DNA of 22,070 nt from NCBI GenBank assembly GCA_049968235.1, contig JBMFRC010000033.1, positions 1 through 22,070 on the forward strand. Reading direction: 5' to 3'. The notes beneath the pieces were generated by a model. It ran no database searches. It worked only from the letters and a program-made list of their open reading frames with translations, and was not told where the DNA came from. Source of the DNA: Candidatus Hydrogenedens sp. Lineage in GTDB: Bacteria > Hydrogenedentota > Hydrogenedentia > Hydrogenedentales > Hydrogenedentaceae. The position numbers and the translations under genes were made by a program. Of the stretch, positions 1 to 22,070 are shown piece after piece (positions within the stretch are counted from its first letter, which is position 1; the number at the start of each line of letters is the position of its first letter).

Positions 1-9
1 CCCAGGGGC

Positions 10-90
10 TATCATAAATTTTACCATTCCCCTCAACAGGTAAATACGAATATCATATTTCCCATTTCAGAGCAAATAACTATCCGCCTA
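10..90. repeat. Imperfect direct repeat, copy A (partner at 21935-22012)
   Basis: Identical 22-nt core ATTCCCCTCAACAGGTAAATAC at 26-47 and 21949-21970. The flanking roughly 45 nt are about 80-85% identical (e.g. ATCATAT...GATTTCAG(A/G)GCAAA). Both copies are intergenic. Confidence 0.7.
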
Positions 91-286
91 TTCATATATC
101 AAAAAAATAATGATTATTGTCAATGTAATGTTTTTATGTAAACCTCCTATTTGGGAGATTTCTCTTCCTGTAATATTTTAATACTCTGTTTTCTCTGTTA
201 ATATAAAAAACTTTAATATTGTGTAGAAACAAATTGTCTGTTGGTTTTGTTTGTACATATTACATTTAACTGTTCCTTGATTCAAT

Positions 287-312
287 AAAAGGGATTTGCT
301 AAACCTTTTTTA
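287..312 (+). terminator. Weak intrinsic-terminator-like hairpin
   Basis: AAAAGG (287-292) pairs with CCTTTT (304-309) around an 11-nt loop and is followed by a T-run (TTTTAT). The AT-rich stem is only 6 bp, so this is a low-confidence call. Confidence 0.2.
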
Positions 313-419
313 TAGGTAGAATGAACACTTTTTCATAATTGTTTTCTAAATTAACGATTTATTTTTAGAAGATAAAGAACAAATTATATTATACTTTTAC
401 AAATATAGAGGGCAATTTT

Positions 420-1076
420 ATGAACCAAGTGTATTTTGAAAAACCAAAACCTGATGAAGTATTGAATTTACTACTGGAAGGAAATCGTTGTTTTGTGGAG
501 GGAAATCTTACGCATCCGAATTCTGACCCAAAACGGAGAAATCTTTCTGCAACAGTATCGCAGGGAGATTATGCTATTGCAACGATTCTTTCCTGCTCGG
601 ATTCCCGTGTTCCTCCGGAACTTATCTTTGACTGCGGTATTATGGACCTTTTTGTTGTTCGTCTTGCGGGAAATGTCCTCTGCAAATCAGCCCTGGCAAG
701 TATTGAATATGGAGTATTACATGTGCATACGCCCCTTCTGCTGGTCATGACTCATAGTCAATGTGGTGCAGTCACTGCAGTTGTTAATGAACTGCAAAAA
801 AGTGAACCTGTAAAAAATTCGGAGCATGAGCATACCCATATTCACAAATTATTTGAATACATAACCCCAATTGTTCAGCCCTTATTGCAAGAGGAAAAAT
901 CGCCTTCGAATATACAGTCCTTTATAAATTTATGTGCCCGTGAACATGCAAAACATATTGTTCAGGAAATAAGACAAAAATCTAAACCCATAGCAGAAAA
1001 AGAATTTTTCGGCAAAGTTAAAATTGTCCCTGTATATTATGAATTAGAAACGGGTAAGGTATTTTGCATAGAATAA
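420..1076 (+). CDS. Beta-class carbonic anhydrase
   Basis: Translation carries the beta-CA zinc-ligand motifs 'SCSDSRVPPE' (Cys/Asp/Arg) and 'HSQCGAV' (His/Cys). AGAGGG lies about 8 nt upstream of ATG 420. Length of 218 aa is typical. An unusual His-rich insert 'SEHEHTHIH' is present. Confidence 0.85.
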   Translation: MNQVYFEKPKPDEVLNLLLEGNRCFVEGNLTHPNSDPKRRNLSATVSQGDYAIATILSCSDSRVPPELIFDCGIMDLFVVRLAGNVLCKSALASIEYGVLHVHTPLLLVMTHSQCGAVTAVVNELQKSEPVKNSEHEHTHIHKLFEYITPIVQPLLQEEKSPSNIQSFINLCAREHAKHIVQEIRQKSKPIAEKEFFGKVKIVPVYYELETGKVFCIE

Positions 1077-1138
1077 TCTGAATTTCTATATATTCTTGAA
1101 TTTATATTATTAACTTTTTTTAGAAAAGGAGCATCAAC

Positions 1139-2530
1139 ATGTCGAGAAAAGAACTGAAAGTTATTAATCCTTACACAGAAAAAGAAATTTATTCCTTCCC
1201 GATGGATACGATAGAAGAGGCATATCAGAAGATAGAAAAGGCATATAAGGCATTTCAAGAATGGCGTTATACTCCGATAAATACAAGGAAAGAATTATGC
1301 TTGAAGTTTATGGAAGAATTTGAAAAGAAACGAGATAATATTGCCCGTGAAATTACAGAGCAAATGGGCAAGCCTTTACAGCAATCCCAAAATGAAATTA
1401 ACACCATGCTGGACCGTGCTCAATATATGATTTCCATTGCGGAACAGACATTGGCGGATGAATATCTTCCTGAAAAACCGGGGTTTGTCCGATATATCCG
1501 TCATGAGCCTATCGGTGTTGTGCTTGATATTTCTGCATGGAATTATCCTTTGCTGATTGCGGTCAATGTAATTGTGCCTGCTATTATGGCTGGCAACACG
1601 GTTATTGTAAAACATGCCCGATTAACACCTCTCTGTGGAAAAGCTTTTGTAGAAGCGTTTGAAAAAGCGGGGGCACCGGAGGGATTAATACAGGATATCA
1701 TAGCAGACCATCAGGTTATTGATGCAGTAATAAAGCATCCCAGAATTGGCTTTGTATCTTTCACAGGTTCTGTCCGTGGTGGTCATGAAGTGGTTCAAAG
1801 TGCCTCTACACGATTCATCAATCAAGGACTGGAATTAGGGGGGAAGGACCCTGCCTATGTCTGTGCCGATGCGGATTTTGATTATGCGGTTGCCAATTGT
1901 GTTGACGGTGCTTTCTATAATGCGGGCCAATCCTGCTGTGCGGTAGAACGAGTTTATGTCGAAGAGCCCATTTACAACAAATTTGTAGATGCATTTGTTG
2001 AACTAACCCGCCAGTATAAATTAGGCGACCCCATGCAAAAAGAAACAACTATAGGCCCCCTGGCCGTATCCTCTGCCCGTCAATTTCTTAAAAAACAGGT
2101 GGAAGAAGCCATCTCGCTGGGAGGTAAACTGGTTGTAAGTCCTGATGATTTTGAAGTGCCTGACCATGGCTGGTTCTTCGCTCCTGCTGTAGTTGCAGAT
2201 GCACCCCAAAAAAGTTCTCTCATGCAGGAGGAAAGTTTCGGCACTGTAATTGGCATCTCACCGGTGAAAAATGATGAAGAAGCCATTGAATATATGAATG
2301 ATAGTCCATATGGATTAACTGCGTCTATATGGACCTCTGACTTTGAAAGAGCCAGAAGAATAGGAGAACGCATCGAAACAGGTACATTTTACATGAACCG
2401 TTGTGATTACTTAGACCCGGCTCTCCCGTGGACGGGTGTTAAAGATACAGGCAGAGGTGCTTCTCTCTCCCATTATGGCTATTATCAATTGACACAACTT
2501 AAAAGTATGCACCTTCGTTTGAAATGGTAA
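1139..2530 (+). CDS. NAD(P)+-dependent aldehyde dehydrogenase (ALDH superfamily)
   Basis: 463 aa. 'ELGGKDP' is the catalytic-Glu motif (ELGGKSP-like) and 'FYNAGQSCCAVERVYV' is the catalytic-Cys motif (GQxCxAxxR). 'FTGS' marks the NAD-binding region. A strong RBS AAAGGAG lies 7 nt upstream of the ATG. Substrate specificity cannot be called from sequence. Confidence 0.85.
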   Translation: MSRKELKVINPYTEKEIYSFPMDTIEEAYQKIEKAYKAFQEWRYTPINTRKELCLKFMEEFEKKRDNIAREITEQMGKPLQQSQNEINTMLDRAQYMISIAEQTLADEYLPEKPGFVRYIRHEPIGVVLDISAWNYPLLIAVNVIVPAIMAGNTVIVKHARLTPLCGKAFVEAFEKAGAPEGLIQDIIADHQVIDAVIKHPRIGFVSFTGSVRGGHEVVQSASTRFINQGLELGGKDPAYVCADADFDYAVANCVDGAFYNAGQSCCAVERVYVEEPIYNKFVDAFVELTRQYKLGDPMQKETTIGPLAVSSARQFLKKQVEEAISLGGKLVVSPDDFEVPDHGWFFAPAVVADAPQKSSLMQEESFGTVIGISPVKNDEEAIEYMNDSPYGLTASIWTSDFERARRIGERIETGTFYMNRCDYLDPALPWTGVKDTGRGASLSHYGYYQLTQLKSMHLRLKW

Positions 2531-2533
2531 CTA

Positions 2534-2908
2534 TTAACTAATACGAAAACAATCTATCACTATTACTTTTTCAACGGCTTCGTCTCGCATAGGAGCAATG
2601 CTTTGATAGTGCGGGTCTTTTAGAAATTGGTAATAATGGTCTATTGATGGCCATTCAATTACACAAAAATAATCCGGATGAAAATCACCTCGAATAATCT
2701 CACGAGGAACAAGTCCAACAACACGATGTGCTCCATACTTTGCCGCAATTGGGTTGGCAGATGCTAAATAAGTACTGTATCTTCGCGAGCCGTTGGGCTT
2801 TTTGAACCATACTGCCTGAAAAATATACGTCTTTTTATCTTTACCTTCTTCCTCTGCTGGCAATTCTTTGTCAGGGACATTCTCATTATTAGAGTTTGCT
2901 GTGCCCAT
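2534..2908 (-). CDS. DUF1330-like small protein (hypothetical)
   Basis: 124 aa. The C-terminal two-thirds ('AKYGAHRVVGL...VIEWPSIDHYYQFLKDPHYQSIAPMRDEAVEKVIVI') matches the DUF1330 pattern I recall (KYGG..L.RG....EG......VVIEFPS.E.A..WY.SPEYQ...LR). An acidic, disordered N-terminal extension is present. Its stop is 3 bp from the ALDH stop on the opposite strand. Confidence 0.55.
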   Translation of the reverse strand: MGTANSNNENVPDKELPAEEEGKDKKTYIFQAVWFKKPNGSRRYSTYLASANPIAAKYGAHRVVGLVPREIIRGDFHPDYFCVIEWPSIDHYYQFLKDPHYQSIAPMRDEAVEKVIVIDCFRIS

Positions 2909-3405
2909 ATCACTACCTCCTGATTAAATATCTTCATCTCAAATTAATATATCACGAAATATCACAAAATAAAAATTTTTTAATAGGAATCACGATATAA
3001 TAAAAACCAAATGTAAAGAAGCTTACAAAAAACAAACCATAGATTTTTAAATTGTTATATAAAAAAATTCTATTTTTAATGTATAACTAAAAATCTTTTT
3101 CTTTCTAAATTAAAGTAAAAATACTTTGCATTTTTTAAATTTTACAAAGAGAAATCCATATTTTTGCAAACAAGCCAACTTGCAAAATTATCATTATTAT
3201 CATTATGCAGATATAAAATATTACATTTATGTGTATTTTTTATTTATTTATAAAAAAATAAGGTATTTTTATAAAAAAATTGCCTTAAAACTTAATATTT
3301 ATTACATAATGGAATTATTAAACATATATTTTGTGTTGATTTTATACAATAATGTATGTTAATATATACATATTATTTTCAAATAATTTTTTCGGAGTTA
3401 CTAAA

Positions 3406-6400
3406 ATGCAGAAAGAACCTCACCAACAAAAAACTTTATATGCCCCTTTCTTTGAACATGATGCCTGTGGCGTGGGATTTATTGTAAATATTGATGGGAA
3501 GAGAACTCATCAATTAGTGAAAGATGCCCTTCGTATATTGGTAAATCTTACCCATCGCGGTGCATGTGGGTGCGACCCTGAAACGGGTGATGGTTGTGGT
3601 ATTTTATTTCATATTCCTCATCGTTTTTTTGAGAAGCAATCCGATAGTTTAGGTTTTGATTTACCTTCTCCGGGGCAATATGGGATAGGAATGGTTTTTC
3701 TTCCAGGAGACAATCAATTAAGAAGTGTTTGCAAAGAAATGTTAAAACAGACTATTTTGGAAGAGGGTCAGGGATTTTTAGGTTGGCGCGAGGTTCCACG
3801 AAATTCTCAATGTATTGGCTGGCTTGCCCGTTCTAACGAGCCCATTATTGAACAAATATTTATAAAAAATGTAACCTGCCCGGATATTGAATCTTTTGAA
3901 CGCAAACTATTTATCATTCGTAAGTCTGCTTCTCATAAAATTCGACAATTTTTGAAAGAGCAAAAAAATCTTTTTTATATAACAAGTATGTCTGCGAGGA
4001 CAATTGTATATAAGGGTCTATTTTTACCTGAAGTCATGGATAAATATTACGAAGATTTAGCAGACCCTGAAGTAGAGAGTGCTTTAGCGATTATTCATCA
4101 GCGGTATAGTACCAACACACTTCCCAGCTGGCAATTAGCACAACCATTTCGTTTTCTTGCTCACAATGGAGAAATTAATACCCTGCGAGGGAATATCAAT
4201 CTTATGTGTTCGCGTGAATCGGATTTGAAAAGCCCTCTTTATGGAGATGATATAAAGAAACTATTTCCTATTTTAACAGAGGGAGCCAGTGACTCTGCCA
4301 TTTTTGACAATGCTTTTGAATTGCTCGTTCGGGGAGGTCGTAGCATTGCTCATTCCATGATGATGATGATACCTGAACCCTGGAGTCATCACGAAAGTAT
4401 GCCGGATTTTAAGAAGGCTTTCTATGAATTCCATGCATGTAAGATGGAACCCTGGGATGGACCCGCATGTATGGCTTTTACAGATGGAGTACAGATAGGA
4501 GCCGTTCTTGACCGTAACGGACTGCGTCCGGCTCGCTACTGGATTACCACAGACCAGCAAGTTATTATGGCTTCTGAAGTGGGAGTTTTAGACATACCAC
4601 AGGAAAAAATTGTAAAGAAATGGCGATTGCAACCGGGTCGTATGTTCCTTGTGGACCTCAATGAAAAACGAATTATTGAAGATGATGAAATAAAAGAGAC
4701 CTTAGCCAACAGGAAACCTTATCGTGCATGGCTCAGTTTAAACCGTATTATTTTCCCGCAAGAAGTACTGGAGACAAGACCTACAACAGAATTAGTTCCA
4801 CTTCGTAAAAGGCAAAAAATTTTTGGTTATACAGAAGAGGATATCTCGCTTTTGCTCAAGCCAATGGCAGAAACAGGGGCAGAACCTGTGGGTTCAATGG
4901 GGAATGATGTTCCTTTAGCAGTTCTTTCAGAACGACCCCAATTATTATTTAATTATTTCAAACAGTTATTTGCCCAGGTCACAAATCCGCCTTTAGACCC
5001 CATACGCGAAGAAATTGTTATGTCTCTCGAAACGGACATTGGTCGGGAATATAACCTTTTAGATGAAACTCCTGAAGATTGCCAGATGATACATCTACAT
5101 TCTCCGATTCTTACCAATGCACAGGTAACTTATATTCGCAATTTAAAGAAAAAAGGACATCGGGCAGAATCTATCAGTACATTATTCTCAGTAAAGGAAG
5201 GTATTCCGGGCTTTCTAAATGCCATTGACCGAATTTGTAAAGAAGCCGAAAAATATGTGGATAATGGGGCTACCGTTTTAATTCTTTCGGACCGTGGAGC
5301 AGGACTACATCATGCACCCCTTCCCAGTTTATTAGCCACAGGTGCGATTCATCATCATCTTGTTCGTGTTCACAAACGGACTCGCTGTGGAATTGTTGTT
5401 GAGAGTGGCGAACCTCGTGAAGTGATGCATTTTGCCCTGTTGTGTGGATATGGCGCCGGTGCTATTAATCCTTATCTCGCTTTTGAAACTATCTCGGAAG
5501 GTATTGAGGAAGGGAAAATTGTTGAAGAATATCCCGGTAAAGCCCATAAAAAATATATTAAAGCCATTGAAAAAGGGTTATTAAAAACTATGTCGAAAAT
5601 GGGTATTTCTACCCTCCAAAGTTATCGATGTGCTCAGATTTTTGAAGCGTTAGGTCTAAGTCAGGAGGTAATCGACCGCTGTTTCACAGGCACACCTTCC
5701 CGGATAGGGGGATTAGACCTTGAAGATATAGCACGGGAAACCTTAATGCGTCATGAGATGGCTTATAATCCGTTAAAATTCCGTGAAAACGAGTTAGATA
5801 TTGGCGGGGCGTATCGCTGGCGACAGAGAGGTGAGTTCCATCAATGGAATCCGGAGACTATTTCTCTTATCCAGCATGCTACTCGATTAAACAGTTGGCA
5901 GAAATATCAGCAATTTGCAGAAGAAGTTAATAATCGAAATCGGACTTTTGCAACACTTCGCGGACTACTTAAATTTAAGAAAGGAAACCCTATACCCTTA
6001 GAGGAAGTTGAACCTGCTTCTGAAATTGTAAAACGGTTCTGTACAGGGGCTATGTCCTATGGTTCTATTAGTCAGGAAGCCCATGAGAATCTTGCTCTTG
6101 CCATGAATCGTATTGGTGGAAGAAGTAATACGGGAGAAGGAGGTGAAGACCCCAAACGATTCATCCCGGAACCTAACGGTGATAGCAAACGCAGTGCAAT
6201 TAAGCAAGTAGCCTCTGGAAGATTTGGTGTAACTAATGAATACCTTGTCAATGCGGATGAATTACAAATAAAGATGGCTCAGGGAGCTAAACCAGGAGAA
6301 GGAGGACAGTTACCAGGGCATAAAGTATACGAAAATATCGCTAAAGTTCGATATTCGACACCGGGCGTGGAACTGATTTCCCCTCCACCACACCATGATA

Positions 6401-7941
6401 TTTACTCAATAGAAGACCTGGCTCAATTGATATATGACTTAAAAAATGCAAATATCTATGCGAAAGTTTCTGTAAAACTGGTATCTGAAGTAGGTGTAGG
6501 CACAATTGCTGCAGGTGTCTCCAAAGGGAAAGCAGATTTGGTACTTATTAGTGGACATGATGGGGGAACAGGTGCTTCTCCATTAAGTTCGATTAAACAT
6601 GCGGGATTACCCTGGGAATTAGGTTTGTCGGAAACACATCAGGTCCTTGTTCAAAATAACTTGAGAGACCGCATTACCGTTCAGGTAGATGGACAGATTA
6701 AAACAGGTAGAGATGTAGTTATCGGGGCATTATTAGGAGCGGACGAATTCGGTTTTGCAACAGCACCCCTTATTGTAAGCGGATGTATCATGATGCGTAA
6801 GTGCCATAGTAATACCTGTCCGGTTGGTATTGCAACTCAGGACCCGGAACTACGCAAAAAATTCGAAGGGAAACCGGAGTATGTGGTGAATTACTTTTTC
6901 TTCGTAGCAGAAGAAGTGCGTCGTATCATGGCAGAATTAGGTTTCCGCAAATTTGATGATATGATTGGTCGAAGTGATTTTCTGGAATATGACCCGCACC
7001 CCGAGCACTGGAAAGCACGAAAGCTAAATTTATCTGCGGTTTTAGCAAAATCACAACCGTGGGAAGGTTCAACATTATACTGTAGTAAGAAACAAGACCA
7101 CGAAATTGAGAAAGCACTTGACAATATACTGTTGGAAAAAGCCAGACCTACGTTAGAACGAAAAGAACCCGTCCGTTTTTCTATTCAGGTCAGAAATGTT
7201 CATCGAACCGTAGGAACTATTCTTTCCAGTGAACTAACTCGCCGACATCGTCTGGGAATGTATACAGGACATCTTCCGGAGGACACCGTTTGGATTGATT
7301 GCTATGGCGTGGCAGGACAAAGTTTCGGAGCCTTTATTATTCAAGGAGTCACTCTAAACTTAATAGGTGAAGCCAACGATTATATCGGGAAAGGTTTATC
7401 CGGAGGGAAAATTATAGTAACACCTCCCCCCGAAAGTCCCATTATTCCAGAACAAAATATTCTGGTAGGGAATGTAGCTCTATACGGTGCCACAAGTGGT
7501 GAGGTGTATTTTCGTGGGGTTGCAGGTGAACGATTCTGTGTCCGCAATTCGGGGGCATGGGCTGTTGTTGAAGGCGTAGGTGACCATGGGTGTGAATATA
7601 TGACAGGTGGTAGAGCGGTTATCCTCGGAAAGACAGGTCGCAATTTCTCAGCAGGAATGACAGGAGGTATTGCTTTCGTTTATGACCCAAATAATGAATT
7701 TGAGATAAAGTGCAATTTGCAAACAGTCGAACTGAAACCTCTAAATGAAAAAAGTATACCGGAACTCCGATATTTATTAGAACGACATGTGAAATATACA
7801 AAAAGCCCAATTGCAGAAAAAATCCTTGCAAATTGGGACAGAGAAATAGAACATTTCATTCGTGTTATGCCAAAAGACTACGCACGAGCATTAAAAGAAA
7901 TGAATAAGCAACAAGAAGTGCCTTTATTAAAAACAGGTTAA
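3406..7941 (+). CDS. gltB: Glutamate synthase (GOGAT) large subunit
   Basis: The ORF opens at 3352, but the probable start is ATG 3406, which has GGAG 8 nt upstream. This leaves a short propeptide '[20 protein letters not shown]' before the Ntn-amidotransferase Cys in 'CGVGF'. All four GltB domains are present: amidotransferase, central, FMN/3Fe-4S (e.g. 'GEGGEDP', '[13 protein letters not shown]', '[21 protein letters not shown]') and C-terminal GXGXG ('[11 protein letters not shown]'). About 1511 aa. Confidence 0.95.
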
Positions 7942-7953
7942 GGGAGAATTTTT

Positions 7954-9444
7954 ATGTTTCCTGAAAAATCAAAAGGTTTCATGGTATATAAAAGGGAATT
8001 GGGTCCCGAAGACCCTCCCCAGGAACGAATAAAACATTTTCGTGAATTTCATCATTCTCTACCGGAAGAAAAAATTCGACAGCAGGCATATCGCTGTATG
8101 AATTGTGGTGTTCCATTCTGTCATCATGGCTGTCCTCTGGGCAATCAAATTCCCGATTTTAATGATCTGGTAAAAGATGCTGATTGGAAACGGGCATTGG
8201 AAGTACTACATTCCACGAACAATTTTCCGGAATTTACAGGTAGGGTTTGCCCTGCTCCCTGTGAAACTTCTTGTATTTTAGGAATTAATGAACCTCCGGT
8301 AACCATTGAACAAATTGAATATGAAATTGCAGAGCGTGGATGGCGTGAAGGATGGATTAAACCGCACCCCCCCGAGCAGCGAACTGGGAAACGCGTTGCT
8401 ATTATAGGTTCAGGACCCAGTGGTCTGGCATCTGCTCAACAACTCAATCGAGCAGGTCATTATGTAGATGTATTTGAAAGAGCGGATGAACCCGGCGGTT
8501 TGTTAATGTATGGAATTCCCGGATTTAAATTGGATAAATCCATTGTTTGGAGAAGAATTAATCAAATTATAGATGAAGGGGTAACCTTTAATTGTTCTTC
8601 TGAAGTAGGGAAAAATATACCGGTAGAACAATTACTGACATATGATGCGGTTTTATTTACGATAGGTTCAACAATTGCACGGACCTTCACAAGTATGAAT
8701 ATTCCCGGTTCTTCCCTTGCAGGTATCCATACCGCAATGGACTTTCTTACACAAAGCACACGAAGAGTATTGGGGAAAAAAATAGATGGGAAAGAAATCT
8801 TAGCCACAAATAAAAATGTTATCGTTATTGGAGGTGGAGACACAGGTTCCGATTGTATTGGGACAAGCATTCGGCAGGGATGTAAATCTGTTGTGAATCT
8901 TGAACTTTTACCGCGTCCCCCGTTAGAAAGAACGGGAGACAATCTCTGGCCTCAATGGCCCATGATACTCCGCACATCGTCCAGTCATGAGGAAGGAGGA
9001 GAACGATTATTCAGCGTTTCTACGAAAGCCTTTGAAGGAGATGAACGCGGTCATGTGAAAGCCATTCATCTGGTCCGTGTAGAATGGTATACAGATGAAA
9101 ATGGACAAAAACGAATGCGGGAAATTCCTGGCTCGGACATGAAATTACCCTGTGAATTGGTTCTCCTTGCGATGGGCTTTGTTGCACCAGAATCAGATAT
9201 ATTTGTTGAAAAATTAGGGATAGAACTTTGTACTACTCGCTTTGGAAAAGCCATTAAAACAGACCCTAAATATATGACCACACGCCGTGGATTTTTCGCA
9301 GCAGGCGATGCGCGTAGAGGACAATCGCTTGTTGTTTGGGCAATCTCTGAGGGAAGAGAATCCGCTCGTTGTATTGATGAATATCTCATGGGTAGAACAT
9401 ATCTGCATGCGAAGAACTCCTGGGGCTATTCTTGCCAGAAATAA
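7954..9444 (+). CDS. gltD: Glutamate synthase small (NAD(P)H-dependent) subunit
   Basis: 496 aa. It sits 12 nt after gltB with RBS AAGGGAG. It has two Cys clusters ('CMNCGVPFCHHGCP', 'CPAPCETSC'), the Rossmann FAD/NAD motifs 'AIIGSGPSGLASA' and 'VIVIGGGDTGSD', and a C-terminal 'FAAGD' motif. Confidence 0.93.
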   Translation: MFPEKSKGFMVYKRELGPEDPPQERIKHFREFHHSLPEEKIRQQAYRCMNCGVPFCHHGCPLGNQIPDFNDLVKDADWKRALEVLHSTNNFPEFTGRVCPAPCETSCILGINEPPVTIEQIEYEIAERGWREGWIKPHPPEQRTGKRVAIIGSGPSGLASAQQLNRAGHYVDVFERADEPGGLLMYGIPGFKLDKSIVWRRINQIIDEGVTFNCSSEVGKNIPVEQLLTYDAVLFTIGSTIARTFTSMNIPGSSLAGIHTAMDFLTQSTRRVLGKKIDGKEILATNKNVIVIGGGDTGSDCIGTSIRQGCKSVVNLELLPRPPLERTGDNLWPQWPMILRTSSSHEEGGERLFSVSTKAFEGDERGHVKAIHLVRVEWYTDENGQKRMREIPGSDMKLPCELVLLAMGFVAPESDIFVEKLGIELCTTRFGKAIKTDPKYMTTRRGFFAAGDARRGQSLVVWAISEGRESARCIDEYLMGRTYLHAKNSWGYSCQK

Positions 9445-9456
9445 GAAATTTAAGAT

Positions 9457-10314
9457 TTATCTTTTTTGTTCAAGGGCAGAACGGTATTGATTAATTCGTT
9501 CGAGCCATGTGGTAGTGAGGGTAAGCGGGTATACAGTATATCGGGGAGAAGTAGCAGGTTTTGTTTGAAATTCTTTTTCTGCTTCGGGAATCATCTGTCT
9601 GTAACTTATATCTGGTGGGGTGAATTTTGCATTAGAATTTTTAGCGTTAGTAATAAAACGAATAGAACGATTTATATCACTAGCACTTCTTTTCGTCTTT
9701 ACAAGGGTTTTGGGGTCTGTTCCCCACTCATATAAAATCACAGGTCCATTGTTTCCGGTAGCGACACCTGCCATAGATAAATCTGTCCCACTGCGATAAT
9801 CCATCATTGCATCCAGCCAATCAAAGGGAATTCCATAATAATAATCATACGCACCGAATACCCTACCTTCCGAGAAGCCATCATTATATCCATCTGTAAA
9901 ACCCCCATCTAACCATTCCACATGCTTATCTGTTTTGAGGAATGCCTTCCAGTTTGCCTGGTAAGCACAATCATAACCTTCACTAAAACCGATAGTAAAA
10001 GCATAGTCATATTCCACAAAGTAACCATCATTATATGCGAACCATAAACCGTCGTAATACCCTGCATCATAAGGAGGATTTTCTACCTGCGGTATTTGTT
10101 CCCCCTGATAGTATATTGCTCCGCCATTTACAGTATCATAACTATCAAAAAAACCAGTCCAATAGTATTCGTCCTGTGCAAAACCATCATTAAAACCGCG
10201 TTCATATTCTGCATTATCAGTAATTATGGGACACCCTATAAATGCAACTATAATGAGCGGTAAAATTCCTAAATACAGTCTCCGCATTTTGCTCTTTCTG
10301 CTTTCCTGTTTCAT
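9457..10314 (-). CDS. Putative lipoprotein with aromatic/Asp-Gly repeats (hypothetical)
   Basis: The ORF extends to 10368. I place the start at ATG 10314 (MKQESRKSKMRRLYLGILPLIIVAFIGC...) because AAGGAA lies 6 nt upstream. The N-terminus has a positively charged n-region, a hydrophobic h-region and a lipobox-like 'FIGC'. The mature part holds at least 6 copies of G[F/Y]xDG[F/Y/L] and is extremely Tyr/Trp/Asp/Gly-rich. I recognise no homology. It is co-oriented with, and 35 nt downstream of, the 849-aa gene. Confidence 0.6.
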   Translation of the reverse strand: MKQESRKSKMRRLYLGILPLIIVAFIGCPIITDNAEYERGFNDGFAQDEYYWTGFFDSYDTVNGGAIYYQGEQIPQVENPPYDAGYYDGLWFAYNDGYFVEYDYAFTIGFSEGYDCAYQANWKAFLKTDKHVEWLDGGFTDGYNDGFSEGRVFGAYDYYYGIPFDWLDAMMDYRSGTDLSMAGVATGNNGPVILYEWGTDPKTLVKTKRSASDINRSIRFITNAKNSNAKFTPPDISYRQMIPEAEKEFQTKPATSPRYTVYPLTLTTTWLERINQYRSALEQKR

Positions 10315-10348
10315 AATACATTCCTTATATAAAAATTGTTTTAATCTT

Positions 10349-12898
10349 TTATCGTATCCCTCTTCCACCCAGAGAAGACCTGCCGTTTGAGAATCCTGGT
10401 GATTGCCTCTGGAAAGAAGGGGTGCTCGGTGTAGCGAAGGAAGGTGTATTTACTTTCGGTACGGAAAAACTTGATGGAGCGGAATTGCGTTCTATCGGAG
10501 GGGAACTCATTGTCGTAGCAGAGGATGACGGAGGAGTTACAGAGAAACTCCTAGTACTCAAACTGTTTCTATTGAATGATGGAAAAGAAGAAATGGAGTT
10601 TTTATTTGTATTTCTTGAAATCCCGAAAGATGTATTTCCTCTCGGGACATCAGGGACAGAGAAAGACATATCTTTCTGAGGGGGAAGTGTTCGAACGGAA
10701 ATCCCGGAGTTTCCGCTAATGGATGTTCTTTCTGGGAAGATATTCACATTGGCTTCTCTCAAGGTTCCTCTTGAAAATGTTCCTGCTCCTCTATTACCAT
10801 CTGTTGAACGAATTTGAAATTCGGGAACAGATGTGCGTTGAGGTGTTTCATGTTGATTTCTCACAGAGCCATAAGTCCCAATATCTGTTGGCGTTTGTTT
10901 CATATTATCCCAATTTAAGCCGGAACCTCTTGTATTTCCGCGACTACCCGGATTATTACGGTCTGTTGGTATAGAACGCGGAGTAGTATTGTCTCTATCT
11001 CGATTTGTTGTTCCTGACCCTGAATCATTCCGGGGAGTTGTTCGTGTAGGGCTTGTCGTTGAACCACCTCCGGATGGATCATACTCACGGGGTTTCCGTT
11101 CACCATTCATATCCAGTCTTGAAAAAGATGGGGATTCAATCCCTTTGCGGGAAACTCCCTCTGATTGATTGGGTATTTCGGAGAAGGCATTTCTTATTCC
11201 TCTGTTTACTGCAGGTGGGTTTAGAACTCTTGTCGGAGATGATTCCGAACGAAGTGTATTCCTAACATCAGCACTTCGGACGGGAGAACCTATATTTTCA
11301 CGGACAGATTGTATTTGTGTATTTCGCTCTATAGCCCGAGTAAATCCGGTGTCAATTTCTTTACCTCGAATTGAACTACGGTCCGTTGATGAACCTCTTT
11401 GCGAAAGGACTTCGGGAGCGAAACGGGTAGCAGTTGCCTCTGGAGAGGTGGTGTTTAATCTTACCTCACGGAAAGAACTGGAACGCTCATTTAACATAGC
11501 GGTCCGCATAGCGGAAGAAGGCATTCCTGTTTGACTTCGGAAACCTTGTGTCGAGGTTCTTCGTGTAAAATAACTTTCCAATTCTTCTACACGGGCTCGT
11601 GCAAGTATCCCTGAATTATTATAGTTAGCAATACCTCGAATAGTTCTCGGCGGATTATAATCGCGAACCATCGGCATTGAGTTCTGGTAAGGGATGCGTA
11701 TCCTTTGAGAAGGATAGCGTTCTATATTCCAGACATAAACATTTGTTGGATTGTTTATAATGTAATTAACAACTGTAGGTGCCACAGGTGCGATATAGTA
11801 AGGAGATGTATAAACATAAGTTGCAGGGACATAGGAACAGGCACCTACATAAAAGTTTAGACCACCCACCGCAAAACTAACTCCTGTGGAAACTCGAACG
11901 GGCCGGCAATAAAAGTCTACGGGTGTCCAAATAAAATAATCACCACAACGAACCGTAGCCACCCACGCTGGACTCCATACCGGATCATATCCCCAAACCC
12001 AACCATAACTATCATAATAGACCCAACGACCATAGTGTGTGGTGATATATCCGAAAGGATAGGTCTCTACCCAAACGGAACCTATGGGTGATACATAAGT
12101 CCAATATCCTGTCCGATATGGGACATAATTAATAACGACGGTTGGTCTCCAATAATATCGTTCATCAATAAGAACCCAATCTCCATATCGTGATAATTCT
12201 GTATATCCGATTGTCCGATTTGTAACTTCCACATATTTCGGGGGTGTTTTCACGGGAGCAGAGAGTAATTCGGACCGACCTTGATTCCAGCGGTCAAACG
12301 AATCCATTTCAGTTGTTGCAAAGGATACTACTTCAGAGGGCAAATATCCGACATCAACCCAGCATTGTTTACCACTACTTACAACTTCGTTACCTCCGCG
12401 TTCTGTTGTTACATACACCTTTCCCCAGCGTGTCGAAACTCGTGTTGTTCCACTTTCTCCAATGTCTATACGAACACAGGTATCCGGGTCAAAGGTAATG
12501 TTACACGATGGAGTAGTAAAGCGAACGGTCCCAGAACTGCGAAGTACTCTTTCAACATAAAAAGAACCTGTTATACCATATATGGATAGTTCCGGGGAAA
12601 TCTTAACTATTTTTGCTTTAGAAGCATCTGCCATACGGAAGAAGACACCTTCCGGAAATTCAATCTCCGTGCTACCTCCTTTATCCACCCACAATGTATC
12701 CCCTGTTAGCACAAGTGTATTTAAGGTGGCACGGCTCCAATCTTCATCATCCATCCCCCGAATAAGCGTACTTTCGCCATCGTAACTTACCCGCCCATGC
12801 AAAGGGAAGTCTGTATCTGCAAATACCCAGAATGTAGACACGAGTGCCATATTGAATGTAATTACGGCACAAAATTTTGCTATCTTAAAATATTTCAT
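10349..12898 (-). CDS. Secreted FecR-domain protein with Trp/Tyr-rich domain and long Arg/Ser/Thr-rich disordered C-terminal region (hypothetical)
   Basis: A single uninterrupted 849-codon ORF. The N-terminal signal peptide is 'MKYFKIAKFCAVITFNMALVSTFWVFA|DTD'. Residues roughly 30-200 look like a FecR-type beta-sandwich domain. Residues roughly 230-400 are a W/Y-rich segment ('HYGRWVYYDSYGWVWGYDPVWSPAW'). The last roughly 410 aa are low-complexity and rich in R/S/T/N/P/G. Coding status rests on ORF length, far beyond chance, even in the biased tail. Confidence 0.8.
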   Translation of the reverse strand: MKYFKIAKFCAVITFNMALVSTFWVFADTDFPLHGRVSYDGESTLIRGMDDEDWSRATLNTLVLTGDTLWVDKGGSTEIEFPEGVFFRMADASKAKIVKISPELSIYGITGSFYVERVLRSSGTVRFTTPSCNITFDPDTCVRIDIGESGTTRVSTRWGKVYVTTERGGNEVVSSGKQCWVDVGYLPSEVVSFATTEMDSFDRWNQGRSELLSAPVKTPPKYVEVTNRTIGYTELSRYGDWVLIDERYYWRPTVVINYVPYRTGYWTYVSPIGSVWVETYPFGYITTHYGRWVYYDSYGWVWGYDPVWSPAWVATVRCGDYFIWTPVDFYCRPVRVSTGVSFAVGGLNFYVGACSYVPATYVYTSPYYIAPVAPTVVNYIINNPTNVYVWNIERYPSQRIRIPYQNSMPMVRDYNPPRTIRGIANYNNSGILARARVEELESYFTRRTSTQGFRSQTGMPSSAMRTAMLNERSSSFREVRLNTTSPEATATRFAPEVLSQRGSSTDRSSIRGKEIDTGFTRAIERNTQIQSVRENIGSPVRSADVRNTLRSESSPTRVLNPPAVNRGIRNAFSEIPNQSEGVSRKGIESPSFSRLDMNGERKPREYDPSGGGSTTSPTRTTPRNDSGSGTTNRDRDNTTPRSIPTDRNNPGSRGNTRGSGLNWDNMKQTPTDIGTYGSVRNQHETPQRTSVPEFQIRSTDGNRGAGTFSRGTLREANVNIFPERTSISGNSGISVRTLPPQKDMSFSVPDVPRGNTSFGISRNTNKNSISSFPSFNRNSLSTRSFSVTPPSSSATTMSSPPIERNSAPSSFSVPKVNTPSFATPSTPSFQRQSPGFSNGRSSLGGRGIR

Positions 12899-13141
12899 AT
12901 ATTTGCCCTTTCTATAGGATATAGTTACATATTCAATTGTTAATCTCTTTATCCATTAATAATAAACGAAATACAAATTACGAATATTCAGTGGAAGTAA
13001 TGTATAATCCTTCTTCTTACACCAAAATTCCTCATGCAAAATTACTTAGATAGATAATTTCAAAAAACATAAGTGATTGTATTATCATTTTACCATTATT
13101 AAACATATTAAGATGTAATTCGTGATAAAGGTAGTTTTAAG

Positions 13142-14071
13142 ATGAAATTAGATATAGCAGGATTGTCCGATAAAGGACGTAAAAAGGAAAAAAATGAGGA
13201 CTTCTTTGGTATATTCCGAACAGAATCCACAGATATAAAGTTATTTGAAGATGGGGCTCTTCTGATTGTAGCAGATGGGTTAGGAGGACATATCGCAGGA
13301 GATGTTGCAAGTAAATTGGCGGTATCGCTAATTAAAGATATATTGAAACAGGAACCCTGGCAAGAAAATAAGAATGATGAAATCAAAGATTTAAGAGATG
13401 AAGGACCTCTGCCATTACTTCGTGATGCATTTCAAAAAGCCAATGAGAGTATATACAAGACCAATAAAGATTTGGTAAAAGGCAGTAGACCTATGGGGAC
13501 AACCGCATTAGCAGCAATTATTATCCCCGGGAAAATTTATATTGCAAATGTTGGTGATTCCCGCGCATATCATATCCGTAATGGCGAAATTTTAGAATAT
13601 ACCGAAGACCATTCCTGGATAGATGAACAGGTAAAGCAAGGCTTTATGTCCCGTTCTGAGGCTGAAAAAGACACTCGAAAACATGTTGTAACCCGTTGTA
13701 TTGGCACACATGCAGATATTGAAGTGGATGTATATCGCTGGCACCCTGTATCAGGGGATATTCTACTGCTTTGTACCGATGGATTAACGAATATGGTATC
13801 TGATGAACAAATACTTAAAATTATCCGTAAAGGGGGCACAGCAGGTGAAATTGCTCAACAACTGGTTAATCTTGCAAATGAAAATGGCGGGAAAGATAAT
13901 ATAACCGCAATTGTTACTATCATCGAACCCAAACCCCTTCAGCAATTTTTTCTAAAAACGCGATTATTCTGGCGGAAACACGGCGGGAAAATTCTAAAAT
14001 TTATTTTCCTCTTCCTTTATGGATTGTTATGTGGGATATCGGGTTATCTCTTAAGGGGTTTTATTAAATAG
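13142..14071 (+). CDS. PP2C-family Ser/Thr protein phosphatase with C-terminal transmembrane anchor
   Basis: It carries the PP2C motifs 'NEDFF', 'ADGLGGH' and 'NVGDSRAY' (metal-binding Asp), plus 'CTDGLTN' and 'ENGGKDNITAIV'. The C-terminal 'ILKFIFLFLYGLLCGISGYLL' is predicted to form a single TM helix. Confidence 0.88.
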   Translation: MKLDIAGLSDKGRKKEKNEDFFGIFRTESTDIKLFEDGALLIVADGLGGHIAGDVASKLAVSLIKDILKQEPWQENKNDEIKDLRDEGPLPLLRDAFQKANESIYKTNKDLVKGSRPMGTTALAAIIIPGKIYIANVGDSRAYHIRNGEILEYTEDHSWIDEQVKQGFMSRSEAEKDTRKHVVTRCIGTHADIEVDVYRWHPVSGDILLLCTDGLTNMVSDEQILKIIRKGGTAGEIAQQLVNLANENGGKDNITAIVTIIEPKPLQQFFLKTRLFWRKHGGKILKFIFLFLYGLLCGISGYLLRGFIK

Positions 14072-14091
14072 TCCTCTTAAATATCTTTTTA

Positions 14092-14913
14092 TCAATCCGC
14101 AATGAGGAGTTTGCCTAATTTGTTTTCAGGCTCAAGTTGTAATATTTTTTTACCAACGACTTTAGCCTCTTCCTTTCTTCCCAGCTGTTTCAAACAGATA
14201 CCCTGTTTATTCAAAACCGTTATATGGTTAAATTTTTCATGGTAGAAATAATATTCACGATTTTTGTCCATCCGATTTTCTACTTCACAGAACAATTCAT
14301 ACGATTTGTTATAAAATCCACCAACCAATGCAATTTCTCCACGCATGAAATAACTTTCAGGTTGCTCGGGTGCTACTTCGGTTGTTTTTTCTAACAATTC
14401 TTCTGCTTTCTTAAAATGTTCTTCCGCCTCTTGCTCATGTCCTAACACTTTTTCTGTTTTCGCAAGTATATATAACGCCATAAAATGACTACCTCCTAAT
14501 TGCATCGCTTTTGATGCCCATTCATACGCCTCTACCCACTTCCCTGTGGAAAAATAACATACGGACATACCTATCAGGGATTTCCCGTGATTAGACCTTA
14601 AACTCACCGCCTTCTTAAAAATATCTCCTGCCTCTGTGACCCGGTCCTGACATAAATAAACAAAACCTAATTCCGCCAGAGATGGGATATGTTCCGCCTG
14701 TATACGTATAGCATTCTCCAATTCTTTTTGTGCCTTTAATATCTGCCCCTTACGAAGGTAGCACCTGCCTAACTGATAGTGGACTACATGTGAATTCGGA
14801 TTTAATTGTAAAGATTGCATCAAAGTTTTCTCAGCAGAAGCAAGGTCTCCCTTCATCAATTCTGTTAGTCCTTTATCGTATATCGCATCAAACTCACTTT
14901 CCTTATCCCACAT
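14092..14913 (-). CDS. TPR-repeat protein
   Basis: 273 aa with multiple 34-aa TPR-like units (e.g. 'AEKTLMQSLQLNPNSHVVHYQLGRCYLRKGQILKAQKELENAI'). No signal peptide. It starts 24 nt downstream of aroB on the same strand, which suggests an operon. Confidence 0.75.
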   Translation of the reverse strand: MWDKESEFDAIYDKGLTELMKGDLASAEKTLMQSLQLNPNSHVVHYQLGRCYLRKGQILKAQKELENAIRIQAEHIPSLAELGFVYLCQDRVTEAGDIFKKAVSLRSNHGKSLIGMSVCYFSTGKWVEAYEWASKAMQLGGSHFMALYILAKTEKVLGHEQEAEEHFKKAEELLEKTTEVAPEQPESYFMRGEIALVGGFYNKSYELFCEVENRMDKNREYYFYHEKFNHITVLNKQGICLKQLGRKEEAKVVGKKILQLEPENKLGKLLIAD

Positions 14914-14937
14914 ACAAAGAATCTCCTTGCAGAAAGT

Positions 14938-16050
14938 CTAATCCGTCTTTATTCTTTTTAGGGCACAACGAATAATATCCTCCGGCACATCGCTTTCAAT
15001 AGAGACTTCTCCAATCCGTCGGGGTATAATAAAACGTAATTTACCCGCTTTTGTTTTTTTATCCCGTTTCATGGACTCCATAACATCATCTATTGGCAAA
15101 TCATCCCATCTTATCGGCAAACGATATTTTTTTAATACCTTACGATGTTGCAAGGGCACATCCTCAGGAACATACCCTAGAAGGACACCAACTTCCGATG
15201 CAGTAACCATACCCAGAGAAACCGCTTCACCGTGAAGAAATATCTTGTAATGAGTAACTGCTTCAAAGGCATGTCCGAAGGTATGTCCGTAATTCAAATA
15301 AGCACGTATGTTTTGCTCTTTTTCATCTTTCATTACAATATCCGCTTTAATCTCACAGGAACGGACAATCGGGTATAATAAGCAATCTAAATCTTTCTGG
15401 ATAAGTTGTTCTGCATTATTCTGACAATAATCAAATAATTCTTTATCTGCAATAACACCATGCTTAATAATTTCTGCAAAACCTTCACGATATATCTGCT
15501 CCGGTAATGTCTTCAATAGGTTCAAGTCAATGACAACAGAGTGAGGCTGATAAAAAGCACCTAAAATATTTTTGCCCAATGGATGGTTTACCCCTGTTTT
15601 GCCACCAATACTCGCATCAACCTGCGATACAATGGTCGTAGGAACCTGAATAAATGGAATACCTCGCATATATGATGCAGAAAAGTAACCTGCTATATCG
15701 CCTACGACACCACCTCCCAAAGCAATAATACCACTGGAACGGTCTAATCCTCCTTGTAACATAGTGGTACACATATCTTCTATCTGCTGTATCGTCTTAT
15801 ACTCTTCTCCTGCAGGCAATATATGAATGACATATCCTTGTGGACATACCTTTTTTACTAATTCTTCGCAAATATTCAGGTAGTAGTTCGCAACATTTGT
15901 ATCCGTTATAATTCCGATTTTTCCCTTCCAGTTTAATCGAACTAATTCTTCAGATAATTGGGGCAATATCCCAACACCTACATGAATGGGATATGAATGA
16001 CCACTTAATTTTATCCAGATTGTTTTTAATTTAGTAGAATTGCTCATCAT
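14938..16050 (-). CDS. aroB: 3-dehydroquinate synthase
   Basis: It is co-linear with E. coli AroB as I recall it: 'GEEYKTI', 'LGGGVVGDIAGYFSASYMRGIPFIQVPTTIVSQVDASIGGKTGVNHPLGKNILGAFYQP', 'LNYGHTFGHA' and 'LHGEAVSLGM'. It looks like a canonical DHQS rather than a secondary-metabolism cyclase. Confidence 0.92.
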   Translation of the reverse strand: MMSNSTKLKTIWIKLSGHSYPIHVGVGILPQLSEELVRLNWKGKIGIITDTNVANYYLNICEELVKKVCPQGYVIHILPAGEEYKTIQQIEDMCTTMLQGGLDRSSGIIALGGGVVGDIAGYFSASYMRGIPFIQVPTTIVSQVDASIGGKTGVNHPLGKNILGAFYQPHSVVIDLNLLKTLPEQIYREGFAEIIKHGVIADKELFDYCQNNAEQLIQKDLDCLLYPIVRSCEIKADIVMKDEKEQNIRAYLNYGHTFGHAFEAVTHYKIFLHGEAVSLGMVTASEVGVLLGYVPEDVPLQHRKVLKKYRLPIRWDDLPIDDVMESMKRDKKTKAGKLRFIIPRRIGEVSIESDVPEDIIRCALKRIKTD

Positions 16051-16064
16051 ATCTATACTATGTA

Positions 16065-17093
16065 TTAATGTTTAATTTTAACTGTTTTCCCTGTCAGAGC
16101 AGATTTTTCAGCGGATAAGATAATTTCCAGAGCCTTCTTTCCTTCTTCACCTGTGCAATATGGAGGTTCTAATCCTAAAACGGCACGAACAAAAGCACCT
16201 CCAATATCAATTCCCCAACTTACATTCGTATAGGGTTCAGGAAGAGGGAAAACAATATCGCAAAGGGGTTTCACCAGATTTGCCACAACAGGTTTCTCAG
16301 GATTTACACCTACTTGAAGGGAACCCTGCTCACAATGGAGAATAATATAATCTGCGGACATTCCTTTGACCGTCCATGAGGCGGACAATGTCCCCAAAGT
16401 ACCATCTGTGAATTTCAAGGCAGAGACAAAGTTATCTTCTACTGTAGCATTGGGTTTTTCCAATCGCCCATAAAAAGCACATATCTCTGCCACTTCTTTT
16501 CCTGTCAAATAACGGATAAGGTCTGCCTTATGAACACCCAAATCCGCCATAGCACCAAATCGTGCTTCTTTCTTATTAAAAAACCATTTACCCGTAGGAC
16601 TCCACTCCTCCGGTCCTGCATGGCCAAACATAGCCGTTACATGAAGTATTTTTCCGAGGATACCGCTCTCCACTACCTCTTTGGCTTTCCGATGTTCCGG
16701 AAAACGACGCTGACTTTGATTAACCATGAGTAGCAGTCCTTTCTTCTTTGCGGTATCAATCATTTTTTGGGCTTCTTCCAAACTGGTCGCCATAGGTTTT
16801 TCGACAAGGACATGACAGCCTGAATTTAATGCCATAATTGTTGCAGGTCCATGATATATATTCGGAGTGCATATCGAAACACCATCTATACCGCCCTCTT
16901 TAAACATCTGCCTATAATCGGTATAAACTCGAGCATGAGGTGCAAATTGTTTTGCAAGGGCTTCTGCCTTCTTCTTTTCTACATCACAAAAAGCCACCAA
17001 TTCTGCTTGTGGACATGCATGATAATCAGGAACATGAACTCTTTCCGCAATGGCTCCACAACCAATCACTCCTATTTTCACCTTCTTTGACAT
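16065..17093 (-). CDS. Gfo/Idh/MocA-family NAD(P)-dependent oxidoreductase
   Basis: An N-terminal Rossmann fold 'KIGVIGCGAIAERVHVPDY' is followed by a typical Gfo/Idh/MocA C-terminal alpha/beta domain. RBS AAGGAGA lies upstream. It sits 14 nt upstream of aroB on the same strand. Confidence 0.85.
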   Translation of the reverse strand: MSKKVKIGVIGCGAIAERVHVPDYHACPQAELVAFCDVEKKKAEALAKQFAPHARVYTDYRQMFKEGGIDGVSICTPNIYHGPATIMALNSGCHVLVEKPMATSLEEAQKMIDTAKKKGLLLMVNQSQRRFPEHRKAKEVVESGILGKILHVTAMFGHAGPEEWSPTGKWFFNKKEARFGAMADLGVHKADLIRYLTGKEVAEICAFYGRLEKPNATVEDNFVSALKFTDGTLGTLSASWTVKGMSADYIILHCEQGSLQVGVNPEKPVVANLVKPLCDIVFPLPEPYTNVSWGIDIGGAFVRAVLGLEPPYCTGEEGKKALEIILSAEKSALTGKTVKIKH

Positions 17094-17169
17094 ACTACTT
17101 TCTCCTTCTTGTTATGAGTTGGAAAAATAACAATGTTTTATCAGATTGATAATATATAACTTTTTCAAA

Positions 17170-17199
17170 TTGACATTATTATCCCAAAAAAAGTATTCT
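17170..17199 (+). promoter_or_regulatory. Candidate sigma70-like promoter for the secreted GH-like gene
   Basis: Consensus -35 TTGACA at 17170-17175. A 17-18 nt spacer leads to a weak -10 (GTATTC/TATTCT) about 45 nt upstream of ATG 17249. Sequence pattern only. Confidence 0.25.
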
Positions 17200-17248
17200 A
17201 TTTACATAATTCTGGATATAATTTAATAATTTACTTATAAGGTTTATT

Positions 17249-18412
17249 ATGCGATATAGAATCTTAAGTTTCACAATCTGTTTTTTTATTTCATCCATTA
17301 TCTTTTGCTCATTTATACATGCTCAAACATTACCTCAGGGAAAAATAAAGGATATTTCTCAATTATGGCAAAAAAATTATAAAGATATATTAAGTGGCTT
17401 CGGGAATATGTATAACTTTCATGTCCTGCATGAACCCGGAGCAGAATATCCCTTTAGGGCATGGTTCTCTGGCTGGGCGTTTGAAGATTGTAACAGAAAT
17501 ATACCCAATTTTAAAGGTTGTGATGCTATCTTTACGGCACGAGCCAAAAAATTGGAGGGGACATGGGAAGTATATGCGGGTGATGATACATGGGATAATA
17601 CAGGAAATCCGAAGTTATGGAAACCTCTCTTTAGCCCCTCCGGTACTTATTTTGACGAATGGCATAATGGAGACCCTTCTGTAATTAAAGTGGGGGAAAA
17701 ATATTATCTGGCATATAGTGCAACTGGACATGATAAAGATCGTATTCCTGCCGACAATCCCAATGATACTGATGGCAGTTTTTACTGTATTATGGGAGCC
17801 ATATCAGAAGATGGGATACACTGGAACCGTTCCGAAAAGCCAATATTAGAGTATACTAACGAGTTAGGCGGTAAAGACAAAACAGGTGATGTTACTTTAT
17901 GGGGCACTTATCATCGACCTTCAATTATATATGAAGATGGCAGATTTAAAATCTGGTTCGATTACTGGACACCTCGTGGAACTGCTATGGGCTATGCGGA
18001 AAATCAAGGGGACTTTTTAAAATCGGAAGACTGGAAATTTATTCGTATAGGAGAAAATCCCTGTATATGGGAATTTCCCAACCCCGATGTTATAAAAGTA
18101 GATGATGTATATTATGCTTATGCAGACCCCGGAGGATACGAGAATCATGAATGGAAAGGACGAAAAATCACAGAAGGCATATCTCGCAATGGTATGGACT
18201 GGCAAATCACAGGATATATAGAACCTGAGTCGGATACACCTGCAACACATGTTCCTGAAGCCCTTGTAATGAGGAAAAATGATAAGAACCTTATCTATCT
18301 TTTCTATTCCTGTCAAATTGGCGGAGAGCCTTCTAAATATAATTTTCGATATAATCGAATCCGTTATATGTACCGCGAAGTCCCACCATCTGAAATAAAA
18401 AAAGGAATATAA
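17249..18412 (+). CDS. Secreted beta-propeller glycoside hydrolase-like protein (GH43/GH130-like clan; family uncertain)
   Basis: Signal peptide 'MRYRILSFTICFFISSIIFCSFIHA|QT'. It has repeated blade-like motifs: 'GDPSVIKVGEKYYLAYSATG', 'GAISEDGIHWNRSEKPIL', 'HRPSIIYEDGRFKIWFD' and 'PDVIKVDDVYYAYAD'. The family assignment is by motif resemblance only. Confidence 0.5.
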   Translation: MRYRILSFTICFFISSIIFCSFIHAQTLPQGKIKDISQLWQKNYKDILSGFGNMYNFHVLHEPGAEYPFRAWFSGWAFEDCNRNIPNFKGCDAIFTARAKKLEGTWEVYAGDDTWDNTGNPKLWKPLFSPSGTYFDEWHNGDPSVIKVGEKYYLAYSATGHDKDRIPADNPNDTDGSFYCIMGAISEDGIHWNRSEKPILEYTNELGGKDKTGDVTLWGTYHRPSIIYEDGRFKIWFDYWTPRGTAMGYAENQGDFLKSEDWKFIRIGENPCIWEFPNPDVIKVDDVYYAYADPGGYENHEWKGRKITEGISRNGMDWQITGYIEPESDTPATHVPEALVMRKNDKNLIYLFYSCQIGGEPSKYNFRYNRIRYMYREVPPSEIKKGI

Positions 18413-18455
18413 CAAAAGGAAATAAAATCAAACTGTATTGAAAAACAAAATTTGT

Positions 18456-19472
18456 TTATATCCTTTTTTTAAGAGCATGTTCGACGAATTTCTGTATCAT
18501 TTGTTCATAAGTGATACCCGCACATTTTGCTTCCTGTGGATACAAAGATGTCTGTGTTAACCCCGGAATAGGATTTATTTCTATCCAGACGGGTCCTTCC
18601 TCGTCAATAATAAAATCGCTTCGGCTCCATGTAGAACAGCCAATTGCCTGATGTGCAAGCACAGCCATTTCTTGAACCTTTTGTGTTTGTTCCGGCTCAA
18701 TTGGTGCAGGAGTAATTTCATCCGTAGCACCCGGCGTATACTTCGCTGTATAGTCAAAAAACGAACTCGTTTTAGGGCAAATCTCCGTAACAGGCAAAGC
18801 ACGCGGTGGTATGCCCTCTTCACAATCCCAGACTCCACATGTAACTTCACGCCCATTTATAAATTTCTCTACCAGCACTTCTTTATCCCACTCTAAAGCC
18901 TGTTCAATCCCTTCTAGAAGGGATTCCGCATTTTTTGCTATCGTAACTCCCACACTGGAGCCTTGAGATACAGGTTTTACAACTACAGGGAAACCCAATT
19001 CATTTTCCACACGAAAAACAGAATCGGAACGGTCCCATATCCATGTATCCTGATGGAAAACAACATGGTCAGCAACGCGAATACCTGCTATCTTCGCAAC
19101 CGCCTTGGAACGTACCTTATTCATCGCAAGAGCACATGCAGAACAATCGGAGCCTGTAAACGGAATGTGAAGCCATTCGAGCAATCCCTGAATGCGTCCA
19201 TCCTCACCGAAGGCTCCATGAAGTGCATTAAAAATCACATGAATTCCTATCCGTTTCAATTCAGCAAGGGCTTCTTCTGTTTTCAATATACGTTTCTCCG
19301 GAAATTCCCAATTGAAATTGCGATGGATAATTATAGGAATAGGCTCATATTCTGTTTCGCTTAATGCATGTACCACACCTTCCCCCGACAAAAGCGATAT
19401 TTCATGCTCCGAACTTACGCCACCCATCAATACACCTACCCGTACCAAAGCAGAAGATTTCTTCGGTTTCAT
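18456..19472 (-). CDS. ddl: D-alanine--D-alanine ligase
   Basis: N-terminal 'VGVLMGGVSSEHEISLLSGEGV' and an ATP-grasp core ('EINPIPGLTQTSLYPQ'). Length of 338 aa fits Ddl. Confidence 0.9.
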   Translation of the reverse strand: MKPKKSSALVRVGVLMGGVSSEHEISLLSGEGVVHALSETEYEPIPIIIHRNFNWEFPEKRILKTEEALAELKRIGIHVIFNALHGAFGEDGRIQGLLEWLHIPFTGSDCSACALAMNKVRSKAVAKIAGIRVADHVVFHQDTWIWDRSDSVFRVENELGFPVVVKPVSQGSSVGVTIAKNAESLLEGIEQALEWDKEVLVEKFINGREVTCGVWDCEEGIPPRALPVTEICPKTSSFFDYTAKYTPGATDEITPAPIEPEQTQKVQEMAVLAHQAIGCSTWSRSDFIIDEEGPVWIEINPIPGLTQTSLYPQEAKCAGITYEQMIQKFVEHALKKRI

Positions 19473-19727
19473 AGATATTTTCCTAAAATAAAAGAGAGAA
19501 AAGAATTTTTTTATCTGGGAGAATTATTAAGATAGATTTTATCACTTATCCTGGTAATATCTCAATAATTCATTCTATACCACATTTGCAGGATAAGCCC
19601 TTATATATAAATTTTTTCACACTAGAAGATTTCTATCCCTATTTATTCTAATTGTATATCTACCTTAAAATACTATATTCTATCATTTACCTTGAACTTA
19701 AACATGTAAGAAGATAAGAATTCTATC

Positions 19728-21431
19728 ATGAAAAAAAAAGTGGAAAAGCCGTTAATTGTTCAATCGGACCGTACCATTTTATTAGAGGTCGAAAATCCAT
19801 TATACGAGGAGGCACGGGATGCTCTGTCTGCATTTGCCGAACTGGTAAAATCACCGGAGCATTTTCACACTTATCGGATTACACCAATTTCGCTATGGAA
19901 TTCTGCTTCCGCAGGTTATACTGCAACACAAATTATTGACCTGCTTCAGAAATATAGCCGATATGATGTGCCGTCAAATCTAATTTATGAAATTACAGAT
20001 ACAGTTCGTCGTTATGGCAGACTGAAACTATATAAAAGTCCACAACAGGAACTAATTCTTGAATCCGATGATACTATGCTCCTTTCAGAATTGCTCTACA
20101 ACAAAGCCTTGCAGGAGTTCGGATTAACTAAATTGGATTCGCGTCGGGTTCGTGTGAATACGCAATTTCGTGGGCATTTAAAAAGTGTCCTAGTAAAATT
20201 AGGTTTTCCTGCGGAAGACCTCGCGGGATATGTGGAAGGGGCTCCATTACAATTTGACCTCCGAAAAAAACTGCCATCGGGCAAACCTTTTCTCTTACGA
20301 AATTACCAGACAGATGCTATCTCTGCTTTTTATGCAGGTGGGACAAACCGTGGTGGAAGTGGCGTTATTGTTCTCCCCTGTGGGGCGGGTAAAACCATTG
20401 TCGGAATCGGCGTCATGTATAAACTTCAAACACATACCCTTGTGTTAACAACCAATACAGTGGCACTACGGCAATGGAAAACAGAACTACTTGAAAAAAC
20501 GACACTGACGGAGGACCAAATCGGCGAATATAGCGGAGATATGAAAGAAATTAAACCTGTAACACTGGCGACCTATCAGATTTTAACTCATCGTAAAACA
20601 AAAGATAGCCCTTTTCTCCATTTCCGTTTATTCGAAGATGGTGCCTGGGGATTAATTATCTACGATGAAGTGCATCTACTACCTGCGCCAGTATTCCGTG
20701 CTACGGCAGATTTACAAGCACGCCGAAGATTGGGACTTACCGCTACCTTAGTTCGCGAAGATGGTCGCGAAGATGAAGTATTCAGCCTTATCGGACCTAA
20801 AAAATGCGACATCCCATGGAAAGTATTAGAAAAGCAGGGCTGGATAGCCGAAGCCCTCTGCACCGAAGTGCGCGTGCCAATCATGGAAGACGACCGCTAT
20901 AAATATGTCGTGGCGTCAAAATCCGCCAAATTTCAAATTGCATCAAAAAATCCAATAAAGATAAGTATCTGCAAACAAATTTTAAACCACCACAAAGAGG
21001 ATAATGTCCTCATTATCGGTCAATATTTAGACCAACTTAAAGTTATACAAAAAAACTTCGGCGCACCTATTATTACAGGGCAAACACCCAATAAAAAGAG
21101 AGAAGAACTGTATCAAAAATTCCGTAATGGAGAAATAAAACTTCTGATTGTCTCTAAAGTAGCCAATTTTGCCATTGACCTGCCCGATGCTAATGTCGCC
21201 ATTCAGGTGTCCGGCACCTTCGGTTCACGACAGGAAGAAGCACAGCGATTGGGTAGAATACTCCGCCCAAAAGAATCCGGCAAACAAGCCCACTTCTATA
21301 CTATTGTTACACGCGATACATTGGACCAGGATTATGCTCTCAACCGGCAACTCTTCCTAACTGAACAGGGGTATCAATACAAAATTATTTCTATGGAACA
21401 ATTAAACGAATTTTTTGATAATACAAGATAG
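19728..21431 (+). CDS. XPB/Ssl2(Rad25)-family SF2 DNA repair helicase
   Basis: Q-motif 'LRNYQ', Walker A 'LPCGAGKT' and DEVH box 'IIYDEVHLLPAPVFR'. Motif III is followed by the XPB-specific RED motif ('GLTATLVREDGRE'). Motif VI is 'QVSGTFGSRQEEAQRLGRILR'. An XPB-type N-terminal domain is present ('PLIVQSDRTILLEV...PEHFHTYRITPISLWN...SRYDVP'). It is near co-linear with actinobacterial XPB as I recall it. No obvious RBS; the ATG is followed immediately by an A9 run. Confidence 0.88.
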   Translation: MKKKVEKPLIVQSDRTILLEVENPLYEEARDALSAFAELVKSPEHFHTYRITPISLWNSASAGYTATQIIDLLQKYSRYDVPSNLIYEITDTVRRYGRLKLYKSPQQELILESDDTMLLSELLYNKALQEFGLTKLDSRRVRVNTQFRGHLKSVLVKLGFPAEDLAGYVEGAPLQFDLRKKLPSGKPFLLRNYQTDAISAFYAGGTNRGGSGVIVLPCGAGKTIVGIGVMYKLQTHTLVLTTNTVALRQWKTELLEKTTLTEDQIGEYSGDMKEIKPVTLATYQILTHRKTKDSPFLHFRLFEDGAWGLIIYDEVHLLPAPVFRATADLQARRRLGLTATLVREDGREDEVFSLIGPKKCDIPWKVLEKQGWIAEALCTEVRVPIMEDDRYKYVVASKSAKFQIASKNPIKISICKQILNHHKEDNVLIIGQYLDQLKVIQKNFGAPIITGQTPNKKREELYQKFRNGEIKLLIVSKVANFAIDLPDANVAIQVSGTFGSRQEEAQRLGRILRPKESGKQAHFYTIVTRDTLDQDYALNRQLFLTEQGYQYKIISMEQLNEFFDNTR

Positions 21432-21472
21432 TTAAAAATCTGCAAATTCTAAATAAGAAAAGGAGATTTAAC

Positions 21473-21895
21473 ATGTCTGAAGAAAAAACCGTCTGGTCAG
21501 GAACACCGTCGCAGGTTTTGAATTTCTGGATATTCATCTTTTGCCTGCTTACCTGTTTCCTGGTAGTCCCGATTTTCTACGCTCTCTGGAAATACATTGT
21601 AGTTAAATGCACAAAATATGTAATCACGACCGAAAGAGTTAAAATTACAACGGGTGTATTCTCCACAAGAACAGATTACATGGAGTTGTATCGTATCAAT
21701 GATATAACATTCGAACAACCCCTCCTATTAAGAATATTCTCATTAGGCAACCTAAAATTCACCACAACCGATACCTCGACACCCGAACTTATACTACAAG
21801 CAATACCCGCATCCGAAAATCTCCTAAACGAAGTCCGTAAATGCATTGAAACACAAAGAGACAAAAAACGTGCTCGCGTCGTCGATTTCACATAA
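21473..21895 (+). CDS. Membrane protein with bacterial PH domain (bPH_2 / YdbS-like, DUF304)
   Basis: 140 aa. An N-terminal hydrophobic hairpin ('VLNFWIFIFCLLTCFLVVPIFYALWKYIVV') is followed by a bPH_2-like core ('YVITTERVKITTGVFSTRTDYMELYRINDITFEQPLLLRIFSLGNLKF'). A strong RBS AAAAGGAGA lies 7 nt upstream. It sits 41 nt after the helicase stop. Confidence 0.75.
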   Translation: MSEEKTVWSGTPSQVLNFWIFIFCLLTCFLVVPIFYALWKYIVVKCTKYVITTERVKITTGVFSTRTDYMELYRINDITFEQPLLLRIFSLGNLKFTTTDTSTPELILQAIPASENLLNEVRKCIETQRDKKRARVVDFT

Positions 21896-21934
21896 GTAAA
21901 TATTCATTTCACACCACAACACACAAAGCATAGC

Positions 21935-22012
21935 CCATTAATTCTGCTATTCCCCTCAACAGGTAAATACAAAAATCATATATCCGATTTCAGGGCAAAA
22001 TATGTTTAACCT
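21935..22012. repeat. Imperfect direct repeat, copy B (partner at 10-90)
   Basis: See copy A. It lies downstream of the bPH gene stop (21895). Confidence 0.7.
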
Positions 22013-22070
22013 AAATGTAGAACAGGGATTCTGTCTGTATTTTACAATCACAAGCGAGATGCTTGTGTTC

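Follow-up and report, generated by a model that had tools for sequence, protein, structure and literature searches.

Both ends of a contig from an uncultured Candidatus Hydrogenedens lineage carry copies of a 64-nt direct repeat, the core of which folds into an imperfect hairpin on the minus strand and is absent from the closest relatives of the organism. Most likely this is an ordinary small dispersed repeat that halted the assembler, and not the border of a mobile island. We tentatively favour a species-specific family of hairpin repeats resembling REP or MITE elements, with more copies elsewhere in the genome. The window, as we call the whole stretch of DNA that was analysed, is the entire 22,070-nt contig of a metagenome-assembled genome (MAG).

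The repeat pair comprises positions 13-76 and 21936-21999, which are identical at 55 of 64 positions (86%) in an ungapped extension and form the sole self-match of the window (self-BLAST E 1.1e-14), far above chance. An exact 22-mer, ATTCCCCTCAACAGGTAAATAC, is common to positions 26-47 and 21949-21970; it has no further site in the window with up to three mismatches allowed, and none of 100 shuffles yielded a match to it. The two-end repeat with an identical core, as described in an earlier sequence-only reading of this DNA, is therefore real; its size had been put at about 80 bp, whereas the two copies cease to be similar beyond 13/21936 on the left and about 76/21999 on the right, giving a unit of 64 nt. 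Each unit consists of a 44-nt imperfect palindrome and a 16-nt tail present on one side only. The motif is missing from the other 13 of the 15 spacers in the window, and we found no significant degenerate or tandem copy in the remainder of the window or in the 257 nt that a sister assembly adds to its left.

Both copies are intergenic, as had been stated. The left copy is located in a spacer of at least 676 nt, 344 nt 5' of the carbonic anhydrase start codon (ATG 420), and the right copy lies 41 nt 3' of the bPH_2 stop (21895) and 71 nt from the contig end. Their transcript settings differ, the minus strand of the repeat being divergent from the carbonic anhydrase gene on the left and antisense to the 3' end of bPH on the right. 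The 15 intervening genes are of a housekeeping nature and include gltBD, aroB, ddl and aldehyde dehydrogenase, with no integrase or transposase among them. No Y1 transposase is encoded in the window, its cargo includes no replication, partition or recombinase genes, and it contains no tRNA or tmRNA, the usual att targets.

One suggestion had been that the repeat is a recurrent promoter or operator module. A promoter-like TTTAGA-17-TATTAT site is located on the plus strand at 364-392, within a block (356-395) that is the only part of the carbonic anhydrase upstream spacer alignable to relatives and is placed about 290 nt 3' of the left copy; since this site sits in the sole conserved block, the repeat does not serve as core promoter of the gene. 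Promoter-like sites are absent from both repeat copies and from the vicinity of the right copy, and their frequency in the scan does not exceed that of shuffles. With the conserved block so far off, the repeat missing upstream of the relatives' gene and the other spacers of the window free of the motif, a shared module is not supported. Motifs for sigma-54, NtcA, IHF, dif and attC were compared by eye only, and none fits both copies. A weak terminator-like hairpin (144-168, plus strand) follows the left copy at a distance of about 70 nt and is no part of the repeat.

The palindrome spans positions 29-72 of the left copy, with contiguous internal arms, a 3-nt loop and an AT-rich stem, and the hairpin of the minus-strand RNA comprises 17-18 pairs including five G-U pairs. 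Its folding is markedly strand-asymmetric: the minus strand reaches -16.1 kcal/mol (z -5.8, none of 200 shuffles being as stable), whereas the plus strand does not fold (z -0.5). The same minus-strand hairpin in the right copy (21952-21995) is thermodynamically weak at -10.3 kcal/mol and z -1.3, and 16 of its 17 pairs are still possible. In the version carried by a sister-strain contig, L001, z is -3.8 on the minus strand and about 0 on the plus strand. The asymmetry relies on the G-U pairs, and a hairpin of DNA is weak, with energies of -4.7 and -2.7 kcal/mol. Pairing is kept in 50 of 51 pair cells of the alignment, and the palindrome retains 16-17 of 17 pairs in both copies. Three of the six substitutions in the hairpin region are wobble-compatible, two fall at unpaired positions and one is disruptive; a rough binomial estimate of this sparing of pairing gives p about 0.04-0.09. 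Structural covariation between the copies, which had been proposed as a check, did not appear, the hairpin alignment containing no compensatory base change.

A conserved small RNA or leader on the plus strand, a further suggestion, finds no support, since plus-strand folding stays at z near 0 and Rfam provides no match: the whole window yields nothing at gathering thresholds, and a search of both ends at E <=10 returns noise of 13-18 bits. An intrinsic terminator is not indicated either, because the minus-strand stem has no U-tract on its 3' side, being followed by AAUGGUAAAAUU or AAUAGCAGAAUU, and a terminator scan reports none in either repeat. The hairpin is likely to be the functional or recognition part of the repeat; it could be recognised as single-stranded DNA or as RNA by the agent that spreads it, or could act as an RNA stem in a minus-strand transcript crossing the repeat.

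Coding readings fared no better. Substitutions between the copies lack codon periodicity, and peptides read across the repeat have no homologues; the plus frame ..SPQQVNT.II.PIS.Q.. and the minus-frame tail ..MIFVFTC, which ends in a stop, were both dismissed: they show no codon periodicity, their start is not conserved, and neither a homologue nor a Pfam match turned up. Two flanking reading frames, one running from ATG 22002 off the contig end (23+ aa) and one of 70 aa on the minus strand to the left of the window, were discarded on the same grounds, since Pfam had no match for them and 5.8 billion clusters contained no homologue. The minus strand of the left copy reads as a mini-ORF, MNRRIVICSEMGNMIFVFTC followed by a stop, the start of which is not kept in the right copy; its changes are mostly non-synonymous, it has no convincing membrane helix and no antisense promoter or terminator is evident at it.

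The two copies had been said to bracket exactly 22 kb. They do occupy both ends, and the exactness is an assembly effect, the window being one complete contig with the repeats at its ends, a fact missed in the sequence-only reading; whenever repeats bracket a stretch of sequence, the possibility that it is a whole contig should be checked first. Both copies lie within 135 nt of a contig end, for which the chance probability is about 1e-4. On the left, the ends of three assemblies fall no more than 257 nt from the repeat copy, the longest assembly (L002) running 257 nt further left than the window, through the copy and into DNA where no gene is called. On the right, two assemblies stop at the identical base, namely the window and the independent sister contig L003, an argument that would be weakened if the sister MAGs share reads with that of the window, as they may. 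A perfect 7-bp stem-loop (CACAAGC-GAGAT-GCTTGTG, 22049-22067, plus strand) is found 3 nt from this end. AT-richness is not the cause of the contig ends, since the window, L001 and L002 all run through a 443-nt spacer with 18% GC (2909-3351). Sister MAGs also break inside genes at random places, which indicates low coverage, so that a lack of reads may account for some contig ends.

Comparison with the sister strain reveals a sharp boundary at the repeat. Rightward of position 71, L001 and the window agree at 99.93% of positions, whereas positions 1-71 contain eight differences, against ten in the next 14.4 kb. Identity to L001 is 92.6% across the repeat and 72%, ungapped, over the 43 nt to its left; the repeat is thus better kept between strains than the sequence adjoining it, and the divergence boundary coincides with the right edge of the repeat to within 5 nt. 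Three of the five L001 differences within the repeat agree with the right copy. The L001 version of the left copy has a left flank of its own and is a mosaic rather than an R2/R1 hybrid. This last point and the lack of overlap between the contig ends led us to reject a tandem duplication of 22 kb.

The closest relatives (83-88% protein identity) carry neither copy, and neither flanking spacer aligns to theirs; both copies sit in lineage-specific DNA, as is typical for repeats of recent spread. Around both copies, the order of genes also departs from that of the relatives, where fliD adjoins the carbonic anhydrase gene and different genes come after bPH, among them one of 539 aa for which these MAGs supply no orthologue. 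The ddl-helicase-bPH block itself is chromosomal and syntenic in the relatives. Loci anchored on carbonic anhydrase were gathered from genomes (55) and from metagenomes (68), and neither nhmmer nor a covariance model detected a repeat copy in the 55 genome-derived loci or in the eight closest metagenome-derived ones (L079-L086). Searches with TTCCCNTCAACAGGTAAATAC against 185,579 GTDB species genomes and with TCAACAGGTAAATACNNNNATCATAT against JGI metagenomes, two collections that do not contain this species, returned zero matches. CCNTCAACAGGTAAATAC gave 12 matches in IMG/VR, all of them chance seeds of at most 13 bits that do not extend, and plasmid and phage sequences gave no BLASTN match to either flank. 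As none of these collections provides a copy, the size of the family has to be inferred. Our literature search on Hydrogenedens MAGs found nothing relevant.

Among known systems, the repeat can be compared to the REP and REPIN elements, repetitive extragenic palindromes of Proteobacteria that are spread by RAYT transposases, number tens to hundreds per genome and fragment short-read assemblies. Like these it is tens of nucleotides long, extragenic, lineage-specific and diverged by point substitution, and it forms a stem-loop from an imperfect palindrome within the 20-45 nt typical of REPs (17 pairs with z -5.8 on the left; 16 of 17 pairs with a weak z of -1.3 on the right). It differs in lacking the 5' GTAG/GTGG motif, GTAG being absent from both strands of both 64-mers, in having an AT-rich stem with many G-U pairs where REPs are GC-rich, and in occurring as singletons and not as inverted doublets. 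We know of no REP family described in Hydrogenedentota. With MITEs such as Correia/NEMIS, RUP and ERIC it has in common a small, non-coding, intergenic character, inverted-repeat arms and possibly synteny-variable junctions. Typical MITEs measure 100-400 nt, far more than the 64 nt observed here, and the arms of the present repeat are contiguous and not terminal, with a one-sided tail. The target-site duplication expected of a MITE is lacking: no duplicate of 2-10 nt is common to the sequences flanking the two copies, and CTAT flanks the left copy only.

The ends of IS200/IS605 elements, which move as single strands by means of HUH enzymes, are similar imperfect hairpins that are strand-specific and in direct orientation without being inverted repeats, and the same features link the present repeat to their LE/RE hairpins and to PATE derivatives. 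The two copies would, however, have to belong to separate elements outside the contig, and their hairpin is weak as DNA; no ORF for tnpA (HUH/Y1) or tnpB occurs in the L002 extension of 257 nt on the left or in the 71 nt that follow the right copy. The repeats of type I toxin-antitoxin systems in E. coli (LDR, QUAD/Sib-Ibs) are likewise dispersed, intergenic and equipped with a mini-ORF on one strand, but the mini-ORF found here varies in its start between the copies and lacks a convincing membrane helix.

Of the three identities suggested in the sequence-only reading, the REP/MITE-like dispersed element fits best in view of the palindrome, the lineage-specific spacers, the contig ends and the divergence boundary; target-site duplications are absent. 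Both 64-nt copies would then belong to a small, non-coding and non-autonomous repeat of this lineage, with further genomic copies, of which some would resemble these two more than the two resemble each other. Short-read assemblies would stall or switch at such a multi-copy repeat and thereby place copies at both contig ends, and further copies would also account for a third variant of the left copy in L001. A divergence that ends at the repeat edge would be expected from ectopic gene conversion between copies or from a jump in the assembly path. A copy number above two is inferred, as are the way in which the repeat spreads and any influence it has on transcripts. Against a dispersed repeat stand the two observed loci, the passage of the L002 assembly straight through the left copy, and the lack of a target-site duplication, a REP GTAG motif and compensatory changes, together with the weak right hairpin.

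The count of two loci could instead mean that a piece of spacer was duplicated once, for example during the rearrangements that set this region apart from other Hydrogenedens, and is now decaying without function, the contig-end position being partly luck and partly low coverage. The 14% divergence, the weakened right-copy hairpin, the gene order differing from relatives at both copies and the random breakage of sister MAGs would all suit such a relic, which we nonetheless consider somewhat unlikely given the odds against both copies lying so near the contig ends, the strain boundary at the repeat edge, the stronger conservation of the repeat than of its flank and the retention of nearly all palindrome pairs in both copies. 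That boundary, the reproducible contig breaks on both sides and the lineage-specific flanks with their altered neighbouring genes are also what one might see if the copies were subterminal ends of mobile or strain-variable DNA outside the contig, either hairpins of HUH, IS200/IS605-like type or attR/attL cores, with the housekeeping block in between. The direct orientation, the hairpin with tail and the strand asymmetry suit the ends of the IS200/IS605 family; yet no transposase or integrase starts in the flanks available on either side, the flank ORFs have no match, the DNA hairpin is weak and neither a tRNA nor another usual att target is present, all of which makes this unlikely. In a more specific version, an undescribed system of Hydrogenedentota, either of the single-strand HUH type or one of site-specific recombination, would recognise hairpin and tail as its ends and would mobilise or swap the strain-variable DNA on either flank. 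Crossover or cleavage would then fall at about 71-76 of the window, where sister-strain identity switches from 99.9% to 72-92%; we regard this version as highly improbable.

A useful minus-strand RNA would account for the G-U-dependent folding asymmetry, for substitutions that mostly spare pairing and for a repeat more conserved between strains than its flank; the element could be a stabiliser, a processing site, a terminator devoid of a U-tract or part of an sRNA or antisense RNA, duplicated for its usefulness. It is nevertheless decidedly unlikely in light of the empty Rfam search, the stem without U-tract or compensatory change, promoter-like sites no commoner than in shuffles and none near the right copy, the unlike transcript contexts of the two copies and the absence of the element from relatives with the same genes. 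Finally, direct repeats at both ends with an identical 22-nt core recall the attL/attR of an excisable 22-kb island, or a small circular replicon cut in a repeat-rich spacer. Both are scarcely credible: the cargo consists of housekeeping genes, among which none for a recombinase, for replication or for partition occurs, and is partly syntenic with relatives, in which the ddl-helicase-bPH block is found on the chromosome in the same order; the contig ends do not overlap and the 257-nt left extension of L002 matches nothing at the right end. The earlier judgement that att sites of an island are unlikely was thus a reasonable one, and with neither integrase nor tRNA or tmRNA at hand we rejected an integrative island.

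The repeat would have no bearing on a long-standing question unless recombination or transposition turns out to take place at its edge. If the dispersed hairpin repeat is confirmed, the uncultured phylum Hydrogenedentota would gain a first recorded family of small repeats, useful mainly as a practical marker, explaining where MAGs of this lineage break, assisting strain typing and flagging spots of ectopic recombination.

The repeat at the two ends of the window is real and non-random. The 22-mer ATTCCCCTCAACAGGTAAATAC occurs exactly at 26-47 and at 21949-21970, both on the plus strand, with no third site in the window when up to three mismatches are allowed and no match in 100 dinucleotide shuffles of the window (0/100). 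Ungapped extension yields 64 nt at 86% identity (13-76 versus 21936-21999), and this pair is the sole match in a self-BLAST of the window (E 1.1e-14). The two matching direct repeats described in the sequence-only reading are therefore genuine, but the unit is 64 nt rather than about 80 bp, since similarity ends at both borders and the flanks beyond them do not align between the copies. Each unit consists of a 44-nt palindrome (29-72 and 21952-21995) and a 16-nt one-sided conserved tail (13-28 and 21936-21951). Extra degenerate or tandem copies were not detectable in the window or its left flank. The carbonic anhydrase gene starts 344 nt downstream of the left copy, and the right copy begins 41 nt past the bPH stop.

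Pfam searches confirmed the earlier gene annotation. Between the beta-carbonic anhydrase (420-1076) and bPH_2 (21473-21895) genes lie those for an aldehyde dehydrogenase, DUF1330, gltB, gltD, a 303-aa protein, a DUF6600 protein and PP2C, and further genes of the window encode a TPR protein, AroB, a Gfo/Idh/MocA oxidoreductase, a 387-aa protein, Ddl and an XPB-like helicase; the window is free of integrases, transposases, tRNAs and Rfam families. The longest gltB ORF, from 3352, encodes 1529 aa, while the MAG annotation of 1511 aa places the start at ~3406 (window 3352-3441; 3441 in the sister contig L001), and the true start is uncertain. The 303-aa protein, which has no Pfam match, and the 849-aa DUF6600 protein are encoded by an overlapping minus-strand gene pair (9457-12898) kept in the sister MAGs. 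The XPB/ERCC3-type helicase gene followed by the small bPH_2 gene for a bacterial PH domain (19728-21895; ~8231-10423 in the relatives' loci L006-L009) adjoins ddl in every Hydrogenedens relative examined. The aldehyde dehydrogenase and bPH_2 genes, each second in its operon, share 22-nt start regions that are 86% identical (AGAAAAGGAG...AACATGTC, 1122-1143 and 21456-21477), which probably reflects a strong Shine-Dalgarno sequence and similar first codons.

NCBI lists the bPH and carbonic anhydrase proteins under a Candidatus Hydrogenedens sp. MAG, on contigs of which the longest measures exactly 22,070 nt. The MAG proteins MGC8739687 to MGC8739701 number 15, equal to the genes of the window, which is therefore one complete contig. 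The repeats consequently lie at contig ends and not at a biological 22-kb boundary; the positions reported earlier are correct, but the apparent exact bracketing of 22 kb is explained by the contig being shown in full. Two sister MAGs (GCA_049971155.1 and GCA_049969095.1) contain the same region at at least 99.9% identity in shorter contigs, of which L002 extends 257 nt and L001 35 nt past the left end of the window, and L003 ends on the right at the same base as the window. The sister MAGs are also broken within genes, and such breaks in these MAGs indicate low coverage. AT-richness as a reason for the terminal breaks is ruled out, because a 443-nt spacer of 18% GC (2909-3351) is read through by the window, L001 and L002. 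The chance that the sole repeat of a contig should have both copies within 135 nt of its ends is ~1e-4, and we conclude that the assembly stops are causally linked to the repeat or to the DNA of which it is part.

The edge of the left copy also coincides with a sharp boundary of divergence. To the right of position 71, 10 mismatches in 14.4 kb (0.07%) separate the sister contigs L001/L004 from the window, versus 8 within 1-71. A gapless comparison of L001 with L002 gives 72% identity for the 43 nt adjoining the repeat on its left, 92.6% over the repeat and essentially 100% rightward; at three of its five differences within the 64-mer L001 carries the right-copy base, and the identity switch lies at most ~5 nt from the end of similarity between the window copies (position 76). 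This is the pattern expected from sequence exchange among repeat copies or from an assembler jumping between them, either of which would imply three or more copies, one of them homologous to the left copy over a longer stretch. Alternatively, the repeat edge could be a recombination junction beside strain-variable DNA; a plain allelic import ending there by luck is possible but unlikely.

Judged from sequence comparison, both copies are lineage-specific and situated in spacers whose neighbours differ from those of relatives. Downstream of bPH, relatives with 86-88% protein identity (L006-L010) have either an opp operon in convergent orientation 25 nt away or a 374-nt spacer of unrelated sequence. 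Upstream of carbonic anhydrase, the metagenome-derived loci L079-L083 have a divergent gene that we take, from its sequence, to be fliD; its product of 573 aa begins like the flagellar cap protein FliD (MSGTFNIGGLVSGLDT...; L081 3814-5535, minus strand; also L079 and L083). No gene of this type was seen within 676 nt upstream in the window's lineage, so either a rearrangement of the neighbourhood or an insertion has taken place. Neighbours thus change at both copies, but gene order in the genus is also shuffled at many repeat-free places, so that a synteny breakpoint alone carries little weight. The repeat was not found in ~1.1 Mb of related loci by nhmmer and covariance model R1; searching for exact patterns in GTDB species genomes, JGI metagenomes and IMG/VR, collections from which the species itself is absent, gave nothing real, and plasmids and phages searched by BLASTN gave nothing either. 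Intergenic repeats, of sequence unrelated to the 64-nt unit, do occur in other Hydrogenedens genomes, as a non-coding stretch rich in repeats shows in L081 (8230-9014; also L079 ~8600-8820): situated past the aldehyde dehydrogenase gene on its downstream side, it combines several direct repeats of 40-110 nt (75-87% identity) with TTAACCACAGAGGACACGGAGG-like motifs and a perfect palindrome of 22 nt. In L013, from a more distant relative whose carbonic anhydrase shares 72% identity, a second copy of that gene's 3' end lies 6 kb further downstream (10479-10630 versus 16551-16704, 96% over 154 nt).

A coding function of the repeat is ruled out: the nine positions at which the copies differ show no codon periodicity, the right copy has a stop in the plus frame and has lost the start of the minus-frame mini-ORF, and no homologue of any repeat-spanning peptide was found in 5.8 billion protein clusters, ~1 Mb of related loci or Pfam. 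The same searches gave none for an ORF that opens at ATG 22002, 3 nt past the right copy, and is still open where the contig stops (22002-22070, MFNLNVEQGFCLYFTITSEMLVF...), including a perfect 7-bp hairpin at 22049-22067. Relatives with carbonic anhydrase 83-87% identical align upstream only over window ~356-395, a block that contains a promoter-like TTTAGA-17-TATTAT (364-392) and lies ~290 nt downstream of the left copy; the repeat is on this ground rejected as the carbonic anhydrase promoter.

Whole 100-nt segments of the plus strand fold no better than shuffles, and the minus strand forms one long imperfect hairpin (RNAalifold). Folded alone, minus-strand 27-74 reaches -16.1 kcal/mol (z -5.8, 0/200 shuffles), the L001 allele -15.5 kcal/mol (z -3.8) and the right copy -10.3 kcal/mol (z -1.3), versus -3 to -4 kcal/mol (z ~0) for the plus strand of the three segments, an asymmetry due to five G-U pairs; the stems are weak when folded as DNA. 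Across the left copy, right copy and L001, 50 of the 51 pair cells hold standard pairs, three pairs being altered on one side yet still paired and one broken, with no compensatory double changes among the three sequences. Six substitutions fall within the hairpin, and only one of them is disruptive (p ~0.04-0.09 against a rough 60% expectation), a suggestive result but not proof that substitutions spare the pairing. Neither copy has a U-tract after the stem, or a promoter-like or terminator-like site inside it.

The best-supported reading, held tentatively at a little under an even chance, is that of a small REP/MITE-like hairpin family confined to the present Hydrogenedens lineage, whose further copies elsewhere confuse assembly. 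The repeat resembles REPs as an extragenic imperfect palindrome but is without their GTAG motif, and it differs from MITEs in being without target-site duplications. A decaying relic of just two copies would accord with the weaker fold of the right copy, and is unlikely. Somewhat less probable again are copies that mark the ends of mobile or strain-variable elements beyond the contig, IS200/IS605-like or att-like, to which the divergence boundary and the altered neighbours could point. A functional minus-strand RNA hairpin, consistent with the strand-asymmetric fold, ranks slightly lower still, and it is highly improbable that the copies are the att sites bounding a 22-kb island or that the contig is a circular replicon. 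As a REP/MITE-like family, this is a new yet ordinary-looking small hairpin repeat, whose significance is low unless its edge is an active recombination or transposition junction.

What the first reader, a model, noticed from the sequence alone, without database searches (positions are those of the whole stretch)
9457..10314. Novel repeat lipoprotein (G[F/Y]xDG[F/Y] x at least 6) co-operonic with the FecR/IDR protein
The mature portion is dominated by short aromatic/acidic repeats (GFNDGF, GYYDGL, YNDGYF, GFSEGY, GFTDGYNDGF, AYDYYYG). About 35% of the residues are Y/F/W/D/G. Dx[DN]G-type spacing can bind Ca2+, and aromatic-rich repeats often bind glycans. I recognise no described family. The gene lies 35 nt downstream of the 849-aa gene on the same strand, with a good RBS at the internal ATG (10314). 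The longer ORF to 10368 would overlap the upstream gene's last 20 nt, so the true start is uncertain. Together the two genes look like an uncharacterised cell-envelope module.
Basis: partly seen in the sequence, partly recalled or inferred. Interest (0 to 1): 0.55.

Follow-up and report, generated by a model that had tools for sequence, protein, structure and literature searches.

The report
Glycine-aromatic helical lipoprotein, Hydrogenedentota-specific
This gene encodes a real, strongly conserved membrane-anchored lipoprotein of an undescribed family found almost only in the candidate phylum Hydrogenedentota; its "repeats" are glycine-every-fourth-residue helices that build a very acidic, aromatic-rich helical domain with no known structural relative, and it nearly always sits just after a secreted FecR/DUF6600 protein that is probably its partner.

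Summary
The ORF at 9457..10314 (-) encodes a 285-aa protein with a lipobox. Gly27 and Cys28 are invariant in 123 homologues. The G[FY]x[DE]G motifs occur 5 times, against 0.01 expected in shuffles, and are 90-100% conserved. No Pfam, NCBIfam or PDB sequence match exists. An exhaustive profile search of 1.84 billion representatives found only 51 cluster representatives. Relatives occur in 100 GTDB species genomes; 57 of the 80 listed are labelled Hydrogenedentota.

The FecR/DUF6600 gene lies directly upstream on the same strand in 69 of 69 loci with enough DNA. Its disordered tail is Arg-rich and net positive in 55 of 55 orthologues. The lipoprotein core has a median net charge of -32.

Most likely (inferred) the lipoprotein tethers this secreted partner to a membrane. 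Function is untested.

The parts
9457..10314 (-). Lipoprotein CDS, 285 aa plus stop. It founds an undescribed family that is almost entirely Hydrogenedentota-labelled.
10322..10326 (-). Shine-Dalgarno-like AAGGA, 7 nt upstream of the ATG at 10314
   Evidence: read directly
10231..10314 (-). Signal peptide (residues 1-27; n-region K2, R6, K7, K9, R11, R12; hydrophobic 13-26) plus the lipobox Cys28 codon (10231..10233)
   Evidence: Gly27 and Cys28 invariant in 123 sequences
9715..10209 (-). Conserved acidic, aromatic core domain (residues 36-200). Mean pairwise identity is 65.5% and median net charge is -32 across the family.
10135..10218 (-). Helices H33-45 and H48-60, with repeat EYERGFNDGFAQD (G40, G44; F41, F45)
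9964..10074 (-). Predicted 37-residue central helix H81-117. It carries nine consecutive small-xxx-small tetrads (G85, G89, A93, G97, E/A101, A105, G109, G113, A117) with an aromatic residue at x1.
9838..9903 (-). Helix H139-159 with five strict GxxxG tetrads (G138, 142, 146, 150, 154): GFTDGYNDGFSEGRVFGAYD
9460..9714 (-). C-terminal region, residues 201-285. Residues 201-235 are a variable basic linker with pLDDT 60-71. Residues 240-285 are a conserved segment with helix 270-284 and conserved R219, R239, R258, R273, W270 and Y277.
10349..12898 (-). Upstream partner gene, 849 aa: signal peptide, FecR-like N-terminal region, DUF6600 domain and Arg-rich disordered tail
11915..12205 (-). DUF6600 domain (PF20245) of the partner, residues 232-328
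   Evidence: (E 7.5e-19)
10352..11548 (-). Partner's C-terminal low-complexity tail, residues 451-849. Composition is S 17%, R 11.8%, T 10.5%, P 8.8%; net charge +22.
12916..12943 (-). Weak sigma-70-like promoter match (9 of 12) just upstream of the partner gene. No terminator-like site lies between the two genes.
   Evidence: consensus match only, fewer sites found than in shuffles

Best explanation
The gene encodes a lipoprotein processed by signal peptidase II and exported out of the cytoplasm. Its mature part is a compact all-alpha domain.

The G[FY]x[DE]G 'repeats' are period-4 glycine or small-residue repeats. A small residue sits at position 0, Tyr or Phe at x1 and Asp or Glu at x3. These repeats run along three helices, including one 37-residue helix. 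The glycine stripes most likely let the helices pack very closely, with the aromatic side chains forming most of the core. The surface is left strongly acidic.

The gene is co-transcribed with the upstream gene. That gene encodes a secreted protein with no membrane anchor of its own: a FecR-like domain, a DUF6600 domain and an Arg-rich disordered tail. The lipoprotein most likely binds this protein and tethers it to a membrane. Together they would form a two-protein cell-envelope module specific to Hydrogenedentota.

A plausible contact is between the acidic, aromatic lipoprotein domain and the Arg-rich tail, or the aromatic DUF6600 domain.

Shown: the lipobox, an extracytoplasmic location supported by domain fusions, the helical fold prediction, family restriction, and gene-pair conservation. 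Inferred: lipidation itself, physical binding, which membrane is involved, and the cellular role.
For: Lipobox: Gly27 and Cys28 are invariant in 123 homologues. The consensus is L-[AST]-G-C-P, with a K/R n-region and a hydrophobic h-region. 111 of 123 pass a PROSITE-type rule.

Extracytoplasmic location: family members carry PKD x4, BACON, Ig, PASTA or Big_5 domains inserted between the lipidated Cys and the core.

Fold: AF2 with 123 sequences gives mean pLDDT 90.6 and pTM 0.85. All five models score 88-90.6. The predicted helices are 33-45, 48-60, 81-117, 122-128, 139-159, 166-174 and 270-284.

Repeat register: the small and aromatic positions are 90-100% conserved. The core has 24% Y/F/W, 21% G/A, 15% aliphatic, 21% D/E and 1.9% K/R.

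Pairing: the partner lies immediately upstream on the same strand in 69 of 69 GTDB loci with enough upstream DNA. The same holds in L001, L004, L006/7 and L091. The median gap is 28 nt, and 34 nt here, with no terminator-like site between the genes. No third gene is conserved among the 80 loci.

Partner: it has a signal-peptide-like N-terminus and no lipobox. Its tail is net positive in 55 of 55 orthologues, with a median of +28. Pooled composition is R 15.6% against K 0.6%, independent of GC over 39-72%. The lipoprotein core has net charge -22 to -43 in all 123 members.

Precedent: glycine repeats with Y/F at x1 and E/Q at x3 are proposed or shown to mediate helix-helix association in FliH (PMC2674601) and Yae1-Lto1 (PMC4523923).
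Against: No direct evidence of binding exists.

Charge covariation between the lipoprotein core and the partner tail is weak and not significant (rho -0.26, p 0.14, n 33).

The pair is split in at least two places. L002 has the lipoprotein without the partner. L092 has the partner without the lipoprotein within 4 kb.

DUF6600 proteins outside the phylum, some of which also carry FecR, manage without such a lipoprotein.

The conserved Arg residues of the lipoprotein's own C-terminal segment may neutralise part of the acidic surface within the molecule.
Confidence: 0.45

Rival explanations
1. It is a stand-alone, high-capacity cation-binding envelope protein for Ca2+, Mg2+ or metals. Clustered surface carboxylates would bind the ions, as in calsequestrin, rather than defined Dx[DN]G loops. 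The neighbouring gene would be only loosely related in function.
For: The core net charge is -22 to -43 in all 123 members, with D 14.7% and E 6.2%.
Against: The acidic residues sit at fixed, 94-100% conserved helix positions (D88, D96, E112, D141, D145, E149). They lie in helices with pLDDT above 95 and not in loops. There is no EF-hand or RTX Pfam match, even at E of 10 or below. Bulk ion binders usually tolerate sequence drift, yet this core is 65% identical across a phylum. The obligate gene pairing is left unexplained.
Confidence: 0.15
2. It is a glycan- or peptidoglycan-binding lipoprotein. Exposed Tyr, Phe and Trp residues would stack on sugars.
For: The core is 24% aromatic. Some members add PASTA, BACON, PKD, Ig or Big_5 modules, which are common in cell-wall-facing or surface proteins.
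Against: The conserved aromatic residues occupy x1 beside the glycine stripe. With only 15% aliphatic residues they are needed to form the hydrophobic core. There is no similarity to any CBM, lectin or other solved fold. The added modules are sporadic and not part of the core family.
Confidence: 0.15
3. It is a component of a FecR-type trans-envelope signalling pathway, in which the lipoprotein modulates an anti-sigma-like sensor.
For: Orthologues of the upstream protein hit PF04773 FecR, and NCBI names some of them 'FecR domain-containing protein'.
Against: The partner starts with a signal-peptide-like N-terminus directly followed by the FecR-like region, leaving no room for a cytoplasmic anti-sigma domain. 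No ECF sigma factor or TonB-dependent receptor is conserved in the 80 loci; only the two genes are conserved. The window protein itself does not reach PF04773.
Confidence: 0.05
4. It is a periplasmic holdase for the partner. The acidic domain would shield the Arg-rich tail only during export or assembly and would not act as a permanent tether.
For: The charge complementarity is the same as for the best explanation. The short gap suggests coupled expression.
Against: A lipid anchor and spacer-domain fusions fit a positioned structural subunit better than a transient chaperone. Nothing here distinguishes the two computationally.
Confidence: 0.1

Closest known systems
FliH / YscL glycine repeats, AxxxG(xxxG)mxxxA (Trost & Moore 2009, PMC2674601)
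   Same: Both are soluble helices with a small residue at every fourth position. Tyr or Phe is favoured at x1 and an acidic or amide residue at x3. E. coli FliH has GYQAGIAEGRQQGHKQGYQEGLAQGLEQG. Here the sequences are GYYDGLWFAYNDGYFVEYDYAFTIGFSEGYDCA and GFTDGYNDGFSEGRVFG.
   Different: There is no homology: hhalign probability is 0.7% against E. coli FliH and there is no Pfam hit. FliH is cytoplasmic, is a regulator of the type III export ATPase, and uses Glu/Gln where this family uses Asp. This protein is an exported lipoprotein with three repeat helices in one globular domain.
Yae1-Lto1 deca-GX3 motif (Pfam Yae1_N PF09811; Paul et al. 2015, PMC4523923)
   Same: Both share G-[YF]-x-[ED]-G style period-4 repeats. 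In Yae1-Lto1 the glycines are required for complex formation between two repeat-bearing proteins.
   Different: Those proteins are eukaryotic cytosolic Fe-S assembly adaptors. The query has no PF09811 hit, and only 1 of 39 family members reaches E of 0.056. The longest strict Gly run here is 5 tetrads, or 9 if Ala and Glu are counted.
GxxxG / small-xxx-small transmembrane helix packing motifs (such as glycophorin A)
FecR + DUF6600 proteins of other phyla (P0219, P0220, P0222)
   Same: They share the domain pair of the upstream partner.
   Different: In the three loci examined outside the phylum there is no downstream lipoprotein of this family. The lipoprotein partner is a lineage-specific addition.

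Membership tests
Bacterial lipoprotein (Lgt/LspA substrate; PROSITE PS51257-type rule, recalled from memory) | Lipobox [LVI..][ASTVI..][GAS]-C, with Cys at position 15-35 | tested here: met
   The query has F25-I26-G27-C28. Gly and Cys are invariant in 123 of 123 sequences, with L at -3 in 81 and A/S/T at -2 in 104.
Bacterial lipoprotein (Lgt/LspA substrate; PROSITE PS51257-type rule, recalled from memory) | Positively charged n-region and uncharged hydrophobic h-region before the lipobox | tested here: met
   K2, R6, K7, K9, R11 and R12 are followed by LYLGILPLIIVAFI. The median Kyte-Doolittle score of the h-region is 2.1 across the family. 111 of 123 pass the full rule.
Bacterial lipoprotein (Lgt/LspA substrate; PROSITE PS51257-type rule, recalled from memory) | Actual diacylglyceryl modification and signal peptidase II cleavage | not testable with these tools
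   This needs palmitate labelling or a globomycin assay. SignalP and LipoP were not available.
Yae1_N / deca-GX3 (PF09811) | Match to the family HMM at the gathering score | tested here: not met
   There is no hit for the query, even at E of 10 or below. 1 of 39 members reaches E of 0.056.
Yae1_N / deca-GX3 (PF09811) | About ten consecutive GX3 units | tested here: not met
   The longest strict GxxxG run is 5 (G138 to G154).
FliH / YscL (type III export regulator) | Sequence or profile homology to FliH | tested here: not met
   hhalign of the family profile against E. coli FliH gives probability 0.7%, and the aligned region lies outside the repeats. There is no Pfam hit.
FliH / YscL (type III export regulator) | AxxxG(xxxG)mxxxA repeat with Y/F at x1 and an acidic or amide residue at x3 | tested here: met
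   The comparison is with PMC2674601. This is a motif-level resemblance only.
EF-hand / RTX-type Ca2+-binding Dx[DN]G loop proteins | The motif lies in a loop or beta-roll turn, and the protein matches the family HMM | tested here: not met
   The motifs lie in helices with pLDDT above 95. There is no Pfam match at E of 10 or below.
Beta-solenoid / beta-propeller repeat proteins | A predominantly beta repeat fold | tested here: not met
   The model is all-alpha apart from bridges of 2 residues or fewer.
DUF6600 (PF20245), upstream partner | HMM match above the gathering score | tested here: met
   68.2 bits against a cut-off of 27, residues 232-328. A re-scan of the sub-fragment gave 72.3 bits.
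FecR (PF04773), upstream partner | HMM match to the FecR domain | tested here: inconclusive
   The window protein has no hit at E of 10 or below. Orthologues P0186, P0189, P0198 and P0200, and the more distant relatives P0219 and P0220, carry precomputed PF04773 hits.

The most novel reading that the evidence does not exclude
The pair is a cell-envelope device unique to Hydrogenedentota. A lipid-anchored, aromatic-cored 'soluble glycine-zipper' domain with a new fold would capture the Arg-rich, Lys-free disordered tail of the secreted FecR/DUF6600 protein. Binding would occur through multivalent Arg-carboxylate and Arg-aromatic contacts. The result would be a tethered disordered layer or meshwork in the periplasm or on the cell surface.
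Probability: 0.12. Interest if true: 0.7.

Novelty: new variant of a known kind. Interest (0 to 1): 0.5.

Why it matters
Here one two-gene unit is kept together in essentially every genome examined. The lipoprotein core averages 65% pairwise identity across the phylum, which implies a constrained and probably important envelope function.

Structurally, the family extends long period-4 glycine repeats with aromatic x1 residues. These were previously discussed for the cytoplasmic proteins FliH/YscL and Yae1-Lto1. Here they appear in an exported globular domain whose core seems built mainly from Tyr, Phe and Trp packed against Gly and Ala. No solved structural relative was found.

The family also gives a first testable partner for the uncharacterised DUF6600 family. 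It is a clean candidate for a new Pfam entry and for structure determination.

Tried and rejected
- Pfam and NCBIfam scans of the whole protein and of repeat fragments, up to E of 10, gave nothing.
- A profile search of PDB sequences gave nothing.
- An exhaustive HMMER profile search of 1.84 billion representatives found only 51 hits, all from the same family, and no distant relatives.
- The first AF2 run with 39 sequences was poor (pLDDT 61.8). It was superseded by the 123-sequence run.
- Internal repeat detection with hhalign on sub-alignments found only 8-12-residue matches. There is therefore no larger duplicated unit.
- The FliH homology test was negative.
- A search for a third conserved neighbour found none. 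A 52-locus cluster lies antisense on the partner gene and is most likely a shadow ORF. A Redoxin gene lies downstream in only 23 of 80 loci.
- The charge covariation test was not significant.
- A literature search for DUF6600 returned 0 papers.
- An Rfam scan of the window gave no hits.
- The promoter and terminator scan was uninformative. It found fewer promoter-like sites than in shuffles.

Full report
**1. The observation**

The window is from a Candidatus Hydrogenedens MAG. The product of 9457..10314 (-) is 100% identical to NCBI protein ACP5UA_13755, which is annotated as hypothetical.

The alternative GTG at 10368 would put 45 residues before the lipobox Cys. The family median is 26, and the ATG gives 27.

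G[FY]x[DE]G[FYLW] occurs 5 times against 0.01 expected from shuffles of the mature sequence. GxxxG occurs 8 times against 1.95. Y/F/W/D/G make up 36.4% of the mature protein and 51% of residues 31-180.

**2. A real, conserved, compact family**

- The word-indexed search gave 478 homologues. The top 120 all have at least 49% identity over about 81-100% of the query (all but two at 87% or more), and almost all are unnamed or labelled Hydrogenedentes.
- A profile of 39 members was searched exhaustively against 1.84 billion cluster representatives. It found only 51 hits, all of the same family or fragments of it. No distant relatives were detected.
- In the GTDB species-representative genomes, 100 species encode a relative. 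Of the 80 loci listed, 57 are labelled Hydrogenedentota, Hydrogenedentales or Hydrogenedens. The rest are labelled 'uncultured bacterium', 'uncultured Nitrospirales/Nitrospiraceae', one 'FCB group' and one 'Bacteroidetes'. I suspect these are labelling problems but did not test this.
- There is no Pfam, NCBIfam or PDB sequence match, even for repeat fragments at E of 10 or below.

**3. Lipoprotein status and location**

In 123 aligned members, Gly27 and Cys28 are invariant and Pro29 is present in 121. Position -3 is Leu in 81. Position -2 is Ala, Ser or Thr in 104.

A PROSITE-type lipobox rule, recalled from memory, was applied together with an n-region K/R requirement. 111 of 123 pass. The failures are mostly N-terminally truncated gene calls.

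Several members have extra domains inserted between the Cys and the conserved core: four PKD domains (P0122), BACON (P0128, P0129), Ig (P0126), PASTA (P0073, P0133 and others) and Big_5 (P0053). These are extracytoplasmic modules. The core domain therefore works outside the cytoplasm, held at a distance from its lipid anchor. Lipidation itself, and whether the anchor is in the inner or outer membrane, were not testable.

**4. What the repeats are**

A first AF2 run with 39 sequences was weak (pLDDT 61.8). With 123 sequences the model is confident. Mean pLDDT is 90.6 and pTM is 0.85, and all five models score 88-90.6.

The model is all-alpha. The helices are 33-45, 48-60, 81-117, 122-128, 139-159, 166-174, 243-248 and 270-284. 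Only residues 201-235 are of low confidence.

The motifs are therefore not loops, beta-solenoid rungs or propeller blades. Read in register, they are period-4 small-residue repeats:

| Helix | Position 0 (small) | Position x1 | Conservation |
|---|---|---|---|
| 81-117 | G85, G89, A93, G97, A/E101, A105, G109, G113, A117 | Y86, V/L90, Y94, Y98, Y102, F106, F110, Y114 | nearly all 90-100% |
| 139-159 | G138, G142, G146, G150, G154 | see text | see text |
| 33-45 | G40, G44 | F41, F45 | see text |

The x3 positions are conserved Asp or Glu (D88, D96, E112, D141, D145, E149). Profile self-comparison finds only 8-12-residue matches, so there is no larger duplicated unit.

Across the family the core (residues 36-200) has this composition:

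| Residue(s) | Percent |
|---|---|
| D | 14.7 |
| G | 14.3 |
| Y | 13.0 |
| F | 7.5 |
| W | 3.7 |
| L+I+V+M | 14.8 |
| K+R | 1.9 |

The median net charge is -32, with a range of -43 to -22. Mean pairwise identity is 65.5% in the core against 35% in the C-terminal part. With so few aliphatic residues, the hydrophobic core must be built largely from aromatic side chains packed against Gly and Ala. This is an inference, because the model coordinates could not be inspected.

**5. Comparison with known folds and motifs**

At motif level the closest things are two sets of glycine repeats:

- FliH/YscL. Trost and Moore report Tyr or Phe at x1 in more than 45% of GxxxG units, and Glu, Gln or Ala at x3. 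They propose helix-helix association (PMC2674601).
- The deca-GX3 motif of Yae1 and Lto1. Its glycines are needed for heterodimer formation (PMC4523923).

Membership of either family was tested and failed. There is no PF09811 hit for the query, and only 1 of 39 members reaches E of 0.056. hhalign of the family profile against E. coli FliH gives probability 0.7%. The family works like a glycine-repeat helix protein but belongs to neither known family.

**6. The gene pair**

The upstream 849-aa protein has four parts:

- a signal-peptide-like N-terminus,
- a conserved N-terminal region,
- a DUF6600 domain (68 bits, residues 232-328),
- a tail of about 400 residues rich in S, R, T and P.

The window protein does not itself reach PF04773. 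Several orthologues do, and NCBI names some of them 'FecR domain-containing protein'.

Evidence for a conserved pair:

- In the 80 GTDB loci, an orthologue lies immediately upstream on the same strand in 69. The other 11 have less than 1.2 kb of upstream DNA, so the count is 69 of 69 informative loci.
- The pair is also intact in L001, L004, L006/7 and the divergent L091.
- The median gap is 28 nt.
- No terminator-like site separates the genes here.
- Clustering all flanking ORFs shows that only these two genes are conserved. A Redoxin gene follows in 23 of 80 loci. A 52-locus cluster lies antisense on the partner gene and looks like a shadow ORF.

Exceptions exist. L002/L003 have the lipoprotein without the partner. 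L092 has a partner orthologue with no lipoprotein within 4 kb. DUF6600 proteins outside the phylum, some of which also carry FecR, have no such neighbour.

**7. Mechanism**

The partner has no anchor of its own. The lipoprotein does. The two are always adjacent and closely spaced. The simplest reading is that the lipoprotein binds and tethers the partner.

The charge complementarity is striking. The partner's tail is net positive in 55 of 55 orthologues, with a median of +28. Its pooled composition is R 15.6% against K 0.6%. Arg content is uncorrelated with genomic GC over 39-72%, so it is selected rather than compositional. Every lipoprotein core is strongly acidic and aromatic.

However, charge covariation across 33 pairs is weak and not significant (rho -0.26, p 0.14). 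No complex prediction could be run. I therefore put about 0.45 on the whole statement. I put about 0.85-0.9 on the sub-claims 'exported lipoprotein of a new family' and 'repeats are helical glycine repeats'.

The rivals are bulk cation binding, glycan or peptidoglycan binding, FecR-type signalling and a transient holdase. Each is listed with its evidence in the rival explanations.

**8. Verdict**

Its 'novel lipoprotein in a conserved envelope pair' reading is supported. Its Ca2+-loop, beta-solenoid and propeller ideas are contradicted by a confident helical model.

The finding is a new, nearly phylum-restricted protein family with an unusual composition, an apparently new fold and a fixed partner. 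Its function is still unknown. It uses known building blocks (a signal peptidase II lipoprotein and glycine-repeat helices) in a new arrangement. I rate it 'new variant of a known kind', with interest 0.5.

Noticed in passing
window 10352..11548 (-), and orthologues in L008-L087: The partner's tail of about 400 aa is Arg-rich and almost free of Lys. It has R 11.8% and K about 1.8% here, in a 40% GC genome. Pooled over orthologues it has R 15.6% and K 0.6%. Arg content does not correlate with GC over 39-72%. The reason for Arg-only basicity in an exported disordered region is unexplained.
   Followed up: partly
P0122, P0128, P0129, P0126, P0073/P0133, P0053 (family members elsewhere): Some family members insert PKD x4, BACON, Ig, PASTA or Big_5 domains between the lipobox Cys and the conserved core. 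The core may therefore be spaced away from the membrane in some lineages.
   Followed up: partly
L001 8983..9564 and 22 other related loci: A Redoxin/AhpC-TSA gene lies just downstream of the lipoprotein on the same strand in 23 of 80 related loci. In this window the downstream neighbour is instead a convergent gltD-like gene.
   Followed up: no
L002 6001..6903; L092 4001..6217: There are two exceptions to the pairing. One is a lipoprotein next to PSCyt/PSD1 and DUF1501 genes with no partner. The other is a partner orthologue followed by a 101-aa membrane-like ORF with no lipoprotein within 4 kb. Whether these genomes keep both genes elsewhere is unknown.
   Followed up: partly
L011, L014, L017, L021, L024 and others: About 14 MAGs carrying the pair are labelled uncultured Nitrospirales or Nitrospiraceae. 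One is labelled Bacteroidetes and one FCB group. Their sequences nest among Hydrogenedentota-labelled ones, so mislabelling is likely, but this was not tested.
   Followed up: no
window 17249..18412 (+): This 387-aa ORF has no Pfam match at E of 1e-5 or below. It lies between a GFO/IDH/MocA oxidoreductase gene and a D-Ala-D-Ala ligase gene.
   Followed up: no
window 2909..3351: This AT-rich gap of about 440 nt lies upstream of the glutamate synthase large-subunit gene. GC is 0.29 in the 3001-4000 bin. No Rfam family matched at the gathering threshold.
   Followed up: partly
window 9444..9457: The lipoprotein gene and the gltD-like gene (7954..9444, +) converge, with only 12 nt between their stop codons. 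No terminator-like hairpin was found there.
   Followed up: partly

What the first reader, a model, noticed from the sequence alone, without database searches (positions are those of the whole stretch)
10349..12898. Secreted FecR-domain protein with a roughly 410-aa Arg/Ser/Thr/Asn-rich disordered tail
The protein has four parts: a signal peptide, a FecR-like beta-sandwich, a Trp/Tyr-rich segment (HYGRWVYYDSYGWVWGYDPVWSPAW) and an exceptionally long low-complexity C-terminal half. About half the length is predicted intrinsically disordered. The tail is strongly basic, with Arg roughly every 5-8 residues, and is studded with S/T/N/P/G. That composition is unusual for bacterial envelope linkers, which are usually Pro/Glu/Lys/Ala-rich. 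The ORF is intact over 2.5 kb, so the tail is under selection to stay open. No function is assignable. Possibilities include an envelope-spanning tether, a polyanion (LPS, teichoic acid, eDNA, polyphosphate) binding region, or a scaffold. It probably forms a two-gene operon with the repeat lipoprotein immediately downstream.
Basis: partly seen in the sequence, partly recalled or inferred. Interest (0 to 1): 0.7.

Follow-up and report, generated by a model that had tools for sequence, protein, structure and literature searches.

The report
Exported DUF6600 protein with polycationic tail
This gene encodes an exported bacterial envelope protein with a folded head and a roughly 400-residue disordered tail carrying evenly spaced arginines; it belongs to a very large protein family that nobody has studied, and it is almost always paired with a strongly acidic lipoprotein gene.

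Summary
ORF 10349..12898 (minus strand, 849 aa) in a Candidatus Hydrogenedens MAG contig encodes four parts:
- a Sec-type signal peptide;
- a Trp/Tyr-rich DUF6600 domain (Pfam E 7.5e-19);
- a roughly 400-aa tail with AlphaFold pLDDT about 35.

The tail is not junk.
- All 66 complete orthologous ORFs keep a tail of about 220-510 aa.
- dN/dS is 0.27 in the tail and 0.03 in the head.
- Arg is 12% and Lys 1.7%, although the other genes in the window favour Lys.
- Cationic residues are spaced more evenly than chance.
- Nearly every family member ends in ...[G/S]R-x-R.

The two-gene operon is supported. A strongly acidic Tyr/Asp/Gly-rich lipoprotein with no known fold lies directly downstream in 54 of 59 loci. 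Four of the five exceptions are Lys-rich-tail paralogues.

The protein is not a FecR anti-sigma factor. It has no anti-sigma domain, no transmembrane segment and no STN domain, and no sigma or TonB-receptor genes lie nearby.

It is one member of a catalogued but unstudied family (about 9,500 clusters at 50% identity) whose members generally carry cationic low-complexity tails. The function is inferred only. My best guess is an envelope tether that binds polyanions through the tail and works with the lipoprotein.

The parts
12916..12943 (-). Promoter-like site (TTAACA-16-TATCCT) in the 243-nt AT-rich region between the DUF6600 gene and the divergent PP2C gene
   Evidence: This is a consensus scan only, and the number of such sites is not above the shuffle expectation. 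An AAGGG Shine-Dalgarno-like motif precedes the ATG. Weak evidence.
12818..12898 (-). Sec-type signal peptide, aa 1-27 (MKYFKIAK + 18-aa hydrophobic core + VFA|D)
   Evidence: Read directly from the sequence. Homologues have an equivalent N-terminal hydrophobic segment ending in A-x-A-like sites just before the conserved H-[GA]-R-[VI]-S motif. No SignalP run was possible.
12299..12808 (-). FecR-like beta-sandwich, about aa 31-200
11915..12205 (-). DUF6600 domain (PF20245), aa 232-328: four Trp/Tyr/Gly/Pro-rich beta-hairpins
   Evidence: Pfam E 7.5e-19, 68.2 bits against a cut-off of 27. 49 of 50 homologues hit it. W241, W250, P252, P260, Y261, G264, W266, G273, W276, H288, Y289, G290, W292, W300, W302 and P310 are invariant even in distant members. 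No solved structure matches significantly.
11546..11914 (-). Conserved extension of the head, aa 329-451, with the W-N-I, (V)RDYxPxRxIRG and RVxxLE motifs and a terminal helix at 433-451
   Evidence: Conserved across Hydrogenedentota homologues. pLDDT is about 85-92 up to aa 390, then about 60-90. There is no Pfam model for it.
10352..11545 (-). Disordered polycationic tail, aa 452-849 (R 12%, K 1.7%, S+T 28%, net about +23)
   Evidence: pLDDT is below 50 for 485-849. Composition is. dN/dS is 0.27, with no indels, against Ca. H. terephthalaticus L006. The CV of gaps between cationic residues is 0.56-0.64, against 0.90-0.91 +/- 0.12 in shuffles. Tails are retained in 66 of 66 complete orthologues. 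Short islands are conserved with P0062/P0032, for example FTRAIER, SRLDMxGERKPR and RTTPRNDSG.
10409..10666 (-). Degenerate short-motif region of the tail, aa 745-830 (SFSV-P x3, SAPS, TPSF x2)
   Evidence: A regex scan located the motifs. RSAPS and SAPSR motifs are 14-15 times over-represented across 140 family tails (36 and 33 tails, against 2.4 and 2.2 in shuffles). In many homologues they form tandem peptide repeats.
10352..10366 (-). C-terminal Gly/Arg motif (G-R-G-I-R)
   Evidence: Nearly all of the 143 family representatives end in ...[G/S]-R-x-R or a close variant, such as RGR, GRR or SRR. More distant DUF6600 proteins end in G/R- or G/K-rich termini.
10315..10348 (-). 34-nt spacer between the two genes, with an AAGGA Shine-Dalgarno-like motif and no terminator-like site
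   Evidence: Sequence read. The terminator scan found no site in this spacer.
9457..10314 (-). Partner lipoprotein gene, 285 aa. It has an invariant G-C-P lipobox, an acidic Tyr/Asp/Gly/Phe-rich helical domain (net -23 over the first 175 mature residues) and a mildly basic C-terminal part

Best explanation
Shown:
- The gene encodes a Sec-exported, soluble member of the DUF6600 family.
- Its head is a FecR-like beta-sandwich plus an aromatic-rich DUF6600 hairpin domain, folded up to about aa 450.
- Its roughly 400-residue tail is intrinsically disordered.
- The tail is selected for bulk properties rather than exact sequence. These are Arg rather than Lys, evenly dispersed positive charge, Ser/Thr/Pro filler, a Gly/Arg C-terminus and short S-x-S-A/V-P motifs.
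- It is co-transcribed with a conserved, strongly acidic, Tyr/Asp-rich lipoprotein that is specific to the phylum.

Inferred:
- The pair forms a membrane-anchored envelope complex in which the lipoprotein supplies the lipid anchor. A +2 Pro after the Cys, and no Asp, suggests outer-membrane sorting if E. coli rules apply.
- The tail acts as a flexible polycationic tether or brush that binds a polyanionic partner by multivalent Arg contacts.
- Because cationic tails occur across the whole DUF6600 family while the lipoprotein is restricted to Hydrogenedentota, the ancestral tail ligand is most likely a universal envelope polyanion such as peptidoglycan, anionic lipid or LPS.
- In this lineage the acidic lipoprotein is an added, probably direct, electrostatic and cation-pi partner.
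For: Export and architecture.

Tail under selection:
- All 66 complete orthologous ORFs keep tails of about 220-510 aa.
- Against L006, omega is 0.27 in the tail and 0.033 in the head, at unsaturated dS of 0.64-0.76.
- 0 of 2000 shuffles stay open.

Arg-specific selection:
- The tail has R 12.0% and K 1.7%, while the other 13 ORFs of this 39.6%-GC window have R 5.1% and K 6.9%.
- Arg stays at 12-20% in R-type tails across loci of 39-71% GC.

Even charge spacing:
- The window tail's gap CV is 0.56, against 0.90 in shuffles, and 0 of 2000 shuffles are as regular.
- Across 125 family tails the mean z is -2.7, and 97.6% are below 0.
- The charge-block variance has z = -4.2 (all).

Conserved terminus and motifs.

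Partner:
- The lipoprotein gene is downstream on the same strand in 54 of 59 loci, with a 34-nt spacer here.
- Its acidic domain carries net -22 to -45, against tail net charges that are mostly +14 to +59.
- The four Lys-rich-tail paralogues lack the lipoprotein, and in two MAGs they coexist with an R-type copy that has it.
- Some lipoprotein homologues carry a PASTA domain directly after the lipobox. PASTA is known from penicillin-binding proteins and PASTA kinases as an extracytoplasmic, peptidoglycan-associated module. This places the pair next to the cell wall.

Family-wide cationic tails.
Against: - There is no experimental or structural evidence of any interaction, and no complex prediction could be run.
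- Tail net charge and lipoprotein net charge do not covary significantly (r = -0.22, p = 0.12, n = 51).
- Distant DUF6600 proteins have cationic tails but no lipoprotein neighbour and no conserved neighbourhood at all. The lipoprotein therefore cannot be the general tail ligand.
- Localisation (periplasm, cell surface or medium) is not known.
- The signal peptide and lipobox were judged by eye.
- The head, rather than the tail, may be what binds the lipoprotein.
- One R-type locus (L064) lacks the lipoprotein gene.
Confidence: 0.4

Rival explanations
1. The protein is released to the cell surface or the medium. Its polycationic tail binds extracellular polyanions such as eDNA, acidic or sulfated exopolysaccharide, polyphosphate or silicate. 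It would then act as a matrix scaffold, adhesin or mineral-nucleating protein, with the head and lipoprotein holding it on the cell.
For: The physico-chemical signature is the same as for the best explanation: evenly spaced Arg, Ser/Thr hydroxyls and a terminal S/G-R-G-R. From my own knowledge, Arg-rich disordered regions of the surface lipoprotein NHBA bind heparin and DNA, and the Arg/Ser-rich C-terminus of Bacillus cereus CotB1 (ending ...SSRGR) drives silica deposition. Hydrogenedentota are reported from EPS-rich mats (abstract of PMC10866078).
Against: There is no secretion-system gene, sorting signal or C-terminal hydrophobic segment. The PASTA-fused lipoprotein variants point to the periplasmic side. 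There is no conserved EPS, sulfatase or nuclease neighbourhood. Nothing distinguishes outside from inside computationally.
Confidence: 0.2
2. The tail is an inert spacer or a carrier of modifications. It would be an entropic bristle or ruler that sets a distance in the envelope, or a mucin-like stretch O-glycosylated on Ser/Thr in the S-A-P-S-type motifs. No specific polyanion is bound.
For: Tail length is kept within a band (median 347 aa, interquartile range 306-398). S+T is 15-47% and Pro 5-18%. RSAPS and SAPSR motifs are 14-15 times enriched. From my own knowledge, they resemble the Ala/Ser/Pro-rich low-complexity sites used by the general O-glycosylation systems of Neisseria and Burkholderia. 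Sequence conservation is low and composition conservation high.
Against: A pure spacer does not explain the strong preference for Arg over Lys in an AT-rich genome, the regular charge spacing or the conserved Gly/Arg terminus. No oligosaccharyltransferase gene lies nearby.
Confidence: 0.2
3. It is a FecR/PupR-type regulator of trans-envelope (cell-surface) signalling that controls an ECF sigma factor.
For: The FecR-like fold of aa 31-200. Some homologues are named 'FecR domain-containing protein' in NCBI.
Against: It has no cytoplasmic anti-sigma domain and no transmembrane helix. The only hydrophobic segment is a cleavable-type signal peptide directly abutting the conserved domain. It has no STN or DUF4974 domain. 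No ECF sigma factor or TonB-dependent receptor gene is in the window or recurs in the 80 related loci.
Confidence: 0.03
4. The tail is a non-functional read-through or a drifting low-complexity appendage, and only the head matters.
For: The tail evolves about 8 times faster than the head (omega 0.27 against 0.033) and is not alignable beyond the genus.
Against: 66 of 66 complete orthologues keep it, and omega is well below 1 with zero indels against L006. Composition, charge spacing and terminus are conserved across about 140 representatives and across a GC range of 39-71%.
Confidence: 0.02

Closest known systems
Pfam DUF6600 (PF20245) proteins: uncharacterised exported bacterial proteins, often annotated 'FecR domain-containing' or 'DUF6600 domain-containing'
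   Same: The Pfam hit is direct and above the cut-off. The order of parts is the same in distant members from Methylibium, Actinomycetota and other bacteria: signal peptide, FecR-like domain, DUF6600, then a net-positive low-complexity tail with a G/R- or G/K-rich end. The family is very large: 9512 cluster representatives at E<=1e-3.
   Different: The tail flavour differs: Arg/Ser/Thr (plus Asn in this genus) here, against Pro/Ala/Arg or Gly/Arg elsewhere. The head carries an extra conserved extension to about aa 450. The dedicated acidic lipoprotein partner was found only in Hydrogenedentota. No member has a published function: the literature searches returned 0 papers.
FecR/PupR anti-sigma regulators of cell-surface signalling (periplasmic CCSSD; PDB 6ovk/6ovm, 4m0h/4m0n)
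   Different: There is no anti-sigma domain, no transmembrane helix, no STN domain and no sigma or TonB-receptor genes. The FecR-like domain sits at the mature N-terminus and is followed by DUF6600 and an IDR.
Arg-rich disordered regions of Gram-negative surface proteins that bind polyanions, for example Neisseria NHBA (own knowledge; named in PMC6477034 in the list, not read)
   Same: An exported protein associated with a lipoprotein and carrying a long IDR, in which arginines could mediate binding to sulfated glycans or DNA. This is a functional analogy only.
   Different: In NHBA the Arg-rich stretch is a short cluster inside a lipoprotein. Here about 50 arginines are spread evenly over about 400 residues of a soluble protein, and the lipoprotein is a separate acidic polypeptide. 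There is no sequence relationship.
Periplasm-spanning linkers of TonB and TolA (own knowledge)
   Same: Long, low-complexity, extended envelope segments rich in Pro and charged residues.
   Different: TonB and TolA have an N-terminal membrane anchor and a folded C-terminal domain, and their linkers are Glu-Pro/Lys-Pro or Ala/Lys/Glu-rich. Here the folded part is N-terminal, the tail ends free in G-R-G-I-R, Lys is avoided and there is no TonB_C hit.

Membership tests
DUF6600 (PF20245) family | Match to the Pfam model above the gathering score | tested here: met
   E 7.5e-19, 68.2 bits against a cut-off of 27, aa 232-328 covering model positions 1-99 of 102. 49 of 50 homologues also match.
DUF6600 (PF20245) family | Family-typical architecture: N-terminal export signal, FecR-like domain, then a net-positive low-complexity C-terminal region | tested here: met
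   The tail net charge is positive in 141 of 143 close representatives and in all 36 more distant members listed.
FecR/PupR-type anti-sigma regulators (cell-surface signalling) | FecR (CJM) beta-sandwich fold | tested here: met
FecR/PupR-type anti-sigma regulators (cell-surface signalling) | Pfam FecR (PF04773) match for this protein | tested here: not met
   No hit at E<=0.1. The link is transitive only: 15 of 50 homologues hit, with best E 1e-9.
FecR/PupR-type anti-sigma regulators (cell-surface signalling) | N-terminal cytoplasmic anti-sigma domain followed by a single transmembrane helix | tested here: not met
   The conserved domain starts at about aa 31, right after a 27-aa signal-peptide-like segment. 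No other 20-aa window exceeds Kyte-Doolittle 1.0.
FecR/PupR-type anti-sigma regulators (cell-surface signalling) | C-terminal STN or DUF4974 domain that contacts a TonB-dependent transducer | tested here: not met
   No such Pfam hit. The FecR-like domain is followed by DUF6600 and a disordered tail.
FecR/PupR-type anti-sigma regulators (cell-surface signalling) | Genetic linkage to an ECF sigma factor and a TonB-dependent receptor | tested here: not met
   None in the 22-kb window. None among the recurrent gene families of the 80 related loci.
C-terminal sorting-signal proteins (LPXTG, PEP-CTERM, MYXO-CTERM and the like) | Signature motif, then a hydrophobic helix, then a basic cluster at the extreme C-terminus | tested here: not met
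   The last 49 residues have mean hydropathy of -0.6 to -1.0 and no hydrophobic stretch. Only the basic end is present.
TonB-like periplasm-spanning proteins | N-terminal membrane anchor and a C-terminal TonB_C domain | tested here: not met
   No TonB_C hit, and the tail ends without a folded domain.
Bacterial lipoproteins (for the partner gene 9457..10314) | Signal peptide ending in a lipobox with an invariant Cys | tested here: met
   ...LIIVAFIG-C-P. G, C and P are invariant in 41 homologues. Judged by eye; no LipoP or SignalP run.
Intrinsically disordered region (for the tail) | No predicted stable structure, low hydrophobic content, compositional bias | tested here: met
   pLDDT is below 50 for 485-849 and DSSP shows almost no secondary structure there. 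Hydrophobic residues average about 13% in family tails. No dedicated disorder predictor was available.

The most novel reading that the evidence does not exclude
DUF6600 proteins could be a widespread, unrecognised class of envelope organisers. Their evenly charged, Arg-specific polycationic tails would form multivalent 'fuzzy' electrostatic assemblies with polyanionic partners. In Hydrogenedentota the partner would be a dedicated, hyper-acidic, Tyr-rich lipoprotein of novel fold. The two would give a membrane-anchored complex resembling a coacervate or a histone-chaperone pair, which structures the periplasm or cell surface. The upstream Ser/Thr kinase or PP2C phosphatase genes might regulate it.
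Probability: 0.12. Interest if true: 0.8.

Novelty: new variant of a known kind. Interest (0 to 1): 0.45.

Why it matters
- **Size of the gap.** The DUF6600 family is very large: about 9,500 clusters at 50% identity, in many phyla. A full-text search of open-access papers and preprints found no paper that mentions it.
- **The tail is a selected feature.** Evidence here includes purifying selection, a preference for Arg over Lys against the genomic bias, regular charge spacing, and a conserved Gly/Arg terminus.
- **A testable partner.** In one phylum the protein is tied to a specific acidic lipoprotein, which gives a candidate to test directly.
- **If the tether model holds.** It would add a new type of envelope-organising element based on long extracytoplasmic disorder, which is rarely studied in bacteria.
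- **If it does not.** The protein remains a well-described member of an uncharacterised family from an uncultured phylum.

Tried and rejected
- **Own contig.** An exact-sequence look-up of the window protein found nothing on record. The source was identified instead through the lipoprotein.
- **Literature.** Searches for DUF6600, PF20245 and IPR046535 returned 0 papers. A search on Arg-rich periplasmic disorder gave nothing specific. Hydrogenedentota papers do not treat this gene, judging by titles and abstracts only.
- **NCBIfam.** No hit for either protein.
- **DNA repeats.** No tandem DNA repeat in the tail, so it is not a repeat array here, unlike several homologues.
- **RNA genes.** Rfam and tRNA scans of the window found nothing.
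- **Charge covariation.** Tail charge against lipoprotein charge was not significant (r = -0.22, p = 0.12), so I do not use it as support.
- **Apparent tail loss.** The apparent truncation in L073 is a masked assembly gap. L079 has one in-frame stop in the head, in a single MAG, and still has a full tail and the lipoprotein. The long gap in L074 is a PASTA insertion in the lipoprotein.
- **Distant neighbourhoods.** The neighbourhoods of distant DUF6600 genes in L086-L088 share nothing.
- **Antisense ORFs.** ORFs of 83-121 aa on the plus strand inside the gene were not pursued. The minus-strand frame shows the dN/dS pattern of a coding gene.
- **Phosphorylation idea.** The upstream kinases have no predicted extracytoplasmic part, so phosphorylation of the exported tail was considered and not adopted.
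Full report
**What is there.** The window is a 22,070-bp, 39.6%-GC contig. The lipoprotein encoded next to the finding is 100% identical to NCBI protein ACP5UA_13755 of a Candidatus Hydrogenedens sp. MAG, carried on a contig of exactly 22,070 bp. The finding's ORF lies on the minus strand at 10349..12898: 849 codons plus TAA. Its neighbours are housekeeping genes. These are gltB/gltD convergent downstream, a divergent PP2C phosphatase upstream, then a TPR protein, dehydroquinate synthase, Ddl and an XPB-like helicase. Rfam and tRNA scans found nothing in the window.

**Checking the observation.** Every descriptive element holds.
- aa 1-27 look like a Sec signal peptide: a basic n-region, an 18-residue hydrophobic core and VFA|D. 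Homologues have an equivalent segment just before a conserved H-[GA]-R-[VI]-S motif. This was read by eye.
- The Trp/Tyr-rich segment is Pfam DUF6600 (aa 232-328, E 7.5e-19).
- Pfam FecR does not hit this protein at E<=0.1. The N-terminal domain is FecR-like all the same:
  - a profile of seven family members matches the crystal structure 4m0n (a putative anti-sigma factor) at E 4.3e-5;
  - 15 of 50 homologues hit PF04773;
  - Foldseek agrees, with E 5.5e-6 to 2e-5.
- The model built from 50 homologues has pLDDT mostly about 85-97 for aa 31-390, about 60-90 up to aa 450, and about 35 for aa 485-849 with almost no secondary structure.
- The tail (aa 441-849) is S 17, R 12, T 11, P 8.6, G 8.3, N 7.8 %, with net charge +23 and a median Arg gap of 7.
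- The open frame is not chance. 0 of 2000 shuffles of the tail DNA lack a stop, and the other two forward frames hold 45 stops.

**The family.**
- A word-indexed search found about 37 relatives. Nearly all are Candidatus Hydrogenedentes, at 40-50% identity over aa 1-445 and 700-780 aa long.
- An exhaustive HMMER scan of 1.84 billion cluster representatives found 9512 proteins at E<=1e-3, 3915 at <=1e-10 and 227 at <=1e-30.
- 143 representatives have the complete head. Their tails have a median of 347 aa, R 16.1%, K 1.3% and mean net charge +32. Nearly all end in ...[G/S]-R-x-R.
- More distant members come from Methylibium, Actinomycetota and unnamed metagenome bins. They keep the same order of parts and a net-positive low-complexity tail with a G/R- or G/K-rich end, although the filler shifts to Pro/Ala or Gly.
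- The polycationic tail is therefore a family trait, not a peculiarity of this gene.
- Full-text searches for DUF6600, PF20245 and IPR046535 returned no paper.

**Is the tail under selection?**
- A scan of one genome per GTDB species returned 80 loci. Their record titles name Hydrogenedentota, apart from bins titled only 'uncultured bacterium' or carrying Nitrospirales, Nitrospiraceae or Bathyarchaeia labels.
- All 66 ORFs that reach a stop codon keep a tail of about 220-510 aa.
- The one apparent truncation (L073) is a masked run of Ns, after which the frame continues to ...RGGRR. One MAG (L079) has a single in-frame stop in the head.
- Against the closest species (Ca. H. terephthalaticus, L006; also 849 aa, with no indels) the head has dN/dS 0.033 and the tail 0.27, at dS 0.64-0.76.
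- The tail is thus about 8 times less constrained than the head, but clearly under purifying selection. Conserved islands include FTRAIER, SRLDMxGERKPR, RTTPRNDSG and the last 50 residues.
- Arg is selected specifically. The tail has R 12.0% and K 1.7%, while the other 13 ORFs of the window have R 5.1% and K 6.9%. Arg stays at 12-20% in R-type tails across loci of 39-71% GC.
- Cationic residues are spaced more regularly than chance:
  - the coefficient of variation of gaps is 0.64 for R and 0.56 for R+K, against 0.90-0.91 +/- 0.12 in shuffles;
  - for R+K, 0 of 2000 shuffles are as regular;
  - the charge-block variance has z = -4.2;
  - across 125 family tails the mean z is -2.7, and 97.6% are below zero.
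- Short motifs (RSAPS, SAPSR) occur in 36 and 33 of 140 tails, against 2.4 and 2.2 expected. In several homologues they form tandem peptide repeats. Here they appear as SFSV-P, SAPS and TPSF near the C-terminus, without any DNA tandem repeat.

**The partner gene.**
- 34 nt downstream, with no terminator-like site in the spacer, lies a 285-aa lipoprotein gene (9457..10314).
- Its G-C-P lipobox is invariant in 41 homologues, and the protein is better conserved than the DUF6600 protein (50-81% identity).
- The first 175 mature residues are G 13, Y 13, D 11, F 7 %, with net charge -23. Across 120 homologues the mean is -31.6 and the range -45 to -22.
- All named hits among the 120 listed (478 at E<=1e-3) come from Hydrogenedentes.
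- In 54 of 59 loci with at least 900 bp downstream, the lipoprotein gene follows on the same strand.
- Four of the five exceptions (L004, L035, L038, L080) have Lys-rich tails. Five of the eight Lys-rich representatives cluster together by head sequence. In two MAGs such a copy coexists with an Arg-type copy that does have the lipoprotein (L035/L082 and L038/L054).
- Some lipoprotein homologues carry a PASTA domain right after the lipobox (E 5e-13). PASTA is known from penicillin-binding proteins and PASTA kinases as an extracytoplasmic, peptidoglycan-associated module. This is indirect support for a periplasmic, wall-proximal location.

**What it is not.**
- It is not a FecR/PupR anti-sigma regulator. 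Only the fold is shared. It has no anti-sigma domain, no transmembrane helix and no STN or DUF4974 domain. No ECF sigma or TonB-dependent receptor gene occurs in the window or recurs in the 80 loci.
- It has no C-terminal sorting signal, because there is no hydrophobic stretch near the end.
- It is not TonB-like.
- The DUF6600 hairpin domain has no significant structural match. Weak resemblances to single-layer beta-sheets (CPAP G-box, OspA) and to YD shells are below significance.

**How it most likely works (inference).**
- The data support a soluble exported protein whose folded head is a protein- or ligand-binding module. Its tail is a flexible, uniformly charged polycation selected for Arg, which suits multivalent binding of carboxylate-, phosphate- or sulfate-rich polymers and cation-pi contacts with aromatic residues.
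- Cationic tails are universal in the family while the lipoprotein is phylum-specific, and distant members have no conserved neighbours. The ancestral ligand should therefore be a universal envelope polyanion: peptidoglycan, anionic lipids or LPS.
- In Hydrogenedentota the co-transcribed lipoprotein is hyper-acidic and Tyr-rich, and it is missing from the Lys-type paralogues. It is the most specific candidate for a direct partner and membrane anchor.
- I put about 0.4 on this 'lipoprotein-associated polycationic envelope tether' model.
- Three points weigh against it:
  - no interaction evidence exists;
  - tail and lipoprotein charges do not covary significantly (r = -0.22, p = 0.12);
  - the head, rather than the tail, may bind the lipoprotein.
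- The rivals are an extracellular matrix, adhesin or mineral-nucleating role (0.2), an inert or glycosylated spacer (0.2), FecR-type signalling (0.03) and a non-functional tail (0.02).

**Novelty and verdict.**
- The protein is a bona fide member of a catalogued but unstudied family, and orthologues sit in GenBank as hypothetical proteins. The gene itself is therefore not new.
- Four things are new here:
  - quantitative evidence that the tail is a selected, Arg-specific, evenly charged polyelectrolyte;
  - the family-wide Gly/Arg terminus;
  - the tight linkage to an acidic lipoprotein of unknown fold;
  - the Lys-type paralogue that lacks the lipoprotein.
- I rate it a new variant of a known kind, with interest 0.45. 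It is a well-supported lead into a large uncharacterised envelope protein family, but the function is still inferred.

Noticed in passing
window 13142-14071 (+); L006-L011 (PP2C at about 3086-4787, -); L065 3289-4647 (-) and about 15 further loci: The gene divergently upstream of the DUF6600 gene is a PP2C Ser/Thr phosphatase with a C-terminal hydrophobic segment. This is so in the window and in the six closest genomes. In 16-17 other Hydrogenedentota loci the same position holds a Hanks-type Ser/Thr kinase fused to a c-di-GMP-binding MshEN domain (Pkinase E 6e-47, MshEN E 6e-19). Two enzymes of one signalling pathway thus sit next to a gene with a Ser/Thr-rich tail. The kinase looks cytoplasmic, so a direct link is unexplained.
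   Followed up: partly
L074 7372-8607 (+); proteins P0228, P0253, P0267, P0305: Some homologues of the partner lipoprotein carry a PASTA domain (E 5e-13). In L074 a (GE)n linker follows it. Both lie between the lipobox and the acidic domain. One homologue (P0247) instead carries a Big_5 domain.
   Followed up: partly
L004, L035, L038, L080 (proteins P0009, P0085, P0079, P0005, P0097): These paralogues have tails that are Lys-rich (K 5-14%) and end in ...GKNK or ...KKNR. They lack the lipoprotein gene. In two MAGs a Lys-type copy coexists with an Arg-type copy. L004 instead has an upstream 301-aa Lys/Ala/Pro-rich low-complexity ORF.
   Followed up: partly
L013, L018, L037, L039, L044, L049, L054, L056, L057, L065, L072, L076, L078 and others, about 100-450 nt after the lipoprotein gene: An AhpC/TSA-like redoxin gene without an obvious signal peptide follows the lipoprotein gene in 15 loci. 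It does not in the window, where gltD converges instead.
   Followed up: no
L001 10436-11242 (-) against 10445-11182 (+): In the 5.1-Mb Hydrogenedentes genome the public gene call at this spot is a Gly/Ala/Val-rich ORF on the wrong strand. The real lipoprotein homologue is on the plus strand and is not called. Similar antisense shadow ORFs recur in the high-GC loci.
   Followed up: yes
L010, L012, L025, L026, L032, L053, L056, L068, L071, L073, L079, L081, L084 (record titles): Several contigs carrying this Hydrogenedentota-type gene pair belong to MAGs labelled 'uncultured Nitrospirales/Nitrospiraceae' or 'Candidatus Bathyarchaeia archaeon'. These are probably taxonomic mislabels or binning contamination.
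   Followed up: no
window 2909-3351: The roughly 440-bp intergenic region upstream of gltB has very low GC (about 28-29%). Rfam found no riboswitch or other RNA family there.
   Followed up: partly
window 17249-18412 (+): A 387-aa ORF with no Pfam hit at E<=1e-5. Not examined further.
   Followed up: no

What the first reader, a model, noticed from the sequence alone, without database searches (positions are those of the whole stretch)
19728..21895. Bacterial XPB(Ssl2)-type helicase possibly co-transcribed with a bPH_2 membrane protein
The helicase carries the XPB-specific RED motif and the XPB N-terminal damage-recognition-like domain, and it is very close to actinobacterial XPB as I recall it. 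Bacterial XPB homologues are sporadically distributed and best known from Actinobacteria. In archaea the XPB partner is the Bax1 nuclease, and no bacterial partner is established. Here the gene sits in a lower-GC, apparently non-actinobacterial context. A 140-aa YdbS-like bacterial-PH membrane protein follows 41 nt downstream with a strong RBS, which suggests co-transcription. A membrane-tethered PH-domain protein paired with an XPB helicase is not a described arrangement. It could indicate membrane-associated DNA processing or a defence-like function, or simply HGT-derived repair.
Basis: partly seen in the sequence, partly recalled or inferred. Interest (0 to 1): 0.55.

Follow-up and report, generated by a model that had tools for sequence, protein, structure and literature searches.

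The report
XPB helicase beside unrelated membrane protein
The window carries a genuine bacterial XPB repair helicase followed by a small membrane-anchored PH-domain gene, but the two sit together only in one genus of an uncultured phylum, so the pairing is most likely an ordinary accident of gene order.

Summary
Both genes are real and correctly identified. XPB (19728-21431) scores 880 bits against NCBIfam's XPB equivalog (cut-off 610) and has intact SF2 and RED motifs. The 140-aa protein (21473-21895) is a bPH_2 protein with one hydrophobic anchor. It starts 41 nt downstream, has an AAGGAG ribosome-binding site, and no terminator-like site lies between. The contig is from Candidatus Hydrogenedens (Hydrogenedentota), 40% GC, in a housekeeping context.

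The proposed functional pair is not supported. The adjacency occurs only in the five closest species (XPB at least 89% identical). It is absent in the sister clade, where one assembly carries both genes on different contigs of 0.9 Mb or more. It is also absent from about 95 other XPB loci and from three bPH orthologue contexts. Transfer from Actinobacteria is not supported either: XPB groups with the phylum and matches the local GC.

Two side results are more interesting than the finding. In other Hydrogenedentota, XPB heads a conserved xpb-addB-addA cluster. In most other bacteria, XPB lies next to a protein resembling TFIIH p52/Tfb2. The held literature describes no bacterial XPB partner.

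The parts
19650..19683 (+). Conserved upstream element AATTGTATAY-N8-AAWTRMTWTATYCTAT, about 45 nt before the XPB start codon. It contains a -35-like TTGTAT (19652-19657) and a -10-like TATATT (19674-19679) 16 nt apart. It is the putative promoter or operator of the xpb(-bPH) transcription unit.
   Evidence: It is the only conserved non-coding block upstream of XPB in the window and L001-L004. It matches once in each of those loci and in none of the other 99 loci. It occurs once in the window even with 3 mismatches, against 0 expected. The pattern was derived from these same sequences. Promoter function is inferred, and the generic scan did not list it.
19728..21431 (+). XPB (ERCC3/Ssl2/Rad25-type) SF2 DNA helicase/translocase, 567 aa. 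It has the XPB N-terminal domain (9-136), RecA1 with GAGKT, DEVH and RED (R343-E344-D345), and RecA2 with motif VI QRLGRILR.
   Evidence: NCBIfam NF045503 at 880 bits against a cut-off of 610. Pfam domains. Invariant motifs. Best PDB sequence matches are yeast and human XPB at E 5e-86 to 2e-85, covering residues 6-555 against the human construct 8ebt_A.
21432..21472 (+). 41-nt AT-rich intergenic spacer with the ribosome-binding site AAGGAG at 21460-21465.
   Evidence: Read directly from the sequence. No terminator-like or + strand promoter-like site. In relatives the spacer is 77, 42, 379 and 40 nt, and nothing is conserved except the RBS.
21473..21895 (+). bPH_2 (YdbS/YdbT-type bacterial PH domain) membrane protein, 140 aa. 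It has a hydrophobic anchor at about residues 15-45 and a PH domain at 45-119.
   Evidence: Pfam PF03703 at 59.1 bits against a cut-off of 22. Hydropathy maximum 2.7 over 19 residues. A 100% identical NCBI protein is named 'PH domain-containing protein [Candidatus Hydrogenedens sp.]' and sits on a 22,070-bp contig.

Best explanation
The window is a housekeeping stretch of a Candidatus Hydrogenedens chromosome. XPB is an orthologous, vertically inherited member of the bacterial XPB family. Following the characterised mycobacterial and TFIIH enzymes, it should be an ATP-driven 3'->5' DNA translocase/helicase that opens duplex DNA during repair or recombination. This activity is inferred, not shown. 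In the rest of its phylum the same gene is the first gene of an xpb-addB-addA cluster. That points to work alongside the AddAB-type double-strand-break end-processing helicase-nuclease, again by inference. In the low-GC Hydrogenedens lineage that linkage was broken. In one sub-clade a pre-existing small membrane protein gene (bPH_2) came to lie downstream. The bPH gene is probably read from the XPB promoter because it sits 41 nt behind with its own RBS. The two products most likely act independently: XPB on DNA, and bPH at the membrane like other YdbS/YdbT-type proteins.
For: The neighbourhood is housekeeping (glutamate synthase, 3-dehydroquinate synthase, D-Ala-D-Ala ligase, Gfo/Idh/MocA oxidoreductase), with no integrase, tRNA, Rfam hit or flanking repeats. 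GC content matches the contig. Vertical inheritance is supported by the gradient of named hits, from Hydrogenedens at 97% down to Hydrogenedentota at 67-70%. The NJ tree places the window clade and the 82% clade as sister to the AddBA-linked Hydrogenedentota clade, with Sumerlaeota next and the high-GC loci distant. The adjacency is recent and restricted: it is present in 5 of 5 loci with XPB at least 89% identical and absent in L005, L008 and L097 at 82%. Assembly GCA_017880035.1 carries XPB (P0016) on a 1.43-Mb contig and the bPH orthologue (P0133, 75% identical) on a different 0.94-Mb contig. There was no bPH hit in the other loci. bPH orthologues at 53% and 45% identity sit next to lipase/flavodoxin or cupin genes. 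The spacer is 379 nt in L003. bPH diverges faster than XPB, 72-86% against 89-97% identity. The xpb-addB-addA cluster was found in 6 of 6 looked-up XPBs at 67-70% identity, plus L007 and L017, with different upstream genes and gaps from an overlapping stop/start to 44 nt in the six looked-up loci and L017. PADLOC gave nothing beyond generic helicase similarity. Published bPH_2 roles are envelope or bacteriocin related.
Against: Within the genus the XPB-bPH junction is the only junction kept in all five species. Downstream flanks all differ and the upstream ddl gene is shared by only three. That is the pattern an operon under selection would show. Short spacers with a strong RBS and no terminator in four of five species fit co-transcription, and co-transcribed genes are often related. 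I could not examine the whole genome, so the locations of AddAB or a p52-like partner in this organism are unknown. The NJ tree has no support values.
Confidence: 0.75

Rival explanations
1. XPB and the bPH_2 protein form a genuine genus-specific two-gene operon whose products work together. For example, the membrane-anchored PH domain could recruit or regulate XPB at the membrane. This might replace the partner (p52-like or AddAB) that XPB has in other lineages.
For: The pair is retained in 5 of 5 Hydrogenedens-level species although both flanks are rearranged. The gap is 40-77 nt in four of them, with an RBS and no terminator. A conserved upstream element is found only in the clade that has the pair. 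No p52-like partner or AddAB gene lies in the 22-kb window.
Against: Both genes exist but are unlinked in the sister lineage. No other XPB locus of about 95 has a bPH neighbour. bPH orthologues elsewhere have unrelated neighbours. L003 has a 379-nt spacer. The two proteins evolve at very different rates. Five species at 76-85% nucleotide identity are a small, closely related sample.
Confidence: 0.12
2. The helicase was acquired by horizontal transfer from Actinobacteria and is a foreign repair gene in this genome.
For: Bacterial XPBs are highly conserved (55-66% identity to all 80 metagenomic loci), so the protein does look similar to XPBs of high-GC organisms. The older literature knew XPB mainly from actinobacteria and spirochaetes.
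Against: The nearest relatives form an identity gradient inside Hydrogenedentota. In the NJ tree the window groups with its phylum and then with Sumerlaeota, while loci of 65-75% GC lie elsewhere. The gene's GC (41.8%) matches the contig's (39.6%). The gene has orthologues in every sampled branch of the phylum. I had no labelled actinobacterial sequence, so actinobacterial origin was judged only from GC content.
Confidence: 0.03
3. The pair is part of an anti-phage defence system or a mobile element.
For: SF2 helicases with accessory small proteins are common in defence islands. XPB shows partial similarity to PbeA helicase models (E 3e-24, helicase core only).
Against: The PADLOC hits cover only generic helicase motifs, and bPH has no PADLOC hit. 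The neighbours are core metabolism and cell-wall genes. There is no integrase, tRNA or flanking repeat. The XPB equivalog score is far above its cut-off.
Confidence: 0.03

Closest known systems
Mycobacterium tuberculosis XPB (Rv0861c), the biochemically characterised bacterial XPB (PMC3353954)
   Same: Same domain plan: an XPB-specific N-terminal domain, two RecA-like domains and a RED motif, with no eukaryotic C-terminal extension. The window protein passes the NCBIfam equivalog for this family.
   Different: It comes from a different phylum (Hydrogenedentota, 40% GC). Identity to actinobacterial sequences was not measured directly, and no biochemistry exists for this protein.
Eukaryotic XPB/Ssl2 in TFIIH, with its partner p52/Tfb2
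   Same: These are the best solved-structure matches by sequence (E 5e-86 to 2e-85), aligning from the N-terminal domain to the end of RecA2. The N-terminal domain is the one that pairs with the p52 clutch in TFIIH (PMC6422496).
   Different: No p52-like gene lies in the window. There are no eukaryotic insertions or C-terminal tail, and no TFIIH context.
Archaeal XPB-Bax1 helicase-nuclease
   Same: An XPB helicase encoded next to a candidate partner gene.
   Different: The neighbour here is a bPH_2 membrane protein, not a nuclease. Archaeal XPBs match much more weakly (E 1e-47, helicase core only) and, per PMC3353954, carry a different N-terminal domain.
Bacillus subtilis YdbS/YdbT and the PH-domain proteins of leaderless-bacteriocin loci (PMC8657885, PMC3498285)
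   Same: A small membrane-anchored protein with a bPH_2 domain.
   Different: Single-domain, 140 aa. There is no sigma-W or bacteriocin context here, and its function in this organism is unknown.
xpb-addB-addA clusters of other Hydrogenedentota (L007, L012-L017, L099-L103)
   Same: The XPB is orthologous at 66-70% identity, and this clade is sister to the window's in the NJ tree.
   Different: In the window's lineage the AddAB-type genes are not adjacent, and none lie within 22 kb.

Membership tests
Bacterial XPB (NCBIfam NF045503 repair_heli_XPB; ERCC3/Rad25/Ssl2 family) | Full-length match above the curated equivalog cut-off | tested here: met
   880.1 bits against a cut-off of 610, covering residues 8-553 and profile positions 1-547 of 548.
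Bacterial XPB (NCBIfam NF045503 repair_heli_XPB; ERCC3/Rad25/Ssl2 family) | XPB-specific N-terminal domain (Pfam PF13625) | tested here: met
   Residues 9-136, E 2e-39, 134.9 bits against a cut-off of 34.2. It aligns to the yeast and human XPB N-terminal domains.
Bacterial XPB (NCBIfam NF045503 repair_heli_XPB; ERCC3/Rad25/Ssl2 family) | Intact SF2 catalytic motifs (Walker A GxGKT, DExH, motif III, motif VI) | tested here: met
   GAGKT 219-223, DEVH 313-316, TAT 338-340 and QRLGRILR 506-513 are all invariant columns in A1.
Bacterial XPB (NCBIfam NF045503 repair_heli_XPB; ERCC3/Rad25/Ssl2 family) | RED motif after motif III | tested here: met
   R343-E344-D345, invariant in 11 sequences.
Bacterial XPB (NCBIfam NF045503 repair_heli_XPB; ERCC3/Rad25/Ssl2 family) | Thumb (ThM) insertion in RecA2 | not tested
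   No structural model of this protein was made. PMC3353954 reports that ThM is shortened or absent in bacterial and eukaryotic XPBs, so it does not define this branch.
Bacterial XPB (NCBIfam NF045503 repair_heli_XPB; ERCC3/Rad25/Ssl2 family) | DNA-dependent ATPase and 3'->5' helicase activity | not testable with these tools
   Requires biochemistry.
bPH_2 / YdbS-YdbT-type bacterial PH-domain membrane proteins (PF03703) | bPH_2 domain above Pfam's gathering score | tested here: met
   59.1 bits against a cut-off of 22, residues 45-119, profile positions 2-76 of 78.
bPH_2 / YdbS-YdbT-type bacterial PH-domain membrane proteins (PF03703) | N-terminal hydrophobic membrane anchor before the PH domain | tested here: met
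   A hydrophobic run at about residues 15-45, with a Kyte-Doolittle 19-residue maximum of 2.7. Topology was not determined.
Archaeal-type XPB-Bax1 helicase-nuclease pair | A Bax1 nuclease gene adjacent to XPB | tested here: not met
   The neighbours are D-Ala-D-Ala ligase (divergent) and bPH_2. There is no nuclease domain.
XPB + p52/Tfb2-like 'helicase-associated domain' partner module (seen in 49 of 80 metagenomic XPB loci) | A neighbouring protein of about 650-930 aa with a C-terminal PF13625 (clutch-like) domain | tested here: not met
   An HMM of 27 partners found no hit in the window or in any Hydrogenedentota locus.
xpb-addB-addA cluster of Hydrogenedentota | AddB-like and AddA-like genes directly downstream of XPB | tested here: not met
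   tblastn found no AddA or AddB similarity in the window (typing). bPH_2 follows instead.
Known anti-phage defence systems (PADLOC-DB v2) | Full-length match of the components to a defence-system model | tested here: not met
   There are only partial helicase-core hits to PbeA models, and none for bPH.

The most novel reading that the evidence does not exclude
In the genus Candidatus Hydrogenedens, XPB lost both partners seen elsewhere (the p52/Tfb2-like protein of most bacteria and the AddAB linkage of its own phylum). It then acquired a membrane-anchored bPH_2 protein as a new operon partner. This would give a membrane-associated XPB machine with no described counterpart.
Probability: 0.1. 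Interest if true: 0.5.

Novelty: already known. Interest (0 to 1): 0.18.

Why it matters
The finding itself matters little. It is a correctly recognised XPB orthologue next to an unrelated small membrane protein, in a gene order confined to one genus.

The comparative survey needed to show this produced two leads on an open question, namely what bacterial XPB does and with whom. First, across Hydrogenedentota, xpb is the first gene of a conserved xpb-addB-addA cluster, which suggests a role at double-strand breaks. Second, in most other bacterial XPB loci the neighbour is a protein whose sequence profile and predicted fold match TFIIH p52/Tfb2. This implies that the XPB-p52 module of eukaryotic TFIIH has a bacterial counterpart. 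The papers I could read say no such homologue or partner is known.

Tried and rejected
1. I looked for a mobile cassette or island. tRNA genes, Rfam families and flanking direct or inverted repeats were all negative. Nucleotide homology to relatives ends at the coding sequences, as expected for diverged species rather than a cassette.

2. PADLOC showed only generic helicase-core similarity.

3. I looked for a small transmembrane ORF that follows distant bPH homologues. It is not found downstream in the window or in L001-L004.

4. The generic sigma-70 and terminator scan of 19300-22070 found fewer sites than in shuffles and nothing in the spacer.

5. Literature searches for a bacterial XPB partner, Rv0862c, XPB with AddAB, and Hydrogenedentota DNA repair found nothing relevant.

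6. My first genome-contig scan used a single protein and returned only 8 loci.

8. A direct comparison with a labelled actinobacterial XPB was not possible, because none was returned by the capped searches.
Full report
**What is there**

The window has two co-directional ORFs at exactly the stated coordinates: 19728..21431 (567 aa) and 21473..21895 (140 aa). They are separated by 41 nt that contain AAGGAG 7 nt before the second ATG.

The first protein is XPB by every test I could run:
- It scores 880 bits against the NCBIfam equivalog NF045503 repair_heli_XPB, whose cut-off is 610, and the match is end to end.
- Pfam finds the XPB N-terminal domain PF13625 (residues 9-136), ResIII and ERCC3_RAD25_C.
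- The catalytic motifs GAGKT, DEVH, TAT and QRLGRILR and the RED motif (R343-E344-D345) are intact. All are invariant in an 11-sequence alignment.
- Its best solved-structure relatives by sequence are yeast and human XPB (E 5e-86 to 2e-85). Archaeal XPBs match only through the helicase core (E 1e-47).

The second protein carries a bPH_2 domain (59 bits against a cut-off of 22). The domain follows one hydrophobic stretch of about 30 residues. I did not test the ThM motif. PMC3353954 states that it is shortened or missing in bacterial and eukaryotic XPBs, so it should not be used as a refutation criterion.

**Whose genome, and is the gene foreign?**

A bPH protein 100% identical to the window's is recorded by NCBI from a 'Candidatus Hydrogenedens sp.' MAG on a contig of 22,070 bp, which is the window's length. 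The best genome locus is Ca. Hydrogenedens terephthalaticus, with XPB 97% identical.

The surroundings are core metabolism and cell-wall genes: carbonic anhydrase, aldehyde dehydrogenase, glutamate synthase large and small subunits, PP2C phosphatase, 3-dehydroquinate synthase, a Gfo/Idh/MocA oxidoreductase and D-Ala-D-Ala ligase. There are no tRNAs, no Rfam hits and no flanking repeats. GC is 39.6% for the window, 41.8% for XPB and 39.7% for bPH.

Named homologues fall off smoothly from Hydrogenedens (89-97%) to other Hydrogenedentota (67-70%). I built a neighbour-joining tree of 95 XPBs (midpoint-rooted, no support values). In it the window's clade and an 82%-identity low-GC clade are sister to the remaining Hydrogenedentota. 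The next group out was later identified as Sumerlaeota, and loci of 65-75% GC lie elsewhere. This argues for vertical inheritance within the phylum and against recent transfer from Actinobacteria. One caveat is that I had no labelled actinobacterial sequence.

**Is XPB-bPH a conserved pair?**

No. The evidence runs in both directions.

*Starting from XPB:*

| XPB identity to window | Loci | What follows XPB |
|---|---|---|
| 89-100% | window, L001-L004 | bPH_2 |
| 82% | L005, L008, L097 | a convergent 281-297-aa gene and an oligopeptide ABC transporter |
| 66-70% | L007, L012-L017, L099-L103 | AddB-like and AddA-like genes |
| 55-66% | 80 metagenomic loci (L017-L096) | no bPH in any |

*Starting from bPH:* orthologues at 75%, 53% and 45% identity sit among unrelated genes.

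The sharpest test is assembly GCA_017880035.1. It carries XPB (P0016) on contig JAEDZT010003239.1 (1.43 Mb) and the bPH orthologue (P0133) on contig JAEDZT010000482.1 (0.94 Mb). Both genes therefore exist in the sister lineage without being linked. The adjacency arose by rearrangement of pre-existing genes in one sub-clade.

Other points fit independence:
- The spacer length varies (41, 77, 42, 379 and 40 nt), and only the RBS is conserved.
- bPH diverges much faster than XPB (72-86% against 89-97% identity).

**What speaks for the pair?**

Within the five congeneric species (76-85% nucleotide identity over the two genes), the XPB-bPH junction is the only one always kept. The DNA downstream of bPH is unrelated in every comparison, and the upstream ddl gene is shared by only three.

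A 34-nt element lies about 45 nt upstream of XPB (19650-19683). It has -35-like and -10-like hexamers 16 nt apart and is conserved in exactly these five loci. It is found nowhere else in the window or in the other loci. No comparable element precedes bPH.

Co-transcription from the XPB promoter is therefore plausible in the window. That is weak evidence for a shared function, and I give the functional-pair reading about 0.12.

**How it most likely works**

XPB should act as an ATP-driven DNA translocase/helicase in repair or recombination. This is inferred from family membership and from the mycobacterial and TFIIH enzymes.

The best contextual clue comes from the rest of its phylum. In 6 of 6 looked-up XPBs at 67-70% identity, plus L007 and L017, xpb is followed by an AddB-like gene (ADDB_N + PDDEXK_1, about 1,050 aa) and an AddA-like gene (UvrD helicase + PDDEXK_1, about 1,120 aa). 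In the six looked-up loci and L017 the gap ranges from an overlapping stop/start to 44 nt. Four of the loci also have a Peptidase_MA_2 gene next. The upstream genes differ from locus to locus. The best NCBIfam matches of these two proteins are AddB and AddA, but far below the equivalog cut-offs.

This suggests a role beside the double-strand-break end-processing machine. In the window's lineage those genes are simply no longer adjacent, and none lies within the 22 kb.

bPH_2 proteins with any published role act at the envelope, in the sigma-W regulon and in bacteriocin transport or immunity. I assume the same general kind of role here. PADLOC gives no support for a defence system.

**Noticed on the way: a p52-like partner**

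In 49 of the 80 metagenomic loci, XPB has a neighbour of about 650-930 aa whose C-terminal part carries PF13625, the same domain as XPB's own N-terminus. The neighbour is usually directly downstream, often with overlapping stop and start. In many loci two such genes lie in tandem, and in others the gene lies upstream.

A profile of 18 of these proteins finds TFIIH p52 as its best solved-structure match (8ebt_D, E 5e-9, aligned to p52 residues 288-357). That stretch overlaps the 'clutch' domain (p52 residues 306-399) that pairs with the XPB N-terminal domain. Yeast Tfb2 follows (E 8e-8), and both rank ahead of XPB itself (PMC6422496).

The Sumerlaeota versions are annotated 'helicase-associated domain-containing protein'. 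Some reach Pfam's Tfb2 model (P0229: 36.3 bits against a cut-off of 34.5).

An AlphaFold model of one of them has mean pLDDT 83. Its top 14 Foldseek matches in the PDB are p52/Tfb2 chains (E 1e-7 to 2e-5, alignments of 547-614 columns). XPB N-terminal domains come next, and a WYL-type domain (CapW, BrxR, DriD, PafBC) matches at the C-terminus. TM-scores are low, as expected for a flexible multi-domain chain.

[quoted passage not shown] None of these partners occurs in the Hydrogenedentota loci.

**Verdict**

The XPB is an ordinary, vertically inherited orthologue. The bPH gene is a lineage-specific neighbour that is probably co-transcribed but most likely functionally unrelated. Interest in the finding itself is low. 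The two comparative leads lie outside the window and deserve their own follow-up.

Noticed in passing
L012 5001-11692; L014 5001-11716; L015 5001-11683; L099 8001-17359; L101 8001-17172; L102 8001-17194; also L007 and L017: In Hydrogenedentota whose XPB is 66-70% identical to the window's, xpb is the first gene of a conserved xpb - addB-like - addA-like cluster, followed in four loci by a Peptidase_MA_2 gene. In the six looked-up loci and L017 the gap ranges from an overlapping stop/start to 44 nt, and the upstream genes differ between loci. I found no paper linking XPB with AddAB.
   Followed up: partly
e.g. L035 9821-12076 and 12073-14427; L042 2253-4604 and 4601-6913; L019 9697-11892 and 11889-14153; L018 3260-6061 (Sumerlaeota); 49 of the 80 loci L017-L096: Most other bacterial XPB loci encode one or two adjacent 'helicase-associated domain' proteins. 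Their sequence profile best matches the TFIIH p52/Tfb2 clutch domain (E 5e-9). The AlphaFold model of one (pLDDT 83) has p52/Tfb2 chains as its top Foldseek PDB hits and a WYL-like C-terminal domain. The literature I read states that no bacterial p52 homologue or XPB partner is known.
   Followed up: partly
window 19650-19683: A 34-nt element upstream of XPB (AATTGTATAY-N8-AAWTRMTWTATYCTAT) is conserved only in the five species that also have bPH downstream. It is absent from the 82%-identity clade and from the rest of the window. It is possibly a promoter or operator.
   Followed up: partly
L009 1821-1994; the JGI and ENA places listed: Distant bPH_2 homologues (45-53% identity) are followed within about 10-25 nt by a small 57-66-aa hydrophobic ORF. 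No counterpart is detectable after bPH in the window or in L001-L004.
   Followed up: partly
window 17249-18412 (+) and 9457-10368 (-): Two sizeable ORFs (387 aa with an N-terminal signal-like hydrophobic stretch, and 303 aa) have no Pfam match. The 387-aa gene is not syntenic in L002 or L003, although the adjacent ddl is.
   Followed up: no
L003 7693-8071: In this relative the XPB-bPH spacer is 379 nt instead of about 40 nt and contains a TTGACA hexamer. I did not determine whether this reflects an insertion or an independent bPH promoter.
   Followed up: no
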